The notes under the pieces are model-generated. The model was given only the letters and a program-made list of their open reading frames with translations. It did no database searches and was not told where the DNA came from. Positions 1 through 64,000 of a DNA stretch of 64,000 nucleotides are shown in pieces. The DNA lies in NCBI GenBank assembly GCA_022451925.1, contig JAKUNL010000001.1:141157-205156 (forward strand), read 5' to 3'. Source of the stretch: Dehalococcoidia bacterium (GTDB lineage Bacteria > Chloroflexota > Dehalococcoidia > Lucifugimonadales > UBA3495). Both the position numbers and the translations under genes were made by a program. How positions within the stretch are numbered: the first letter of the stretch is position 1; each line of letters begins with the position of its first letter.

Positions 1-1109
1 AGAGTCATGTGGGACTCATCCACAAACATTAAGTAGTCTTTCGGAAAATAGTCCAACAGTGTCCATGGGGCACTTCCGGCAGGACGCTGAGAAAGGTGAC
101 GGGCATAGTTTTCCACTCCCGAGCAGAATCCAGTCTCCTGAAGCATTTCAAGGTCATAGTGAGTCCGGCTCTCCAGTCGTGCAGCCTCAAGTATTTTCCC
201 TGCTGCTTTCAGTTCCTGTAACCGCACAATCAGTTCTTCTCTAATCCCGTTTACTGCTAAGTCAAGCTTCTCTTTCGAGGTGACAAAATGGTTTGCCGGG
301 TAGATTGAAACCTGGGTTAGATCATCAAGCAGTTCACCAGTCAGTGGGTCAAGCCTAACTATGCGTTCTACATCGTCGCCGAAGAACTGGATGCGTACTG
401 CCGCCTCTTCGTAAGCAGGAACCAATTCTAGTGTGTCCCCTCTGATGCGGAACTTGGCTCGGGACAGATCCATATCGTTGCGTTCGTATTGCATATCCAC
501 TAATTGTCGAACCAACTGTGTGCGGCTCCTAGTCTCTCCGACTTTGATCTGGGCTACCAAGTTGAAATAATCATTAGGGTCGCCAAGACCGTAGATACAC
601 GAAACGGAAGCTACAATCAGAACATCACGTCGGGTCAACAACGACGTTGTGGATGATAGCCGGAGCTTGTCCAATTCCTCGTTCACGCTGGAGTCTTTTT
701 CTATATAGGTATCTGACTGGGGGACATAGGCCTCAGGCTGGTAATAATCATAATATGAAACAAAGTACTCTACTGCGTTATGTGGGAAAAACTCTTTGAA
801 CTCTGAGGCAAGTTGGGCGGCTAAAGTTTTGTTGTGAGCCATCACCAACGTGGGGCGCTGGACCTGCTGAACGATATTGGCCATAGTAAAGGTCTTACCA
901 CTTCCGGTAACACCTAACATGGTCTGCCGAGAAGCGCCTTTTTCCACGCCTTCGGAAAGTCGAGCAACGGCAGCTGGTTGATCACCCGTCATCGCAAATT
1001 CAGAAACTAATTCAAACCTTCTGTCTTCGGGCTGGATGTTTGAATTCCAAGTCTTCTTTATGTATTTACCAGCATCATCCGATTTTTCTTCGCGTGAGTA
1101 GGTGGCCAT
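1..1109 (-). CDS. uvrB: Excinuclease ABC subunit B, 5' part (runs off the window start; absent from the ORF track)
   Basis: Manual translation from ATG at 1109: MATYSREEK...TGDQPAAV...[13 protein letters not shown]...[10 protein letters not shown]...[17 protein letters not shown]...VDESHMT; Walker A and UvrB signature motifs. Confidence 0.97.
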
Positions 1110-1244
1110 ATCCTAGCGATTCCATTTGTCTATAATTAGTAAAGCTAGTATATAAGCAGATTCGGCGAGACGCACGTTTGGGGTGTTGAGATCCCTCACT
1201 ACTCTAAAGCTATACCATTTCCAAAATCGGACGTTTAGTTCCTA

Positions 1245-1826
1245 TCACCGATTTGCGAATTGCTGTAGTGCAACTCGAATGCGATCGTCCACTTCGGTCT
1301 CTGCCATTACTGCCGGCGCTCCCGCAGCTGCCCGGGCCTCAGCGGGAGAATAACCCAAAGCCGTTAGCGCAGAAATCACCTGGCCATCAGTGCCTTCAAA
1401 CGTCCCAATATCAGCAAACTCTGCATTTTCAAGCTTATCTTTCAGGTCCAACACGATCCGATTGGCCGTACGGTTCCCCACTCCTTGAGCCGATGTCAGA
1501 GCCGCGACATCTCCAGTGACTATGGCCGTCTGTAGCCTGGCCGTATCCAGACTGGAAAGTAAGGCAAGAGCAGTCCTTGGCCCGACTCCCGAAACAGCAG
1601 TGAGCATCTCAAACAAACCCAAGGCGGCAGCGTCAGTAAATCCGAATAGTACTGGCTCGTCATCCCGAATACGGAGGTGTGTATGTAGGCTGACCGGCGA
1701 GCCAACGGGGCCCAGTCCTCCAACAGAATTCGCCGGTATTGAAACACTTAAGGTTACTCCGCCAACACGGATGTGTACCCAATCGGTACCGGTCGATTCC
1801 AGAGTCCCATGTATGCCTACTATCAT
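1245..1826 (-). CDS. ruvA: Holliday junction branch migration protein RuvA
   Basis: HhH motifs VSGVGPRTALALLS and GVGNRTANRIVLDLKDK; C-terminal ALTALGYS. Confidence 0.95.
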   Translation of the reverse strand: MIVGIHGTLESTGTDWVHIRVGGVTLSVSIPANSVGGLGPVGSPVSLHTHLRIRDDEPVLFGFTDAAALGLFEMLTAVSGVGPRTALALLSSLDTARLQTAIVTGDVAALTSAQGVGNRTANRIVLDLKDKLENAEFADIGTFEGTDGQVISALTALGYSPAEARAAAGAPAVMAETEVDDRIRVALQQFANR

Positions 1827-1870
1827 TTACCCGCCTTTCAAAGTCCGTGCGTGGTCTATACTGCCATGTG

Positions 1871-2389
1871 TCAGCGTTCTTGTCCGGGTATGATGATTCG
1901 ATCCAAAGCCGAATCTGACTGTTGTTGGATTAAGTGGCAGAGTCCTACAGCTAGGGCATCAGCTGCATCAGAAGCTGGAATTTCATCAAGTCGCAAAGTT
2001 GCAAAAACGATTTGACGCATTTGCTCTTTTGTGGCTGCCCCATAATCGGCCACGGCGCTTTTTACCTGGGCGGGAGTGTATTTATAGATAGGGATCCCCT
2101 GACTTGCAGCTCCGATGAACACTGCTGCTTGAGCCTGTCCGACAGCCAAAGCAGAAGTAGGGAATGCGCGTTCACCCTTACCCATGAATGGCTGTTCCAC
2201 GGCAACTGCATTAGGATGAAATATGGCGATAAGGTTAAGGATATGTGTGTGGAGTTGATAAAGCCGTTGTTCCAACGGCATCTTCCTGGGTAGAGCAATC
2301 ACACCGTAGTCATCGGCATGAGGTCCTTCGCCAATCACAGCGTACCCCATCTTGAGCGTCCCTGGGTCAATCCCTAATATTCCCATCAC
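1871..2389 (-). CDS. ruvC: Crossover junction endodeoxyribonuclease RuvC
   Basis: ILGIDPG, AVEQ, YTPAQVKSAV...GAATKEQM, DAADALAVGLCH. Confidence 0.96.
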   Translation of the reverse strand: MMGILGIDPGTLKMGYAVIGEGPHADDYGVIALPRKMPLEQRLYQLHTHILNLIAIFHPNAVAVEQPFMGKGERAFPTSALAVGQAQAAVFIGAASQGIPIYKYTPAQVKSAVADYGAATKEQMRQIVFATLRLDEIPASDAADALAVGLCHLIQQQSDSALDRIIIPGQER

Positions 2390-2454
2390 ACACCGCCAGT
2401 CTGGTATCCAAGTTCAGCACTACACTCAGGTCAAATCGTCTAATTGAGTGCCAA

Positions 2455-3216
2455 CTACGCCGACTGGTAACGGTCCAATACCTCAGAGGAGAAATCTGCG
2501 TTGGTGTAGGCCTTCTGCACGTCGTCCAAGTCCTCCAATGTGTCCAAAAGGCGGAGAGTTTGTTCCGCCTGTTTATCGTCCAGGGCAATAGTGGTCTTGG
2601 GAACCATGGAAAATTGTCCGGCTTCTGGTGGAACTCCTTCATCTGCCAATACCTTTTGCACATTTTGCAGTTGGTCAATAGCGGTGACGATCTCCAGATA
2701 CTCATCTTCGAACTTCACATCGTCTGCACCGGCATCGATAGCAATCATACTTAGTTCTTCCCCGCGTTCGATGTCCTTCATCTCCAAGCCAATCACGCCC
2801 AAATGGTCAAAGTTCCAAGCGACACATCCGCTCTCACCAAGGTTACCCCCACCTCGACTGAAGGCAGACCGGACGTCAGAAGCAGTGCGGTTACGGTTTG
2901 TAGTCAAAGCTTGGAGTAATATGGCTCCACCTCCAGGACCGTAACCTTCATATGTAATCTCCTCCAATACTTCGCCGTCGTTACTCTCTCCGGAGCCCCG
3001 TTTCACGGCCCTGGAGATACTGTCTTGAGGCATGTTGGCGGATTTCGCCTTTTCCAGTACCAGGCGCAAGTGGAAATTCATATCTGGATCTGGCCCACCG
3101 CCATTCTTGACAGCAACAGCCAGTTCACGACTGATTTTGGTAAATAACACACCACGTTTGGCGTCCGCCGCGCCCTTCTGATGTTTAATAGTTGACCATT
3201 TAGAGTGACCTGACAT
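2455..3216 (-). CDS. yebC: YebC/PmpR family protein
   Basis: MSGHSKWSTIKHQKG, YEGYGPGG, LEDLDDVQKAYTN; usual position upstream of ruvC. Confidence 0.96.
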   Translation of the reverse strand: MSGHSKWSTIKHQKGAADAKRGVLFTKISRELAVAVKNGGGPDPDMNFHLRLVLEKAKSANMPQDSISRAVKRGSGESNDGEVLEEITYEGYGPGGGAILLQALTTNRNRTASDVRSAFSRGGGNLGESGCVAWNFDHLGVIGLEMKDIERGEELSMIAIDAGADDVKFEDEYLEIVTAIDQLQNVQKVLADEGVPPEAGQFSMVPKTTIALDDKQAEQTLRLLDTLEDLDDVQKAYTNADFSSEVLDRYQSA

Positions 3217-3369
3217 TTCACATTCCTCCTGGAAACCTCGACGATCGATAAGCAGAACAATTCTTCCACGGGCATCTGGACGTTTAAGATATATCTAATT
3301 GTTAGGCATCAAGCTCATTCCTATCAGACTCGATTCTAGCATCAGCCCGAAGCGAGGGTCAAAGAGATT

Positions 3370-3921
3370 TCAGCGCAGACCTTCGGGTAAATCCACAACC
3401 ATCAAACCTGTATCTATGTCAATTTCGCGTACAACGGTTCTTAAGGCAGGCACTAAAAGGTTTTTATCGCCACCAGTTATCACGTAGACGTCATTGGCAC
3501 CGGTTTCTAATATCTCAGCAAGTTCGCCGAGATCCTCCCCGTCAACGGTTCGCACCAAAAGACCGAGAAGCTGGTAGTGGAAATACTCGCCTTCATCTGC
3601 TATAGGAACCTCAGATTCTGTGACACATAGCCAGTATCCGGTCAGTCTAATCGCCAGATCCCGATCGAATAAATCTTCAAAACCAATGATCAGTTCAACA
3701 GAACCTTTACTAACTGTGGACCGGCTCTTGGAAATCTGGTAGGTCTGATCTTCAGCCACTACCCCATCCTTAGAGAGCATTAGGATTCTACCTTCATCGA
3801 AACGCCCAAGCACGTCACTAATGGGTCTAACACGAATCTCTCCAGCACGACCATGGGCACCAAGAATTCGGCCAACAGATATTAGGTCGTTCGCGGGCGG
3901 ATTGGATGGATAATCAGACAT
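3370..3921 (-). CDS. rimM: 16S rRNA processing protein RimM
   Basis: VGRILGAHGRAGEIRV, GEYFHYQLLGL, ETGANDVYVI, LLVPAL; follows rpsP-khpA. Confidence 0.95.
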   Translation of the reverse strand: MSDYPSNPPANDLISVGRILGAHGRAGEIRVRPISDVLGRFDEGRILMLSKDGVVAEDQTYQISKSRSTVSKGSVELIIGFEDLFDRDLAIRLTGYWLCVTESEVPIADEGEYFHYQLLGLLVRTVDGEDLGELAEILETGANDVYVITGGDKNLLVPALRTVVREIDIDTGLMVVDLPEGLR

Positions 3922-3969
3922 CGTGGAGTCCGAGAGATGGTGAAATCCCAGACAGCGGAGGAGAGTAAG

Positions 3970-4197
3970 TTATACGATTTCCAAGACGGCTTGGCTACCG
4001 TCTTTCACTGCGGCTACCCGTAAGAGCACTCGAATTGCCTGAGCCACACGACCCTGGCGCCCAATAACTTTTCCTTTGTCTTCATCGGCGACCTGCAGAC
4101 GAAAAATGATACGTCCATCCTCTACGGACTCGGTTACCACCACCGCGTCAGGGTCGCTGGCGAGTGATCGGGCTATGTACTCAATCAATTCTTTCAT
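3970..4197 (-). CDS. khpA: KH-domain RNA-binding protein (KhpA/YlqC)
   Basis: MKELIEYIARSL...DKGKVIGRQGRVAQAIR; between rpsP and rimM. Confidence 0.93.
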   Translation of the reverse strand: MKELIEYIARSLASDPDAVVVTESVEDGRIIFRLQVADEDKGKVIGRQGRVAQAIRVLLRVAAVKDGSQAVLEIV

Positions 4198-4251
4198 AGG
4201 GTATTTAAAATCTGAGGGAAACTGTTTTGGACAATGAGGGGGCAGGAGCTG

Positions 4252-4659
4252 TTATTCAGCAGGCGCCTCTCCATTGCCGGATTCTTCTACGGCCTGCGCT
4301 TCTTCTACTTCAGTTTCCTCTGATGGACCATCATCTGTTGGTGCCACGACCGCGGCAGGCGCTCCGCCACTGGATGTGTCAGCGTTCTTCTTCGTGGCAG
4401 TCTTCTGGGTCTGTGTCCGCTCTATTAAACCATTTTGATCCATGATCCTAGCCACGGCGTCAGACGGAACAGCTCCCATACTAAGCCAATGAGAAGCACG
4501 TTCATTTTTTAATGTCACTAAAGGTGGGTCTGCCATCGGATCGTAGTTGCCAATCCATTCCAGATAAGAACCATCTCGTGGCGCGGTAATATCCGCTACT
4601 ACAATTCTGTAAGAAGGTCGGCCTTTCTTGCCGACTCTAGCGAGGCGAATCCGAATCAT
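4252..4659 (-). CDS. rpsP: 30S ribosomal protein S16 with acidic low-complexity C-terminal extension
   Basis: IRIRLARVGKKGRPSYRIVVAD...PRDG...IGNYDP...WLSMGAVPSD. Confidence 0.97.
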   Translation of the reverse strand: MIRIRLARVGKKGRPSYRIVVADITAPRDGSYLEWIGNYDPMADPPLVTLKNERASHWLSMGAVPSDAVARIMDQNGLIERTQTQKTATKKNADTSSGGAPAAVVAPTDDGPSEETEVEEAQAVEESGNGEAPAE

Positions 4660-4709
4660 TTAACTCTCTATTCTCCTGGGTACCGTCATTGCAGCACCCG
4701 TGCGTGGCG

Positions 4710-4738
4710 ATTTTACGGCGAGGTCGGTTTATTGTCAA
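4710..4738 (-). promoter_or_regulatory. Sigma70-type promoter of rpsP-khpA-rimM
   Basis: Minus strand TTGACA-17 nt-TAAAAT. Confidence 0.75.
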
Positions 4739-4842
4739 ACAAGCGACGCCTAAATCCTGGCTAAAATATGAATGACCGGCGTATGGAAGCAATCAGTTGC
4801 CACTTAATAGCAAAGCGCGACTTTGCCGGTTCTCAGATAATT

Positions 4843-4905
4843 AAAAATGGCCGGGCCCGTCTTTTTTTCTGATGAATTCGCCAGACAAAAAGACGGGCCC
4901 GGCCA
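4843..4905 (-). terminator. Intrinsic terminator (19-bp perfect inverted repeat followed by a U-run on the minus strand)
   Basis: TGGCCGGGCCCGTCTTTTT (4848-4866) / AAAAAGACGGGCCCGGCCA (4887-4905); A5 at 4843-4847 reads as U5 on the minus strand. Confidence 0.75.
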
Positions 4906-4948
4906 ACTCTGGGTTATTGTGCTCGCCCTTAGGTACAAACCGGGGTCA

Positions 4949-5098
4949 AGGGGCGATGGTAGACATTGGCCTGGGCCCGACGTACGGGATAACTTATTTC
5001 GAGCTGTCCGCTACGAAACAATCACCTCGTCGTGTCCAGACTGATGCCTACCATCGCCCCTGCGTATTAAACTATCATCCATATACCTTCACCTCCTT
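4949..5098 (-). other. Small-ORF/long-hairpin element 1: SD AAGGAGGTGA, 23-aa ORF (5082-5011, MDDSLIRRGDGRHQSGHDEVIVS) embedded in a long fold-back hairpin
   Basis: Perfect SD at 5098-5089, ATG at 5082, TAG at 5013-5011; 14-bp perfect inverted repeat 4949-4962/5048-5061 extended by imperfect pairing up to an apex just after the stop codon. Confidence 0.6.
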
Positions 5099-5125
5099 CA
5101 AAAATTCCCGCTAAGCGGTTAAGGT

Positions 5126-5155
5126 ATTCTAACAATAGGGATTTTTCAGTGTCAA
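5126..5155 (-). promoter_or_regulatory. Strong sigma70-type promoter driving element 1
   Basis: Minus strand TTGACA-18 nt-TAGAAT with TGn extended -10. Confidence 0.75.
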
Positions 5156-5240
5156 TAGAATTTCTCCGTTATAGCGTGGTTTTTATCTCGTGTTAACCGG
5201 GGTTGAGGCGTTAAAAAGTTGGCTCAGGGTTATTTATTCA

Positions 5241-6179
5241 ATGCGTATAGTTTTCATGGGAACTCCATCCTTCGCAGTCCCGGTACTCACCAATTTAACG
5301 AGTATAAGCGATAGCCAGGTCGTCGGCGTTTACACACCCCCGGACCGTCCATCCGGACGCGGCCGTCGATCTCAATCCTCGCCGGTCAAAGAGTACGCTC
5401 TTAAACACGGCCTGCAAATTTTCCAACCAAATAATTTTCGATCTCCAGACATACAGAATCAGTTAGCAGAATTAAGACCTGACGTAATCGTCGTCGCCGC
5501 ATATGGGAAACTACTTCCCAAACCAATTCTTGATCTGGCACCCTTGGGCTGCCTCAACATCCACCCATCTATACTCCCGAGGTACCGAGGCCCGTCTCCT
5601 GTGGCCACATGCCTTTTGAGTGGCGACCTGATTACAGGAGTCACCATTATGCTGTTGGACGACGGTATGGATACAGGAGCACTCATTGCCCAGCATGAAT
5701 ACTTCTTAAAAGGTGATGAGACAGCCGAACGACTGACAGTAGAATTGTTCGAACTCGGCGGAGAGTTGTTAAAAGAGACCCTGCCCAAGTGGCAGTCGGG
5801 AGAATTGTTATCAGAACCCCAAGATGAGTCTAAAGCTTCTGTCACTAAAAAATTCGAGCGGTCAGACGGCCTAGCTGACTGGTCGTTAAGTGCGACAGAA
5901 CTCGAACGCCGAGCGAGAGCGTTCACACCCTGGCCAGGGCTATTTACGAACTGGAATAATAGTATTCTCAAGATTATTGAAGTTTCCACAATTCATTCGT
6001 CGTCAACAGAATTTGTGCCAGGAACTGTAGTTGGAACCAATCACCGTGATGTCGCAGCAGCGGTAGCAACAAGCGAGGGATTTCTGGGACTGCACAAAGT
6101 CCAGATCGAAGGAAAGCGAGCACTAGACGCCAGAGCTTTCCTGAACGGTTCACCGTCTTTCATTGGCTCACAATTGTAG
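5241..6179 (+). CDS. fmt: Methionyl-tRNA formyltransferase
   Basis: MRIVFMGTPSFA, VVAAYGKLLP, CLNIHPSILPRYRGPSP, GMDTG, RAFTPWPG; start moved to ATG 5241. Confidence 0.96.
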   Translation: MRIVFMGTPSFAVPVLTNLTSISDSQVVGVYTPPDRPSGRGRRSQSSPVKEYALKHGLQIFQPNNFRSPDIQNQLAELRPDVIVVAAYGKLLPKPILDLAPLGCLNIHPSILPRYRGPSPVATCLLSGDLITGVTIMLLDDGMDTGALIAQHEYFLKGDETAERLTVELFELGGELLKETLPKWQSGELLSEPQDESKASVTKKFERSDGLADWSLSATELERRARAFTPWPGLFTNWNNSILKIIEVSTIHSSSTEFVPGTVVGTNHRDVAAAVATSEGFLGLHKVQIEGKRALDARAFLNGSPSFIGSQL

Positions 6180-6262
6180 TAATTAACCAAAATCACGCCC
6201 CAAGCATTGTTATCTCATTTCACCCAGCAAATTTAAGAGACGCAGACAAACGAGGAAAACCA

Positions 6263-7222
6263 ATGACACAGCCAAATACTCGACAAATACCCGATGAGGC
6301 CCAGGTGTTGGACTGGATGGAATCTCTCAGCAACTGGGGCCGATGGGGTGAAGACGACCAACTTGGGTGTTTGAACCTGATTACTCAGAAAAAACGGATA
6401 CAGGCCGCAGCTTTGGTCCAAGACGGTATTCCGGTAAGTTGTGCCCGCCCTATCAGCACTGACATGAACGCCGATGTCACGTTCCAGGTTCAACGGTTTA
6501 TGGTGGACAGTGGTGAAGGTCGGATGGAAGATTCACCAGAGCGTCAGTACACTCGACGAGGCGCTGCTGAGTTCATTGGCATGGTCTTCCACGGACAGAG
6601 CATCACCCATATCGACGCTATGTCCCACTATTCTTGGAAAGGAAACCTGTACAATGGCAAGCCCGCAAATTTGATCACATCGCGACAGGGCGCACAGACT
6701 CACTCCATCGAAGCTGCCTACTCAGGAATAATCACTAAAGGTATCCTGCTGGACCTGCCAAAACTCAGGGGCGTGGAGTATCTGGATCCGAACGAGCCAG
6801 TGATGCCATTGGATTTGCTGGAAGCGGAGGAGGCCCAAGGGGTCAAGATAGAAGAGGGTGACATACTCCTCGTACGAACCGGCAACTACAAAATGAGGCT
6901 CGCTAATCCGCCAGCTCAATCAGGTGAGCCCATGACTGCCTGTCAGGTAGCATGCACTCCATTATTCAAAGAGCGCGGTATCGCTATGCTAGGGACTGAT
7001 ACATCCAATGATTTCAGACCGTCCCATTACAGTACTGTTGGTTCTCCGTTGCACACAATGTGTCTCGTAACAATGGGTCTGTGGTTGATAGACAACGCGA
7101 ATCTGGAAGAACTTTCAGAAGCCTGCGCCCGTAGGAACCGCTACGAGTTCATGCTTACCCTCGCACCACTGAGACTGCGCAACGTAACTGGTTCTCCGGT
7201 AAGCCCTATCGCGTTATTCTAA
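6263..7222 (+). CDS. Cyclase family protein (kynurenine formamidase-like metal hydrolase)
   Basis: NWGRWGEDDQLGCLN, HGQSITHIDAMSH, GDILLVRTG, C-terminal TGSPVSPIALF. Confidence 0.88.
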   Translation: MTQPNTRQIPDEAQVLDWMESLSNWGRWGEDDQLGCLNLITQKKRIQAAALVQDGIPVSCARPISTDMNADVTFQVQRFMVDSGEGRMEDSPERQYTRRGAAEFIGMVFHGQSITHIDAMSHYSWKGNLYNGKPANLITSRQGAQTHSIEAAYSGIITKGILLDLPKLRGVEYLDPNEPVMPLDLLEAEEAQGVKIEEGDILLVRTGNYKMRLANPPAQSGEPMTACQVACTPLFKERGIAMLGTDTSNDFRPSHYSTVGSPLHTMCLVTMGLWLIDNANLEELSEACARRNRYEFMLTLAPLRLRNVTGSPVSPIALF

Positions 7223-7302
7223 TGACTACGCGGTACTCACAGACACGAGGAGTCGAGAGTGAATCCAAGCCCCTTTTTGCGTTTTGTGGTGCCTGCCATC
7301 GA

Positions 7303-8601
7303 CTACTTCAAGACAGGTATGAACCGTTTCAGTATGATTGAGGAAAATGATGTGCTCAACAGAATGACCCCAAAAGTCAGCATAGTAATAGACGGGGCCA
7401 CAAACCCATCAGTCAACTGAGAACCGAAAGATACCAGAATATCCGTCCCTAAGTCGGTCACCGCCGGTGGAACATCGGAAACCCTGTCTGCACTGGTCTC
7501 CCAAGCGTCGGACAACGCTTCCGGGACTTTGGATTGAGCTATCTTTCCAACCGCGAAGAAAAACCCACCGGTGATGATAAGGGTGGTTCCTGGCCAACGT
7601 AACATTCCACTCAAGGTTGGAAAGAATATCAGTCCCATGATAGCAGTCCCACCAATCACCATAACCAATGAAGTCATATCTCCAAAGTTACTGGCCTTGG
7701 ATATCCAGTCTCGTCCACCAGCCAGATCTGCCCTGAGCTGCGACTCAGTGCGGTCGCCATCCCACTCTACTATCTGACTTATCAAATCGAACTGGCCTGT
7801 CCCTGTCAAGTTCTCTCGAACGCCATCAATGGCCGTATCAATCTTAGGTTCAGCCAACAATCGAGCAGAAACCTTTAGGACCTGAATCGTGTCTCCATTT
7901 TCAAATGGCGCACGCAGGTCCTCTTTACTGTTCTCGAGAATCGCGGATGTTGACTCGTTCAAACCAGCCCCGTCAATCAAACTGCCATAGGCCAGCTCGA
8001 AAATAATCACACGACAGACTGGCTTAATCTCTTCCAATGAGGGCGCCGATTTGGGAACAACACCTCCCGCTAACTGATCGAACATAACTCTGAAGGTGTC
8101 GGCAACACTTTGTGCAGCATTAAGAGAACAACCGCTAAAGTCAGAATCTTCCACTTCTAATTCGAGTATTCGTTTATCGATATAATTGATCATTACCGGT
8201 TTGACGTTATTTAACGGTAGGTTCAGGTCGATATACAGTCCCAAATTTTCCGCATCTTCGTTAAAGTAGTCGACTGTTCGCCCAATTGCGCCTTCAACCT
8301 CAGATTGGATGTATTCCGGCGGCATAATTTCCCGGAGGAGCTCAACGACTTCTTGATGGCTTGCAATCTGGATATCGCCGAGTAATCGTCCCGTGGTTTG
8401 TTCCAATTCGCCATCCAGTAAGACGTCGTTGTAGATACGATTGTAAGTGTCCTCTGATTCTAAAGTGTTGGTATAGAAATCTGCGCTAAGGAGTTTACCG
8501 GCAACATTGTTCACAATTAGGTAAGAGAGAAAACCGACAAAGATAATTACAAAAAGCACCAATGCGACAAAAGCTCGGAATAGAGGAATTAAACAGCCCA
8601 T
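7303..8601 (-). CDS. Hypothetical membrane protein (one N-terminal TM helix, large acidic domain, about three C-terminal TM helices)
   Basis: 432-aa ORF; hydropathy pattern only, no recognisable family motif. Confidence 0.75.
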   Translation of the reverse strand: MGCLIPLFRAFVALVLFVIIFVGFLSYLIVNNVAGKLLSADFYTNTLESEDTYNRIYNDVLLDGELEQTTGRLLGDIQIASHQEVVELLREIMPPEYIQSEVEGAIGRTVDYFNEDAENLGLYIDLNLPLNNVKPVMINYIDKRILELEVEDSDFSGCSLNAAQSVADTFRVMFDQLAGGVVPKSAPSLEEIKPVCRVIIFELAYGSLIDGAGLNESTSAILENSKEDLRAPFENGDTIQVLKVSARLLAEPKIDTAIDGVRENLTGTGQFDLISQIVEWDGDRTESQLRADLAGGRDWISKASNFGDMTSLVMVIGGTAIMGLIFFPTLSGMLRWPGTTLIITGGFFFAVGKIAQSKVPEALSDAWETSADRVSDVPPAVTDLGTDILVSFGSQLTDGFVAPSITMLTFGVILLSTSFSSIILKRFIPVLK

Positions 8602-8784
8602 GTCAATTTACTAACCGATAGATAGACCCGGTACCCGGATGACTCCGGTGCATTCAATGTGGCTAATAATAAGTTATTTAGCATGTGGGAGCCTTAGAGC
8701 TTATTAATCAACTGCAAAATCGGATGAGAATACAAAGGCCAGATTCATTCAATCTCGAAGTGTTTACCGAAATTATCAGGTGGT

Positions 8785-9633
8785 CTAGAAATTGGGTTTG
8801 ATGTCCTGCAGGCGTCTGATTCGTTCTGCCATGGGAGGGTGGGTCGAAAAAATCTTGGACATACTGGCTCCGCTCAGTGGATTCACTATGAAGAGATGAG
8901 AAGCTCCCTCAGCAACCTTCATCGGACGTGTTTGAGAAGCCCTCTCCAATTTTTGAAGAGCGCTAGCCAGGGCCAACGGATCTCCAGACGTATGGGCTCC
9001 AGTGGCGTCTGCCTGGTACTCCCTCGTGCGAGAAATTGCCGCACGAACCACTCCGGCGGCCAAGGGCATGACAAAGGCCACTAGCAACAATCCTATGATG
9101 TTGCCTCCCCCACCCCGGCGTCCACCCATACCCCCGAACATGGCAGAAATCTGAGCAAACATTGCCAGCATGGAAATCGCGCCTGCAATAGTAGCCACCA
9201 TAGCCATAATTAAGGTGTCCCGGTTGCCGACATGTGCCATTTCATGGGCTAGGACACCACCCAATTCCTGTTTGTTAAGTATCCGTCGAATCCCGGTCGT
9301 CACTGCCACAGTGGCATGATTGGGGTTTCGGCCAGTGGCAAAGGCGTTAGGCGATTCAGACTCAATCTCAAAGACCTGCGGCATTGGCAACCCAGCCAAT
9401 GACGCCTGCTCGCGTACTATGCTATAAAGCTCTGGATCGTCAGATTCCGTGACAGCAGTAGCGTGGGTCATCTTCAAAGCTATCCGGTCAGAGAACCAAT
9501 AGGCTCCAAAGTTCATAGCAATGGCAATGATCAGGGCAATTATAATACCGCCAATACCTCCCAACATTGCACCCACCAACAGTAACAATGCCGACATAGT
9601 TATCATCAAAAAGAATGTTTTTACTGTGTTCAT
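8785..9633 (-). CDS. htpX: Zinc metalloprotease HtpX (M48)
   Basis: PNAFATGRNP, VLAHEMAH (HExxH), SRTREYQAD, FSTHPP. Confidence 0.96.
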   Translation of the reverse strand: MNTVKTFFLMITMSALLLLVGAMLGGIGGIIIALIIAIAMNFGAYWFSDRIALKMTHATAVTESDDPELYSIVREQASLAGLPMPQVFEIESESPNAFATGRNPNHATVAVTTGIRRILNKQELGGVLAHEMAHVGNRDTLIMAMVATIAGAISMLAMFAQISAMFGGMGGRRGGGGNIIGLLLVAFVMPLAAGVVRAAISRTREYQADATGAHTSGDPLALASALQKLERASQTRPMKVAEGASHLFIVNPLSGASMSKIFSTHPPMAERIRRLQDIKPNF

Positions 9634-9807
9634 TTTAAATTAGACCTCTTGAATAAGACCCCTTCAATATACGACATATGACCAAACATCATTATTTGAC
9701 GGTTGTCGAGTCTCCTTATTGAATCGCTTGTAACCTTTTCTACAATTGTAGCATTTTGAACGTTGAGTATTATGTTAAAACTCTTGCCTGGCCAGTCTCG
9801 GTTTCAA

Positions 9808-9836
9808 TTGACACTCGGAGGGCTGAGTGATATGTT
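9808..9836 (+). promoter_or_regulatory. Putative promoter of etfBA
   Basis: TTGACA-17 nt-TATGTT. Confidence 0.6.
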
Positions 9837-9904
9837 TCACAAAGGGCTAGGCAGACTCGTTTCCGGACTATTGATGGGCGGCCCGCGGCGACATTAGGAG
9901 AGCT

Positions 9905-10705
9905 ATGGCTATCAAAATAGGCGTTCTAGCAAAACAGGTGATTGACCCGGAAATGCCCATGGCGGCATTCAAGATAGACGACGGTTCAAAAAAAGTAGTG
10001 CCACCGCCCAATATCCCGCCCGTCGTGAACGGCTTCGATGAGAACGCAGTAGAAGCCGCTCTAATGATTAAAGATGCCCAAGAAGCAACAGTAACCGTAA
10101 TTTCCACCGGAACAGAATTTGCCTTAGATGTGATGAAAAAACCGCTGTCTATGGGAGCCGACGAGCTGGTGCTTCTAGAGGACTCCATCCTCGAAAACAC
10201 CATTGATAGCTTTTTGACCGCCCAGTACTTAGCGGCGGCGATTCGCAAACTCGGTGGATTTGACCTGATAATCTGCGGACGCCAGGCATCTGACTGGGAC
10301 AATGCCCAAGTTCCCCTTGGTGTAGCGGAGATTCTCGGAATGGCATCCGTATCACTGGGTAAAAAAGTTGATGTAACCGACGGCAAGGTCAGGGTGGAGC
10401 GAATCATCCCTGACGGCTACGAGGTGGTTGAAGCCCCCCTACCATCTCTAGTCACCGTGAGTAACGAACTAGGCCAGCCCAGATATCCCACTCTACGTGG
10501 CATCATGGCTGCAACTAGGAAAAAACCGACCATATGGAGCGCATCTGACCTAGACTTAGATTCTTCCCAATCGTCGGCAAAGGTAAGTCTGCGAGATCTC
10601 TTCGTTCCGGTCAGTGACCAAGATTGCGAAATCATTGAAGGTGACGACCCCGGGGACTCGGGACGGCTACTCGCACTGAAACTACGGGAAGACAAGGTAA
10701 TTTAG
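9905..10705 (+). CDS. etfB: Electron transfer flavoprotein beta subunit
   Basis: KQVID, NGFDENAVEAAL, DLIICGRQASDWDNAQVP, PRYPTLRGIMAA. Confidence 0.93.
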   Translation: MAIKIGVLAKQVIDPEMPMAAFKIDDGSKKVVPPPNIPPVVNGFDENAVEAALMIKDAQEATVTVISTGTEFALDVMKKPLSMGADELVLLEDSILENTIDSFLTAQYLAAAIRKLGGFDLIICGRQASDWDNAQVPLGVAEILGMASVSLGKKVDVTDGKVRVERIIPDGYEVVEAPLPSLVTVSNELGQPRYPTLRGIMAATRKKPTIWSASDLDLDSSQSSAKVSLRDLFVPVSDQDCEIIEGDDPGDSGRLLALKLREDKVI

Positions 10706-10796
10706 TTAACTTCCTTTCGAACCCAGAATCGATAGGCGAGCTTAAAACTGGCGGCCCGCATGGCTTGTCAGTATTATTCCAAAAGCACGGGAGGCC

Positions 10797-11798
10797 GTGA
10801 TGGCTGAAGGAACCGGAGTACTGATCATTGGCGACACTTCAGGCGGAGAACTGGGCAGCACAACCCTTGAGTTGCTCGCCGCCGGACAGGCAGTCGCAAC
10901 TGAACTTGGAGAAGAACTGGCAGTCGCCCTTTTAGGTGACACCGTAGATGTACCAGCCCAACAGGCCATAGCTCACGGTTCTCAAAAGGTCTATGCGGTG
11001 AATCACCCCCTGCTGGCTCAATACCAGATTGATTTCCAATTGACAGCGGTGGAAGCTCTTTGCAATGAGATCAGCCCGCGTGTAATCCTAGTGGCTCGTA
11101 CTAACGAGGGCCGAGACTTGGCTCCCCGTCTCGCGTTCAGATTAGGGGTGGGACTAGCTCAGGACTGCTTGGAGGTCTCCATAGACCCCGCAGAGAAGAA
11201 ACTTCTTGCCAACCGTCCGGTATATGGCGGCAACGCAATCGCCGTCGTCAGCTGCGAAGAGACTCCACAGATCGCAGCTATTAGACCCAAGGCCTACGAG
11301 CCAACAGAGGCAGATCACTCACGTCAGGGTGAAATAGTTTCATTCCCTGTGGAACTAGACACATCGATGGCCAGAACTCAAGTGGTTGACACTGTAATCG
11401 AAGAGGCTGAAGGCATCAAACTAGAAGATGCCCACATTGTAATATCTGGCGGACGCGGCCTAGGCGGGCCAGAGCCATTTGCTCACCTCGAAGAACTGGC
11501 GAAAGTTGTGGGCGGGACAGTTGGTGCATCCAGGGCAGCAGTCGACTCGGGATGGGTGCCTGCGAGCTACCAGGTTGGGTTAACTGGCAAAACCATCACT
11601 CCTGACCTGTACATAATGGTTGCCATCTCCGGCGCTAGCCAGCACATGGCCGGCTGCTCCGGATCGAAAGTCATCGTGGCCATTAACAAAGACGCCGAAG
11701 CGAACATATTCAAAGAAGCCCGCTATGGGGTAGTCGGAGATTGGGAAACAGTTCTCCCTGCACTGACTGCAGCCCTTAAAGAACTAACGCAAGCTTAA
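10797..11798 (+). CDS. etfA: Electron transfer flavoprotein alpha subunit
   Basis: [44 protein letters not shown]. Confidence 0.94.
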
Positions 11799-11937
11799 GA
11801 ATCCTTGATAAAAGAAAGGCAGTTCCTCCGTAACCTCACGACGTGAGATGACCATGCCGTATGAAGTTGTAGCTTGCGTCGGAATCCGCAATTGAGGCAC
11901 CCGTTTCGCGTAAGGTGATTTTTCTTAGATAGTAAAC

Positions 11938-12798
11938 CTACTCCAAGACAATATTGTCTATAAGTCGAACTGCGCCCATCCATACCGCCGCAGAGACCAT
12001 CACTCGGCTCTCTACCACTTGTAATTCATCCAACGTCGACATATCGGCCACACTGACGTAATCTATCGTTTCCACCGCAGGCTCTGATTTCAAAATCATC
12101 CCTGCAGCATCACGCAACACATTGGCGTCGCGTTCTCCTCCAGACCATAATAGATACATCTGACACAGAGCCCGATATAGCACCGGCGCCGCGAATCTTT
12201 GTTCGGGAGAAAGTTGGTCGTTGCGGCTACTCATGGCTAGACCATCGGCGTCACGGATGGTTGGCATCACCACCACCTCGACTCCCATAGCCAGATCAAC
12301 CGTCAGTCTTTGAATCACCACGGCTTGCTGCCCATCTTTCTGCCCAAAGTAAGCACGAGTAGGGCGCGTCAAGTTGAACAACTTTGAAACTACGGTTGCC
12401 ACCCCCCGGAAGTGTTCCGGCCGATGAAGACCTTCTAGTTTGGAAGCCAACGGGCCCACATCCACCCAAGTGTTGAACCCTTCGGGATAGACCTCTCCCA
12501 CCGATGGTGCATAGACCAAGTCCACACCATGACGGCGCAGCAACTCTAGGTCATTTTCCATGTCTCTGGGGTATTTATCGAGGTCTTTCTTATCACCAAA
12601 CTGAGATGGGTTAACAAATATACTAACGGCAACCGTGGAGTTATCCGTGCGAGCTTGATTAATCAAGCTTAAGTGTCCCGCATGAAGAGCTCCCATAGTC
12701 GGCACCAGGGCAACCGGCTTTGCTGCTTCACGACAAGCCTGAGACATCTCTTCGTTGGTGGTGATTACCCGCATGCTATGCGGAATCGCCTGCGCCAT
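11938..12798 (-). CDS. panC: Pantoate--beta-alanine ligase
   Basis: VPTMGALHAGHLSL, SIFVNPSQF, HFRGVATVVSKLF, YFGQKDGQQ, GLAMSSRN, RLIDN. Confidence 0.97.
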   Translation of the reverse strand: MAQAIPHSMRVITTNEEMSQACREAAKPVALVPTMGALHAGHLSLINQARTDNSTVAVSIFVNPSQFGDKKDLDKYPRDMENDLELLRRHGVDLVYAPSVGEVYPEGFNTWVDVGPLASKLEGLHRPEHFRGVATVVSKLFNLTRPTRAYFGQKDGQQAVVIQRLTVDLAMGVEVVVMPTIRDADGLAMSSRNDQLSPEQRFAAPVLYRALCQMYLLWSGGERDANVLRDAAGMILKSEPAVETIDYVSVADMSTLDELQVVESRVMVSAAVWMGAVRLIDNIVLE

Positions 12799-12852
12799 CT
12801 GATTTCACCTAATTCTCTATTCAATGTTGTCGATTCAGTCGCTGATAAATAA

Positions 12853-13818
12853 CTAACACTTCAGTTCATGTAGTGATGGGATACCACCCAATCCGGTTGC
12901 TTGTTGGATCGCACGAATCACGGCTTGAGCCGTCACTTCAACCGCAGCCGCGCCCATTGAAGTCAAATCTAGTTTAGACTCATTGCGGCCGGTCGCCACA
13001 GCAAACATAGTATCTCCATCCCGAACGGTATGGCATGGCCGAATTGTCAAGGCCAGACCGTCATGGCTCACACCAGCCAGGTAATTGGTATCTTCTTTAC
13101 TGAGTTTGGCATCAGTGGCCACCAATCCGATGGTGGTATTGACTGGACCTGAAGGTGAGTCATCCAGGCCTCTTATCAGCATTGCGACTGGGTCCTCAAA
13201 GCTGCCATCAGTCCGCCTTGGGCCGGCCAGCAATTTTCCGCTTTTGTAGTCCCAGACTCCACCCACCGCATTAACAGCTACTGCCGCTGCCACCGTTTGA
13301 CCAGTCGAGAGGGTAATTGCAGCGGTTCCGATACCACCTTTAACGCTTCTGTTAAAGCCTCCGCTTTTGGCCACAGTCGCTCCGGTTCCAGCGCCAACAC
13401 TTCCTTCAGGCATAGGTTCCGAACTCGCAGCAAGACAAGCATTCTTGCCGTCTTCAGCGCTAGGCCTGGCCTCTGAAGTAATAACGCCAAGGTCATAGAG
13501 AATAGCAGATGAAACTATAGGCACGATTGCAGAACCAACTTTGAAGCCGATACCCCGGGATTCCAGGTAGGCCACCACCCCAGACGCAGCGTCTAGCCCG
13601 TAGGCGCTGCCACCACTAAGTATTACAGCATGGATTTGATCGACGCGGTGTACCGGCCGTAGCAGGTCGGTCTCTCTGGTTCCAGGAGAACCACCCCGGA
13701 CATCCACACCGCCCACAGTGCCCTCAGTAAACAGAAAAACAGTACACCCAGTGGCGTTTTTGGAGTCGGTATAATGACCAACGTCAAGGCCATCAACAGC
13801 AGTGATGGTATGGTTCAT
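12853..13818 (-). CDS. P1/S58 family (DmpA-like) peptidase
   Basis: DVRGGSPGTRETDLL, LSGGSAYGL, EGSVGAGTGA, autoprocessing NTTIG, HTVRDGDTMFA; start moved to ATG 13818. Confidence 0.9.
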   Translation of the reverse strand: MNHTITAVDGLDVGHYTDSKNATGCTVFLFTEGTVGGVDVRGGSPGTRETDLLRPVHRVDQIHAVILSGGSAYGLDAASGVVAYLESRGIGFKVGSAIVPIVSSAILYDLGVITSEARPSAEDGKNACLAASSEPMPEGSVGAGTGATVAKSGGFNRSVKGGIGTAAITLSTGQTVAAAVAVNAVGGVWDYKSGKLLAGPRRTDGSFEDPVAMLIRGLDDSPSGPVNTTIGLVATDAKLSKEDTNYLAGVSHDGLALTIRPCHTVRDGDTMFAVATGRNESKLDLTSMGAAAVEVTAQAVIRAIQQATGLGGIPSLHELKC

Positions 13819-14011
13819 CGGAGCCTCAGGCAACTGTGGGAGGGCCTTTTTCGAGCCAAGCACGCGCCCCAAAACATGGGGGCGTATTTGAAGTACAATA
13901 TCGACTTTAAGGCCGTCTCGGTCATATCAGATCCCAGCGGCAATCCTGTGACTAAGCTCTAGTTCCGGTCATGCCTAGCGCTCACCCCCTCTAAAGGTAG
14001 ATGGCGGCTTA

Positions 14012-14040
14012 ATTCTAAGCCGGACCCAAATCGGTGTCAA
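14012..14040 (-). promoter_or_regulatory. Putative promoter of the dmpA-like/panC unit (about 190-nt leader)
   Basis: Minus strand TTGACA-17 nt-TAGAAT. Confidence 0.7.
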
Positions 14041-14072
14041 ACAAATCAAACCATCTATAAAACACTGAAAAT

Positions 14073-15332
14073 CTACGCCGTATCAGGTTTATCTAGCCGA
14101 TAATTGGGGAACGGTATAACAGAAATAATCACCGCAGATACAATGGTTAAAATGCCCACGTAGTAAAAAATTGCCCCATACCCGCCCATATTTTCGATTA
14201 TAAACGCCGCTATAAACGGAGACCCAAACCCTAGGAATCCGTTAACTCCAAATATCAGACCGGAAGCAGTAGCTTCGGTACCCTTTGGAACCACGTCTAG
14301 CAAAGCGGCGAGAATAATTTGCTGTAGGGCAAAGCTAAACAGCCCAACTCCGCCCATCAATACTGCCAACATCAGGCTGTCCCCAGCGCTAACAACAAAC
14401 AGTGTCAACAAAGCAGCTATCGCCAGTCCTGGAACCAGCACCTGTTTTCTGCCAAACCTATCAGACAAATAACCCAGGATAGGGGCAGATACTATGCCCA
14501 TCCCCGTTAACAGAGACAGGTGAACACCGGCGGCGAAGTAACTCATATCCAATCCACCGTCGGTAGCGTTCTTCAGATAGAAGGGAGACCACTGAAAGAG
14601 TGCATTATTTGCCACACCTCGGATAGCTGCCGCGAGCACCAGTGTAGTGACCACCGGGTTTTTGAACATGACCAGGCCTTCACGATAGGCACCGACCACG
14701 TTTCGCTGCGGACTCTCCTGTCCTTCGTCACCGTCTTCTTTTCCGAGATCTCGTAAAGACCACCATACGAAAACAGCCATCACTGCCGCGGGAACAGCGT
14801 ATATCAGAAGAATGTGCCGCCAAAGCATGAACATCAACAGTCCTCCGGCCACTGCCGGAGCAAGAACATTGCCAACGTTAGATCCGAACCCATGCATGGA
14901 TATGGCAAATCCACGCCGGTCAGGGAAACGCCGAGAAAGGGCAGCGGTCGAAGGTAGATGCCAAAGTGCGCCAGGAATGGAAACTATGATTACCGCGATT
15001 GTCAAAACAAAGAGGTTTGGGGATGCCGCAAGAACCAAGAATCCGAGCGCTGCCCAGATCATGCAGCCGATTAGGATTGGCCCCCAACTGGCTTTCATCT
15101 GGTCAACAATCGCTCCGCCAATCAAGTTGACGGCACCGAACCCACCTTGGCGAATGCCCAACATAAATGCAACCTGAAAGTTGGAGAGGCCCATAGCCGA
15201 TTGGATTGCAGGCATGAAAACAGGAAAACCCTGATCGTAAAGGTGGGATATCCCGTGACCAAAGGAAAGACTTCCTAAGATGAAGTTCCGGTTCTGCCTA
15301 CGATTCCTTGGTTTTTGTATCGCTTCCGCCAT
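14073..15332 (-). CDS. MFS transporter
   Basis: About 12 hydrophobic segments; motif A GYLSDRFGRK. Confidence 0.9.
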   Translation of the reverse strand: MAEAIQKPRNRRQNRNFILGSLSFGHGISHLYDQGFPVFMPAIQSAMGLSNFQVAFMLGIRQGGFGAVNLIGGAIVDQMKASWGPILIGCMIWAALGFLVLAASPNLFVLTIAVIIVSIPGALWHLPSTAALSRRFPDRRGFAISMHGFGSNVGNVLAPAVAGGLLMFMLWRHILLIYAVPAAVMAVFVWWSLRDLGKEDGDEGQESPQRNVVGAYREGLVMFKNPVVTTLVLAAAIRGVANNALFQWSPFYLKNATDGGLDMSYFAAGVHLSLLTGMGIVSAPILGYLSDRFGRKQVLVPGLAIAALLTLFVVSAGDSLMLAVLMGGVGLFSFALQQIILAALLDVVPKGTEATASGLIFGVNGFLGFGSPFIAAFIIENMGGYGAIFYYVGILTIVSAVIISVIPFPNYRLDKPDTA

Positions 15333-15577
15333 AGATCCCTTAATATTTAGACTACAAATTACGAAACCTCAAAGACACGGCTGATTCTAAAGTCTGTATG
15401 TAGACCATGCAAGCATCATAGTATTCAGTTACGGCCACTCATCAATCTTTTACAGGCGTCTCCAAGCTCAACGGCGGTATGCTATGCTACGGTCAATTTA
15501 CTGCCATACGATGCAGCCACATTCGGGTAAAACCTAGAAATAAAATAATCTGATTGAATTACTTCGGAGGAACCGGA

Positions 15578-16354
15578 ATGCCTTATGAAGGACTGAATCT
15601 GAATGGTCAAACCGCGTTGGTAACCGGATCCGGGCGAGGTATCGGTGCGGCGTTGGCGCTAGGCCTTGCCCAAGCAGGGGCCGACGTTGCAGTGTCAGAC
15701 AGAGCCGACAGGATGAATCTCGCAGAAGAGACCAGGGCCAAGGTCGAAGCTGAGGGCGTAAAGACCGCGGCATATTCGTTAGATGTTCTAGACCTTGCCG
15801 GTATCCCAAAGACTATTGACCAGATAGTAAAGGACTTTGGACGGCTGGATATCCTGGTCAATAACGCGGGCATCCGAATACCCAAGCCAGCCTTAGAAGT
15901 CACCGAGGAAGATTGGGACGCGACAATTGACATTAACCTCAAGGGTGTATTCTTCTGCGCTCAAGCGGCAGGGCGCCACATGGTAGCTCAAGGTTATGGC
16001 AGGATCATCAATCTTGGATCTCAACTCTCTGAAGTAGCGTCTCGAGGGCGTTCCTCTTATTGCGCCAGCAAATTCGGTGTTGCTGGCATAACCAAAGTCA
16101 TGGCCGTAGAGTGGGCACCGCACGGAGTAAACGTCAACGCCATCGGACCAGGCCCCACCAGCACTCCAGGTATGCTTGCCGCCAGCACTCGCACCGATGA
16201 AGAGGTGCAAGCCGACCTGGACGCACATCTACCTCTCGGACGACGCATGGACCCGTCGGAAATGGTCGGCGCTGTTATCTACTTGGCTAGCAAGTCATCG
16301 GCCGGCACCACAGGTCATCTGCTGATGGTCGATGGCGGGTGGACAGCGATTTAA
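15578..16354 (+). CDS. Short-chain dehydrogenase/reductase
   Basis: TGSGRGIG, NNAG, YCASK; GGAGG SD before ATG 15578. Confidence 0.92.
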   Translation: MPYEGLNLNGQTALVTGSGRGIGAALALGLAQAGADVAVSDRADRMNLAEETRAKVEAEGVKTAAYSLDVLDLAGIPKTIDQIVKDFGRLDILVNNAGIRIPKPALEVTEEDWDATIDINLKGVFFCAQAAGRHMVAQGYGRIINLGSQLSEVASRGRSSYCASKFGVAGITKVMAVEWAPHGVNVNAIGPGPTSTPGMLAASTRTDEEVQADLDAHLPLGRRMDPSEMVGAVIYLASKSSAGTTGHLLMVDGGWTAI

Positions 16355-16376
16355 GTCAGTGAGCAGGAGCGACTTT

Positions 16377-16841
16377 ATGGATCTTGCAAGTCTGGAACGG
16401 CGCATCAAAGTACTAGAAGATAAAGAAGAGATTAAACAGCTGAAGCACCGTTACTGTTGCCTCTGTGATAACACCTACGACGCAGATGCCTTGGCAGAAC
16501 TCTTCACCGAAGACGCAGTCTGGGATGGCAAGGAGCGCGGGAAAAATAACGGAAGGGAGGCCATCAGAGAATTCTTCCGAAACGCTCCCAACCGGCTGCC
16601 CTTCGCCATCCACATGGTAATGAACCCGATAATAGAAGTCATGGGAGACCGGGCCACAGGCATTTGGTATTTGTTCCAACCATGCACATACGCCGAAGGG
16701 AACCAAGCCGTATGGGGATCGGCCCGCTACGACGAGGAATACGTTCGAATAAATGGCCAATGGATGTTCCAAAACCTCACACTCACATCGAATTTTTGGA
16801 CACCGTTTGATGAGGGTTGGGCTGAAACCCAATTTGCCTAA
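16377..16841 (+). CDS. SnoaL/NTF2-like protein (BaiE/LinA-like)
   Basis: LEDKEEIKQLKHRYC..CD, LFTEDAVW, HMVMNPIIEV, RYDEEYVRINGQW; AGGAG SD before ATG 16377. Confidence 0.85.
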   Translation: MDLASLERRIKVLEDKEEIKQLKHRYCCLCDNTYDADALAELFTEDAVWDGKERGKNNGREAIREFFRNAPNRLPFAIHMVMNPIIEVMGDRATGIWYLFQPCTYAEGNQAVWGSARYDEEYVRINGQWMFQNLTLTSNFWTPFDEGWAETQFA

Positions 16842-17624
16842 TTGGACCAACTGATGCAAAAGATTCACACGAATAAGATGGAAGGGATGGTGGCCATAGT
16901 TACAGGTGCTAGCAGGGGGCTAGGCCGGGCCATCGCCAAGGAATTCGCAGCAGAGGGCGCGAATGTTGTGGTGTCTGCACGCCGCGGCTCGCCCACTGGA
17001 TTATCTGGTACGGCGGCGGAAACGGCACAACAGATTAGAGCCGATGGAGGAGAAGCATTAGGCCTAACCTGTGACGTTTCAGATGAAGAACAGGTCATGG
17101 CTATGGTGGGTCAGACCATAGATGTTTACGGACGGATTGATGTACTAGTGAACAATGCAGGCATCATGGTTCTAGGAGAGACACTTATGGACATATTACC
17201 GTTCACTTGGGATCAGAGCATAGCAGCGAACCTAAAAGGGCCTTACCTATGTTCTCGAGCAGTGCTACCAACCATGATCGAGCAGCAGAGCGGGAGCATC
17301 ATCAACATAGGCTCCAGAATGGGCAGCGACCATAATCAAGGTGGCGGAGTCCTCTACAGTTCTACCAAGGCCGCCGTACACATGTTCAGCTTTTGTTTAG
17401 CAGAAGAGGTCAAGGAGCACGGCATTGCTGTGAATGTTCTGTCACCAGGGGGGCTGAAAACTGAAGGTTCTGCGGCGATACCCTGGACCCAACGAGATTG
17501 GGAACAAAGGGTGGAACCGGAGGCCGTGGGCCCAAGCGCAGTTTACCTAGCTTGTCAGACCGCAAGCACGTTCACTGGCCGATTAGTCCTGCGGGCAGAG
17601 TTCGGGGAGACTTGGGGCGCTTAG
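16842..17624 (+). CDS. Short-chain dehydrogenase/reductase (true start may be ATG 16854 or 16878)
   Basis: TGASRGLG, NNAG, YSSTK. Confidence 0.9.
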   Translation: MDQLMQKIHTNKMEGMVAIVTGASRGLGRAIAKEFAAEGANVVVSARRGSPTGLSGTAAETAQQIRADGGEALGLTCDVSDEEQVMAMVGQTIDVYGRIDVLVNNAGIMVLGETLMDILPFTWDQSIAANLKGPYLCSRAVLPTMIEQQSGSIINIGSRMGSDHNQGGGVLYSSTKAAVHMFSFCLAEEVKEHGIAVNVLSPGGLKTEGSAAIPWTQRDWEQRVEPEAVGPSAVYLACQTASTFTGRLVLRAEFGETWGA

Positions 17625-17820
17625 GTACCTTACGGGTAGGGATTCGCTGTAACGCTTCCATACACGTCCTTTTTAACACAGTCAGCTGTCGAGACAGGGT
17701 CCATCGGATGATTTCAATTGGTCTACACAGATCAAGCCCAGGAACAACGATATTCCTGACTTTACGCTTTGGAGAAATATTTAGAAAGGCATTCCAACCC
17801 AGATGGATATCTTTTAGAAG

Positions 17821-18456
17821 CTAACAGTTGACTGCTTTCTGCCCAAAGCGATTGAAAGACGTCACATCCTCAGATGGAATTCGATCAGTGGGGCCAAAGT
17901 TGCCCTTTGGGTAGCCAAGAGGTGTTAAACACAGCGTTTCCACATGATCCGGTATGCCCAACCAATCTTTAACTTTTTGTTCATCACGTAAGTGCGTAGT
18001 GGTTATTCGCGTTCCTAGCCCAAGGGATTGAGCTGCCAGGAACATGTTCTGTATCGCCAGCCATACAGACGATGCATACCGACCGCGCTCGATGGGTGCA
18101 CCAACGGTGTATGGTTGCCCACCTTTAGTGTGGTCTGCGCAGACCAGAATCATCGCAGGGACCTCTGGCATATGATTAGCTAGGTAACGGGCAGAACGAT
18201 ATGCCGGAGACTCATCGGCAGGGGCTGTGGCACCCATTGCACCCAACCACAAATCTCGATATAGGCCACCGATTTTCTCAATCAAGTCTCGATTCGTTAT
18301 CGCTATGAAATGCCACGGCTGTTTATTCCCGCCGCTGGGCGCCTTGGTTGCAGCATCTAGTATCTTTTTTATATCGTGGAGCGGGACTGCGTCCGGTTTA
18401 TATCGGGTGAACTGCCGCTGATTGTATATGGCTTCAAATACACCAATATCGTCCAT
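17821..18456 (-). CDS. FMN-dependent nitroreductase family protein
   Basis: AATKAPSGGNKQPWHF, QNMFLAAQSLGLG, LGYP. Confidence 0.9.
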   Translation of the reverse strand: MDDIGVFEAIYNQRQFTRYKPDAVPLHDIKKILDAATKAPSGGNKQPWHFIAITNRDLIEKIGGLYRDLWLGAMGATAPADESPAYRSARYLANHMPEVPAMILVCADHTKGGQPYTVGAPIERGRYASSVWLAIQNMFLAAQSLGLGTRITTTHLRDEQKVKDWLGIPDHVETLCLTPLGYPKGNFGPTDRIPSEDVTSFNRFGQKAVNC

Positions 18457-18488
18457 GCCCTTTACCTCGCGGAAATCGCTGCCAAGTT

Positions 18489-18926
18489 TTATCCCTTTGG
18501 TTCAGCTAGGAATACTTTAATAACTCTGCTGGTCTTGTTCTGATATTCCGTATAAGGGGGAAATGCTTCTACGGCAATGGCCCAAAGTCGGTTTCGTTCT
18601 TCCGTATCGATCACTTCCCGAACGCGCATGGACTGTACGATAGTGCCGTCGCGAATCTCTACATTCGGCTCCGCCGTCAGGTTATAAACCCAAACCGGAT
18701 GTTTGGGGGCACCGCCCTGAGAACCTACAAGAACGTAGTTATCACCATCAACCACCCTCATCAGAGGAGTCTTTCGTATGGCACCAGTTTTGGCGCCCGT
18801 ATTAGTGACGATAATCACTGGCAGGCCGGTATCACGCAAAGTCAACCCTTCGGTTCCCTGGCTTCCCTCGTACAACTCAACTTGTTCAGCTACCCAATCC
18901 CTAGTGCTTGGAATATATTCGGCCAT
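18489..18926 (-). CDS. Deazaflavin (F420)-dependent nitroreductase/quinone reductase, Ddn family
   Basis: TGAKTGAIRKTPLM, GSQGGAPKHPVWVYNL, YTEYQNKTSRVI. Confidence 0.9.
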   Translation of the reverse strand: MAEYIPSTRDWVAEQVELYEGSQGTEGLTLRDTGLPVIIVTNTGAKTGAIRKTPLMRVVDGDNYVLVGSQGGAPKHPVWVYNLTAEPNVEIRDGTIVQSMRVREVIDTEERNRLWAIAVEAFPPYTEYQNKTSRVIKVFLAEPKG

Positions 18927-18981
18927 AATTATTTCCTTTTTGAACTATCTTACAAATACTTGACAGCACGGATTCGGCAGG

Positions 18982-19299
18982 TCAGTCATCAGGTAGTTCG
19001 GCAATCAGATGCCCGTCTTCGACGGTTACTGGAAAACCAACCAATTTGGCATTGGGACCATTCACGCAAACGCCTTCAGAGTATTCGAATCGCCATCCAT
19101 GAGCCGGACACATGAAACATCCGGACCAGTCGACCACTTCCACTGCCTGGTGCGGGCATATATTGGACAGCATCTGGTAAACACCTTTCTTACTGCGGAC
19201 CAAGAAATAGGACCAGTCACCAATCTTGATCTCTTTGGGAAGTTTAGTAAACCCAGACTGTAATCCCAGGTCAACGTTGATGGTTTTATACGTAGCCAT
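18982..19299 (-). CDS. Small Rieske [2Fe-2S] ferredoxin-like protein
   Basis: CPHQ...CPAHGWRF Rieske motif. Confidence 0.85.
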   Translation of the reverse strand: MATYKTINVDLGLQSGFTKLPKEIKIGDWSYFLVRSKKGVYQMLSNICPHQAVEVVDWSGCFMCPAHGWRFEYSEGVCVNGPNAKLVGFPVTVEDGHLIAELPDD

Positions 19300-19459
19300 A
19301 GGTTTAATTACTTCCTAACATAATTAGGTCTGCGATTCCGGCCAGTATAGCCGATGCAGGTTGACGCCTCAAGGACGCCTGATCGTCTTATAGACAGCCT
19401 TGACGCCGGAAACTTTATACCGCAGTATGTGATCATTCAAATAGGGAATAGGGTGAGTC

Positions 19460-19645
19460 TTGATGGCTGATTTAAGCAAGGATGATATTCGTTCCATGGG
19501 AAAGGCCGTTGGCCTGGACATAAACGAGCCGGAATTGACAGAGGTAATGTATAGCCTGAACGCTCTTCTGGAATCCCTTGACGCCATAAACCCGCCTGGT
19601 CTAAACGACGTGGAACCGCTACCGATTATCCTACCACCGGTGTAA
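19460..19645 (+). CDS. Small protein, GatC/AtzG-like amidase accessory-type sequence
   Basis: LSKDDIRSMGKAVGLDI.E.EL...L..LLE.LD......VEP resembles the GatC N-terminal pattern; SD-like AGGGTGAG upstream. Confidence 0.6.
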   Translation: MMADLSKDDIRSMGKAVGLDINEPELTEVMYSLNALLESLDAINPPGLNDVEPLPIILPPV

Positions 19646-20343
19646 GAATAGACTCTCCTCCACAAATCGGATGCAGCTCGCATTGATTTCCCTGCACTCT
19701 ACGTCCCGGCGTCCACCCACGATTTTCCCATATGACAACATCACCCATGGTCGATTTCAAATTAATCGGTCAACCCTGACAGTTGCGGATGATTACGCGA
19801 GTTCGTATTCTCGTTCACCCCGTCTACGAATCAGTGCGAGAAGGATTCCAATAAAGGCCCATAGCTCGACTGGAAATACAGGTCCAGACCAATGACCTAA
19901 GTTTAAGGGTTTTAATCGTCCGGTTACTTGCCAATACTAGCCATGTAGATGGTACGGTGCCTATGGGCATGGCGATACGTTCGGACCATCTGGGAAAAGA
20001 GTCATATCCATCACTCCAATTAACCTGTTGGAGTTTTTAAACGAAGCTCAATTGGTCGGAACCGACCTCCAATGGAAGGTTGTCGGGAATTGAGTCGACG
20101 CCCATTTTGAACCTTACGGCTTAGCCTTTGTTGAAAATCGAAGAAATCCGAACGGTTCTCCAATCGATGGATAGAAATTGCGAGCATCGATCTTGGATGT
20201 AGGCTCATATCCTTCACTAATCTCTAGGGTGTAGGTGATCCGGTTCAAGAGCCTGCAGGCCGTCTGGAGCGTTTACTCGTGAGAAATCTCTAGAGACGTT
20301 GATTCCAGAGATTCTTGTCAAATCCTGACTACCGGTGTCCAAG

Positions 20344-21432
20344 CTAGTAACGAATTATCGTCCGAGCCACTTCCCCTTGGTCTAGTGCTTCAAACGCTGA
20401 ATTAATGTCTTCTAATTTCAAAGTGGCACTGATTAATTCATCCAGTTTCAACCTGCGGGCCATGTACATGTCTATCAGCATGGGCATGTCAGCCCTAGGA
20501 TAACAGGAGCCGTAGGTGCAACCCATCAGAACCCGATCAAGATGTAAAAAGTCAGGATCGATAGTAAGTTCAGCTCCGGCGGGAGTCACTCCCACAACCA
20601 CGGTGGTACCCCCGCGCTTGGTTGTGGCTAAGGCTTGATTGATGGCCGCTGTGGATCCAATTACCTCAAAGGCATAATCCGCCATATCACCACGGGTGAT
20701 ATCACGAACGCGCTCAATCACATCTTCCCCCGATGCGTCTACCATATGGGTGGCTCCAAATTGCAATGCGTTCTCCAGCTTGTTGCCATAGATATCCACC
20801 GCAATGATGGACTCAGCGCCGGCTAGGACCGCACCCTGAACCACGTTCAACCCAACACCACCAGCGCCTAACACCACCACACTACTGCCGGGTTTGACCT
20901 TCGCCGTGTTGATTACCGCTCCCACGCCAGTGGGGACTCCACAACCAATCAAAGCAACTCGGTCTAAAGGAGCGTCCTCCCGTATCTTCACGAGGCTGTC
21001 TTCAGGTACAACGGCGTATTCTCCAAAAGTCGAGAGACCATTGAAATGATGTATTTCCTGACTGCCGCTTCTCAGTCGAGTCGTACCGTCCAGCATTTTG
21101 CCTCGTAGTTGGTAGCGAGCATCGCAAAGATTCTGGCGACCTCTCACGCAATAGTTGCATTGGCCACAGGTGGGAACAAAGGACAAAACCACGTGGTCAC
21201 CGGTCTGTACGTAGCTGACGCCAGAACCAGTCTCTTCAACTACCCCGGCGCCCTCATGGCCTAAAACAACCGGCATTGGGTGTTCCCGATCTCCCTTTAT
21301 GTAGTGTAAGTCGCTGTGGCATACGCCACTAGCAGTTAGCTTTATCAGCACCTCATGATCTTTCGGCCCTTCCAACTCCAGGTTTTCTACAACCAATGGT
21401 TGGAAATTTTCATATAGGACGGCTGCTTTCAT
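20344..21432 (-). CDS. Zn-dependent alcohol dehydrogenase (MDR, class III-like)
   Basis: GVCHSD, GHEGAG, CGQCNYC..GRQNLC, GAGGVG. Confidence 0.93.
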   Translation of the reverse strand: MKAAVLYENFQPLVVENLELEGPKDHEVLIKLTASGVCHSDLHYIKGDREHPMPVVLGHEGAGVVEETGSGVSYVQTGDHVVLSFVPTCGQCNYCVRGRQNLCDARYQLRGKMLDGTTRLRSGSQEIHHFNGLSTFGEYAVVPEDSLVKIREDAPLDRVALIGCGVPTGVGAVINTAKVKPGSSVVVLGAGGVGLNVVQGAVLAGAESIIAVDIYGNKLENALQFGATHMVDASGEDVIERVRDITRGDMADYAFEVIGSTAAINQALATTKRGGTTVVVGVTPAGAELTIDPDFLHLDRVLMGCTYGSCYPRADMPMLIDMYMARRLKLDELISATLKLEDINSAFEALDQGEVARTIIRY

Positions 21433-21461
21433 TTTGTCTCTCTGATTAGTTCTAGGAAACC

Positions 21462-22736
21462 CTAATAAGGATACATATCAGCTTCCAGCGCATCCTTCCA
21501 ATCTACGTCTTTGGATAAAATGGCGTCGATCGCTCTTACTCTGTAATAAGATTCTCCGATGCCAGGAGGATCACCACCATCGGCAACAGTGCTGGCGGCG
21601 CTAATGAGCATACGCCTGGCTACAACGATAGCGATGTCACTTGCGGATAGATTCTCTAAGGTACGATCCACGATAGGACCCATGCTCTCTTGGATCGCCT
21701 GATCCTGGGTATTAATGCCCTCGATACCCGTGAATGTTTCATTCTTCTGAACCTCTCGATCAATCATCCAGTCGTTAGATTTATTCCGTCTGGTTCGAAA
21801 ATCGGCGAGCATCTCACCTGGGCCACGTCCCAATTGGACTTCCTCTTCGCGATCAGCATCGGTCAAAGGTTGACCGGCGTAGTTATAGACCCAGTTGTAA
21901 ATCATACAGTTTTCATCATCCATTGGCACCCAAACATGTCCAGCAATGAGCTGTCTAGGCTCCTGGCCTTGCAGGCCAAATTGAAGAGGGCGAAGTTGAT
22001 GGAACGGCATGACATAGTGGTATCCACGTATCAGGTTACCCTTGTCCCCAACATCCCTAATGCCGGCATAGCGGTATCCATAGTCGGTTCGGTCTACTTC
22101 CACCTTAGGAGGTTCTCCCCTCACCAGACTGGTGTTTATGGAAATACCTGGCCTGGTGGTGGTCTCACTAATCCGCCGGTGTAGGATTGGAGCGTGCGCG
22201 GTATCGATACCACCTTCCAGTGCCTGTAGCCAATTGCACTCCTGCCAGACTTTGGTAACCAGCCTGTGGCTCTCTGGAACTTGTGTCCATTCGAATTTAG
22301 GATAAGGAGGTTGTTTTTCCACCGGGCCCAGGTAGGCCCATATAACGCCCCCCATCTCTACAACTGGGTATGAAGTGATCTTAATCTTGCTAGGGTAATC
22401 ACTGTGCGGGGGTTCATTCATCATGTCCATGCAGTTGCCGGACACATCGAATTTCCAACCATGGTAAACACAACGCAGGCCACCCTCTTCGTTCCTCCCG
22501 AAGAACATCGAGGTCAATCGGTGAGGACAAAATTCGCTTAGAAGGCCAACACGATTCTGAGTATCTCGGAAGGCCACCAACTCCTCGCCCAAAAGCTTCA
22601 CCCTAACTGGCGGACAATCAGGTTCTGGAAGCTCGCTGGACAGCAGCGCGGGCATCCAATAGCGCCTTATAACGTCACCCATAGGTGTGCCTTGGCCTAT
22701 ACGGGTTAAGGTCTCGTTGTCTTCTCTGGTTAACAA
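21462..22736 (-). CDS. Rieske non-heme iron oxygenase alpha subunit (phthalate 4,5-dioxygenase/LigXa-like)
   Basis: CPHR...CVYHGWKFD Rieske motif; NWLQALEGGIDTAHAPILH iron site; QDQAIQESMGPI. Confidence 0.92.
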   Translation of the reverse strand: MLTREDNETLTRIGQGTPMGDVIRRYWMPALLSSELPEPDCPPVRVKLLGEELVAFRDTQNRVGLLSEFCPHRLTSMFFGRNEEGGLRCVYHGWKFDVSGNCMDMMNEPPHSDYPSKIKITSYPVVEMGGVIWAYLGPVEKQPPYPKFEWTQVPESHRLVTKVWQECNWLQALEGGIDTAHAPILHRRISETTTRPGISINTSLVRGEPPKVEVDRTDYGYRYAGIRDVGDKGNLIRGYHYVMPFHQLRPLQFGLQGQEPRQLIAGHVWVPMDDENCMIYNWVYNYAGQPLTDADREEEVQLGRGPGEMLADFRTRRNKSNDWMIDREVQKNETFTGIEGINTQDQAIQESMGPIVDRTLENLSASDIAIVVARRMLISAASTVADGGDPPGIGESYYRVRAIDAILSKDVDWKDALEADMYPY

Positions 22737-22966
22737 GGTAGAACCTCCAAATCACGCCAGATTACTCTTAAGGCCAGCCGTTAATGGGCCAATATTATCA
22801 TCTTGTCAGAAATCATGTACTGCTAGACCTATAGCGTATGAAATATATGCTAAGCACAGCGATTTAGGACGAAATCATAAATAATATACATAAGGAGAAT
22901 CTTAGATGAGCTGATTTAAACATTGCCACGTTGTAAAAATTACAAAAGTACACCATACGTAATCGG

Positions 22967-22995
22967 TTGACACGACATAGGCGTGGCTCTACAAT
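22967..22995 (+). promoter_or_regulatory. Putative promoter of the nitronate monooxygenase-like gene
   Basis: TTGACA-17 nt-TACAAT. Confidence 0.65.
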
Positions 22996-23146
22996 CGGTC
23001 ACACTTCAAGCCTGATCTGCTATCAACAGGTAAAATGGCCTTAAAATGTGCCATTTACCCGAGACAATCAGACAGCCACCGTTAAATCAATTGCTCACCG
23101 ACCCACAATTGCCAAAACTGTAAGCGGATTGATAGGTATTTATCAG

Positions 23147-24106
23147 ATGAAACGCACCCCGGTTAGCACCGCACTAGGGATCGCATATCCGGTATTACAA
23201 GCGGGACTACCCTGGGTTTCGAACCCAGAGCTGGTTGCGGCAGTCTCCAATGCTGGTGGATTGGGCATACTACATCCTACAGCCGGCGTTGAGGAAGGTA
23301 GCGAGCCCATAGCTGACCTACATGCGGTGATTCGCCGCGTGCAAAGACTCACCACAAAGCCTTTTGGCCTATCACTCTATCTTGCTCATCCTCAGATTGA
23401 ACAGCTAATTGAAGCGGCGGCGCAAGAGGGCATAACCATTGCCATAACCTACGGTGGCAGTCCAGCTCTCTATACCGGAACGTTGAAAGAGCACAACATG
23501 ACCGTAATTCACCAGATATCCACTGTTCGTCAGGCCCGGGGTGCGGAAGCCCAAGGAGTGGATATGGTGATTGCAGAGGGATTTGAAGGCGGCGGGTTAC
23601 GGGGACCTGACAAAGTCTCCACAATGGTATTGGTCCCTCAAGTGGTGGGGTCGATAGCCATCCCGGTGATTGCATCTGGCGGTATTGTAGACTCGCGGGG
23701 CTACGTGGCGGCAACAGCCCTTGGGGCTATGGGGGTGCAAATGGGTTCCAGATTCGTAGCTACCAAAGAATGCGTCTCTCACCAGAATTATAAAACTGCG
23801 ATGATTGCGGCCATAGACAGCGGAACGATTGTCGTTGGCGGCGACAAATGGCCAACCCGCATTCTCAAACAGGGTCTCGCCATTGAAATGAAAGAATCCG
23901 GCATGGAATCCGGTGAAGACTCAACGGCGTGGGAACAAGAATTAGGTATAGACCGCACCAAAGTTGCTTTCTTGGACGGTGATTTCAACTCAGGTGTCGC
24001 CTACACTGGGGCCGGAGCAGGTCTGATATCAGAGATTCTGACCGTTCAGGAAGTATTCAAGGATCTGGTGGACGGCAGCCATTCACTTGCCCGCAAGCTG
24101 GTTTAG
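23147..24106 (+). CDS. Nitronate monooxygenase / FabK-like flavoenzyme
   Basis: LGIAYPVLQAG, VSNAGGLG, IAEGFEGGG, PVIASGGI, GVQMGSRF; start moved to ATG 23147. Confidence 0.88.
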   Translation: MKRTPVSTALGIAYPVLQAGLPWVSNPELVAAVSNAGGLGILHPTAGVEEGSEPIADLHAVIRRVQRLTTKPFGLSLYLAHPQIEQLIEAAAQEGITIAITYGGSPALYTGTLKEHNMTVIHQISTVRQARGAEAQGVDMVIAEGFEGGGLRGPDKVSTMVLVPQVVGSIAIPVIASGGIVDSRGYVAATALGAMGVQMGSRFVATKECVSHQNYKTAMIAAIDSGTIVVGGDKWPTRILKQGLAIEMKESGMESGEDSTAWEQELGIDRTKVAFLDGDFNSGVAYTGAGAGLISEILTVQEVFKDLVDGSHSLARKLV

Positions 24107-24142
24107 ATTAGCCCATTTCCTTGTCGTCGGGTTCCCTGAGGA

Positions 24143-25396
24143 CTAAGCAGTCTCTTCCTCTTCTACTGAATCTTGTGCAATCAGTTCCTCAGCTTTCCTC
24201 ATAATTTTCTCCCTTCGGTCTCCATCGATTTTTTTGCTATCTAGATAAATGCCCAATGCCTGCATCGGCTGTAGATTTTCACCTTCTGTTGATGAGATTC
24301 GTGTCCTCCTAGCACCTTGTATCTCGCGTGAAATCGAGGATATGAAGTGCGCAGGCTCCAAGGCATCCCTGATTTCGTTTTCCCGCAAGTGAGCGTCGGA
24401 TTCCGCCGTAAGAGTGATGCGAACCCGCACCACCGCATCTGCGATTTCCTTGCGTTTTATAGCCCGGATTACAGATGCAGTCGGATCGACATCCAGAGGG
24501 TCTATAGACACGTCTACAGTGACAAAGCTCCTTGCATCAAGTTTGTGAAACGCAAAATTGGTCATCCGATTCCCTTGGGACGCGTCCTGATCTAGGTCTA
24601 CAACACAAAAACCTTTTTCGTCATCTTCTTCACTGAAATCAACTCTTTGCAAGCTTCCTGAATAAACGACCATCGGTGGATCCGAGCGAAGAACCTGGTG
24701 CTTGTGGATATGTCCCAACGCAACATATTCCACTTGGGGACGATTCAGAGCGCTAACCAACAGTACATGGTCCTGTCCCAGCATCATGGAGCGTTCTGTC
24801 CCAACAGTCGCTCCATTCACTGTTACGTGGGCGGTGATAATGGCAGGTATATTGGGGTCTAGTTCATTAGCTTCCCGTTCTATCCCATCAGTCAACCTGT
24901 CCTCCAAAGCTTGCCTCACCTGTTCAATGGACATACCGCGTGAGGCTTCACGGCTTAGAATGGCACTTCGCCTGGGCCACGGCACGGCTAATACCTGTAT
25001 TCGACCCGAAGGGGTATCAATCTTGTAGGTCTCAAGGTTGTTACCCACGTGGACATTGGCCACCTCGAGAGTCGGGAATATGTCCACGGCCGTGGCCCTA
25101 CTGGAAGCCGCCGGAAGGTCATGGTTGCCAACCAACAAAAACGATGGGATCCCTGCTTGGGATAGACGGTTCAACCGCTTGGCGAATTCCCGTTGGTGCG
25201 TTTGACTTGGGTCTCGTCCCTTGTATGCGTCACCCGCTAGGAGAACCAAGTCGACCCCCTCAGACAATGAAAATTCAACAACCTGATCTAGGGAGTCCAA
25301 AAAATCTCCCAGACGAGTTGAAAGACCGGTCTCTGGATCTATGCGACCGTAATTCTCTACCCCAATGTGCAAGTCAGAAAAGTGAAGTACTCTCAT
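24143..25396 (-). CDS. sbcD: SbcD/Mre11-family nuclease
   Basis: HFSDLHIG, AGD, GNHD, ALGHIHKHQ, YSGSLQRVDFSE. Confidence 0.92.
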   Translation of the reverse strand: MRVLHFSDLHIGVENYGRIDPETGLSTRLGDFLDSLDQVVEFSLSEGVDLVLLAGDAYKGRDPSQTHQREFAKRLNRLSQAGIPSFLLVGNHDLPAASSRATAVDIFPTLEVANVHVGNNLETYKIDTPSGRIQVLAVPWPRRSAILSREASRGMSIEQVRQALEDRLTDGIEREANELDPNIPAIITAHVTVNGATVGTERSMMLGQDHVLLVSALNRPQVEYVALGHIHKHQVLRSDPPMVVYSGSLQRVDFSEEDDEKGFCVVDLDQDASQGNRMTNFAFHKLDARSFVTVDVSIDPLDVDPTASVIRAIKRKEIADAVVRVRITLTAESDAHLRENEIRDALEPAHFISSISREIQGARRTRISSTEGENLQPMQALGIYLDSKKIDGDRREKIMRKAEELIAQDSVEEEETA

Positions 25397-25588
25397 TTCA
25401 GAATCAAAATGTGCCTTTTACCTAATCAACTGTTTAACCAGCTCGGGTTTCTATAATTTTACAGAACAGTTTCCATCGAAATGGATTATGTCGTTTAGTA
25501 TGTGGCAGAAACAAGTGGCAATGTCGTAACAATTAAGGCCAGGAATCGAATTTTATATGATCCATTAATTCAACGAGTAATGAAAAAT

Positions 25589-25617
25589 TTGACAATAAGC
25601 AATTCCGTTTCTAGAAT
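25589..25617 (+). promoter_or_regulatory. Putative promoter of the zinc-ribbon gene
   Basis: TTGACA-17 nt-TAGAAT. Confidence 0.65.
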
Positions 25618-25683
25618 CTGAGGTGATGTGACGGTGGGTATTGGACGGCTGGAACTCATGGAATATTTTCAAGGACGGCATGA

Positions 25684-26385
25684 ATGACTACCGTTAGGCA
25701 GATGTTTGCACTTCAAGAATTGGACATCATCTTGGATCGCGTGCAAGATGATGAAAATAAGACCCAGAACGAGCTCAATAATGGCGACGGCATCGGCGAT
25801 TTAGAGTCCGCTCTGCAGCGAGATTCTGAACTGCTTCAGGAATCCGAGTTGCAACAACGAGCAACCAAATTAGAGGCAGAAACTCAGAAAGAACGGTCCG
25901 AGACCCTCAACTCTCAACTATACGGCGGGGAGATAACCAACCCCAGAGATTTGGAAAGTCTCGAACATGAGCATTCCAACGTACTCAAGTTGATTGAACA
26001 ACACGAAGCTGCTTTGGACAACATCGCCGATAAAGTGGCCGTTGCCCAGTTCAAGAAAAGTGAATTGGAAGACAAGCTCGACGAAGCCAGAGCTGCTTGG
26101 CAAATTCGCCAAACAGAGTTACAAGATTCACTAAAGGAATTGGTCAAAGAACGCGAGGAAATCGAGTTGCAGCGGTCCAAATTGACCGAAGTTCTGGACC
26201 CCGTTTCTCTCCAACAATACGAGCTCCTTAGAAAGTCTAAGGGCGGCTTGGCGGTGGCAAAAGTACACAGAGGTCTTTGCCAAGGTTGCAAGATGTCATT
26301 GCCCACACATCAGCAACAGCGTGTGCGAAGCGGGAGACAAACAGTCCTTTGTAGCAGCTGTGGCAGGATGCTATTTCTAGTCTGA
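25684..26385 (+). CDS. Coiled-coil protein with C4-type zinc ribbon (DUF164-like)
   Basis: Long coiled coil, then CQGC...CSSCGRML; lies just upstream of rnpB. Confidence 0.88.
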   Translation: MTTVRQMFALQELDIILDRVQDDENKTQNELNNGDGIGDLESALQRDSELLQESELQQRATKLEAETQKERSETLNSQLYGGEITNPRDLESLEHEHSNVLKLIEQHEAALDNIADKVAVAQFKKSELEDKLDEARAAWQIRQTELQDSLKELVKEREEIELQRSKLTEVLDPVSLQQYELLRKSKGGLAVAKVHRGLCQGCKMSLPTHQQQRVRSGRQTVLCSSCGRMLFLV

Positions 26386-26420
26386 TACTTCAAAATCCAA
26401 TCTGTACGCATAAAACAAAG

Positions 26421-26447
26421 AATGGCCGGTTTACGCCGGCCATTTTT
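26421..26447 (+). terminator. Intrinsic terminator
   Basis: AATGGCCGG-TTTACG-CCGGCCATT followed by a T-run. Confidence 0.75.
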
Positions 26448-26486
26448 TGTTTTCCAAATCATTGCCCCGGATAAATAGCCTCCAAT

Positions 26487-26515
26487 TGACCCTCGTATAT
26501 GCCTGTGCTAGAGTC
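26487..26515 (+). promoter_or_regulatory. Promoter of rnpB
   Basis: TTGACC-17 nt-TAGAGT just before the RNA 5' end. Confidence 0.65.
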
Positions 26516-26520
26516 CGACT

Positions 26521-26961
26521 GGAGGGTCATGCAGGCTGGGTGATCGCCGTTCTTCTATTGTGGAAGGAGGGAGGAAAGTCCGGGCTCCTCTGGGCAGGGT
26601 GCTGGGTAACGCCCAGGCTTCTAGCGTCTGCGGTAACGCTCCGTTAGGAGACGGAAAGTGGCACAGAAACATACCGTCCTTCTATCTCTAGAAGGATAAG
26701 GGTGAAATCGGACGGTAAGAGCGTCCGACCGTTTGCGGCGACGCAACGGTGGCTAAACCCCACCTGGAGCAAGGCCAAATAGGGGGACATAGGCGCCTGG
26801 CCAGTCCCCGGGTTGGCCGCTTGACTGCGACGGTAACGTCGTTCCGCCAAAAGCGGACATACGCCGGCTTAACCACCGGCGTTTGGGCTAGATAGATGAT
26901 CACCACCTTCCCCTTGCGGGGAGGATACAGAACCCGGCTTACAGGTCTGCAGAACCCCTCC
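26521..26961 (+). ncRNA. rnpB: RNase P RNA (bacterial type A-like)
   Basis: GAGGAAAGTCCGGGCTCC, GGAAAGTGGCACAGAAA, GGTAAGAG, GGCTAAACCCCACCTGGAGCAAGGCCAAATAG, AGATAGATGATC, ACAGAACCCGGCTTA; terminal P1 pairing GGAGGG.../...CCCTCC. Confidence 0.96.
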
Positions 26962-27157
26962 AGCCGCATGCCCAGGGCAGCACTTTGGAAACCCCGGTAT
27001 TGAGCTTTAAATAGTTGATGAATTCTGCGGCAACTATTATGATTGAGTCAACACTCTTGCCAAGTAGTTGAATTGGCATCAGGCACCATCGCCAATTCTA
27101 AACGTTCGAAGTAACCAAACTACCTAGGCAACTTTCAGAACAGAGGAACTCCACAAC

Positions 27158-27820
27158 TTGTACCTGGACATGCACAGCCATTCCGTGTCGTCCGACGACT
27201 CCCGTGCCACCGTTGAACAGTATGTAAAATGGATCCAAGTACTGCGAAAGCGGGGACACATTGTCGACGGCATAGTTCTTACAGAGCACCGTAAATTCGA
27301 CTTCGATAAAAACTACTCAGACCTGGCCAGCCAATACGACGTGTTGATTTTAAAAGGTTCCGAACTGGATACCCGATACGGTCACTTCCTCGTATACGGC
27401 GTCACTAAACAACTGACCGAAGCCATAGATTTCGGCGATACACGGATGGATTCCAGAGAATTGATGAAGGCTGCTCGACAATACGACGCATTTGCCTTGC
27501 CAGCCCATCCAGGGCGCTTCGGAATTGGACTAACCGATTATATTTCCCAAGGCGAGACCTTCGAAGATGTGTCCATCGTTGAACGCTTTAACGGCGGCAG
27601 TAGACCCGGTGAGAACGAACGGGCTGACGAATTATGTGAAAGTCACGGCCTGTTAGGCATCGGCGGCAGCGACGCCCATCTAACTAGCCATATCGCCACC
27701 TGTATGACCAATTTCAATACGACGATTAGAAAAGAGGGTGACGTGGTAGATGCACTACTAAGTAAAGATTTTCATCCAGTTTGGCTCAAGGACACCATCA
27801 ACGGAGCCTCTCCCACATAA
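27158..27820 (+). CDS. PHP-domain metal-dependent phosphoesterase-like protein
   Basis: DMHSHS, LTEH, GSEL, GHFL, AHP, GGSDAH; TTG start with GAGG SD. Confidence 0.87.
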   Translation: MYLDMHSHSVSSDDSRATVEQYVKWIQVLRKRGHIVDGIVLTEHRKFDFDKNYSDLASQYDVLILKGSELDTRYGHFLVYGVTKQLTEAIDFGDTRMDSRELMKAARQYDAFALPAHPGRFGIGLTDYISQGETFEDVSIVERFNGGSRPGENERADELCESHGLLGIGGSDAHLTSHIATCMTNFNTTIRKEGDVVDALLSKDFHPVWLKDTINGASPT

Positions 27821-27858
27821 ACCGCGTTAACTGCCCGTCTTACCTAAGGAGGAATGCC

Positions 27859-28308
27859 ATGGCAATGGAAATTGAATATGATCGGTCGCTCTACGGGGTA
27901 GAGCACAAAGCCGGCCCCTTCGAAATCAGCGATTACACCATCGACCGAGCCAACCAGAGCACCGGAGAGTTAGGACCAGCATTTACTTCGGACGAAGGTG
28001 CAAAAGCAGCAGGATATAAAGGAAGGATTGCTCCTCCAACGCTATGTTGCATCCTCGTTCGCCAAGTGGCGCTGCCGGATGTAAAGGTTCAGTTCGGTAA
28101 AACGTCAATGCATGCGGGGCAACGAGTCGAACCTAAAGCTCCGGTGTACGCTGGAGACCGATTAACCGCCTCCTCCCATCTAAAAGATGTGTACGCAAAG
28201 ACTGGGCGTTCCGGCACCATGGTCTTTGTTGTCTGGGAAACTACATTCTCTAATCAGGACGGCCAGATTGTTGCAGAAGTACAAGAGTCTTTTGCCAGAA
28301 GAGAGTGA
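27859..28308 (+). CDS. MaoC-like dehydratase N-terminal (hot-dog) subunit
   Basis: AKAAGYKGRIAPPT, MHAGQ, PVYAGD, GTMVFVVWET; AAGGAGG SD before ATG 27859. Confidence 0.85.
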   Translation: MAMEIEYDRSLYGVEHKAGPFEISDYTIDRANQSTGELGPAFTSDEGAKAAGYKGRIAPPTLCCILVRQVALPDVKVQFGKTSMHAGQRVEPKAPVYAGDRLTASSHLKDVYAKTGRSGTMVFVVWETTFSNQDGQIVAEVQESFARRE

Positions 28309-28365
28309 TTGGGGAATATACCAATCCGCTGAAACCCGTCCATCAATAAACTACCTGGGGGAACT

Positions 28366-28788
28366 TTGCCTTACTACGACGAGATAGAACTGGGTGACGA
28401 GATCGGACCTGTAGAGAAAGTCGCCACTGACGACGAGGTGTCCAGTTTCTGCGAGGTTTGGGGAACATCCAGTCCCAACCGTTTTACTGATGCCGAAACA
28501 GCAGCCAAATCTGGAATGAAAGGCGGGCCCATTGTTCCTGGCATCATGACCATGGCAATGATGGCTCAACTGCTCACCGATTGGGGAGGCCCGGGTTCCA
28601 TAAAAGATTTGGACTTAGTATTTCGTCAGCCGGTCCCACACAATCGCGCACTGACCCTAGCCGCCACAATCACAGACATAAGGGAAGAGGACGGCGAAAA
28701 TCTGGCCGAGTGCGACATCCTAATGACCGGTACTGAAGGCGAACGTTACATAGGCGGCAAGGCGATAGTCACTCTCCAATCCCGCTAG
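28366..28788 (+). CDS. MaoC-like dehydratase (hot-dog) subunit
   Basis: YYDEIELGDEI, DAETAAKSGM..PIVPGIM, FRQPV. Confidence 0.85.
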   Translation: MPYYDEIELGDEIGPVEKVATDDEVSSFCEVWGTSSPNRFTDAETAAKSGMKGGPIVPGIMTMAMMAQLLTDWGGPGSIKDLDLVFRQPVPHNRALTLAATITDIREEDGENLAECDILMTGTEGERYIGGKAIVTLQSR

Positions 28789-28864
28789 GGGGTAATACAA
28801 CCCAGTTTAGGTTCAACACCTTGTCTCAGCGTAAAGATTCAAGTACGACTAAGTAGATATAGAG

Positions 28865-29779
28865 ATGCTAAAACGATTGCGGCAAGTGGCTTTCTTAGTC
28901 AATGACCTGGAAGATGGTCAGGATCTTTACCGAAAGCATTTAGGCATGGAAACCTGCTATTCTGGGGATCCCAGTCGCTACGACCTCAAAAATGCTATCC
29001 TACCTGCAGGCAATGAGACTTTTGTTGAACTACTACAGCCAACCACACCTGATTCCTCGGCTAGCAATCACCTAAAACGTCGAGGCGAGTCCCCTTACAT
29101 CCTAATCTTCGAGACCAGTGATTACGACCGACTCATTCTGCACTTGAACTCCATGGGCGTACGTCTATCTGAGGAACCTTCACTAGGGGAATATCGGCAT
29201 GCTTTCATCCACCCATCTTCGACCAACGGTGCGCTCCTTGAAATAGTCGAAGTCAACGATGCGAACAACTCGTGGCCTGCAGCTGGTCCAGATTGGGATT
29301 CTTTAAGTCACAAACCTTTAACCAAACAAATACGGCAGACAGCAGTGTTGGTTTATGACTTAGACACCGCAGTTAAAAGCTGGGAAGAGATGTTTGGCAT
29401 AACCGCTACCAAGCGGTTCCACGTGAGTTTCACAGACTTGGAGATAGCAATTCTTCCACTAGCAGGGAAGGACACATTCATAGAACTAGCTCAACCCACC
29501 GGAGACGATGTCCCCTCTGGGAGGTTTTTAAAACGCTACGGGGAGGGTATCTACTTGACCATATACGAGATTGAAGACTCGTTATATATGGATGGCTATC
29601 TCAAAGAACAAAAAGCCCGCTATACGTCGTCACGGGTTACCAATAATTATGTGAACTTGGGCTTCAACAGCATCTGGCTACACCCGGCTGGCATGAAAGG
29701 CGCCTTCACTCAGCTATCGGAAGTCCTAGTTGATGACAACCCTTGGCCCCCAGCAGGTGATACCTGGTACCTAAAATAA
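28865..29779 (+). CDS. Two-domain VOC/glyoxalase family protein (methylmalonyl-CoA epimerase-like)
   Basis: Internal repeat RQVAFLV/RQTAVLV, TFVELLQP/TFIELAQP, FIHP/WLHP, WPAAG/WPPAG. Confidence 0.85.
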   Translation: MLKRLRQVAFLVNDLEDGQDLYRKHLGMETCYSGDPSRYDLKNAILPAGNETFVELLQPTTPDSSASNHLKRRGESPYILIFETSDYDRLILHLNSMGVRLSEEPSLGEYRHAFIHPSSTNGALLEIVEVNDANNSWPAAGPDWDSLSHKPLTKQIRQTAVLVYDLDTAVKSWEEMFGITATKRFHVSFTDLEIAILPLAGKDTFIELAQPTGDDVPSGRFLKRYGEGIYLTIYEIEDSLYMDGYLKEQKARYTSSRVTNNYVNLGFNSIWLHPAGMKGAFTQLSEVLVDDNPWPPAGDTWYLK

Positions 29780-29807
29780 ATTAGCCTCTGCGTGAACGAT
29801 CTCGAAA

Positions 29808-29865
29808 TTGACTGTCCTAAAACCCTATGATAGAGTCATAGATAATGAAAAGATACTAGGTATCA
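29808..29865 (+). promoter_or_regulatory. Promoter plus Fur-family operator-like palindrome upstream of the Fur-family gene
   Basis: TTGACT-17 nt-TAGAGT (29808-29836); AGATACT-A-GGTATCA (29851-29865). Confidence 0.55.
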
Positions 29866-29903
29866 ATATTCGCCTAAGCAATACTTTAGTAAGCAGGAAT
29901 CGC

Positions 29904-30359
29904 ATGCGCAAACGAATAAATGCTCTGGCGGAGCAGCTACTCGATACACTGGAACAAAAGGGTTACCGTTCCACTGAACCACGCAGGGCGATGGCCCAGG
30001 TCATTGCCAACCAAGATAAGCACTTTACCGCCGAAGATCTGCGCAAGCAGCTACCTTCCTTGGGAAGGGCAACCATATTTCGCTCTCTTAAACTACTGGT
30101 TGAGACCGGCATGGTCTGTCGAGTTCTACTGGAAGACGGAGATCTCCATTACCAGTTAAGCCACCGTGGACACCATCATCATTTGCTGTGCGTCGAATGC
30201 GGATCGTCCCAGGACTTGTTGGGATGTGACATAGAAGATTTACTGCAGCAGACTTCTGCCAGACATGGATTTGAGCTAAGCGGTCACTGGCTAGAAGTGT
30301 ATGGCCGCTGCAATGCCTGCAGAAACGTGGAGCAGACAGTAGAATTAGCTAACGCTTAA
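29904..30359 (+). CDS. Fur-family transcriptional regulator (Zur/Mur-like)
   Basis: ATIFRSLKLL, HHHHLLCVECG, YGRCNAC; start moved downstream of the promoter. Confidence 0.9.
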   Translation: MRKRINALAEQLLDTLEQKGYRSTEPRRAMAQVIANQDKHFTAEDLRKQLPSLGRATIFRSLKLLVETGMVCRVLLEDGDLHYQLSHRGHHHHLLCVECGSSQDLLGCDIEDLLQQTSARHGFELSGHWLEVYGRCNACRNVEQTVELANA

Positions 30360-30381
30360 TTTAGTCTCTTTTTAGATTTAT

Positions 30382-30426
30382 TGATACTAACTCTCATAAA
30401 ATCAGATGAACTGATACAAACTACCA
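30382..30426 (+). promoter_or_regulatory. Fur-box-like sites upstream of the metal ABC ATPase
   Basis: TGATACT-A-ACTCTCA (30382-30396) and TGATACA-A-ACTACCA (30412-30426) resemble the 7-1-7 TGATAAT-N-ATTATCA box. Confidence 0.5.
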
Positions 30427-30573
30427 TCAATCAATGTTTTACCCTGCCGGCACAGGTATTTAATGAATTACTGTGTTAATCGCGTCGAAGCGACCGTTTG
30501 TGTAGACAATATCCTATTCAACCCCAAAGAGCGGGCTAGACTATCCTAATAGGAAGCCCGCAACCAAAAACCA

Positions 30574-31425
30574 ATGATTACAGAAAAAATAACAAACAGT
30601 AGCAGAACCTCACCGGCAATGTCCGTCCGTGACCTTTGGGCCGGATACGATGGCAACGCCGTATTAGAAGCTGTCAACCTTGAGATTGACCGTGGGGATA
30701 TGGTTGGAATTATTGGCCCAAACGGTTCTGGAAAGTCTACGCTCATCAAAACAGCCTTGGGATTAATAAAACCAATAAAAGGCGAAATTTCTATTCTCGG
30801 AGCTAAGGGCTCATTGGAACGCCATTTAGTCGGATACATACCACAGGCGGAGTTAGTCGACTGGGATTTTCCAGTAACAGTTGCTGACGTCGCCCTAATG
30901 GGACGCTATTCTCTTCGTGGCCTGTTTCGCCGTACCACAAAAGAAGACCGAGAAGCCGCCGACTCCTCCCTTGAACTGGTTAAGATGTTTGAACTTCGAA
31001 ACCGGCTGATTGGAGAGTTATCCGGTGGACAACGTCGCAGAGTGCTACTAGCGAGAGCCATGGCTCACAGCCCGGAACTTCTCCTTCTAGATGAACCCAT
31101 GGCTGGCCTTGACGCCACAACCCAACACCAATTGCTAGACCTTCTAGACCAATTGCGTAGCAATGGAGCTACCGTGGTGCTAAGCACCCATGACCTATCG
31201 TGTGTATCTTCGCGATGTGATAAAGCATGCTGTCTGAATCGGAAACAGATCGCATTCGGCAAGCCATCGGATGTCTTGAACGAGCAGGTCTTGGGAGACA
31301 CCTTCGGCACTCACCTACTCATGGTACATCTGGATGGCCAGGCTTACGCATACCAGCACCATACCCATTCTGACGAGCACTCTGAACCCGAACGACTACC
31401 AGGCAATGGTCATTCCAATGATTGA
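30574..31425 (+). CDS. Zn/Mn ABC transporter ATP-binding protein (ZnuC/MntB-like)
   Basis: GPNGSGKST, VDWDFPVTV, LSGGQRRR, LLLDEP; His-rich tail. Confidence 0.92.
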   Translation: MITEKITNSSRTSPAMSVRDLWAGYDGNAVLEAVNLEIDRGDMVGIIGPNGSGKSTLIKTALGLIKPIKGEISILGAKGSLERHLVGYIPQAELVDWDFPVTVADVALMGRYSLRGLFRRTTKEDREAADSSLELVKMFELRNRLIGELSGGQRRRVLLARAMAHSPELLLLDEPMAGLDATTQHQLLDLLDQLRSNGATVVLSTHDLSCVSSRCDKACCLNRKQIAFGKPSDVLNEQVLGDTFGTHLLMVHLDGQAYAYQHHTHSDEHSEPERLPGNGHSND

Positions 31426-32254
31426 TTTCCTGTTGGACCCTTGGGAATTCGCATTCATGCAGCGAGCCCTGCTCGCTGCATGTCTCGCTGCGTTGGTATG
31501 CTCTGTGATCGGGGTTTTTGTCGTTCTGCGCGGAATGGGGTTCATGGGGGATGCCGTTGCCCACTCATCACTGGCGGGTATGTCTGTCGCCTATTTCTTT
31601 GGTGGAAGTGTGTTTTGGGGTGCGTTTGCTTGGGCGGTGCCTGCCTCACTAGCCATCACCTTCATTAGCCGTAAGGCCAAAGTCAAGGTGGACACTGCCA
31701 TCGGAATCATATTTGCCAGCGGATTTGCGATAGGAATCATCCTAATGAGCCAGGTCAACAACTACACTGCAGACCTTTTCGCATTACTCTTTGGCAACGT
31801 CCTTGCTGTTTCATGGGAAGAGGTTTTCTTGGTTGCCCTGATAAGTGGCGGCATCCTGTTGGTGATCATAATGTTCTACAAGGAATTACTGTTCACCACT
31901 TATGACGCTACCATGTCGGCTGCTTCAGGAATCCCCGTACGTTTCCTCCAATATCTCCTGCCCGTATTGGTTGGAGTCACAACTGTGGCATCACTGAGGG
32001 CAGTGGGCATCGTCCTGGTGATAGCTCTGTTGATCACGCCAGCCGCCACCGCAGCGCTCTTAGCTCGTAGGTTACCTGCTATTATGGTCTTCAGCGTTCT
32101 AGTAGGCCTCATATCCAGCGTAGCAGGTCTATACCTGTCGTTCCATGCAGACCTGCCCACCGGCCCCAGTATCGTGGTTGTGGCGACAGGTATATTCCTG
32201 GCCGCTCTATTATTTTCCCCAAGCAATGGTCTGATATGGCAGGCGAGGCGGTAG
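31418..32254 (+). CDS. Zn/Mn ABC transporter permease (ZnuB-like)
   Basis: FMQRALLA, GDAVAHSSL, DTAIGI, LFGNVL, LLITPAATA; ATG 31418 overlaps the ATPase stop. Confidence 0.92.
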   Translation: MIDFLLDPWEFAFMQRALLAACLAALVCSVIGVFVVLRGMGFMGDAVAHSSLAGMSVAYFFGGSVFWGAFAWAVPASLAITFISRKAKVKVDTAIGIIFASGFAIGIILMSQVNNYTADLFALLFGNVLAVSWEEVFLVALISGGILLVIIMFYKELLFTTYDATMSAASGIPVRFLQYLLPVLVGVTTVASLRAVGIVLVIALLITPAATAALLARRLPAIMVFSVLVGLISSVAGLYLSFHADLPTGPSIVVVATGIFLAALLFSPSNGLIWQARR

Positions 32255-32391
32255 ACTCCCCTCTTCACCAGTGTCTAATCTGTATGTTCATCACAGTCAT
32301 TCTGTCATACTCACGGAACCACTGGCACAGCACCTCCCCATTCGCTAAACTGCATTAGCATCAGAAGCTTCAAAATTTTGAGAGGAAAATA

Positions 32392-33240
32392 ATGTACGAC
32401 CTTTCCGGAAAAGTTGCCTTGGTAACAGGAGCAGGTGGAAGACACGGCATAGGACGCAGTATTGCTCTACGTTTAGCTGATGAGGGAGCAGATGTGATTG
32501 TCACCGACGTCGAAGCCAGTGCCACGGCCATTCGTGCCGAAGACCGGGCTACAGGTTGGAACGGATTGCGTAGCGTTGTTGAGGAGATAGAGGCCAAGGG
32601 ACGCCAGTCCCTTGGCTTATTTTCTGACGTCTCCGACAGCGTGCAAGTGGCAGACATGGTGGCCAAAAGCCTAGATCAGTTCGGCAAAATAGACATCCTC
32701 GTGAACAACGCCGGATCTAGGCCAGGTAAAGACCGCGTGTTGATTTTAGAATTGGAAGAGGAAGCTTTTGACGAGGTGCAACGAGTCAATGTACGTGGCA
32801 CGTATCTTGTCTCAAAGGCGGTTGCCACTCACATGGTCAATCGAGGTGGTGGCGGCAAGATAATTAACATCTCATCAGGGGCAGGTAAAAAAGGTATTGC
32901 GAAGTACGCAGCATATTGCGCCTCAAAATTCGCAGTAGTGGGATGGACTCAGGCGATGGCCCAGGAAATGGCGGAGCACAAAATCAACGTTAACGCCATC
33001 TGCCCAGGCTTGGTTGATACTGAGAGAGTGGACTTTATTGCTGGAGCCCTAGCACCTGAAGGAGAGTCTGGTGAGGAGTTTAGGGCTGATATGGTCCGCG
33101 AACGGGCCTTCCGCGTGCCCATGGGTCGGATTGCCCAGGGTGACGACATCGCGCGAATGGCAGCCTTCTTGGCTTCTGCAGAATCTGATTACGTGACCGG
33201 ACTCTCTATCAGTGTTTCCGGTGGCTCGGAAATGAACTAG
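32392..33240 (+). CDS. Short-chain dehydrogenase/reductase
   Basis: TGAGGRHGIG, NNAG, YCASK, NAICPG. Confidence 0.92.
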   Translation: MYDLSGKVALVTGAGGRHGIGRSIALRLADEGADVIVTDVEASATAIRAEDRATGWNGLRSVVEEIEAKGRQSLGLFSDVSDSVQVADMVAKSLDQFGKIDILVNNAGSRPGKDRVLILELEEEAFDEVQRVNVRGTYLVSKAVATHMVNRGGGGKIINISSGAGKKGIAKYAAYCASKFAVVGWTQAMAQEMAEHKINVNAICPGLVDTERVDFIAGALAPEGESGEEFRADMVRERAFRVPMGRIAQGDDIARMAAFLASAESDYVTGLSISVSGGSEMN

Positions 33241-33275
33241 CTCCGCCGGCTCAAACCAGCAGTCAGTAACCGCGA

Positions 33276-34601
33276 CTAAGCTGGTGGAATGTTTGCCTCG
33301 GCGATCTCTCTTATAGGACGCCGAGGCGGTTTCGCGACAAACATCAAGACTGCAGAAACAAAGTATGCCGCAGCCATTGCTATATATAACGGGTAAAAAT
33401 CCCCAGCCAACGATCTGGCAGTTGATGCCAATGCCGGCCCCAGTCCTAACGCAACCATCTGAAGGGGAGAGAAAACCCCAAGGATGGTTCCATAAGACTC
33501 ACGCCCAAAATACTCCGCCAACACCATATTCTCCAACGAACCCAACCCCCCGGAAAATACGCCCCATAACACAGCAAACAACAGGGCTTGGCTAACCGAA
33601 TTGACTGTCATTAGATATATCATCATAACGCCTGCTCCGATCATCATAACAATCAAACATCGGCGCGGCGTGATCCGGTCCGCCAGATACCCCCAGAACA
33701 GGTTGGCCACCGCCAGGAACGTAGCAAAGCTCAGTACCCCCGCCGCGGATGCGGTGGACAAACTTGCATCTTGAACCAAATACGGCACCATGCTAAAGCC
33801 TGTGGCGGCTGAGGCTAATGTTCCCAAAGCGGTAATGATCAATAAAATCCAAAATGCACGGGTTTTTACGGCTTCTCGCGCAGTCCAACTAAACTCTGGA
33901 GTAAACGATCTAGCTCTAGAGACACTTGTAGTTTCTTGAGCCTGATCAGCGCGTGCACCGTCTGGTAGGAGTCCAATATCTTCAGGTTGGCGCCTAACGA
34001 AAAGAACCACTGGTAGGATTATGAGGAGACTTAAAACACCTAGGTAGCGATACGCGGCACGCCAGCCCTGATGTCTTGCAATCAAAGAGATTATCTGGAT
34101 GTTTACAGCACCAGCAGTGGGTCTGAAAATTGAAACCAAAGCCAGCGCCATATTGCGCCGTTGCCGGAAAAAGTTCACGGCAGCCGTCCTGGGAACCAAT
34201 CCGACTAGAACCGGATTACTGACCGCCCTACCAATCACATAACCACCATAGAACTGCCAGACCGCATTAGATCCGGCAATAACAAAAAATGCCCCGCTGG
34301 CAACAACCAGCCCAAAAGGCATCAGCCAACGGGGGCCAAATCTGTCTGCTAAGCGACCAATAAACGGCGCGATCATACCAGAAGTCCAAGTGCCTATAGA
34401 AGCAGCGTACGCCAGACTCCCCTCATCCCAGCCGCTCTCATCAGTGATATAGACCTGGACACCGCCTAGGACCACCTGTGTGAGGCCGCTGGCAGCAAAG
34501 GTAGCTAAAGCTGTTATGCCCAGAACCAACCACCCATAATAAAAGGGCGTCCGTAGACGCCAGTTAAATATCGATCGAAGCATGCTTACCAAAGGTTTCA
34601 A
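33276..34601 (-). CDS. MFS transporter
   Basis: FYYGWLV, GRLADRFGPR, GYLADRI, EYFGRESYG; about 12 TM helices. Confidence 0.9.
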   Translation of the reverse strand: MKPLVSMLRSIFNWRLRTPFYYGWLVLGITALATFAASGLTQVVLGGVQVYITDESGWDEGSLAYAASIGTWTSGMIAPFIGRLADRFGPRWLMPFGLVVASGAFFVIAGSNAVWQFYGGYVIGRAVSNPVLVGLVPRTAAVNFFRQRRNMALALVSIFRPTAGAVNIQIISLIARHQGWRAAYRYLGVLSLLIILPVVLFVRRQPEDIGLLPDGARADQAQETTSVSRARSFTPEFSWTAREAVKTRAFWILLIITALGTLASAATGFSMVPYLVQDASLSTASAAGVLSFATFLAVANLFWGYLADRITPRRCLIVMMIGAGVMMIYLMTVNSVSQALLFAVLWGVFSGGLGSLENMVLAEYFGRESYGTILGVFSPLQMVALGLGPALASTARSLAGDFYPLYIAMAAAYFVSAVLMFVAKPPRRPIREIAEANIPPA

Positions 34602-34837
34602 GCCTTAAACATTCTTAAACTCTTCATGGAAGATATTTCATCCATCAGAGGAACCGCCCAATGATACATTAACTAACGTCGAGGTAACACGGTCAACCCC
34701 CGGGAAAACCGAACTTCTCCGAAACCGACTTTAAGAGCTTTCAACCTAAGATTTCCACTCCGAACATAACGGCAAGTAAACTGTGAACTGTGAAATCCTC
34801 AGTGATGTTCTATTACCGAAGCATCTAGGTTACAAAC

Positions 34838-35285
34838 GCTTAATTAGCAACGACGATAGCGACAGCATAAGCCGAACCAGTGTTTTTAGCACCGTCCGTA
34901 TCTGAATGAGATATCCAACCGTTCTTTTGGTGATTTCCGTCGACATTCTGCGTATAGTTATTGTGGCGACAAAACCAGTCTTCTGCAGCCTGTTGGATAG
35001 AGTTGAACGTAAAATAGATTATGTCAAGCAATCGGTGCGAGATACAGCCGGAATAACCAAGGTTGCAAAGGTGCTGATCCATTGGCCTAACCATAAAATT
35101 CGGGTGAAATGCCCAGCCCTCTTAGACCTTTAGCTTGACCTTTCGGTGGGGAAAGGCCATTAAATAGACGTGGAAGTGAAACGCCAACTCCAATATCTGC
35201 CAATGCAACAGTACGAATGCCTCCGATAACTCAGTAGAATTAGAGAATCACGGTCACGGCTCAGAAAACAATAACCCCAGCATGG
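34838..35285 (+). pseudogene. Decayed remnant of a cation diffusion facilitator (CDF) gene, C-terminal half
   Basis: Plus-strand frames read VFSTVRI*MRYP.VLLVISVDILRIV..TKPVFCSLLDRV...TAGITKVAKVLIHWPNHKI and LSVGKGH*IDVEVKRQL, colinear with CDF TM6 and cytoplasmic domain as recalled; internal stops and frameshift. Confidence 0.6.
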
Positions 35286-35374
35286 AAGATAAAGAATAGA
35301 CCAAATAATACCGTGGCCATTCGCACGCGTAGATTGCATATCAAAACCCTTGCTTAAACAAACGAGGTTCCGGC

Positions 35375-35665
35375 ATGCCGTTAGAACGATCAGAAGTAAA
35401 ACACATTGCATCCTTAGCACGGATTGGTCTCACTGAAGATGAGATTATGATGTTTGGCGACCAGCTTTCCCAAATCCTAGAACAGTTTGAAGTGCTGAAT
35501 GAACTGGACACCACCGGTGTAACTCCCACTGGACACGCAGGTGGTCTGCAAACAGTGATGCGTGATGACCAGGCACAAGATTCACTAGATCACGACGATG
35601 TGCTGAAAAACGCACCGCGCCGAGAGGGAGAATTCTTCCGTGTTAACTCGGTGTTGGAGGAATAG
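35375..35665 (+). CDS. gatC: Asp/Glu-tRNA amidotransferase subunit C
   Basis: EVKHIASLARI, LNELDTTGVTPT, VMRDD, NAPRREGEFFRV. Confidence 0.95.
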   Translation: MPLERSEVKHIASLARIGLTEDEIMMFGDQLSQILEQFEVLNELDTTGVTPTGHAGGLQTVMRDDQAQDSLDHDDVLKNAPRREGEFFRVNSVLEE

Positions 35666-35670
35666 GGGCA

Positions 35671-37128
35671 TTGGAGAAACTAAATTGGCTTAGTATCCAA
35701 GAAGCTCACGACCAGCTAACGTCCAAGCAAATTAGTTCGGTCGAACTGACTCAGGCCTGCTTGGATCGCATAAATGCAGTCGAGGATGAAGTCCAATCTT
35801 TCTTGACCATAACTCCGGAGATTGCGCTGTCTCAAGCTGCCCATGCAGACCGTCTACTGGCGGCCGGGGACAGCCTCCCTTTAACTGGCATTCCAGTACA
35901 AATCAAGGATGTTTTATGCACCGAGGGAGTGCCGACCACCTGCGCCTCACGGATGTTGGAGAATTTCATCCCAGTCTACAACGCCACAGTGGTGGAAAAA
36001 TTGTCCAATCAAGGCGCGGTAATGCTAGGTAAAGGCAACATGGACGAATTCGCTATGGGGTCATCCTGTGAAAACTCTGCATTCCACCCCACCCGAAACC
36101 CCTGGGATCTAGAACGAGTCCCCGGAGGAAGCAGCGGAGGTGCTGCTGCTTCCGTAGCCTCCGGCGAGACCATTTTTTCCTTAGGCTCAGACACCGGAGG
36201 AAGCGTTAGACAACCAGCTTCCCTCTGCGGAGTGGTAGGCCTGAAACCCACATATGGGCTTGTCAGTAGATACGGGTTGGTCGCATTTGCTTCGTCGTTG
36301 GATCAGGTCGGCCCAGTTGGAAGATCAGTCAAAGACTGCGCTTTCGTTTTGAACGCAATCGCCGGACATGACGCAAAAGATGCGACATCAGTAGTCCGGG
36401 AACAGAAAGATTACACGTCTAACCTGGGTCAAGAGATTAATGGCCTCAAGTTAGGAATACCAGAAGAGTATTTCGTCGACGGCATGGAATCAGGCGTCCG
36501 TCAAGTGATTGATGAGGCGATAGCCAAACTAGAAGAACTCGGCGCTTCCATACATCCAGTCTCGCTACCCACCACCCGCTACGCCCTCGCCTGCTATTAC
36601 ATCATCGCTCCATCAGAATGCTCAGCCAACCTGGCGCGTTATGACGGCGTCAAATACGGATATTCCTACCAGGGCACCAATGACCTTTGGGAAGCCCTGG
36701 AGAAAACCCGCGAGTTCGGGTTTGGCCCCGAAGTCACACGCAGGGTAATGCTAGGCACATATGCCCTGTCCACTGGATATTACGATGCCTACTACCTTAA
36801 AGCCCAACAGGCTCGGACTCTGATCAGGCAGGATTTTGATCAGGTGTTCCGCGAAGTAGATGCATTGATTACGCCCACCTCTCCGGTCACAGCCTTCAAA
36901 ATCGGTGAGAAAGTTGGTGACCCCGTACAAATGTATCTGATTGACGCTTGCACATTACCGGTGAACATAGCCGGCCTGCCAGGGTTATCCATCCCTTGTG
37001 GTTTCTCAGATGGATTACCGGTTGGTATGCAATTCATCGGCCCCCATTTTTCTGAAGAAACCCTACTCAAAGCCGCCCATGCCTACGAAATCGCTACAGA
37101 TTGGAACAAATCCCGGCCCACTCTTTAA
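35671..37128 (+). CDS. gatA: Asp/Glu-tRNA amidotransferase subunit A
   Basis: NMDEFAMGSS, GGSSGG, GSDTGGSVRQPA, SANLARYDGVKYG, YYDAYYLKAQ. Confidence 0.96.
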   Translation: MEKLNWLSIQEAHDQLTSKQISSVELTQACLDRINAVEDEVQSFLTITPEIALSQAAHADRLLAAGDSLPLTGIPVQIKDVLCTEGVPTTCASRMLENFIPVYNATVVEKLSNQGAVMLGKGNMDEFAMGSSCENSAFHPTRNPWDLERVPGGSSGGAAASVASGETIFSLGSDTGGSVRQPASLCGVVGLKPTYGLVSRYGLVAFASSLDQVGPVGRSVKDCAFVLNAIAGHDAKDATSVVREQKDYTSNLGQEINGLKLGIPEEYFVDGMESGVRQVIDEAIAKLEELGASIHPVSLPTTRYALACYYIIAPSECSANLARYDGVKYGYSYQGTNDLWEALEKTREFGFGPEVTRRVMLGTYALSTGYYDAYYLKAQQARTLIRQDFDQVFREVDALITPTSPVTAFKIGEKVGDPVQMYLIDACTLPVNIAGLPGLSIPCGFSDGLPVGMQFIGPHFSEETLLKAAHAYEIATDWNKSRPTL

Positions 37129-37516
37129 CCATTGCTCCGAAAACAAAAGGTTCTCACTGTTGGTTACCACTGAGGATTGAAACCCGACCTCACAAGAGAT
37201 ACCAAGCGAAACATCTTTATATCTGTCTTGCTATACCTCTTATCGCATATCTGGCTGCCATTTCTTTAAAAGATTATGGAGTTAAATTTACCCGTAGATT
37301 TCCCCAAACGGTTATACTAACGAAGTAGCAAGGCTCGTTTTCGAGGAGAAATGGGCCTGCGTGACAAGGTGTTGCATTGTATCGGAATCCAAGCGATCCA
37401 CAGATATATCGAGATATATACTACCTGTCAATAGCTTCTGGCATTCCTAACACCTAATCGTCAAGATAAGCTTTCATAAGTTTTGAAATAAACTCTGAAA
37501 CTACCAGGAGGCGCTG

Positions 37517-38902
37517 ATGCAGCGCTCCAAAATCAAAGAAATTCTCACTCAGAAAAAGCCTGATGACGAAGTTTTAGTCCAAGGTTGGGTAAAAACCCGT
37601 CGGTCATCCAAATCGGTTACATTCGTCCAAATTACCGACGGGTCAACCCTCCAGGACCTGCAAATAGTCGTGGACGAGACAAATCCTGGCCACGACGCCG
37701 CGGCAACACTTACCACAGGCTGCAGTGTTAGTGTTCAAGGGGTCTTGGTAGAGTCTCCGGGACAAGGACAGAAGTTTGAAATACAAGCCAATACACTGAC
37801 CGTCTTGGGTGAATCCGACCCCGATTCTTATCCTCTGCAGAAAAAACGACACTCCCCTGAATTTCTGCGTGAAATTGCCCACCTTCGGCCACGGACCAAC
37901 ACCTTCGGTGCTATGGCCAGGGTACGGAACTCATTAGCCTACGCGATTCACACCTTCTTCCAGGAGCGTGGATTCCAATTCATTCAAACACCAATCATCA
38001 CCGCCAGTGACGCGGAGGGTGCAGGTTCCATGTTCCAGGTGACAACGCTAAACCTTAATGACGTTCCCAAAGATAACGGCGCGGTCAAACATGAAGACGA
38101 TTTTTTTGGCCGGCCCACATTCCTAACTGTAAGCGGTCAGCTTGAGGCGGAAATATTCGCTATGGCCCTTTCCGATGTCTATACTTTTGGGCCAACTTTC
38201 CGTGCTGAGAATTCAAACACTTCCCGTCATCTAGCCGAGTTCTGGATGGTCGAACCAGAGGTAGCCTTCTGCCAGTTAGACGGACTATCCGAGTTGGCAG
38301 AAGACTTTTTAAAACGCCTGTGCAGCCATGTGCTAGCGAACTGCCTTGAAGACATGGAATTTTTCAACAAATGGTACGATAACAGTACCATATCCACCTT
38401 AGATAGCATCGCTAACTCACAGTTTGAACGCTTAACATACACTGAGGCTGTCGACCTACTTAAGAAGTCAAGCCAGACATTCGAATATCCAGTCGATTGG
38501 GGCATCGACCTCCAATCCGAGCACGAGCGATATTTGACTGAAACCATGATACAACGTCCGGTAATTGTTACTGACTACCCAAAAGACATTAAGGCATTCT
38601 ACATGCGATTGAACGATGATGGGGAAACTGTCCGTGCCATGGACGTTTTGGTCCCGCGGATCGGTGAGATTATCGGCGGCAGTCAGCGCGAAGAACGCCG
38701 TGAGATACTGGAAGGCCGAATGAACGAATCAGGTATATCCCACGACGAATACTCCTGGTATCTGGACTTGAGGAGTTACGGAACGGTTCCCCATTCTGGA
38801 TTTGGATTGGGTTTTGAGCGCACGGTCCAGTTTATAACTGGTGTGTCCAACATCAGAGATGTCATACCATTCCCCAGAACACCCAAAAGTGCGGAGTTCT
38901 AA
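37517..38902 (+). CDS. asnS: Asparagine--tRNA ligase
   Basis: [71 protein letters not shown]. Confidence 0.96.
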
Positions 38903-40415
38903 ACTGGCCTCCTCTCTACCCAACCAAGACCATCCTGGATCTGGCGCCATAGAAGATGCATTTGGCCCAAACAGTTCTATATTTAATGAGACCACTGAAC
39001 GACTCACATCTATCTACCAACAAGCCAACCATGTACCGTCGGTAGCAGCCAGATTTCGGGAATGGCAGCGGTTCCGGCGTCTAACTTCCGTAGAACTGAC
39101 CACAGATGAGTCCAGTTTCACAAACCAGACTTACCTCGCTTTATTAGCCCGTATAACCGCCCGCTGTTTCGTCGCTCCGGCTAGTCCTATCTTCGATAAT
39201 GAAGAACTGCTAGAAATAGTGAACTCCGATTATTTCACCCGCCGTGGAATCAGTAATTTCGGAGAGGGCGACATTTTTTCCTGGCTACTAAGTGAAAGTA
39301 TATGGGAATTGAATCTGGGTGAACTCGTCTTGGAAACCATCCAAAATTTGGCTGACGCGGCGGAACGGTACAATTTCAACGATGCATACCCTGGTGCTTT
39401 AGATTCAATATTCCAGCAACTAGCTCCGGCGCGGCAAACAATACCACGATGGTTAGCCGAGTACATTGTCAAACATGAATTAGGTCTGGCTGACCAATCA
39501 AATCTGTCTTTGCTAGACACGGCTTGTGGCACCGGTGCATTTCTTTGCGCGGCGATTGAAACTATGGCTCACGATATTGCATCTTCCGACGGTGACCCGA
39601 TGGACACCATATTTAAAGCTCCAGACCAGATTCGAGGAATGGACTCTGACCCGCTTTCTGTTGCCCTAGCACGCTTCAACTACCTGCTTGCTTTCGGAAA
39701 GCTGGTTCAGCAGGATCACCCGTCTTTCTTGATACCCATATACCTTGCCAACGGACACATAGACAATTCAAACGCAGCTATTCAAAAACCATTGTCCACA
39801 GACGTAGGTACTTTCCCGCTACCAGAACCCGTCATTGAAAACCCGCTGATGCTGGACTGGCTGCTGGGGCGGATCACAAACTACATGGATGGGGCACAAC
39901 TGCGGTTGCACGTGCAACCTGAGGAAGTCGCCATCCAAGAGGTACTGAACGCTTACTACAACTACCTAACAGCCCCAAAACCCAGGACACCGATACCAGA
40001 GGCATTGACTTCAGAACAGGCAGACACGCTTTTGGAGACAGCACGCAATCTGATTCAATTACACATCCAAGGTGAAGGAACCCTTTGGTTGCATCTGGTT
40101 CAGAATATGGCTGCTCCGATGATTTTCGCCAAACGCGGGTTCGACCGAATCACGGGCCTCTCCTCAAGCACAGACTTGGATTTCGTCACCAATTACTATC
40201 TCAGTCCCGATGGACACGCAGCAATAATCAATTCATTAGAAAAAGCGTTGTCTGCAACCGATTGCCGTTTGGTTGATTTAGTGAATGTGCTGCCAGATCA
40301 AGCATTATTGGTCACACCAGGAGAAGGGTCTGTTCGGATAGAGTTAGCGGCTGAGAATATACCGGATAGTAAACCGTGGAACGAAGCCAAAAAAGATATC
40401 CGAATCGTAGAATAA
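38841..40415 (+). CDS. N6-adenine DNA methyltransferase-like protein lacking the catalytic NPP(Y/W) motif (start uncertain, possibly CTG 38904)
   Basis: PRWLAEYIV...[12 protein letters not shown] (SAM motif I), [19 protein letters not shown]; [10 protein letters not shown] where FD.VVGNPPW is expected. Confidence 0.7.
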
Positions 40416-40430
40416 GTTTAGCGCGCTGAT

Positions 40431-40766
40431 TTGACTCATTTTCCCGTGTGGAATTATAATGCAGCGTCCTCATTCCACAGCTATATTAACGAGGTGGACT
40501 GGGCCAAGTCTGCCGGGTACTCCAAGGTCTTCAGCTTTGACAGTCTAGAAGATATGACCAGCGGTATCGACGTAGCATTAACCACAGATGGAGCGATATT
40601 CGTACACCTCTTAATCGAACCTCAGATCAAAGATACTCTGGATTATTTCGGCCCGCCCACCGGTAGGACTGCCCACCCGGTCATCGCCGACATGCCCGAG
40701 GCATTGGGCAAAGCACTAGTCCTTAATCTAAACGGCACAACCGAATCTCAAACCGGGGTAAAGTGA
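40431..40766 (+). CDS. Truncated ThDP-enzyme C-terminal fragment (ComE-like), possibly a pseudogene
   Basis: WAKSAGYSKVFSFDSLED...DGAIFVHLLIEP aligns by eye with the C-terminus of the ORF at 41120. Confidence 0.5.
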   Translation: MTHFPVWNYNAASSFHSYINEVDWAKSAGYSKVFSFDSLEDMTSGIDVALTTDGAIFVHLLIEPQIKDTLDYFGPPTGRTAHPVIADMPEALGKALVLNLNGTTESQTGVK

Positions 40767-40842
40767 TTTTGTCTGCCCCGGTTTATTTTTATACGAACTG
40801 GAAGTGGTTAGGGCGTACGGTCACCAACTACAGTAACCAAGG

Positions 40843-41157
40843 ATGGCTCAGCGTATTATGAAAGGTGGATTGTTTCCCAGAATTGGTGCCTATGCCGTTA
40901 TGGCTCTTGGATTCTGGCTCCTGTTTCAGGCGTTTGAAACGTCTAATATCCTGACTGGGATTCTAGGTGGAGCCATCATCATAGTAGGAATGTATCTGAT
41001 GACCGGAGTTTGGCGGGATATGTTCGCCAAGTTCGGTGGTAACTACCAAATACGGAAGGAGAACAGCTCCAGTGACGACACGTCGAAGGAAAAGATCGAG
41101 GGGGCCGGTAATCTCATCGATGGAAGCGACCAAGGCGGTGAACTTCCACCGAAGTGA
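40843..41157 (+). CDS. Small hypothetical membrane protein (2 TM helices)
   Basis: Two hydrophobic segments followed by a charged tail. Confidence 0.6.
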   Translation: MAQRIMKGGLFPRIGAYAVMALGFWLLFQAFETSNILTGILGGAIIIVGMYLMTGVWRDMFAKFGGNYQIRKENSSSDDTSKEKIEGAGNLIDGSDQGGELPPK

Positions 41158-41689
41158 AGCACTAGTCGTCTCCACCTCATCTGCTCTACGAGACTGGAGT
41201 CAGGTATCAAGCCGGCGAGACCTGGACGTTGACCTATCTGATTGCATGGACCGTGCCCCTGCGGTGGGGTTGGGGTTGGCCTTGGCCCAGCCGGAAGGCA
41301 AAGTTTTAGTTTTGGATTGTGATTCTACCCTTAGAACCAATCTCGGTGGTCTGGCGACTATCGGGGAGTCAAATCCAAAAAACCTGGTTCACTTTGTATT
41401 CGATGACGTCGCAAGTTCTTCTACATCAGGAATCCCCATCAAGGAAATGGACAATATGGACCTGGCTCAGATAGCAATGAGTTCAGGTTACGCCAAATCT
41501 TACGAGTTCGATAAGTTAGAAGAGTTACTCATCGGCCTGGAAGACGTGATGCGCCAGAAGGGTCCGGTTTTCGTGCGGATAAAGGTATTCCGGGAGAGTA
41601 AACAAAATCCGTATCCGGAACGCACTATGGCGCAAGGCTGGGCTTTAGTCAAAGAAACTCTCTCTCCTACCGTAACAGAATACAAATAG
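41120..41689 (+). CDS. Sulfopyruvate/phosphonopyruvate decarboxylase beta-like (ComE-like) protein with degenerate ThDP motif
   Basis: GLGLALAQPEGKVLVLDCDS..TNLGGLATI...PKNLVHFVFDD, GPVFVRIKV; the GDG motif reads CDS. Confidence 0.75.
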   Translation: MEATKAVNFHRSEALVVSTSSALRDWSQVSSRRDLDVDLSDCMDRAPAVGLGLALAQPEGKVLVLDCDSTLRTNLGGLATIGESNPKNLVHFVFDDVASSSTSGIPIKEMDNMDLAQIAMSSGYAKSYEFDKLEELLIGLEDVMRQKGPVFVRIKVFRESKQNPYPERTMAQGWALVKETLSPTVTEYK

Positions 41690-41743
41690 TTCTCCTAAAT
41701 GTACCTGGACTAACAGCAAAATCTCTAATGCAGGAGTAATGCG

Positions 41744-43030
41744 TTGCCTCAGGACAACAACATCCTCAGGGTTATCTTACCGGGCAAACTGATAGACGGA
41801 ATCGGCACCCAACCTCAAGAGGGAAAGGCGGTAGCTATTCAAGGTAATTCTATCAAGTGGGTCGGCTCCGCAGCAGATGCCGACAACCTGGATTCAAACG
41901 GCGCGACCAAGGAAATAATGGAATTTCCTGGCGGCACGTTGCTGGCCGGATTGTTCGATATCCACACTCACACCAACATGCCCGGTGACGGCAGGACCGG
42001 CGAACAAATAAACCTAGACGACAACGATGAAATCCGTCTCCTTCGGTCAGCACGTAACGCGGCAACTGCAATCGCATCTGGCGTTACCACCATGTGCGAC
42101 TGCGGTTCTTGGAACCGGACCGGCTTTGCTCTAAAAGAAGGCCTGTCGGCGGGCCTGGTTGAAGGCCCTAGGGTACTAGTATCGGGCCCTCCTCTCACGG
42201 TGACCGGAGGGCATCTCTACTACATGGGTGGCGAGGCTGACGGAGTCGCCGAAGTTAGAAAAATGGTCCGGAATTTAGTAAAACAAGGAGCCGACTTCAT
42301 CAAGATTGCCGCTTCTGGTGGGAGCACCTCTACAAGCGACCCGTACCGTGCTGCCTATTCAGTAGATGAGTTAAAGGCCATCGTGTACGAATCCCACAAC
42401 CGTGGCCGACCCGTTCTGGCCCACTGCCGTTGCACTGATGCAATTAACGCGGCATTGGATGCAGACGTAGATGCCATTTTGCACTGCTCTTTCTATGACA
42501 ATGACGGCCAATACCGATATGACCAGGAAACCGCCGAACGGCTTGCGGCCTCTGAGGTTTACCTAAACCCGACCATGGGCCTAGGCCAGGCCAACCGCGA
42601 CCGACTGATTCGAATCAAGAACGAGCGAGGATTGACTGAGGACGAGAATCAGAGGCTCGAACGCTCCAGGGTTTCCGGCGAGAATTCCAGAGCACAGTTC
42701 AGAGCCCTAATAGAAGCTGGAGTAAAGTTGGTCGGAGGCTCAGACTGTGGGTGGAGTTATTATCCTTTCGGTGACTTCCAAGGAGAAGTCATGTCACTCC
42801 ACAGGGCAGGGTTATCTAGGATTGACGCAATCCATGCCAGCACACGCAGCCCTGCTTTAGCCCTTGGGATTGCCGATTCCATTGGCACAGTGGAAGCTGG
42901 GAAACAAGCCGATCTGCTGGTAGTAAACGGAGACCCGGCACAAGACTTGGAAAACCTCCGTAACGTAGACGTAGTATTCAAGGGCGGTGCCAGACTTGCC
43001 ACAACTAACGAACGTACGGTTTCAGACTAG
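41744..43030 (+). CDS. Metal-dependent amidohydrolase family protein
   Basis: GLFDIHTH, GADFIKI, VLAHC, ILHC, GGSDCG, GTVEAGKQADLLVVNGDP. Confidence 0.9.
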   Translation: MPQDNNILRVILPGKLIDGIGTQPQEGKAVAIQGNSIKWVGSAADADNLDSNGATKEIMEFPGGTLLAGLFDIHTHTNMPGDGRTGEQINLDDNDEIRLLRSARNAATAIASGVTTMCDCGSWNRTGFALKEGLSAGLVEGPRVLVSGPPLTVTGGHLYYMGGEADGVAEVRKMVRNLVKQGADFIKIAASGGSTSTSDPYRAAYSVDELKAIVYESHNRGRPVLAHCRCTDAINAALDADVDAILHCSFYDNDGQYRYDQETAERLAASEVYLNPTMGLGQANRDRLIRIKNERGLTEDENQRLERSRVSGENSRAQFRALIEAGVKLVGGSDCGWSYYPFGDFQGEVMSLHRAGLSRIDAIHASTRSPALALGIADSIGTVEAGKQADLLVVNGDPAQDLENLRNVDVVFKGGARLATTNERTVSD

Positions 43031-43035
43031 ATAAT

Positions 43036-43410
43036 ATGCACCATTGGGAAATAGGCGGGCCCATAAGCATCGGGTGGCCCGATCACGACGTTCCGGAACG
43101 TGAATACACAATTGTCGAAGTGGAGAAGCTCGGCCAGGTGTTTCGCAGTCGAGTGAGCGACGGCAAAAAAGAAGGTGGCTTCCTAGTCGTGTTTGACTGT
43201 CCAGATGTCGTCCTTGAAATGCTGGCTGAAAAAGCAACCCAACGTCTCGGTTTCAAGGTCATCGTATCTAATCTGAGATGCAGCATTGAAGGCAACGTAC
43301 TCCGAAGTTTTGACTACGAATGGTACCCTACACCAGAATTTGCCAATCGCCCAAGCGACCTGTCCCGGACCATAGCCGAGTCACTTGAAGATATGCGAAG
43401 AGCAGGTTGA
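43036..43410 (+). CDS. Hypothetical protein
   Basis: 124-aa ORF 5 nt after the amidohydrolase stop, protein-like composition; no family recognised. Confidence 0.7.
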   Translation: MHHWEIGGPISIGWPDHDVPEREYTIVEVEKLGQVFRSRVSDGKKEGGFLVVFDCPDVVLEMLAEKATQRLGFKVIVSNLRCSIEGNVLRSFDYEWYPTPEFANRPSDLSRTIAESLEDMRRAG

Positions 43411-43441
43411 ACAGAAACCTCTCCTGGCAGACATTTTGAAG

Positions 43442-43470
43442 TGGACTTACTCCAGAGTCGAATGTATTAT
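43442..43470 (+). promoter_or_regulatory. Promoter of cupin copy 1
   Basis: TGGACT-17 nt-TATTAT; paralogous to 44044-44072. Confidence 0.6.
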
Positions 43471-43521
43471 TATGATCGGTAAATTTCCCCACCACAGGCA
43501 GATCAGTAAGAGGAGGAATCA

Positions 43522-43905
43522 ATGAAAAAAGTAACAATGAGCAGCGTAGCAAGGACCAAAGCCGAGATGAATGACCTAGGCAGCGGGGGTCTTATGACTG
43601 GAACTCAAGTCTGGCGGCAGTCCATCTTGAATCCAGAAGACAGCAACAATTTCAACTTCGCGATCGTAGCATTTGACGCTGGTTCGAGGAACAAATTCCA
43701 CAAGCATTCTGGCGACCAGATATTGATTGTGACTGAGGGCACCGGTACCGTCGCCAACGACACCGAATCCCTGACCGTCACTGAGGGAGATGTGGTCGTA
43801 ATCCCCGCTGGTGAGAACCATTGGCACGGCGCACCTGACTCTACTTCCATGGCCCACATCACCGTCACTGTAAAGGGAAGCGAGACTGAACAAACCGAAG
43901 CCTAA
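43522..43905 (+). CDS. Cupin domain protein, copy 1
   Basis: FHKHSGDQILIVTEG, GDVVVIPAGENHWHGA; GAGGAGG SD. Confidence 0.92.
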   Translation: MKKVTMSSVARTKAEMNDLGSGGLMTGTQVWRQSILNPEDSNNFNFAIVAFDAGSRNKFHKHSGDQILIVTEGTGTVANDTESLTVTEGDVVVIPAGENHWHGAPDSTSMAHITVTVKGSETEQTEA

Positions 43906-43932
43906 GTGCTTCCGGTCCAGGCCACTGAGCTT

Positions 43933-43972
43933 AAAAAGTCACGTAGTAGTTTTACGACTTCGTGACTTTTTT
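43933..43972 (+). terminator. Intrinsic terminator after cupin 1
   Basis: AAAAAGTCACG...CGTGACTTTTTT. Confidence 0.75.
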
Positions 43973-44043
43973 ATTTGGTCTATTAAAATCAGCCAGGCGT
44001 CTAGATTAGGTGCGAAGCCCTAACTCTAGCAATAGCAAGTCAT

Positions 44044-44072
44044 TGGACTTACACAAGGGCCGTATGTATGAT
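44044..44072 (+). promoter_or_regulatory. Promoter of cupin copy 2
   Basis: TGGACT-17 nt-TATGAT. Confidence 0.6.
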
Positions 44073-44123
44073 TGTAACCGTTAATTTCCCCAGCCCCGTC
44101 TGGGTCAACAGCAGGAGTAAGCC

Positions 44124-44507
44124 GTGAAGAAAGTCACCATGAGCAGTGTAAGGAAGACGAAAGCGGAGATGAGTGCCCTGGGCAGCGGCGGTCTAATGAC
44201 CGGCACCCAGGTCTGGGCCCAAGAAATCTTGGAATCAGGCGATAGCAACGACTTCACCTTCGGTATCAGGAGCTTTGATGCCGGAGCACGGACCAAGTTC
44301 CATAAGCATTCCGGAGACCAGATCCTGATCATCACCGAAGGCGTCGGATCTGTCGGTACAGACAACGAAACCTTAAGCATAGTTGAAGGTGATGTCGTTC
44401 TAATTCCCGCCGGCGAAAACCACTTCCACGGCGCACCCGATGCTACTTCTATGGCCCATATCACAATCCAGAAGAAAGGCAGCGTAACCGAACAAACCGA
44501 AGCCTAA
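44124..44507 (+). CDS. Cupin domain protein, copy 2 (tandem paralog)
   Basis: Same length (127 aa) and colinear with copy 1; FHKHSGDQILIITEG, IPAGENHFHGA. Confidence 0.92.
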   Translation: MKKVTMSSVRKTKAEMSALGSGGLMTGTQVWAQEILESGDSNDFTFGIRSFDAGARTKFHKHSGDQILIITEGVGSVGTDNETLSIVEGDVVLIPAGENHFHGAPDATSMAHITIQKKGSVTEQTEA

Positions 44508-44525
44508 ATCCCCTTCTACCAAGCT

Positions 44526-44582
44526 TAGAAAATTAAAGAGACCCTGCGGAGATTAACGCCGCAGGGTCTCTTTAATTTTCTA
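44526..44582. terminator. Bidirectional terminator between cupin 2 and the amidase
   Basis: 24-bp inverted repeat TAGAAAATTAAAGAGACCCTGCGG / CCGCAGGGTCTCTTTAATTTTCTA. Confidence 0.8.
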
Positions 44583-44621
44583 GTGATAACCCAATATTTC
44601 CAAATATCCCTTTTGGTGTAA

Positions 44622-46040
44622 CTATTTCCCAAGGATTCCCGGCAACCGGTCTCCGAGCATAGTTGCCTGCTCAAATGCATTTGCTAGCTGAAGTACGCCG
44701 TAGTCATCGTGGTGACGTCCAACTATTTGTAAACCAACTGGAAGGCCTTCGGGAGTAAAACCACATGGCACAGATAAAGCAGGATGACCGAGCGCACTGA
44801 TGTAGTAGCATGATTTCATCCAATCAATATACGACTCCATCAGTACTCCATTTATCTCGGTTGGATACTCCGTTGTGGCATCAAATGGAGGTACTTGATT
44901 AACAGGCATAATCATGAATTCATAGGTATCCATGAAAGCATTTACTCTGTCGAAATAAGCGGTTCTCATCTTTTCGGCTTGACCCACATCGCTTGCTGTT
45001 AACTTCAGTCCGCTCTCAATCTCACCGATTATCGTACCTTTGATCAAATCTCTGTGCTGTTCCAGTAATTCAGACCTTAAAGATGCCGTACCCCAGGCTC
45101 GGAGGGTTTTAAACACTTCGTCAGCATTGCTAAAATCGGGGGCTGTCTCGTCTACAACACAACCAAGAGATTCAAGAACTCCTACACTGGTCCTAATTAT
45201 CGAGGTTACTTTCGGGTCGACTGGGAGACCGCCAACATCACTCACGTATGCAATACGAACTCCAGCGAAATCCCGCTCCAATATCCTAGCAAAGCTGATT
45301 CCGGGCTGTTCGATGGATATCGGAGAACGATTGTCAGGTCCAGCAATTGCACTTAAATGTAGCGCCAAATCCGCCACAGTACGCGCCATTGGTCCTTGTA
45401 CAGCCAGAGTACTCCACCCCAGCGGCGAAACCCCTGGGACTCTACCGGGTGAAGGCCGTAAACCGACCACGTTGTTAAAATTGGCCGGGTTACGCAATGA
45501 GCCACCTAGATCGGTTCCGTCAGCTATAGGCAACATCCTGCAAGCTAATGAAACTCCAGCCCCTCCGCTGCTGCCACCGCATGTCTTGGAAATGTCATAA
45601 GGGTTAAGTGTCGCGCCGAATACGGGATTAAATGTATTGGAGCCGGCACCAAACTCGGGCGTATTCGTTTTACCGATGATAATTGCCCCGGCTTTTTTGA
45701 TCCGCTCGACGATAATCGCATCTTTATCTGGAACGTTGTCTTTATATATCGGTGACCCGAATGTCGTCCGAATACCCTTGGTCAACGTCAGATCCTTCAC
45801 AGCTGTGGGGAGTCCATGAAGCGGTCCTAAATCGTCCCCTTTAGAAATCGCATCATCCGCGGCTTTGGCCCCTTCGATCGCCACATCAGGAAGAAGGGTG
45901 ACGATTGCATTAACAGTCGGATTCACCTTCTCAATTTGAGTCAGATGTGCTTCCATAACTTCGACAGCTGACAGGCTGCGGTCGCGGATATTATCGCGTA
46001 TTTCCGTAGCCGTCAGAAAACAAATATCATTGCCAATCAT
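44622..46040 (-). CDS. Amidase signature family enzyme
   Basis: GPLHGLPTAVKD, GKTNTPEFG, GGSSGG, GTDLGGSLRNPA. Confidence 0.93.
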   Translation of the reverse strand: MIGNDICFLTATEIRDNIRDRSLSAVEVMEAHLTQIEKVNPTVNAIVTLLPDVAIEGAKAADDAISKGDDLGPLHGLPTAVKDLTLTKGIRTTFGSPIYKDNVPDKDAIIVERIKKAGAIIIGKTNTPEFGAGSNTFNPVFGATLNPYDISKTCGGSSGGAGVSLACRMLPIADGTDLGGSLRNPANFNNVVGLRPSPGRVPGVSPLGWSTLAVQGPMARTVADLALHLSAIAGPDNRSPISIEQPGISFARILERDFAGVRIAYVSDVGGLPVDPKVTSIIRTSVGVLESLGCVVDETAPDFSNADEVFKTLRAWGTASLRSELLEQHRDLIKGTIIGEIESGLKLTASDVGQAEKMRTAYFDRVNAFMDTYEFMIMPVNQVPPFDATTEYPTEINGVLMESYIDWMKSCYYISALGHPALSVPCGFTPEGLPVGLQIVGRHHDDYGVLQLANAFEQATMLGDRLPGILGK

Positions 46041-46158
46041 CTAAATATCCCTTTATAGCCAACGTATAGTATTGTTCAAAGGTAGAATGGTCTCGTCTGT
46101 ACTTATTTGACCTCAGCAAAACTACACGAAATACTGTTTTTGTTAAGCAGCTTACTGA

Positions 46159-47799
46159 TTACATTAAATTTAGTTCTGCGTATCCGCTTTCAACAACTTC
46201 GTTGCAACGTTGTCGATAAGAAGTTTGTGTACCGCTATAACGAGCAATAATCCTTTTCTGTCTGCCATCCAGATTACTGTTTACACCGGTCATCCAAGAG
46301 TCGATCTGATTAGCCAAAAGTCCTTCTCCCTGTTCCAATACGTGTTGGTACCAACTTTCAACCGCTTCAGCTGTCGCTTCTGCTCGGGTAAGATTTCGTG
46401 CCGTCATATGGCCAATCAGATCAGTTATCCACTCAACATTGAATTCAATACTTCGGGGGTTGTTACCCAACAGCGCATGGGGGCCAAGAATCATAAATAG
46501 GTTGGGGAAGTTATTAATTTGGATTCCGAGGAAAGTGGATAATTCGTCATCCCATTGATCTTTTAATCTACGACCATGGACGCCCGAAATCTCTATCTTG
46601 TTATAACTACCTAATATTGCATCGAACCCTGTCGCGTAGATTATAAGATCAAATTCAAATGACCTATCTGTAGTAACGATCCCGTCGGGAGTGACTTTTT
46701 CAATCGGTGTATCAATGATATCGACCAATTCAACGTTGTCCCGGTTGTATGATTCGTAATATCTCGTTTCCAAAGGCACTCGCCTTGTCCCAAATCCATG
46801 ATCTTTAGGAATCAATTTCTCTGCGGTATCAGGGTCTTCTACACGTTGACGAATTTTGTTCGCAACGAACTCTGACATCGCTTCGTTTGCCTTTGGATCG
46901 ATTAAGACGTCTTTGAAATTACCCTGCCAGATACCGAACCCTTTACTGGCGTATAGATTCTCCCAAAACTCGTATCGCTCATCTGCTGAAACCTCGAACG
47001 TAGAACGTGAGTCAGCAGTGTGTAAAAACCCCGCAGCCGTTTGGTTGCAAGTTTCAAAGATCTCTTCGTAACCGGCCCGTATCTCTTTCATCTCATCGGG
47101 TTCGATCTTTGCGTTGTGTAGCGGAGCGCACCAATTAGGCCGACGTTGAAATACCGTTAGATGGCCGACGTCCTTGCAGATCTCTTGAATAGTTTGTACG
47201 CCGGTGGCGCCAGTTCCAATCACTGCCACTCTCTTACCCGAGTAGCTCACGGATTCATGCGGCCACCGTGAAGTGTGAAACGACTGACCTTTAAAAGAAT
47301 CTATCCCAGGAATTTTAGGTAACGTCGGTTGAGAGAGTAGCCCGATTCCCGTAATTAGGAACCTACATTTGAATTTGCTACCATCTTGCAGCTGGATTTC
47401 CCAGCTCCTTGTATCGTCTCTATAAGTCGCTGACTTTACCTCACTAGAGAATTGGATGTCTTTGTACAAATCAAATTTGTCCGCGACATGTTGAAGGTAA
47501 CGAAGAATTTCGGGTTGTGATGCAAAATGTTCGGACCAGTCCCATTCGTCAAGAAGTTCTTGTGAAAAAGAATATCCGTACGAATAACTTTCCGAATCGA
47601 ATCGAGCGCCAGGGTAGCGATTCCAATACCAGGTCCCACCCACTCCTGTACCCGCCTCGAACAACTGAACCCTCATACCGAGATTCCGTAATCTATAAAG
47701 CTGATAAAGGCCTGCCACACCGGCTCCGATTACGATCGCGTCGAAATCAAGATTGGCTTCAGGAATAAGGGCTCTCGAGTTTGTCGCGGTTTGAGTCAT
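46159..47799 (-). CDS. Baeyer-Villiger monooxygenase (cyclohexanone monooxygenase-like)
   Basis: GAGVAG, GGTWYWNRYPGARFDS, FKGQSFHTSRWP (BVMO fingerprint), GTGATG, ATGFD. Confidence 0.94.
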   Translation of the reverse strand: MTQTATNSRALIPEANLDFDAIVIGAGVAGLYQLYRLRNLGMRVQLFEAGTGVGGTWYWNRYPGARFDSESYSYGYSFSQELLDEWDWSEHFASQPEILRYLQHVADKFDLYKDIQFSSEVKSATYRDDTRSWEIQLQDGSKFKCRFLITGIGLLSQPTLPKIPGIDSFKGQSFHTSRWPHESVSYSGKRVAVIGTGATGVQTIQEICKDVGHLTVFQRRPNWCAPLHNAKIEPDEMKEIRAGYEEIFETCNQTAAGFLHTADSRSTFEVSADERYEFWENLYASKGFGIWQGNFKDVLIDPKANEAMSEFVANKIRQRVEDPDTAEKLIPKDHGFGTRRVPLETRYYESYNRDNVELVDIIDTPIEKVTPDGIVTTDRSFEFDLIIYATGFDAILGSYNKIEISGVHGRRLKDQWDDELSTFLGIQINNFPNLFMILGPHALLGNNPRSIEFNVEWITDLIGHMTARNLTRAEATAEAVESWYQHVLEQGEGLLANQIDSWMTGVNSNLDGRQKRIIARYSGTQTSYRQRCNEVVESGYAELNLM

Positions 47800-48254
47800 T
47801 TTTCTCTCTGGTGTATATAGATATAAACGAATATACCAATGAGTATCTCATCAGGCAATGACAAAAATTTACCGCTAATCACATTACTAAAACAGAAACA
47901 TCGACAGTTCACCGGGTGATTCACGAATAGCGGACTTCGGTTTCCTTCGTAAGATAAATCGAGTCGCATTCCAGAGAACCGGACAAAAATATATGTGGAT
48001 ATGACCTCGCACAGTCCAAAATCAGTGGTGGAGAAATTGTTTTTACATGGCTTTTATACTCAACCAAATTCATTTCGGTAAATGAGCAATCCATAAACCA
48101 GATTTATAGTATGTTCATGTAGAGAGAGTAGATAGACCCCGGCGTTGTATCAGAATAACGATTAAGGGAGACGTACTCCGTTCACCAAATCTCTTCGCTG
48201 GAGATAAAGTTCCGAACGCGGCTCTACTTCCACGATTTCGCAGCTGAACAGAGG

Positions 48255-49136
48255 TCAGTTCCCTGCTGCTTCCGCTATTATGCGGATGGTCTCTGCCAAG
48301 TCACGGTTTCTGTCCCTAGTTTCTGGGTTTTCATCACCCAGAGAGGTTGCACCGATCATTCGATACATATCAGCCACGCCTTTAAAGATATTCGGAGTTA
48401 AACCCAATTCTCGGAACGTGGCTTCAATCTCTTCCATCTCACTGACCCAACGGCGAGACTTAGCGGGCATCGATGGAATCCAACTCTCCATACGATCGAC
48501 CACCGGTTTATGGCCACTAGAAAATTCGACCATGAGTTCTTCACTAAGGCCCATTTTCTCAGCAGCTATCATAAGCTCCGTGTGCAAAGCAGCAGTACCC
48601 TTGGTCATCGCTGCGTAGCACATCTTGATACCAGAAGCGCGACCTAATTGGCCTCCGAGGTTACGGACGTCCAGCCCATATTCACGAAGTTGTTCCATAT
48701 CACCAGAGTTATCGCCCGAGACATACAGTCTAGGGCTAGAACCGTTACGAGGTGGCCCCCCAATGATTGAAGCGTCCACGTAACGCGCTCCTCCTTCATT
48801 CAACACATTTTTCATTTCAGCACTCAACGAAGGAGCAATGGCGTTGCATTCTGCGAACAGAAGATTAGTACCAGTGGCTTTCACTGAGTCAGCTATCTCA
48901 TGGCAAAGCCCGGGCACAGCTCCAGAGACAGTAACAGACATTAAAACGTCTGACTCTTCTACCAATGCATTTAGATTCGGTAAGTTTTCAATTCCGGCCT
49001 TTTCAGAAAGTTCTTTCGTCCGAGTACTACGGCCAGACAAACAGGTCAAAACCCGCATTTCATGTTCTTTGAGTAGTTGTCCTATAGCATGCCCCATGTC
49101 TCCAGGGCTAAGGATGGCAACTGATTCTATAGACAA
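48255..49136 (-). CDS. NAD(P)-dependent oxidoreductase (6PGDH/beta-hydroxyacid dehydrogenase-like, DUF1932-type C-terminus)
   Basis: ILSPGDMG, CNAIAP, VDASIIGGPP, ASGIKMCYAAMTKG, RRWVSEMEEI. Confidence 0.87.
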   Translation of the reverse strand: MSIESVAILSPGDMGHAIGQLLKEHEMRVLTCLSGRSTRTKELSEKAGIENLPNLNALVEESDVLMSVTVSGAVPGLCHEIADSVKATGTNLLFAECNAIAPSLSAEMKNVLNEGGARYVDASIIGGPPRNGSSPRLYVSGDNSGDMEQLREYGLDVRNLGGQLGRASGIKMCYAAMTKGTAALHTELMIAAEKMGLSEELMVEFSSGHKPVVDRMESWIPSMPAKSRRWVSEMEEIEATFRELGLTPNIFKGVADMYRMIGATSLGDENPETRDRNRDLAETIRIIAEAAGN

Positions 49137-49783
49137 AGGAAACTCCCTTCACAATCACATTTTGCATTTAATCACTATTTCCATCTTAGACACTAATCAA
49201 TCCGCGCTATTGATGCAAGTTGTCTGACGATGCCAGGCAATACCACGAAAGTCCAGACTCCTCAGCCTCCTTGACGATGTTACCTCAAACCAAATAGTGC
49301 AGATGTCATTTAGATTAAAGGTGTCAAACATAGCGAAAATAAAATAACCTTTACCATTTAATCTTCGGTTATAGAGCTGAAATACTCGAAAAAGCGATCC
49401 CAGCATCGCAGTACGCCAGCCCCGCTGTTTTGGGATGGTCTTGGCTGTGACGTACCTGTTCGTTACTCCAACCGACGTCAAATCCATGATGTTTAGCTAG
49501 CACGTAGCAGTTTCGATGACGCCCATCCGTGATTTATGAACATTGTCCAATAATCTGATTCTAATGAAGCAACCAGATGCCAATTTGATGTGCCAGATCA
49601 AACCCCTCGTGGGATTGGAATAGCCATTGGTATGCATAACTCCGGTGACGTCATGAGGTCCGACCCAGCCGACCTTATTACCATTGTGTTCGAAGACCAA
49701 TATGGGACAAGTTATATGCCGTTATGGTCATAACTTAAAGTCCAATTTCTCCACCACTGCTAACCCAATTCACAGTTGCTAAG

Positions 49784-50635
49784 TTAGCCAACGCTAAGGC
49801 CGTGGGCGTCTTGAACTGGACTAGGAACTCGCCTTGGCCGGAGATTCGTGTAGGCCATAACCATAGAAAACACCGCGGCCTCAACCAACACAACCGACGC
49901 TCCTGAGGAAACATCTATGAAGAAGCTAAGGTATATCCCCACGAATCCGCATATAGCCCCCAAGCCCGTCGAAAGTAGCAACACATTTGAGAACCGATCA
50001 CTCAACATACGAGCCGACACAGGCGGAATCACAGTGGCACCAGCAATTAGCAGCACTCCCAAAACTTGCATAGACACTACGATCGTGGCTGCTAAAACCA
50101 ACGAAAATAGAGTCTCTACCCATCCGGTAGGCACGCCATAAAATTGAGCCACCTCTCCGTCGAATGTAGCGAACAGAAAAAACTTATAGACCATGAAAAG
50201 AACGGCAATAGTAGCCAAAGCCACTACAACAATGGCCACTAGGTCTCCCACGCTCACTCCCAATATGTTCCCGAATAGAGCAGCTTCAAAGTCGCGAGTG
50301 AAGGACTTGTAACGGCTTATCAGTACGATACCTAAGGCAAAACTTGCTGTGGTTATCACTCCAATCGCGGCATCAGCAGCGATCTTACGTTTTTTGGCCG
50401 TCAGAGCGATAAGCTGAGCGCAGAAGAAACCCCAGACGGTTGCCCCAATAAAAAAGTTGATGGACAGAACGAAGCTGACTACTGCTCCACCAAGTACAGC
50501 ATGTGACAGGCCATGTCCTATATATGACATGCGCTTCAACACAATATAAACACCGATCATTCCGCAGAGGCCACCAACCAAGGTTGCCGCAATCATCCCA
50601 CGTACAAAAAACTGATAATCGAATGGCTCAAACAT
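49784..50635 (-). CDS. Zn/Mn ABC transporter permease
   Basis: MFEPFDYQFFVRG, IGHGLSHAVLGG, DAAIGV, LFGNIL; start moved to ATG 50635. Confidence 0.92.
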   Translation of the reverse strand: MFEPFDYQFFVRGMIAATLVGGLCGMIGVYIVLKRMSYIGHGLSHAVLGGAVVSFVLSINFFIGATVWGFFCAQLIALTAKKRKIAADAAIGVITTASFALGIVLISRYKSFTRDFEAALFGNILGVSVGDLVAIVVVALATIAVLFMVYKFFLFATFDGEVAQFYGVPTGWVETLFSLVLAATIVVSMQVLGVLLIAGATVIPPVSARMLSDRFSNVLLLSTGLGAICGFVGIYLSFFIDVSSGASVVLVEAAVFSMVMAYTNLRPRRVPSPVQDAHGLSVG

Positions 50636-51689
50636 TTTTTTCCTTTCCGCACGAATCCATTTCGTGTCCATGCGGACAATCCGCATCACTCGGGCGACGA
50701 GCCATATGTTCATGGTCGTGATTGACATCGGACCCCGGCTCGTTTCGATGAACTCGTACGTGTCGGGCCTCTATCTCCGGGTCGAACCCCTGTCGGCGGA
50801 GGTGTCCGATCTCTTCTTTAGGGTTGCCTCCTGGCTCATGAACATGAACCGGAGGGACCTCTGTAATACCATTGTCCCAACCGGTCCGGCCGTAAGAATG
50901 CGGGCTCTCTGCCACGATGGTCATACCGTCATAGTGGATCACCGGCATCTCAGCGCCATAGGTCAGGCTTAACACCTCTGTTGTTATCACTTCAGACGGC
51001 GGCCCTTCCGCAAGAATTCGGCCAGCGAGGCACACAACCCAAGGAAGGTGCACCGCAACAGCATTAATCTCATGAGTGGTGATAATAATTGTCACGCCGT
51101 CATGGTTGAGGTCGTGGAGAAGGTGCATGACATCATCTCTTGTTTTGATGTCAACTCCTGAAGTTGGCTCGTCCAATAGCAACAACTCGGGGTTGCTGAT
51201 AAGGGCACGAGCCAGAAACGCCCGCTGCTGCTGACCGCCAGACAACTCGCGGATATGGCGGTTGGCTAGCTCCACGATACCAAGACGACCCATCATCTCA
51301 AATGCAAGTTCCCTCTCCTCTTTCCTATACCAAGGGAAGAGTCGATTCTCCATTGTCCGCCCCATCATCACCACCTCTTGAACAGTTACTGGGAAGTTCC
51401 AGTCGACGGTCTCCAATTGTGGCACATAACCCACTCGTGGGCGTTTCTTAGATGTAGCAATGCCCTTTATGAGGACTTCCCCATCATAGAGATCGACAGC
51501 ACCTAACACCGTCCGCAAAAGGGTAGTTTTTCCAGAGCCGCTAGGTCCCAGCAAGCCCACAAAATCACCAGGCATTACCTTCAGACTGACGTCGGTCAGT
51601 ACCTGTTGTTTCTCATAACCGCAGGTGACTGAATTGATTTCAACAATGGGCTCCCCTTGCCCGTGGCGGTGTGGCATTGGATGTAGCAT
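50628..51689 (-). CDS. Zn/Mn ABC transporter ATP-binding protein with long His/Cys-rich C-terminal extension
   Basis: GPSGSGKTT, VDWNFPVTV, LSGGQQQR, LLLDEP; tail HVHE...HDHEH...CPHGHEMDSC. Confidence 0.92.
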   Translation of the reverse strand: MLHPMPHRHGQGEPIVEINSVTCGYEKQQVLTDVSLKVMPGDFVGLLGPSGSGKTTLLRTVLGAVDLYDGEVLIKGIATSKKRPRVGYVPQLETVDWNFPVTVQEVVMMGRTMENRLFPWYRKEERELAFEMMGRLGIVELANRHIRELSGGQQQRAFLARALISNPELLLLDEPTSGVDIKTRDDVMHLLHDLNHDGVTIIITTHEINAVAVHLPWVVCLAGRILAEGPPSEVITTEVLSLTYGAEMPVIHYDGMTIVAESPHSYGRTGWDNGITEVPPVHVHEPGGNPKEEIGHLRRQGFDPEIEARHVRVHRNEPGSDVNHDHEHMARRPSDADCPHGHEMDSCGKEKNV

Positions 51690-51766
51690 GGTTTTCCTTA
51701 TCTATGAGTTTTACGGTGGACTTTACGTCAATTATGTTTTAATCATTTAGTTGCCTATCCATTATT

Positions 51767-52795
51767 TTATTGCGGGTAAACGGCGCCACTATTCCCGTCA
51801 AACACGTTTCCGATGTCAATTACAGAAATCGCATCCGCATCTCCACCAAGGGCTGGAATCATCAGCTCCATATTCTTTTTCATAAGGCCTAGGTAAGTGT
51901 GTTCAAAGTCGCCCGGTTGGCCGGGCAGATCATCATCAGCAAGATCATCTATGAACTCAGCGTCGGCTTCATTGGCTATCGATTCCAACACATCGCTAGG
52001 GAACACTTCCGAGCCAAACACGGCTGGTAAGTCTAGGTCTTTCACCTGGTCTATCAGAGCTGCGACTTCTCTTGATGACGGCTGTGAGAAATTTGACGGC
52101 TGTACCGCCCCTATGACTTCCATGCCGTACTGCTGTGCAAAATAAGCCCAGGAGTCATGGTACGTCAGCAATTTTCGGTTACCTTCGGGGATTGTAGCCA
52201 CTGCGGTCCTAATCGCCTGATCCATCTGAGTGACTTTGACCTGAAAGTGATCCAAGTTCGCTGAATAATAATCGGTGTTCCCAGGGTCTAAAATAACCAG
52301 TTGATCGTAAACCAGACGGGCGTAACTCAACCCCAAATTTGGGTCTGGCCAGAGATGAGGATTAGGATGACCACCAGCTTTAGGAAAGCTGAAGTCGAAT
52401 TTCCATTGCTCTGGGGTAACAGCTAATTCTCCCAATGACAATATCACCGCATCCGACTTCTTGTTTGACTCAGCCAATGCCAAAGTTGGCTCTTCTAAGA
52501 ACAGGCCGTTGAGAATAATCAAATCCGCCTGCGCCATCAATCGAGCCATGGACGGGGCGGGTTCAAAAGTATGAGAGTTCACACCCTCAGGAACCACTCC
52601 CTCAAGCCTAATCCGAGTGCCTCCGATGTTCTCTACAATGTTGGTGATCGGTGACACCGTTGTCACAACGGACAAGCGAGTTTCACTTGGTACTGCGGCC
52701 TGCTCCGATTCTATGTTTTCGCCGCCACAGGCACTGATTACCACAGCCAGGATAAAAACTGCCCAGTATTTTGTGCTAATGGAAATAAGCTGCAT
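51767..52795 (-). CDS. Zn/Mn ABC transporter substrate-binding lipoprotein (cluster A-I)
   Basis: Lipobox ISAC, NSHTFEP, PNPHLW, TYHDSWAYFA. Confidence 0.92.
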   Translation of the reverse strand: MQLISISTKYWAVFILAVVISACGGENIESEQAAVPSETRLSVVTTVSPITNIVENIGGTRIRLEGVVPEGVNSHTFEPAPSMARLMAQADLIILNGLFLEEPTLALAESNKKSDAVILSLGELAVTPEQWKFDFSFPKAGGHPNPHLWPDPNLGLSYARLVYDQLVILDPGNTDYYSANLDHFQVKVTQMDQAIRTAVATIPEGNRKLLTYHDSWAYFAQQYGMEVIGAVQPSNFSQPSSREVAALIDQVKDLDLPAVFGSEVFPSDVLESIANEADAEFIDDLADDDLPGQPGDFEHTYLGLMKKNMELMIPALGGDADAISVIDIGNVFDGNSGAVYPQ

Positions 52796-52798
52796 CTA

Positions 52799-53251
52799 TT
52801 ATTCAGTCCCGTTAGTTTTTTCTTCTTGGCAACCCGCGCAGACACCAGTGACCGCAAAGTGTTCCAGATCAGGTTCGAAACCAAATTCTTTGTTTAAAGT
52901 GTCGTGAAACTCCGCTAAGTAATGTGGACTCAAGTTAAAGGCACCGTTACAGGACCGGCAGACCATATGGTGATGGTGGCCGTCAGGGTCGGTGAATTCA
53001 AAATGAAGCCGATCCCCAATAGCAACTTCAGTCACGACACCAAGTTCCTTGAACAAGTGCAATGTTCGGTAAACCGTGGCAATGTCCATATAGGGATAAG
53101 ATTTTTTGGCTGCCTGAAACACCTCATCAACGCCCATGTGCCCACTGCTAGAAGAAATGATAGACAGGACAATCAAGCGTTGCGGGGTTAAACGATGGCC
53201 CTTCAATCGCAAAGTCTCAATGGCAATTTCGTGATTGATCATGGCTCTCAT
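52799..53251 (-). CDS. Fur-family transcriptional regulator (Zur/Mur-like)
   Basis: RLTPQR, ATVYRTL, HHHHMVCRSC, GVCAGC. Confidence 0.92.
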   Translation of the reverse strand: MRAMINHEIAIETLRLKGHRLTPQRLIVLSIISSSSGHMGVDEVFQAAKKSYPYMDIATVYRTLHLFKELGVVTEVAIGDRLHFEFTDPDGHHHHMVCRSCNGAFNLSPHYLAEFHDTLNKEFGFEPDLEHFAVTGVCAGCQEEKTNGTE

Positions 53252-53293
53252 CTTCGTCGCCCTTCGACCAATTATTTATGCGAAAAAAAGTTA

Positions 53294-53343
53294 TTGCAAT
53301 TAATTGTAACTACTGAGTGTAAAATTTTGCTACGGAAAGTCAA
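53294..53343 (-). promoter_or_regulatory. Promoter and operator-like palindrome of the second Fur/ABC operon
   Basis: Minus strand TTGACT-16 nt-TACACT; palindrome TTGCAATT/AATTGTAA at 53294-53309 just downstream of it. Confidence 0.5.
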
Positions 53344-53456
53344 TCGCATTTTGAACTAGGTTAAGCGGTTAAGATATTCCGAAAAACGTTGATTAAGAAG
53401 ATTCTTGCACACGATATAAGGCCTCGCCTGCATTTTAATGGTATGCCAACCCATCG

Positions 53457-54725
53457 TCAGACTTTGACCCGAGAGATCATTGCCGCGGAAACAACCCGGG
53501 TAACAGCCATAGCGATGAAAACGATAGGCCAAGGGCTTCCCGCCATGTCCAATACCGCTGCGAATATCAAAGCCTGTGCCCCAGCGTAAGCGTAGCCATG
53601 GGCATCTAGCACACCGGAGGCCGTTCCCGACATTCTTCTGCCAGCGATGTCTACAGCGACGGTTGACATGGGAGACATACCCATAGAAAGACCGCCAATC
53701 AGCAACAGCAACGCTCCCAGAGTAACGTTAACCGGTGGAGCCATTGCGATGCCCACCAGAACCAGGGCGCTAACCATGCAGGAAAAAATGACCATTGGCT
53801 GGCGGCGGCTGTCCAGATAGCGGTCGGAAATTATCCCTGATATTGGTGGAGCAAACAGATAACCCAGGGGCAACAGTACGGTAAGGACAACGGTGGACTC
53901 TATCGATAATCCACCTTCTTCGAAATAATATATGGGAACCCAGGTTGTCAGACCGTATCGGACTATGTTCTCCAAGCCTTTCACATGGCAAGCCAGTAAG
54001 AATCTTGAGTTGCCCAGTAGAACCCTGTAGGGACCCAAACCTTTTAGGCGCTTCGGGTCGATGGCCTCCGGCGTAGCCGAGACCTGGTCATCTTCTACAT
54101 ACTCGGGCAGTCCGACATCCGTAGGTCGATCTCGCGCAATAAAGTAAAAGGCGATTCCTAAAACTGCAATGATCAACGGAGGATAGCGAAATGAAGCACG
54201 CCAGCCCCATTCTGCACCAACATAGCCGGAGATCCACCACATGGTTACCATTGCTCCGCCAGCGGCCGTGCCCACAATTCCCAAAGCCATACCCCGGTTC
54301 CGACGAGGCCACCATTGAGAGATCATACTGATCCCAGGAGCCCAACAAGCAGCATTCACGAAACCAGCAATTCCCCAGGGTATGGCCATAGTCACTGCAG
54401 ATGTAGCAAAACTGGTGATTAGGTTGAATACGGTGGTGAGGATAGCCCCAATCATCACCCATAAACGGAGGCCAAAAGTCTCAGCAAGTCTGCCATGGAC
54501 CAGGTCGCCCAAGCCAAATCCCCAAAGAAGCAGTGCATTTACAAGACCGACCTCAAAATTGCTAAGACTAAGATCCTCTTTAACCAACGGCGCAACGGGC
54601 CAAAAATTGAACCGGCCAAGATAAAGAAACAGGTAGAAACCAGCGAATGCCAGCAGAACCCGCCACTTAAATATATGATAACTGTTGGGTAAGTCTTCAT
54701 ACTGAGCTGTTCGGAAACTGCTCAT
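53457..54725 (-). CDS. MFS transporter (GlpT/OPA-like)
   Basis: FYLFLYLGRFNF, SQWWPRRNRGMALG, RYGLTTWVPIY, GTASGVLD. Confidence 0.88.
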   Translation of the reverse strand: MSSFRTAQYEDLPNSYHIFKWRVLLAFAGFYLFLYLGRFNFWPVAPLVKEDLSLSNFEVGLVNALLLWGFGLGDLVHGRLAETFGLRLWVMIGAILTTVFNLITSFATSAVTMAIPWGIAGFVNAACWAPGISMISQWWPRRNRGMALGIVGTAAGGAMVTMWWISGYVGAEWGWRASFRYPPLIIAVLGIAFYFIARDRPTDVGLPEYVEDDQVSATPEAIDPKRLKGLGPYRVLLGNSRFLLACHVKGLENIVRYGLTTWVPIYYFEEGGLSIESTVVLTVLLPLGYLFAPPISGIISDRYLDSRRQPMVIFSCMVSALVLVGIAMAPPVNVTLGALLLLIGGLSMGMSPMSTVAVDIAGRRMSGTASGVLDAHGYAYAGAQALIFAAVLDMAGSPWPIVFIAMAVTRVVSAAMISRVKV

Positions 54726-54928
54726 GAAATATGATCCGAAGAGGGTACTAGAAGGTGATGTTGAAGGGTGAACATACTAAATAGAAAATACTAACCTTGC
54801 TTCAATATCCAATGTAGTTATGTATTACCGATTAATCCAAACTTCCTTTTTAACGATTTTTCAGTAACGTGTAGTTTGGAACACTAGCTTGCCATTTGGT
54901 GGACATTCTGACGTTGAATACTTGAAAC

Positions 54929-54991
54929 TAATAAGGCCGAAAGGCGGACCAATTGTTTTCAATTAAAGCGGCACGCCTTTCGGCCTTATTA
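54929..54991. terminator. Long inverted repeat, probable terminator of the VOC gene
   Basis: 18-bp inverted repeat TAATAAGGCCGAAAGGCG / CGCCTTTCGGCCTTATTA. Confidence 0.6.
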
Positions 54992-55017
54992 TTAGACAGT
55001 ACTGTTCCTGTGAGGTG

Positions 55018-55503
55018 CTATGCGCCTGCGGGTATACGGGCCTTAGCGATAGCCTCAAGTTCTTCATTGGTTTGAGCCATGATGTCGATGGCATCTCCCA
55101 GAGGCTGGGGTACATCATATGGAGTCCGGACGTATAGCTCAATCCGATTCCCCTCTGGATCAAAGAAATACATACCAAAGGCTATACCGTGACTAACAAT
55201 CCGATCTATCTCAACTCCAGGTTCGGCTACCAATCTGGTATGAAATTCCCTCAGGTCCTCAAGAGTAGGAACGATGAATGAGATCTGTTGAATAACTTTG
55301 GCGTCGTCACGGGTGACACGCCCCTTCATCAACACGAATTCGTGGTGCTCGCGCTCTTTGTCAGCGGTGAAGAAAGTCATTCCTCGTTCTTCTAAATCCT
55401 CATCCGAGATTGTGAGACCCAATACACGGCTGTAAAAGTCCCGCATCATCATCAGGTCTTCAGCATAGATTCCAACGTGTCCTAGGGATTCAATCTTTGG
55501 CAT
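55018..55503 (-). CDS. VOC/glyoxalase family protein
   Basis: LGHVGI, FYSRVLGL, HHEFVL, MYFFDPEGNRIELY. Confidence 0.9.
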   Translation of the reverse strand: MPKIESLGHVGIYAEDLMMMRDFYSRVLGLTISDEDLEERGMTFFTADKEREHHEFVLMKGRVTRDDAKVIQQISFIVPTLEDLREFHTRLVAEPGVEIDRIVSHGIAFGMYFFDPEGNRIELYVRTPYDVPQPLGDAIDIMAQTNEELEAIAKARIPAGA

Positions 55504-55581
55504 GCCTGCCTCCTATATGATTATCTGGTGTTTTAGATTTAAGAGCCTTGGTCATTAGTTACGGGGATTATACACCAAGGA

Positions 55582-57834
55582 TCACGTCTCAGATGTCTCT
55601 CGCATCGCTCTAAATAGTTTCTCTGAACTCACGGGTATCTCAGATATGCTCACTCCAGTAGCATCCAGGATAGCGTTAATGATGGCCGGCGCTACAGAGC
55701 TGATGCCCTGTTCACCAATGGCCTTGCCCCCGTATGGAGAAGGACCGCCGCTCTCGCTGGCAACAAGAACAGTCCGCAGCTCCGGCATATCGGGCATGGA
55801 AGGAATCTTATATTCACCCATGGACAGGGTGGTAACGTGTCCCTCATCGTATTGTAAGTCCTCGGTCAAAGCGTACCCGATTCCCTGCATAACCGCGCCG
55901 TCAATCTGACCTTGGTGTCCTAACGGATTCAAAATGGCACCGACATCGTGTGCAGAGGTGAATTTGGTCAATAGGACCTGGCCAGTCTCTATATCCACCT
56001 CCACTTCCGCGATTTGAACGCAAAAGACTGTAATGTCCTCATCACGCTCAGAATCGTAAGTGTGATCAGCCTCCATAAGTCCACCGGCAAGCGTTACCAG
56101 GGCACCCAAGCTCATAGGAGTCTTGCCAGGAGAGATTACCTCGCCCTGCGAGAATCCGGTTTCGTCCTCCGGCCAACCGAACATATCCGCAGACATGGCA
56201 ATCAACTGTCGGCGCAACTCCTGGGCGGCGCGGAAGACAGCCTGTCCAGCAACGTGGGTAACACGGCTGCCGCCAACTCCGGTCTCGAAAGCCACGTCAT
56301 CAGTGCTCCAGTTCTCCAATTTGATCTGGTCGTAGGCCACACCTAATTCCTGACCAAGTATCTGACGGAGCACAGTGTAGAAACCGGAGCCTGTATCGGG
56401 AAGCGCAGTGTACAACGTGACTAACCCCTCGGCATCGATGGTTATCTTTACGGTGGAACTGCCCGCCCCGACATGTCGCTCACAGAGGGCAACGCCCCGA
56501 CCGGTCAATTTACCTGCTATCTGAGGTTTGGGCTGATTATATTCAGCTTCTCCCACCGCAGCATCAAGAGTCTTCACTCCCATGATGTCCTTCCAGTAAT
56601 GGCCAAGTGGAGATGCATCACCGTCTTGAACTAAGTTCTTTAAACGAAATTGCACCGGGTCCATTTTCAGTTCACGGGCAATCAAATCAATTTGCGCCTC
56701 GGCGGCAAAGATAGACTGCGGGTCCCCTGGTGCGCGCATACTTCCGCAAGGCACTTGATTCGTATAGACAACGTCAGAGTCGATGTGGGCGTTGGGAATC
56801 TTATATGGTCCGAGGCAACGGTATCCGTATGTGACTCCCCTGGCGGGTTTAAAGGCCGCATACCCGCCACTGTCGTAGACTAGATGGGCCTGTCGAGCAG
56901 TTATCGACCCGTCTTTCATAACTCCGGTCTTGAATGTCATAACCGCCGGGTGTCGAGGGTTACCAGCCATCAATTCCTCGATATAGGTCATAGTCATGCG
57001 TACAGGGCGACCAGTGGCCTTGGATAGCCAGAAACCCAGATGGGTGTCCATGAACCCACCTTTACCGCCAAAGTCCCCGCCGATGGTAGTGGCGTTGACC
57101 CGAATCTGGTCTGTCGGCATGTCTATGCCTTCAGATAATTGCTGGCGGACCTGGAAAGGCATCTTGCTATTCACCCATGTCTGTACCCTACCGCTGTTGT
57201 CCAAATAGACCACCGATGCGTGGGGTTCTATATAGGCCTGGTGCTGGTGGTTCGTCTTAAAAGTATGTTCAAAAACCAAATCTGCTTCGGCAAAACCTTG
57301 CTCAACGTCACCGTTGCTCCAACTGGCATGACCAGCGGAGTTGGGATGGACTTGGTCGCCATCTGGAATCCCGAGGTAATCCATAAAATCAGGATGTAAA
57401 ATCGGGGCGTCCGGTTTGAGTGAGTCATTTGGATCGAGGATCGGTTCTAGCTCGTCGTACTCGATCTGTATCAGATTCAGAGCAACCTCAGCTATGTCAT
57501 CATCCTCAGCAGCAACTGCAACTACTTTTTGCCCCGCGAACCTGACCACATCGCGGGCGAGGATAGGCATATCACGAAGCATCCGACCCACCAAGTGAGA
57601 AGGAATATCATCTGATGTCAACACCGCATGAACACCAGGTACTCTCCGCGCATTGGCTACAGAGTCAGCATCTATAGATACAATTTTGGCGTAAGGGAAA
57701 GGGCTACGCAAACACTTACCAACCAAGATGCCTGGCAGGTTCACGTCTGCTGGAAATATAGCCTTGCCGGTGACTTTTGCCGGCCCTTCAGCACGGCCTA
57801 CTGGCCTGCCAATGGTCTCGTATGAGCTGGTCAT
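55582..57834 (-). CDS. Xanthine dehydrogenase family molybdopterin-binding large subunit
   Basis: KVTGKA, HQAYIEPH, IGGDFGGKG, MRAPG, GQIDGAVMQGIG, GKAIGE. Confidence 0.93.
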   Translation of the reverse strand: MTSSYETIGRPVGRAEGPAKVTGKAIFPADVNLPGILVGKCLRSPFPYAKIVSIDADSVANARRVPGVHAVLTSDDIPSHLVGRMLRDMPILARDVVRFAGQKVVAVAAEDDDIAEVALNLIQIEYDELEPILDPNDSLKPDAPILHPDFMDYLGIPDGDQVHPNSAGHASWSNGDVEQGFAEADLVFEHTFKTNHQHQAYIEPHASVVYLDNSGRVQTWVNSKMPFQVRQQLSEGIDMPTDQIRVNATTIGGDFGGKGGFMDTHLGFWLSKATGRPVRMTMTYIEELMAGNPRHPAVMTFKTGVMKDGSITARQAHLVYDSGGYAAFKPARGVTYGYRCLGPYKIPNAHIDSDVVYTNQVPCGSMRAPGDPQSIFAAEAQIDLIARELKMDPVQFRLKNLVQDGDASPLGHYWKDIMGVKTLDAAVGEAEYNQPKPQIAGKLTGRGVALCERHVGAGSSTVKITIDAEGLVTLYTALPDTGSGFYTVLRQILGQELGVAYDQIKLENWSTDDVAFETGVGGSRVTHVAGQAVFRAAQELRRQLIAMSADMFGWPEDETGFSQGEVISPGKTPMSLGALVTLAGGLMEADHTYDSERDEDITVFCVQIAEVEVDIETGQVLLTKFTSAHDVGAILNPLGHQGQIDGAVMQGIGYALTEDLQYDEGHVTTLSMGEYKIPSMPDMPELRTVLVASESGGPSPYGGKAIGEQGISSVAPAIINAILDATGVSISEIPVSSEKLFRAMRETSET

Positions 57835-57906
57835 AGAAGATCTCCGTTACTTGGATTTGGATTTCAGAGTCACTGTAGCCGTCGGGGATATGCACTTATT
57901 TTAAAT

Positions 57907-58548
57907 TTATTGAACATTAGGCACCGGCTTCCGGCCACCCGACCTAGCCCAATCAATCACTTGGTTTAGAATCGGTTGGATGTTCTGCGACGAATCCACG
58001 GCGTAATGTTCCCGTTGAACCGGCTCCTCAACAGGAACCATGCGAGTATAAATCAGCCATCCGGCATCAGAGTAGGTGTTCGAATAGCGATTAGCTTTCC
58101 GCTCTTTCAAACGACGTCTAACCGTGTTTTTGGGCGCTGTGACATGAACGATAGCCAACGGTGCCGCGGTGGTCTCTGATATGTCATAAATATGAGACCG
58201 AAAATCCTCATTCAGGTTGGTGGCATCAAATAAAACACTGTAACCGTTGACGAGGTAATACACTATCAATTGATAGCAGGAATTAAACACCCGGCGGTGT
58301 TCTTGGGTAGTGTACTTGGGATGCGGCACTATGACTTTCCGCAGTCTGTCCGTCTCCATGATAAGGAAAGGGACTTCCTCACTCAGCTTGGATGCGAAAT
58401 GTGATTTCCCGGTGCCTGGAAGTCCGCACATTGCTACTAACAACGGTTGTGATGGCATCCGAGGTTGAGCTATGACTAAATCTTCATCCAACGCCTCGCG
58501 CATGGATCTTATATCTTTCTGAAGCTGGTTTTCCAAATTCGAATCCAA
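57907..58548 (-). CDS. P-loop predicted kinase (AAA_33-like)
   Basis: MCGLPGTGKSH, DRLRK, FDATN, RRRL. Confidence 0.85.
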   Translation of the reverse strand: MDSNLENQLQKDIRSMREALDEDLVIAQPRMPSQPLLVAMCGLPGTGKSHFASKLSEEVPFLIMETDRLRKVIVPHPKYTTQEHRRVFNSCYQLIVYYLVNGYSVLFDATNLNEDFRSHIYDISETTAAPLAIVHVTAPKNTVRRRLKERKANRYSNTYSDAGWLIYTRMVPVEEPVQREHYAVDSSQNIQPILNQVIDWARSGGRKPVPNVQ

Positions 58549-58580
58549 TTACCGGATTTTATTGCAACCAAGTCTGTCAG

Positions 58581-58844
58581 TTAGAGCGTTGCATCGACAA
58601 CTCTTCGTAGAAAAATAAGAAAAATCAAAACGGCCATGGGACTAAAATCTAAACCGCCAAAGCTTGGCAAACTTCGCCGGACTGGCCCTAGAATGGGTTC
58701 GGTGATTTGATTAACGAACGTAATTATAGTAATTAGAGTTGGATGGGGCCTGCCGCCAGTCATAGGTATCACGAGCGATAGTATTACCCTGGCAAAGATT
58801 GCAAATGTGAAGAGGGTTATTACCGCATTGATTAAACCTGCCAA
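58581..58844 (-). CDS. yggT: YggT family membrane protein
   Basis: ITEPILGPVRRSLPSFGGLDFSPM; follows proC; probable TTG start at 58844. Confidence 0.88.
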   Translation of the reverse strand: MAGLINAVITLFTFAIFARVILSLVIPMTGGRPHPTLITIITFVNQITEPILGPVRRSLPSFGGLDFSPMAVLIFLIFLRRVVDATL

Positions 58845-58845
58845 A

Positions 58846-59652
58846 TTAACTTCCCTGTCCCAATTGAATAGACTTACGGAAGGCTGCATCCACAGCGCTT
58901 ACGATAGCTGCTGGAACACCTTCGTCCTCAAGCACTCGTAGAGCTTCAGCAGTGGTCCCCCCCGGAGAAACTACCATATCTTTCAACACAGCAGGATGCA
59001 TATCGGTATCCATTACTAGTTTGGTACTACCAAACACTGTCTGCAACGCCAGAGTTCGGGCCATATCCCTGGGCATACCGACGTAAACACCCGCGTCGAT
59101 CATGGCCTCAATTATTAGGAATACATAGGCTGGACCACTTGCGCTCAATGCAGTAGCCATGTCCATGTATTTTTCATCTGAAACGTATATTTCCTGCCCA
59201 ATCGTTCCTAAAACAGCTTTAATCAACTCACGTTTGGAGAAGTCCACACCATCTGAACAGGTCCAGAGCGTCATGCCTTCCCTAATCTGCGCTGGGGTGT
59301 TGGGCATCACACGCACTACGGACGGATGCTCCAGCCCATTAGAAAGGGTATGCATCGTGGCACCGGCGACTATTGACAGAGCAGTCTGCTTCGGATCAAG
59401 CTTACCTTTCAATTGCGCCATGACCGTCGCTAAGTCTTGAGGTTTGATAGCGAATACAACCAGGTCTGCTTCTTGAACCGACTTGAGATTATCGTTATCA
59501 ACCAAGATGCCGAACTTACGGGAGAGGTACTCACGTCGCTCCGGAATCGGTTCACCTACACTGATATCATCAGGCGCAGCCAATTTACTGGACAATACGC
59601 CGCCTAAGATCGCTTCGGCCATTTTGCCGCCACCAATAAAAGCAGCTTTCAT
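58846..59652 (-). CDS. proC: Pyrroline-5-carboxylate reductase
   Basis: FIGGGKMA, AIKPQ, VRVMPNTP, TALSASGPAY, VVSPGGTT. Confidence 0.96.
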   Translation of the reverse strand: MKAAFIGGGKMAEAILGGVLSSKLAAPDDISVGEPIPERREYLSRKFGILVDNDNLKSVQEADLVVFAIKPQDLATVMAQLKGKLDPKQTALSIVAGATMHTLSNGLEHPSVVRVMPNTPAQIREGMTLWTCSDGVDFSKRELIKAVLGTIGQEIYVSDEKYMDMATALSASGPAYVFLIIEAMIDAGVYVGMPRDMARTLALQTVFGSTKLVMDTDMHPAVLKDMVVSPGGTTAEALRVLEDEGVPAAIVSAVDAAFRKSIQLGQGS

Positions 59653-59791
59653 TTTATTGATCTGTTCCTTACCTGTGGTTGATTCACATACAAGCGAATA
59701 TTAGCCTGATTTACATGCCCCGAAAGGCGCAGCGTATTATATCATCGGGGTTGGTAATCAGCCTGAACACAGGATTCCGAGTCAAAGTATT

Positions 59792-60823
59792 TTATGCTGC
59801 GAACTCAGACATTCCGTCTCCCTTGGCGAGAGCTATCGCCAAGCGTATGGACTCCAGCATACTCTCATGAAAAGCTATTCCTTGGCCTGCAATATCAAAT
59901 GCTGTGCCATGATCGACCGATGTCCTGATGAATGGAAGACCCAGATTGGCTGTGATGCTTTCTTCGAACCCGTAAACCTTAACCGGAATGTGTCCCTGAT
60001 CATGATACATGCAGAGCACCACATCGTATTGGCCTTGAATTGCTTGGTGGAATATGATGTCAGCTGGAACAGGCCCAACGGCATTTATACCTTGAGACTG
60101 CGCCGCCTTAACCGCAGGCATAATTTCAGCCGATTCTTCGTTGCCCATGATTCCGCCATCACTACCGTGAGGATTGAGGGCAGCTGTGCCAATCCTTGGG
60201 TTCTTGAAACCGTACCGCACAAAGCTTTCATGAGTGAGCTCCAGGTATTCCAATATCCGGTCTTTTTTCACTAGGTCACAAGCATGACTCAGAGACCGAT
60301 GGGTGCTCAAATGGACTACTCTTAGGTTCTTGGCCATAAGCATCGTAGCTACCAATTTGCTCTTGGATAATTCCTGCAACAGTTCCATGTGCCCGATGGA
60401 CTTATATCCAGCAAGACTGGCTGCTTCTTTGTTTAGCGGCGCCGTGGCCAGGGCATCGACCACTCCAGCTAATGCTAACTGACCTGCTTTGGTCACCCAT
60501 TCCATAGCCGCTTTGCCGCAAACCGGGTTTATCTCTCCCACGGTGATGTCTTCCGGGTTCAAATTGTGAATGTCCACAACTTCAATGACACCAGGCTCAT
60601 CTCCGGGAAGAGTGAGATCATTTACTTCTTTGATCTTCACAGGCAGTCCTGTTAGTGCAACTGCCTGCTCCATTGCGAAAACATTTCCAACCACCAACGG
60701 ACGACACGTGGCATAGACCTGTGGGTCTGCCAAGGCTTTCACCACAACCTCAGGTCCGATTCCACATGGATCACCCATTGTTATTCCGATTGCGGGTTTT
60801 ATTGATTTTTCTGTTGAAGCCAT
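59792..60823 (-). CDS. pdxA: 4-hydroxythreonine-4-phosphate dehydrogenase family (PdxA/PdxA2)
   Basis: ITMGDPCGIGPEV, TAPLNKE, LNPH, GPVPAD, MYHDQGHIPVK, RTSVDHGTAFDIAG; start moved to ATG 60823. Confidence 0.93.
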   Translation of the reverse strand: MASTEKSIKPAIGITMGDPCGIGPEVVVKALADPQVYATCRPLVVGNVFAMEQAVALTGLPVKIKEVNDLTLPGDEPGVIEVVDIHNLNPEDITVGEINPVCGKAAMEWVTKAGQLALAGVVDALATAPLNKEAASLAGYKSIGHMELLQELSKSKLVATMLMAKNLRVVHLSTHRSLSHACDLVKKDRILEYLELTHESFVRYGFKNPRIGTAALNPHGSDGGIMGNEESAEIMPAVKAAQSQGINAVGPVPADIIFHQAIQGQYDVVLCMYHDQGHIPVKVYGFEESITANLGLPFIRTSVDHGTAFDIAGQGIAFHESMLESIRLAIALAKGDGMSEFAA

Positions 60824-61014
60824 TACGTTTTCCTCGGTCTTTATCAAGCGTCTTAGGTGGCAAAAAACCGTTATACTACGAATTTCGTTAGAATTTATTC
60901 AGTTATGTAATCAAGCGTTTCAAACGCGCCGAAATTATAGCATGGTTAGGGTTTTATGGCTTTTGATTTGTATGGTATGGTTAGGACTCTTTGAAGAGAT
61001 TTAAATAAACGAAC

Positions 61015-61050
61015 AAAAAAGAGTCCCCGACATTGGCCGCCGGGGACTCT
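61015..61050 (-). terminator. Intrinsic terminator closing the nrdJ 3' region / element 2
   Basis: Minus strand GAGTCCCCG-loop-CGGGGACTC followed by TTTTTT. Confidence 0.8.
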
Positions 61051-61171
61051 GGAAAGACAGCCTGGCTGGTTCAGGAACCGCACCGCACATGAGACTCGAT
61101 TAGCCGCAGCAGCAGTCGGCCTCCACACAACCCCACCTGTACTGGCCAGGCCTGCCTAAAATTTCTTTCAA
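61051..61171 (-). other. Small-ORF/long-hairpin element 2: 23-aa ORF (61171-61100, MKEILGRPGQYRWGCVEADCCCG) in a fold-back hairpin
   Basis: TTG 61171 to TAA 61102-61100; GGCAGGCCTGGC pairs with GCCAGGCTGTC, CAGG with CCTG, GAGGC with GTCTC, GAAAGA with TCTTTC; SD weak. Confidence 0.45.
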
Positions 61172-61231
61172 AGGTGTTCTTACCTGTCTCGTCCTCTTCC
61201 TAAATTAAAACAGATCTGGGCTTGGCCTTTT

Positions 61232-63658
61232 TTAGTCACACTTGTTCCAACTGCACGCAACACATTTCATGCATCCTTCTTCGAATATGACCGGGGTGTT
61301 GCACTCTGGACACTTCCGGGCATTTGAGGTCCCGTTTGGGTTACTCTTTCCGTTCCCATTACCGTTACCGTTCTTCACAGCAACCACGTCTTGCGTAAAC
61401 TTCAATTGAAGATCACTAGTTCCAGCCAGGTCACCATGGCTATCTATTCCAGCCGTATGCCGCTCCAACGCCAAGGCAACAGCATCGGGTCCAGACCGAA
61501 CCAATGTACCTTCATCCCAGGCTGGGCAACAAGTGATTCCACGTAGCTGATCTATGACTGTCCCCGGTTCAATACCTGAGCGCAGTGCCAATGACACCAG
61601 CCTGGAAATTGCTTCCAGCTGGGCGGAGTCACAGCCGCCGGCCTTACCCAAATTCCCGAACAACTCAAATGGGGTATCTGCCTCATCAAAGTTAATAGTC
61701 ACATACATGTTCCCGTGCCCGGTTCGAACCCGCTCAGTCACACCCTTAATTGCCTGAGGTCGTTTGCGAGGGGTCAATATATCGTCTTCTTCACTCTCGC
61801 TTGCGCCTGTTTGACCCGTACTAAGTACTTGGCCATCTTTGCTGCCATCGCGGTAGACGGTAATTCCCTTACAGCCCAACTCGTAGGCCAGCATGTAAGC
61901 GCCAGCGATTTCATCTTCCGAAGCGTCATGAGGAAAGTTGATGGTCTTGGAGACCGAGTTGTCGACATACTCCTGAACGGCTCCTTGCATCTTTACATGC
62001 CATTCAGGCGCGATGTCGTGGGAGACGCGGAACACGTCCTTAACCCACGTGGGTATATCAAGTGTCTCCAGACTTCCAGTCTGGGCTAACTCAGTCATGA
62101 GTGCTTCAGAGTAAAACCCTTCCTGTCGCGCGACTGCTTCGAAGTAGGGGTTCCCTTCTACCATCCTAGTGTTATCCATAACAGTACGAACATAGCTAAG
62201 CGCGAACAATGGCTCTATGCCACTAGACGCGCCCGCGATGATGCTGATGGTTCCGGTAGGCGCGATGGTCGTCGGAGCTGAATTTCGCATGGGGCGGACG
62301 ATTCCATCTGCACCGGGTCGGCTGTATATACTGCCATCCCAGGCTGGGAACGAGCCTCTGACTTGGGCCAATTCAGAAGACGCCTGATGGGTACGCTCTT
62401 GAATACGACGCATAACATCACCCGCAGTCTGCAGACCTTCTTCGGAATCGTACCTGATCCCTAGTTCGATCAGCAGATCAGAAAAGCCCATAACGCCAAG
62501 ACCAATACGTCTAGTCTTTTTACTCATCTCTTCAATTTCAGGGATGGGATAATTATTCATATCGATTACATTGTCCAATAGATGGACAGCTATATCGACT
62601 GTTTCATCTAGTCGTTCCCAGTCAATGATAGTGTCACCGTTAGCAATATGAACCATGCGGGCAACGTTGATAGAAGCCAGGTTGCAAGATTCATGTGGCA
62701 ACAATGGCTGCTCACCGCACGGGTTAGTGCTTTCTATCTGCCCTAATTGCGGATTGGGATTATCCCGGTTGATAACGTCCAAGAAGATTAATCCCGGATC
62801 TCCAGTCTTCCACGCCATGTGAGTGAGTTTGTCGAAAATCTCTTTGGCGTTACGCTGACCCGTAATATGGCCAGTACGGGGATTGACCAGGTCAAACTCC
62901 TGTCCGGCCTTCACTCTCTCCATGAAATCTTTGTTGACGGCAATGGATACGTTAAAGTTACTTAGATTCTTGCCATCTTCCTTAGCGGCGATGAACTTCT
63001 CAACGTCCGGATGGTTGACATTCAAAATGCCCATATTCGCACCACGACGAGTGCCTCCTTGCTTTACAACATCCGTTGCAGCGTCAAATGCACGAATGAA
63101 GCTGACCGGGCCGCTAGCAATCCCTCCGGTTGACCCGACAACATCACCTTCTGGACGTAATCGATTGAATGAGAATCCTGTTCCTCCGCCACTCTTATGA
63201 ATCAAGGCAGTCTGCTTGACCTTGTCAAAAATGGAGCCAAGATTATCCTCGATTGGCAGAACAAAACAAGCCGACAATTGCTGAAGCTCTCTGCCGGCGT
63301 TCATCAATGTGGGGGAATTTGGTAGGAGTTCCAGACGTTGCATTGCCAAGAAGAACTTATCTTCAGTGGCTTGCCGTTGTTCTTCAGTGGCACCGTAGTT
63401 TCGATCAGCCTGTGAAAGGTTCTCAGCAACTCTGCGGAACATCCCCACAGAGTCTTCAAGTACATTTCCCTCACGATCTTTAGAAAGATAGCGGCGTTCC
63501 AGTACAACCTGGGCGTTAGTACTTAATTCCGTGGAGCGATTATTTGTCTGTTGAGCTATTCCTGCAGCCTCAAGCGCCGTTGATATGCGTCGGCGCCTTT
63601 CGCGTATCTCCGAACTAGTGCTAGTTTGCGTTGTTGGGCCCTCATGAGTTGCGGTCAT
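61232..63658 (-). CDS. nrdJ: Class II (adenosylcobalamin-dependent) ribonucleotide reductase
   Basis: [54 protein letters not shown]; C-terminal TSCPD-like domain and CPEC...CVAC zinc ribbon; no intein seen. Confidence 0.95.
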
Positions 63659-63867
63659 GTCGATTTCCCTCGTATATGATAGCGGCGGAGGACATTACTA
63701 GGGTGTTGTCCTCTATTTTGTAGCACTGACGACCCGGATAATCGCCACCTATTTGTCATCTCCTGGCGGGAGTTAAACACACTTTACAGTGTTATCAAGT
63801 AAGTACTATTTAACCCCTAACACTGCCGGTAATATACCAGATACAAGAGTCATAGTTATGTTGTGTA

Positions 63868-63914
63868 CTACAACATGATGTGGTCAGTGTTTCTTGAGCT
63901 ACAAAAAGTAGTAG
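63868..63914. promoter_or_regulatory. Tandem NrdR-like boxes
   Basis: CTACAACATGATGTGG (63868-63883) and CTACAAAAAGTAGTAG (63899-63914), 31 nt apart, resembling acaCwAtATaTwGtgt, upstream of nrdJ. Confidence 0.7.
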
Positions 63915-63918
63915 GCGA

Positions 63919-63948
63919 ATTCTAGCTCTTAGATTTTGCCGAAGTCAA
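63919..63948 (-). promoter_or_regulatory. Promoter of nrdJ
   Basis: Minus strand TTGACT-18 nt-TAGAAT, directly upstream of the NrdR-like boxes. Confidence 0.65.
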
Positions 63949-64000
63949 TAGAATTTAGGGGAATATTGTTAGGTGAAAACAACTGTTTAACATTGGGCCA

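Follow-up and report, generated by a model that had tools for sequence, protein, structure and literature searches.

A possible translation-coupled RNA switch upstream of rpsP in SAR202-type Chloroflexota, and an unrelated structured 3' region of nrdJ

Two distant minus-strand elements in a 64,000-nucleotide stretch of a Dehalococcoidia genome (the window) raise the question of whether their short reading frames, each folded into a hairpin, belong to one family and what such an arrangement could be for. An initial annotation had proposed an undescribed family of two members, defined by the peptide motif L5-x-R7-x-G9-x-x-R12. Its description of the parts was accurate: the ORF of element 1 (5082-5011, minus strand; ATG, 23 codons, TAG) and that of element 2 (61171-61100, minus strand; TTG, 23 codons, TAA) each supply the 5' arm of a hairpin, the stop codon falling near its apex, the two peptides are as quoted, with L5, R7, G9, and R12 identical and acidic residues at positions 3 and 19, and both elements end in a hairpin with a U-run (4843-4905 and 61015-61050). 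The proposed kinship did not hold. At least four identities to the element 1 peptide were found in 108 of the 2948 other 23-codon ORFs of the genome (3.7%), which places the match at chance level; the window alone holds 77 other 23-codon ORFs. Comparison of the two elements at the DNA level gave a best match of 10 nt (E 0.1), that is, no similarity. A single family defined by LxRxGxxR could appeal to the fact that in this one genome both ORFs are equally long and laid out alike, but given the chance-level match, the dissimilar DNA, and the position of element 2 in the nrdJ 3' region without a conserved start or frame, we consider it barely credible.

Element 2 is a structured 3' untranslated region of nrdJ (ribonucleotide reductase), unrelated to element 1. 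Its rod (61056-61156, minus strand), a conserved non-coding hairpin, was present in 19/19 genomes of the same genus and at the same position in four more genera, with covariation support in relatives; the window copy itself folded no better than shuffled sequences (z -1.19). The intrinsic terminator of nrdJ (61015-61050, minus strand) was recognized by its hairpin and U-run; a hairpin resembling this terminator also follows nrdJ in other genera that lack the rod. An RNA-library contig from one run spans nrdJ to position 61008, where it ends; nothing from run X6 mapped to element 2, which carries no weight either way. The TTG-started 23-codon frame over the rod (61100-61171, minus strand) is a chance feature: only 1/20 same-genus loci has a start codon at its position, a stop lies at or inside the frame in 8/20, and frame-shifting indels occur as well. 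ORF start, length, and frame are therefore not kept in orthologues of both elements, and the earlier suggestion of translation-coupled RNA elements is not supported for element 2. For element 1 it provides the best reading of the sequence and the folding models, and there the element also has a promoter of its own.

That promoter is a predicted sigma-70-type site (5126-5155, minus strand; TTGACA, 18 nt, TAGAAT, extended -10; 11/12), and a promoter-like site lies 5' of the element in 116/138 homologues. At the predicted transcript start, folding indicated a small hairpin of the form CCGC-loop-GCGG (5108-5118, minus strand); the corresponding CCG..GG motif was found in 86/133 SAR202-type homologues as against 7/120 control starts. 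The Shine-Dalgarno (SD) sequence AAGGAGGTGA (5089-5098, minus strand) is maximal, being complementary to the 3' end of the assembly's own 16S rRNA (contig C5), and this 10-mer followed by ATG occurs nowhere else in the 2.4-Mb assembly. The frame of 23 codons follows (5011-5082, minus strand), opening with a conserved AU-rich linker, ATAGTTTAA (codons 3-6; 5067-5075, minus strand), directly 5' of the stem; TTA stands at codon 5 in 135/138 homologues and AGT at codon 4 in 115/138. Codons 8-18 make up segment A (5029-5061, minus strand), the 5' arm of the long hairpin as identified by folding and covariation. Its 3' arm, segment B (4949-4981, minus strand), was located by folding, and the 5' part of B, termed B' (4969-4981), can pair with either A or a downstream competitor, C' (4894-4906, minus strand), recognized from the B':C' duplex and its compensatory changes. 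Folding and alignment place a long inverted repeat with a U-run at the end of the element (4843-4905, minus strand). Element 1 folded far better than shuffled sequences (z -8.97). No paralogue of either element was found elsewhere in the genome.

Element 1 was single-copy in 36/36 genomes of the same family and likewise in other families of the SAR202 order (f5, 5/5; f14, 5/5; five genomes of f48). Its SD and ATG are invariant, including the GGAGGTG of the SD in alignments A2 and A4, and the start lies 21-24 nt 5' of the stem in all 138 of the 143 aligned rows in which a start was found. A stop at codon 24 was seen in 113/113 family-type loci, compared with 0-3/113 at neighbouring codons, within variable surrounding sequence. 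The hairpin has 28 pairs and shows covariation; the A:B stem is paired in 98-99% of cells with two-sided changes at 6 pairs, as scored on structures derived from those same alignments. Covariation, which the initial annotation had named as a check, was thus present in both the stem of element 1 and the rod of element 2. Outside the order the stem sequence is not conserved. A covariance model (R3) gave one weak match beyond the SAR202-type order among 150 class genomes, 8 of which belong to that order; two further weak matches (L270 and L271) proved to be ordinary gene starts. With a stricter start pattern, 301 class genomes yielded, apart from the window, a single new true case. Contigs from marine RNA libraries, which show neither strand nor level, cover element 1, and some extend towards or into rpsP. 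From the conserved SD, start, and stop we infer that the frame is likely translated.

What is conserved in this frame does not appear to be the peptide. Four of the five four-fold degenerate sites in codons 8-20 were invariant in 87/87 distinct ORFs, and 37 of the 41 variant codons at positions 2-7 were non-synonymous, whereas 41/71 variant codons in rpsP of the same loci were synonymous. Three reading frames are used across families for the same RNA. R7 is kept in 54/136 orthologues of element 1 and all four residues of the proposed motif together likewise in 54/136, so that, with the middle codons frozen at silent sites and other frames in use elsewhere, the motif cannot be upheld as a selected one. 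If the peptide itself were the product, as a small protein or an arrest peptide, one could cite its fixed length (23 in 115/143 rows) and its recurring start, M-D/E/K-x-S-L in the element 1 type and M-D/S-S-S in the related phylum-wide class described below. Against this stand the frozen silent sites with mostly non-synonymous change at the free positions, the three frames, lengths of 10-23 within the order, and the 13-26 unrelated residues of the peptides in the phylum-wide class; we hold this explanation to be improbable. The peptides are polar and read in three frames, unlike the conserved hydrophobic or toxic peptide expected of a type I toxin mRNA. Judged by these substitution patterns, the peptide is probably a by-product whose sequence is not under selection. 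The first five codons may have a role, with Ser AGU and Leu UUA as pause codons; the frame contains no run of codons for a single amino acid, and the single AGT and TTA codons are conserved as nucleotides. Programmed -1 frameshifting at the UUA codon was considered and rejected, as the -1 frame meets a stop within segment A and yields no longer product. A single-copy gene that keeps the strongest SD, the start, and the stop but not the peptide suggests that what matters is the act of translation.

How translation could act is suggested by two mutually exclusive pairings, A:B and B':C', that overlap the frame. Positions at which B' fails to match A' are matched by C', compensatory changes occur, and the B':C' duplex had z < -2 in 123/134 homologues. 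In equilibrium folding models that represent the ribosome by a crude footprint, the free RNA was predicted to form A:B in 134/134 homologues, and B':C' was predicted in 132/134 when the ORF was held open. By the same modelling, the terminator was off in the free RNA and on with the ORF covered in 10/13 same-genus loci that have that terminator. Of 47 loci subjected to a strict terminator search, 22 had no local terminator and two were predicted to switch in the opposite direction. Predicted terminators were constitutive in f48 (4/4) and f5 (3/3); in f5, B':C' was no better than shuffles in 5/5 and the next gene is convergent. The window copy is an exception: in either of the predicted states, C' is sequestered by an additional inverted repeat, making its terminator constitutive by prediction, and this state was absent from the 29 other aligned loci.

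We therefore favour, with a probability of roughly 0.45, the reading of element 1 as a translation-coupled RNA switch that is flipped by the translating ribosome. A ribosome would load on the maximal SD and, on its way to the apex stop, unwind the hairpin and free its 3' arm, which would then pair with the downstream C'; B':C' would represent the translated state and A:B the untranslated one. In this family, the likely output would be termination of the translated RNA and read-through of the untranslated RNA into rpsP-khpA-rimM. Such read-through would add a small-subunit protein and a maturation factor when ribosomes are short, linking ribosome supply to genes of small-subunit biogenesis.

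The downstream operon begins with rpsP (4252-4659), khpA (3970-4197), and rimM (3370-3921; together 3370-4659, minus strand), and rpsP follows element 1 in 30/30 loci. By conservation, the leader frame with SD, start, and stop expected of an attenuator is present. An operon that constantly depends on the element 1 promoter was not found, as rpsP has a predicted site of its own (4710-4738, minus strand; 11/12), with a promoter-like site ahead of it in 89/98 homologous loci, and the genes next to the RNA differ or are convergent in other families. With a predicted constitutive terminator and unrelated neighbours in other lineages, an older role would have to lie in the RNA itself, whose state or decay could report ribosome supply.

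These same observations lend some weight to a stand-alone RNA that parks ribosomes. Here the SD would capture ribosomes and the stem, lying beyond the initiation footprint, would hold or slow them as a store or buffer, with the apex stop as an exit without rescue and any effect on rpsP secondary. The strongest SD of the genome on a frame without a conserved product, the fixed spacing of 21-24 nt, the own promoter, the constitutive terminator with unrelated or convergent neighbours in most lineages, and about one copy per genome would all fit. Parking alone leaves unexplained both the conserved competing pairings (B':C' here, and SD:A in 51/60 phylum loci) and the predicted switchable terminator in this genus, and we rate it as clearly less probable than a switch. 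Still less probable is a precursor of a trans-acting small RNA, in which RNase Y or RNase III would cleave the AU-rich linker and the long helix of the untranslated RNA, releasing a fragment that would base-pair with target mRNAs: when segments A, B, and C were scanned for duplexes with 2537 start regions in the genome, no target stood out (best z -3.8 to -4.8), and the stem sequence varies beyond the order. A translation-dependent nuclease of the Rae1 type was discarded as a candidate, PF05991 being found in 0/5 genomes.

The initial annotation had also supposed that the elements might be lineage-specific. Instead, the 5' motif and layout of element 1 extend across Chloroflexota. A search pattern taken from its 5' end, with hairpin and frame length not part of the pattern, retrieved loci throughout the phylum in which AGGAGGUGA, AUG, and a start of (G)AUAGU precede a short frame that forms the 5' arm of a hairpin with an apex stop. 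These loci share the start motif, the short frame, the hairpin, and a terminator, occur at about one copy per genome, and mostly stand alone, with the terminator predicted to be constitutive (non-switching in 54/55 loci). The SD of this class has a potential pairing partner within the frame (SD:A; 51/60 loci as against 1/136 SAR202-type copies). Closing of the SD by a ribosome placed at the stop was dismissed, having been predicted in only 1/55 loci. As the SAR202 form has B':C' instead of SD:A, homology of element 1 and the phylum class is no more than likely. At gathering score, Rfam assigned no family to 30 phylum and metagenome loci apart from neighbouring rRNA, and the searched phages and plasmids gave 0 matches. 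A published description of element 1 or its start motif was not found; the supplements of PMC11109978 (which covers a Dehalococcoides genome), PMC8632094, PMC6429828, and PMC2864571 lay outside that search and may list a related motif.

A broader proposal would see in element 1 the SAR202 representative of a housekeeping RNA class, so far undescribed, that spans Chloroflexota and possibly reaches into cyanobacteria. Each copy would be a stand-alone mini-message, neither protein-coding nor an operon leader, whose maximal SD captures ribosomes that refold the RNA, and which would gauge or store ribosomes for the cell as a whole. We offer this as a doubtful possibility. Should the wider class prove to be a single family, Rfam would lack an RNA carried by a whole phylum. 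In the deep ocean, SAR202 bacteria are an abundant group whose RNA regulation is almost uncharted. Many genomes of the phylum are close to complete and some Chloroflexota grow in culture, which makes the RNA class directly testable.

Known RNA families offered little. Rfam found only RNase P in the window, and searches of both elements gave sub-threshold microRNA-like matches on the terminator and none on the rods, so neither element is assigned to a known family. Were element 1 a diverged 6S, SRP, or tmRNA, its frame would be incidental. In favour count the lack of any SRP match in this assembly and the lack of a 6S match in 61/61 relatives, which leaves a diverged 6S RNA unaccounted for. However, SRP RNA lies elsewhere in 56/61 relatives, a complete tmRNA (RF00023) lies elsewhere in this genome and in 5/5 others, neither element matches SRP models (RF00169, RF01854), and the 6S covariance model (RF00013) does not match element 1, the 5' and 3' ends of which form no closing stem. 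To our knowledge, a conserved SD, AUG, and stop are not typical of these RNAs, and we regard this identity as very improbable. A tmRNA-like reading had been suggested by the presence of smpB upstream of a single homologue (L173) and by what we took to be a likeness to tmRNA 5' ends; the separate complete tmRNA led to its rejection.

Among comparable systems, the classical leader-peptide attenuators trp, his, and ilv have an SD, a short frame, alternative hairpins, and a terminator, as element 1 does. The same parts occur in uORF motifs such as ilvB-II and fthC (PMC11109978) and uORFC-6-1 before hflX (PMC8632094). Element 1 differs from these leaders and uORF motifs in lacking a run of control codons, a constant associated gene in different lineages, and a conserved frame; control codons matching the downstream pathway, as in an amino-acid-sensing leader, are absent from its frame. 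In the type I toxin mRNA aapA3/IsoA3 (PMC6733600), a transient hairpin sequesters the SD, as SD:A can in 51/60 phylum loci. The element 1 peptides are short, polar, and unconserved in comparison, the gene is single-copy and keeps a fixed place in the core genome, the SAR202 form has lost SD:A (1/136), and no plus-strand promoter-like site was found over the element (4650-5250). The greA and rnk leaders (PMC2965389; Rfam RF01772) resemble it as short terminated transcripts that lie close to genes of transcription or translation and may have a further function in trans. Kinship with RF01772 was rejected: a single terminator-driven, sub-threshold match (36.4 bits vs 55) occurred in 1/10 phylum loci and none in element 1. 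Some ribosome-mediated attenuators work without amino-acid control codons. One of them, the bmrB leader of Bacillus subtilis bmrCD (PMC4191407), resembles element 1 in that its short frame overlaps candidate terminator, antiterminator, and anti-antiterminator structures, and the rate of translation rather than a control-codon run is proposed to set read-through. In contrast to bmrB, element 1 and the operon that follows have separate promoters, and the element 1 RNA also stands alone before unrelated or convergent genes, with a terminator predicted to be switchable in one genus only.

The initial annotation had grouped two intergenic minus-strand elements, here element 1 (4843-5155, between fmt and rpsP) and element 2 (61015-61200, between nrdJ and pdxA), into one family of 23-codon reading frames sharing an LxRxGxxR motif. 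On re-inspection, the positions of both frames, hairpins and terminators were all correct, and Rfam assigned no family to either element. Judged by sequence comparison, the two-member family itself is not real: the elements have no DNA similarity to each other, and neither has a paralogue in the genome. At least four identities to peptide 1 were found in 108 of the 2948 other 23-codon frames of the genome; the window alone holds 77 other such frames. Nor did element 2 hold up as a coding frame (61171-61100): a start codon at the TTG position occurs in 1 of 20 loci, that of the window, and a stop codon at or within the frame in 8 of 20.

Element 2 belongs to nrdJ, as a structured and ordinary-looking 3' untranslated region. 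BLAST matches were obtained in 19/19 same-genus genomes and 0/41 others. The rod (61056-61156) has 98.1% of cells paired, with seven two-sided pairs, and a covariance model placed it at the same site, between the nrdJ stop and a shared terminator, in four further genera; in five genomes of other genera, the profile scored the terminator alone or nothing. A weak hint comes from one run, in which a single near-identical RNA-library contig extends from nrdJ to 61008 and stops. More diverged copies of the hairpin occupy the corresponding site in genera g43, g10, g107, and g103. Its apical sequence is invariant across the genus, and the hairpin has no Rfam match; possible roles are stabilising the mRNA or giving rise to a 3'-derived small RNA. 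In the pdxA promoter region (60900-60975), genus-wide conserved blocks flank an extended -10 site on both sides and are possibly operator sites.

Element 1 is a real conserved element at the sequence level. It lies between the divergent fmt and rpsP-khpA-rimM and was present in 36/36 same-family genomes, at a single site each once hairpin self-matches and one copy split across two contigs were set aside; rpsP was downstream in all 30 loci examined. Models built from same-family copies gave matches in 5/5 genomes of family f5, in 5/5 of f14, in five f48 genomes and in 4/5 of the window genome's own family, with 21/151 genomes of the order matched in total. The 181 loci were reduced to 143 rows by dropping five without a core match and merging duplicates; three of these rows were chance matches without a hairpin, and two had a variant Shine-Dalgarno (SD) sequence missed by the script. 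Throughout the remaining 138, the distance from SD and ATG to the stem was 21-24 nt, and 116 had a promoter-like site upstream. The SD of element 1 is complementary to the 16S 3' end of the same assembly (contig C5) and is the sole case in the assembly of AAGGAGGTGA followed by ATG. Assignments of element 1 as 6S, SRP or tmRNA were rejected after searches for each. Model RF00013 found 6S RNA in 0/61 genomes of the order, in which a diverged 6S RNA is unaccounted for.

The element 1 frame (5082-5011) ends with a stop at codon 24 in all 113 of 113 family-type loci; neighbouring codons are stops in 0-3 of them, and the surrounding bases are variable. Among 87 distinct 23-codon frames, four of the five four-fold sites in codons 8-20 are invariant; variant codons are non-synonymous in 37/41 cases at positions 2-7 and in 28/35 at positions 21-23, compared with 41/71 synonymous in codons 5-17 of rpsP at those loci. 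Codon 5 is TTA in 135 of 138 loci, kept perhaps as a pause codon, perhaps as RNA sequence. Where the same RNA is read in other frames, these have 11 codons in f14, 19 in f48 and 10 in one lineage of the window genome's family. Such codon patterns suggest that translation of element 1 is likely under selection and its peptide sequence is not.

The 5' arm of the hairpin, A (5029-5061), and its 3' arm, B (4949-4981), have 98-99% of cells paired with six two-sided changes, and their covariation exceeds 500/500 shuffles, with the structure derived from the same sequences as were scored. A downstream segment C' (4894-4906), absent from the initial annotation, is complementary to B' (4969-4981), the 5' part of B. 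Fold tests comprised 134 loci, 9/143 having been left out as chance, truncated or ambiguous. A:B was the predicted free fold in all 134, and with the frame held open B':C' was predicted in 132; the B':C' duplex was better than shuffles in 123. B' pairs with C' at two positions that are mismatched against A', and compensatory changes in B':C' were seen in f48. Among the exceptions, the five f5 copies failed the shuffle test, and in the window's own copy, C' is locked in a long inverted repeat that the other 29 aligned loci all lack. Family f39 has a 17-codon variant (L095:1500-1640 and L311) with the competing segment between A and B, which makes the terminator one of the two alternative folds. 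In L095, an acetolactate-synthase-like gene lies 600 nt further on; separately, the long leaders of both closest acetolactate-synthase genes in genome G000 (contig C14, upstream of 31124 and 55950) end in T-box-like sequence (by eye) and a terminator.

Fold modelling predicts an attenuator logic ahead of a small-subunit protein gene and its maturation factor. In 10 of the 13 same-genus loci having the genus-type terminator, it was predicted to be off in the free RNA and on with the frame covered; C' in the free RNA of those loci is predicted to be unengaged and able to take the terminator's 5' arm. Several counts argue against the generality of this output: a separate promoter-like site precedes rpsP in 89/98 loci, a local terminator was not found in 22/47 loci tested, switching in the opposite direction was predicted in 2 of the 47, the f48 and f5 terminators are predicted to be constitutive, and the genes beside element 1 outside the family are unrelated (convergent in f5). 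Contigs of four marine RNA libraries (three studies) cover element 1, with strand and level not shown and DNA possible as their source, and some reach from its 3' end past the rpsP promoter.

The anatomy, conservation and covariation of element 1 and its indifference to frame are observed; as to its working, we propose that a ribosome would load on the maximal SD, reach the stem a few codons on, unwind the hairpin and halt at the apex stop, leaving B' free to pair with C'. Within the family, this pairing would likely terminate transcription, and without translation, transcription would continue into rpsP-khpA-rimM. As a whole, this translation-coupled switch with a termination/read-through output has a probability of about 45%, and the switch by itself is more likely than its proposed output. 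The main rival readings are a ribosome-parking RNA, which is less likely, and a precursor of a trans-acting RNA, which is less likely still. On the modelled folds, element 1 is likely a new form of translation-coupled RNA switch.

Elsewhere in the window, a class A RNase P RNA (26528-26957) has an insertion of 44 nt in its later part, and a 319-residue frame (6263-7222), with 77-92% identity in relatives, has no NCBIfam match.

A weak model match in another order showed a layout like that of element 1 with a different stem. A pattern built solely from the SD, ATG and YAGT of element 1 occurred in 109/401 phylum genomes (including the unpublished G654, on which no other result depends), among them 24/27 in one family; a reversed-pattern control matched 24 genomes, as counted from the table. 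From 133 rows listed, 70 loci were examined, 30 supplied by the search tool and 40 picked by eye. Five were ordinary genes and five had frames of fewer than nine codons; in 53 of the remaining 60, a hairpin (z below -2) bridged the stop with at least 10 pairs, a success rate biased because by-eye picks favoured recurring motifs, compared with 2 of 120 control starts in the window's genome. A related pattern gave 23 metagenome matches, 17 distinct and 15 passing. Pairing of segment A with the SD is possible in 51/60 phylum loci, 15/120 controls and 1/136 loci of the SAR202 form (element 1 and its homologues in the order), and the phylum terminator was predicted to be non-switching in 54/55 loci. 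A CCG..GG motif, outside every search pattern used, precedes the SD in 86/133 SAR202-type, 14/17 metagenome, 12/54 phylum and 7/120 control loci. Given these likenesses and differences, homology of the SAR202 form with the phylum class is likely, not proven, and element 1 probably belongs to an uncatalogued phylum-wide RNA class.

A biotin-ligase (birA-like) gene lies 120-250 nt beyond the RNA in 9/60 phylum loci (L304, L305, L307, L308, L356, L359, L360, L364, and L370), and in L351 and L352, from one family, the RNA lies beside a ribosomal RNA operon, at the operon's 3' end. Metagenome contigs L384 (1290-1480) and L394 share the start motif and have a terminator and a 26-codon frame, with weaker hairpins (z -0.6 and -1.6). 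In L384, the neighbouring peptide deformylase falls in a cluster with a deformylase labelled Synechococcus sp.; the class may therefore reach cyanobacteria.

No description of element 1 or its motif was found in the open literature, a scope with subscription journals mostly outside it; the available portions of PMC11109978, PMC8632094, PMC6429828, PMC2864571, PMC2965389, PMC12390103, and bioRxiv 10.64898/2025.12.20.695498 contain no such motif. Among known systems, SD sequestration as in the aapA3 mRNA (accessible part of PMC6733600) is shared with the wider phylum class, and element 1 departs from toxin mRNAs in its peptide. Attenuators are expected to keep a constant gene association, which element 1 does not, but in its proposed working it is closest to translation-rate attenuators such as bmrB, as presented in the accessible part of PMC4191407.

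Follow-up and report, generated by a model that had tools for sequence, protein, structure and literature searches.

We describe a conserved element that sequence comparison identifies as a new family of structured RNAs, without a match in Rfam, carried by SAR202/Dehalococcoidia bacteria in four families of one order. The element was found in a window of 64,000 nucleotides (the whole stretch of DNA that was analysed, positions 141,157 to 205,156 of contig JAKUNL010000001.1 from a Dehalococcoidia bacterium), where it lies on the minus strand between fmt and rpsP; all coordinates below are those of the window. Alignment and computed folding show directly that the predicted RNA can adopt two conserved folds that exclude each other, and we hold with moderate confidence that the element would act as a ribosome-sensing, attenuator-type switch with its own promoter.

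The element in the window

The first-pass annotation of this DNA had proposed a stand-alone transcription unit on the minus strand, and the comparative analysis points to such a unit, discrete, strongly conserved and equipped with a promoter and terminator of its own. The annotated promoter (5155-5126, minus strand) is present and agrees with the consensus at 11 of 12 positions, with the -35 element TTGACA at 5155-5150 and the -10 element TAGAAT at 5131-5126 separated by an 18-nt spacer that contains TGn. Taken alone, this match is within chance, given that a scan of 1.5 kb returned 2 promoter-like sites against 1.6 expected from shuffled sequences; in the alignments, the promoter is kept in relatives. 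Transcription is predicted to start near 5119, followed by a 5'-terminal stem-loop read from the sequence, P0 (CCGC-UUA-GCGG, 5118-5108), with its three core pairs paired in 97.5% of cells, its outer pair in 93.7%, and a compensatory change at one pair in 2 sequences.

The 10-nt Shine-Dalgarno (SD) sequence AAGGAGGTGA noted at the first pass occupies 5098-5089 and is followed, after 6 nt, by the start codon ATG (5082-5080) of the 23-codon ORF that had also been described (5082..5011, minus strand, stop TAG at 5013-5011), hereafter the mini-ORF or uORF. The hairpin reported in the same place exists, but it is longer than first described, spanning 5061..4949 with 28 consensus pairs. Downstream of the SD (AAGGAGGUGA), its 5' arm, S1 (5061-5030), lies within the uORF and reads A + GGGGCGAUGGUAGGCAU, then GUCUGG, C and CGA; an apical variable part (5029-4982) holds a second SD-like sequence, GAGGUGAU, and the uORF stop. 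In the 3' arm, S2 (4981-4949), the inner part (GUCGGGCCCAGGCCAA at 4981-4966) has two possible partners, S1 and S3. The end of S2, UCGCCC (4956-4951), pairs either with S1 or, once S1 is unavailable, with GGGCGA (4928-4923), the 3' strand of a small helix, P5. S3 (UUGGCCGGGCCCGU, 4906-4893) together with the inner part of S2 forms a predicted conditional intrinsic terminator, T1, with the U-rich tract at 4892-4885 as its tail.

A 19-bp terminator was also part of the original description. It is present in the window as T2 (hairpin 4904-4849 with the 3' arm at 4866-4849, then AUUUUU with the U-tract at 4847-4843, minus strand), but it is not a conserved feature of the element: T2 is confined to the window's species, and the segment is a gap in all 27 other aligned sequences. 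The 3' arm of T2 is the perfect complement of S3 and the S3 U-tract, which on comparison identifies T2 as a species-specific inverted duplication of S3, the downstream partner of S2. MicroRNA and psbJ matches of this terminator were rejected as artefacts of its perfect palindrome.

The predicted RNA of 286 nt folds at -132.7 kcal/mol (z = -8.6), with 0/200 shuffled sequences equally stable. The frequent G.U pairs of the hairpin (G.U at column pair 116:212 in 73/82 relatives and U.G at 123:205 in 61/82) fit the minus strand only, as the first-pass annotation had argued.

Distribution of the element

Conservation in related genomes, which the first pass had named as a check, is extensive: all 19 genomes of the same genus carry the element, at 81-95% identity, and so do 5/5 from other genera of the same family. 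A scan with a degenerate 22-nt pattern matched at least 120 stretches, of which 80 were taken for inspection; 78 of the 80 are the whole element, accounting for at least 78 species loci, and the remaining two (L075 and L125) are chance matches without it. Across the order, a covariance model located the element in 20/151 genomes, all within the families labelled f1, f5, f14 and f49. A weak model match in family f40 (L188), where the hairpin is absent, was not counted as a member. The L188 locus has an SD-ATG-AGUUUA head and the layout of a uORF plus a terminator.

Known RNA families

No Rfam family matched the element at the gathering score or at E ≤ 10, and the described leader families of ribosomal proteins were likewise unmatched at these cutoffs. 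A 6S-like RNA had been floated in the first-pass annotation. 6S RNA (RF00013) is similarly strongly expressed, mostly double-stranded and 200-odd nt long, and the rod-like hairpin, the strong promoter and the adjoining ribosomal operon would suit 6S RNA, another housekeeping RNA, or an autoregulatory leader that binds a ribosomal protein such as S16. The slot of 6S RNA is also formally open, as the RF00013 model finds no 6S RNA in the window's own genome or in 5 relatives, in a search of limited sensitivity (positive in merely 5/14 control genomes). However, RF00013 has no match at 4600-5300 at E ≤ 10, and the sole candidate for a closing stem, the outer helix AGGTATA/TGTACCT of the first-pass annotation, is paired in 51% of cells among 82 relatives, no better than slid controls (33-49%), and was abandoned. 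The element further has a conserved SD and uORF, which to our knowledge are absent from 6S RNAs. An autoregulatory leader, for its part, needs no conserved translated uORF and does not fit the location of the element away from rpsP in three families (see below).

Nor is the element the signal recognition particle (SRP) RNA, against which the first-pass annotation had wanted it compared. RF00169 and RF01854 are unmatched in the window's own genome (90% complete), and SRP RNA lies at a separate locus in 5/5 relatives (in G002 at about 510 kb, with the element at about 264 kb). The sequence UCUGGACACGACG in S1 seemed to resemble a 5' motif of tmRNA, but this likeness was rejected; the real tmRNA is on contig C3 and has an unrelated 5' end, and ARAGORN detected no tmRNA in the window. 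Taken together, a 6S-like or other housekeeping RNA, or a leader bound by a ribosomal protein, appears to us a very improbable identity for the element.

A conserved hairpin overlapping a mini-ORF

The S1:S2 hairpin, which we denote state A, comprises 28 pairs with 99.5% of cells paired and compensatory changes at 5 pairs (for example, AU47/UA16/GC9/CG3); 0/500 shuffles matched the observed percentage paired, the cells changed on both sides or the covariation score. More than 30 nt of S1 and as many of S2 are nearly invariant in the alignment.

The uORF is conserved in its signals and placement. Its ATG is kept in 82/82 relatives, GGAGG occurs at most 22 nt upstream of the ATG in 80/82, the distance from the ATG to the hairpin is 22 nt in 78/82, and the stop codon falls at hairpin position +47 in 75/82. 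Its length is 23 codons in 75/82 relatives; the remaining 7 have uORFs of 20, 18, 11 or 10 codons. All three reading frames occur across lineages, the third in family f49, and the alternative frames (7/82 and f49) either close with GRW-stop after 10-11 codons or yield a 19-residue peptide that is unrelated. Since the ATG, SD and 22-nt spacing persist while all three frames are used, translation would matter and the peptide would not; the uORF thus appears to be selected as a translated element, with predicted translation, and not as a protein.

The small-protein gene suggested in the first-pass annotation fares poorly in the light of these data. Under this explanation, the locus would encode the 23-residue protein MDDSLIRRGDGRHQSGHDEVIVS, and the RNA structure would merely modulate its translation; the perfect SD, the ATG and the length of 23 codons in 75/82 relatives agree with it, and in those 75, residues 9-13, 15, 16, 18 and 20 are invariant save for one change at residue 11. 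The invariant residues, however, coincide with the invariant nucleotides of the hairpin, wobble positions included, and the latter are invariant across lineages with Fmt proteins just 40-81% identical. Moreover, other frames of this RNA are in use in 7/82 relatives and in family f49, so that the start codon is constant but its frame relative to the hairpin is not, and codons 2, 3, 6-8 and 21-23 vary freely. We regard a protein product as the function of the locus as most unlikely. No regulatory runs of codons for a single amino acid were found in the uORF among the 82 relatives, in which the peptide differs by frame. Pausing at a rare codon, the invariant UUA at codon 5, was considered and rejected, as UUA makes up 11.6% of the Leu codons in 1106 long ORFs. 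The sequence AUAGUUUAA is invariant, and rare-codon pausing is no explanation for it.

An alternative fold and a predicted switch

State B consists of the S2:S3 (T) helix and P5, with the U-tract directly after. The T helix is paired in 89-92% of cells, compared with at most 50% when slid, and the P5 core in 92.5%, with double changes of CGUCC:GGACG in 2 lineages. Between families, the S2 and S3 partners change jointly, from UCGGGCCCAGGCC with GGCCGGGCCCGA in f1 to UCGGGUUCGGGC with GUUCGGACCCGA in f49. Covariation in the T helix and P5 is limited (16:85, AU43/GC13; P5 25:71, AU24/GC11; 29:62, CG67/UA2), and with no variation in the 8 proximal T-helix pairs, which contain the self-complementary GGGCCC, covariation supports state B only modestly. 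Cognate and non-cognate duplex energies between families (S1:S2 and S2:S3) were uninformative, owing to unequal segment lengths and the dominant common GGGCCC core.

In computed folds, state A forms before state B and is about 36 kcal/mol more stable. Transcripts ended at the end of S3 were folded for 77 sequences (5/82 were skipped, their S3 pattern being unmatched): with free folding in silico, state A formed in 77/77 and the T helix in 0/77, and with the uORF/S1 blocked, the T helix formed in 77/77. A U-rich tail (at least 5 U in 9 nt) follows the T helix in 74/77. In the window itself, a terminator ends the predicted folds of both states. Family f49 has an S3 without a U-tract and a separate canonical terminator that forms in both states, so that the conserved S2:S3 there must have a purpose different from termination.

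The same pairings could, on paper, coexist. If the element were a small RNA or leader of the ordinary kind whose terminator is constitutive, and if the SD-ATG-ORF were untranslated or irrelevant, S2:S3 might be part of a static H-type pseudoknot with the outer 17-bp stem, given that this stem (5060-5044/4966-4950) and the helix of inner S2 with S3 overlap only at A4966; the case for translation of the uORF, in addition, is one of sequence conservation and not direct. Against such a static fold, the inner part of S1:S2 (P2/P3), which is incompatible with S2:S3, is conserved and co-varies at the family level, and the start codon, SD, spacing and stop are kept across lineages that change frame, which is hard to explain without translation. 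We rate a static fold as unlikely, well below the switch.

Genomic neighbourhoods and RNA contigs

In the window, the element precedes rpsP (S16; 4252..4659, minus strand), the first gene of rpsP-khpA-like-rimM-yebC. As the first-pass annotation had pointed out, rpsP has a promoter of its own (TTGACA-17-TAAAAT, 4738-4710, minus strand, transcript start 4703), and this promoter is active: a metatranscriptome contig from run X4 ends at 4703 with a template-switch-like tail, which is presumably the template-switch oligo. The RNA data are unstranded metatranscriptome contigs, blind to 3' ends and possibly inclusive of DNA. Own-species contigs from runs X2, X1 and X5 reach from rpsP past its start to 4822, 4861 and 4868, respectively. 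Within the element, own-species contigs (at least 95% likeness) cover only 4949-4988, the core common to relatives, and none lies over 5117-4989 or 4948-4862, in data that cannot show absence, ends or strand. Contigs of a relative (X5 record 14, depth 102, and X3 record 10) span the element, 130 nt and the start of rpsP.

Among the pattern matches listed, rpsP is located 211-738 nt downstream of the element on the same strand in 72/78 loci. A consensus-like rpsP promoter stands between T1 and rpsP in 69/75 relatives, and three lineages (L121, L126 and L068) have no recognisable rpsP promoter after T1. Between T1 and the rpsP promoter, a second terminator-like hairpin was found in 36/75 relatives by a crude finder that missed T2 of the window. 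The element lies away from rpsP in families f5, f14 and f49, where rpsP has a plain promoter. Downstream of these free-standing copies is a gene for a luciferase-like monooxygenase (convergent), for an AAA_17 protein or for a glyoxalase-type protein, or else a 275-aa ORF that, from its start, we guess to be an alpha/beta-hydrolase; convergent orientation of the downstream gene occurs in two cases.

These neighbourhoods bear on a further explanation, namely, that the bistable RNA is itself the product, an autonomous riboregulator that acts in trans or binds a protein, possibly a released attenuator RNA similar to rnTrpL. Translation would be reported by the conformation of this RNA or by its 3' end, and its position before rpsP in f1 would reflect inherited gene order with no regulatory significance. 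Such a role would be consistent with the own promoter and canonical terminator of the copies that lie away from rpsP in three of the four families, with the convergent downstream genes, with the promoter that rpsP itself has in most f1 loci and the frequent second hairpin before it, with the conservation of S2:S3 in f49 in the absence of a U-tract, and with the near-invariance of S1 and S2. A weak hint in the same direction comes from run X1, in which the contig of the conserved core has a depth of 92-136 versus 38 for the rpsP contig, summed over species. This explanation, however, leaves unaccounted for the U-tract after S3 in 74/77 copies of the f1/f14 type and the missing rpsP promoter in three lineages, and the two alternative partners of S2, combined with coding constraint, can also account for the near-invariance. 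A search for trans targets in the own genome (simple blastn-short with no accessibility model) returned chance-level matches only, the best being 17/18 nt inside a coding region on C45 (E = 2.1). On balance, we consider an autonomous riboregulator possible, if somewhat less than probable.

Proposed mechanism

In the proposed ribosome-sensing switch, a ribosome that translates or terminates in the uORF would open the hairpin of state A, the antiterminator, and hold S1 unavailable, so that S2 would pair with S3 and RNA polymerase would stop at T1, at about 4886-4892. A transcript without translation would stay in state A and pass T1. In most species of the genus, free S3 would pair with the 5' arm of a weak second terminator, which would allow the run-on transcript to escape this terminator as well and to enter rpsP-khpA-rimM. 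In the window's species, free S3 would instead pair with its duplicated perfect complement in T2 (4904-4849), so that an end at about 4843 is expected for most run-on transcripts. Ample translating ribosomes would thus yield short transcripts, and scarce ribosomes would yield run-on transcription. The output may be read-through into rpsP-khpA-rimM in family f1, an autonomous RNA, or both; the autonomous RNA is considered because three other families carry the element away from rpsP.

A more specific reading of the switch, which we put forward as speculative and rather doubtful, is that of a gauge of free ribosomes, in which the frame-indifferent mini-ORF with its perfect SD would read spare translational capacity as transcript length. 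With few ribosomes, transcription would run on into the 30S-biogenesis operon rpsP-khpA-rimM; with many, a short RNA would be released and may act in trans.

Relation to known attenuators

In silico, the SD and uORF lie 5' of the predicted terminator and the uORF overlaps mutually exclusive helices, as in attenuators controlled by a leader ORF. In trp-type attenuation, the absence of translation leads to termination. Compared with this type, the element would have the inverted sign, only three competing segments and no regulatory codon runs; it also precedes a ribosomal protein operon, in most cases one with a promoter of its own, and is free-standing in three families. The leader-peptide attenuators of amino-acid operons (trp, his, leu and thr; PMC1183508) are alike in that a short leader ORF overlaps segment 1 of the competing helices, an intrinsic terminator with its U-tract is among these helices, and the position of the ribosome picks the fold.

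The account of Bacillus subtilis vmlR in PMC9226507 likewise describes an SD-driven mini-ORF at or in a stem, with a largely irrelevant peptide sequence, where ribosome occupancy re-partitions anti-antiterminator, antiterminator and terminator. There, a stalled ribosome induces read-through into the resistance gene, whereas in the element occupancy is predicted to lead to termination; the element moreover has no resistance gene and no sequence or Rfam relationship to vmlR. A precedent for combined cis and trans action comes from Sinorhizobium meliloti, where the small RNA rnTrpL derives from an attenuator, acts in trans and has a leader peptide that is functional; PMC6614838, 10.1101/606483 and PMC7968998 report that efficient translation of the leader ORF leads to termination and release of the RNA, which then acts independently, also on ribosomal genes. 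The element, in contrast, has no Trp codons and no trans target found by blastn-short in its own genome, belongs to a different phylum and shows no homology to rnTrpL. At E. coli mdtU, according to PMC7815308, translation of a uORF also controls premature termination, and the resulting fragments can be stable and functional; the E. coli 5'-UTR uORF cases treated there are Rho-dependent or are sponges for known small RNAs. Unlike these, the element has a predicted terminator of the intrinsic kind and can also occur on its own. The E. coli ampC attenuator has reportedly been proposed as a ribosome-binding terminator that senses growth rate, with ribosome binding preventing termination. In both cases, a leader whose SD and start codon stand beside a terminator would read ribosome availability, but the element would have the opposite sign and shows no homology to ampC.

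Biological significance

The SAR202 clade is uncultured and abundant in the dark ocean, and we know of almost no described RNA regulators in it. A search of the literature outside subscription journals and supplements returned no paper on SAR202 small RNAs that describes the element. In the window, the element heads the rpsP operon; on the regulation of the E. coli counterpart of this operon, a 2024 review (PMC10931766) states that nothing is known. Since the sequence fully specifies its compact architecture, the element can be tested directly in vitro without culturing. The proposed logic is unusual in that three segments would suffice for translation to cause termination and for its absence to allow read-through, and what the switch senses may be the availability of ribosomes as such. 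The free-standing copies raise the question of what role a translation-gated RNA would have where it controls no downstream gene. If the reading as a gauge of free ribosomes is true, a few SAR202 families, and only these, would possess a homeostat of ribosome supply that operates without a protein or small-molecule ligand.

A conserved RNA element upstream of rpsP

The element on the minus strand upstream of rpsP is a real, conserved, previously undescribed RNA; no description of it was found in the literature searched. It is assigned to this strand because of the frequent G·U pairs in its hairpin. The parts named by the first-pass annotation were all recovered there: a promoter (TTGACA at 5155-5150, an 18-nt spacer with TGn, TAGAAT at 5131-5126; 11 of 12 positions match), a Shine-Dalgarno (SD) sequence read as AAGGAGGUGA (5098-5089) 6 nt ahead of ATG 5082, a 23-codon ORF ending at TAG 5013-5011, a long hairpin (5061-4949, more extended than first described), and a perfect hairpin of 18–19 bp (4904-4849) followed by AUUUUU, as was the separate rpsP promoter downstream (4738-4710). 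A 5' stem-loop, CCGC-UUA-GCGG, was read at 5118-5108 and a U-rich stretch lies at 4892-4885. Folding of the 286-nt RNA gave -132.7 kcal/mol (z = -8.6), a stability that 0 of 200 shuffles matched.

On the fmt side, an RNA contig from the metatranscriptome run X1 (depth 7.4) covers 5118-5300 and stops at 5118, next to where the element's transcript is predicted to start; the divergent transcripts of fmt and the element may meet there or share a few bases.

With Rfam 15, the sole family reaching its gathering score in the whole window was bacterial RNase P RNA class A (26528-26957, plus strand, 255 bits). Over 4600-5300, at E ≤ 10, only microRNA-type matches, artefacts of the palindrome, and weak, far sub-threshold matches to the unrelated families Plastid-psbJ-5, SorX and PsrR1 were obtained, and no Rfam family fell on the element at the loci of seven relatives. 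The Rfam comparison with 6S and SRP models proposed earlier placed no known family on the element. The earlier suggestion of a 6S-like RNA is not upheld: the extra outer helix that had also been proposed is 51% paired over 82 relatives, no better than slid controls, and RF00013 (6S RNA) gave no match in the window's genome or 5 relatives, which is weak evidence because, of 14 control genomes, the same search gives a hit in just 5. SRP RNA, small or large, was not found in the window's own assembly (90% complete), where it is probably in the unassembled part; in 5/5 relatives the large SRP RNA is present at a locus other than that of the element, and this identity was rejected. So was tmRNA, which sits on another contig of the genome. 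At locus L117 (898-1362) of an f14-like genome, smpB is the same-strand gene that directly precedes the element; no tmRNA link was found for this neighbourhood.

Distribution in the order

Conservation in relatives, which the first-pass annotation had asked for, was established by blastn: the element is present in 27 of 41 genomes including the window's own, namely 19/19 other genomes of the genus (81–95% identity), 5/5 other genera of the family (75–84%) and 2/16 other families. A degenerate 22-mer taken from the hairpin's 5' arm matched at least 120 stretches in the species collection; among the matches listed, almost all were titled Dehalococcoidia, SAR202 or Chloroflexota MAGs, and 78 of the 80 loci fetched carried the complete element, the other two (L075 and L125) being chance 22-mer matches. 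From 102 copies, 88 of them distinct, 82 sequences below 95% identity were aligned, and a covariance model built on 50 of these was run on 151 genomes sampled across the order. It detected the element in 20 genomes, comprising 4/4 of the window's family (f1) plus the window's own, 5/5 of family f5, 5/5 of f14, four of f49 and, weakly (38 bits), one of f40, and did not find it in the remaining 131.

The f40 match (L188, genome G064; 1500-1660 and 1806-2064) is a distant look-alike that shares the SD-ATG-AGUUUA head, carries an ORF of 17 codons and has a terminator of its own. About 150 nt further downstream comes a T-box leader (RF00230, 130 bits), and the gene behind it resembles acetolactate synthase, judging from its start.

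Selection on translation rather than peptide

The mini-ORF begins with ATG in 82/82 aligned sequences, with GGAGG at most 22 nt upstream in 80, and the distance from ATG to hairpin is exactly 22 nt in 78. In 75/82, it has 23 codons and a stop at hairpin position +47; the other seven ORFs have 20, 18, 11 or 10 codons, and in four of these the invariant arm is read in a different frame, with the ORF ending at the arm's UAG. A third frame, with 19 codons, is used in f49. In the 23-codon class, the residues that never change map onto the invariant nucleotides of the hairpin, including those at wobble positions, and the neighbouring Fmt protein falls to 40–81% identity among relatives. Together with the differing frames, this argues against the small-protein gene proposed earlier and indicates, at the sequence level, that the selected trait is translation through S1, the 5' arm of the hairpin inside the ORF, rather than the peptide. 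The motif AUAGUUUAA (codons 3-6; 5066-5074, minus strand) is almost invariant in nucleotides in all four families and the weak f40 match, and places stop codons in both alternative frames; neither a pairing partner nor a rare codon accounts for its invariance.

Two alternative structures

State A, the hairpin between S1 and its 3' arm S2, comprises 28 pairs (RNAalifold), with pairing in 99.5% of alignment cells and compensatory changes at 5 pairs, among them the closing pair (AU47/UA16/GC9/CG3) and pair 119:209 (UA61/CG19). The percentage paired, both-side changes and covariation score were each reached by 0/500 shuffles and the count of further pair types by 25/500; slid controls were 33–42% paired.

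In state B, the inner half of S2, GUCGGGCCCAGGCCAA (4981-4966), is complementary to a downstream segment S3, UUGGCCGGGCCCG (4906-4894), directly followed by a U-tract, and the end of S2, UCGCCC, is complementary to GGGCGA (4928-4923), forming P5. Folding from S2 onward without S1 gave a 12–16-bp S2:S3 stem in most of 39 representatives, enclosing P5 and abutting the U-tract, a predicted intrinsic terminator (T1). Across 76 aligned copies, this T helix is 89–92% paired in two registers versus at most 50% for slid controls, and pairing in the P5 core reaches 92.5%. The covariation is modest, since the 8 proximal T-helix pairs are constant and include the palindrome GGGCCC; it is seen at 16:85 (AU43/GC13), at 25:71 (AU24/GC11) and as CGUCC:GGACG in two independent lineages, and between f1 and f49 both the S2 and S3 strands change together.

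Transcripts were cut at the end of S3, mimicking polymerase on the U-tract, and folded either free or with the ORF and S1 held unpaired; 5 of the 82 sequences (L047, L048, L052, L067 and L083) were left out, their S3 pattern being unmatched. Free folds adopted state A in 77/77 and the T helix in 0/77 (mean -94.7 kcal/mol), whereas blocked folds formed the T helix in 77/77 (mean -58.9 kcal/mol). At least 5 U occur within the 9-nt tail in 74/77.

Proposed mechanism

Because polymerase makes S1 and S2 before S3, and state A is by far the more stable fold, an untranslated transcript would keep state A as an antiterminator, and polymerase would pass T1. A ribosome initiating at the strong SD and entering or crossing S1 would free S2 to pair with S3 as P5 forms, and polymerase would terminate at about 4886-4892. 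In most genus members, a weak terminator (CCGGC-loop-GCCGG-U5) comes next, its 5' arm complementary to S3, so that state A should disarm it and state B arm it, as judged by eye on alignments. In the window's species alone, the 3' arm of a second terminator, T2 (4849-4870, minus strand), arose by insertion of S3 and its U-tract as an inverted copy of 20 nt; at this place the 95%-identical L002 shows a gap, as do the 26 other aligned sequences. Free S3 would there form the perfect hairpin already annotated, itself a terminator.

Own-species metatranscriptome contigs from two studies break off within the T2 palindrome, in its 3' half (X1 at 4861, then Illumina adapter; X5 at 4868); this could reflect processing of the RNA within the long duplex or stopping of reverse transcriptase.

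Output of the switch

With moderate confidence, we commit to the switch itself; its output would be either read-through into rpsP, in cis, or an RNA acting autonomously, for instance a released attenuator RNA. The operon that follows (2455-4659, minus strand) holds rpsP, a KhpA-type KH-domain gene, rimM and a yebC/TACO1-family gene; it lacks trmD and rplS, the genes that come after rimM in E. coli. According to a 2024 review, the E. coli trmD (rpsP) operon has no known regulation (PMC10931766). Read-through is favoured by gene order, rpsP-khpA-like-rimM lying 211–738 nt downstream in the same orientation, and fmt diverging upstream, at 72 of 78 loci among the matches listed, and by three lineages (L121, L126 and L068) in which no promoter could be recognised between T1 and rpsP. 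Marine metatranscriptome contigs, which are unstranded, cannot show ends and may contain DNA, run from the element across a spacer of 130 nt into the rpsP start in a close relative (X5 record 14, depth 102; X3 record 10), and own-species contigs from three runs extend past rpsP's own start to 4822, 4861 and 4868. However, a consensus-like promoter follows the element in 69/75 f1 loci, and that of the window is active, an X4 contig ending at 4703 with a tail that resembles a template-switch oligo. A crude finder placed a second terminator-like hairpin in 36/75 loci. In f5, f14 and f49, moreover, the element lies elsewhere, next to unrelated or convergent genes, and rpsP has a plain promoter; in f49, where S3 lacks the U-tract, both states contain a separate terminator, so the conserved bistability there must have another output.

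Relation to known attenuators

From sequence and predicted folds, the element resembles a ribosome-mediated attenuator, from which it differs in having three segments, an inverted sign, no regulatory codons and independence of peptide frame. In this it is nearer to vmlR-type uORF sensors of translation state (PMC9226507), and near to rnTrpL-type attenuator-derived small RNAs and E. coli 5'-UTR fragments (PMC7815308). Its mechanism would, with moderate confidence, be of the attenuator kind in a new form.
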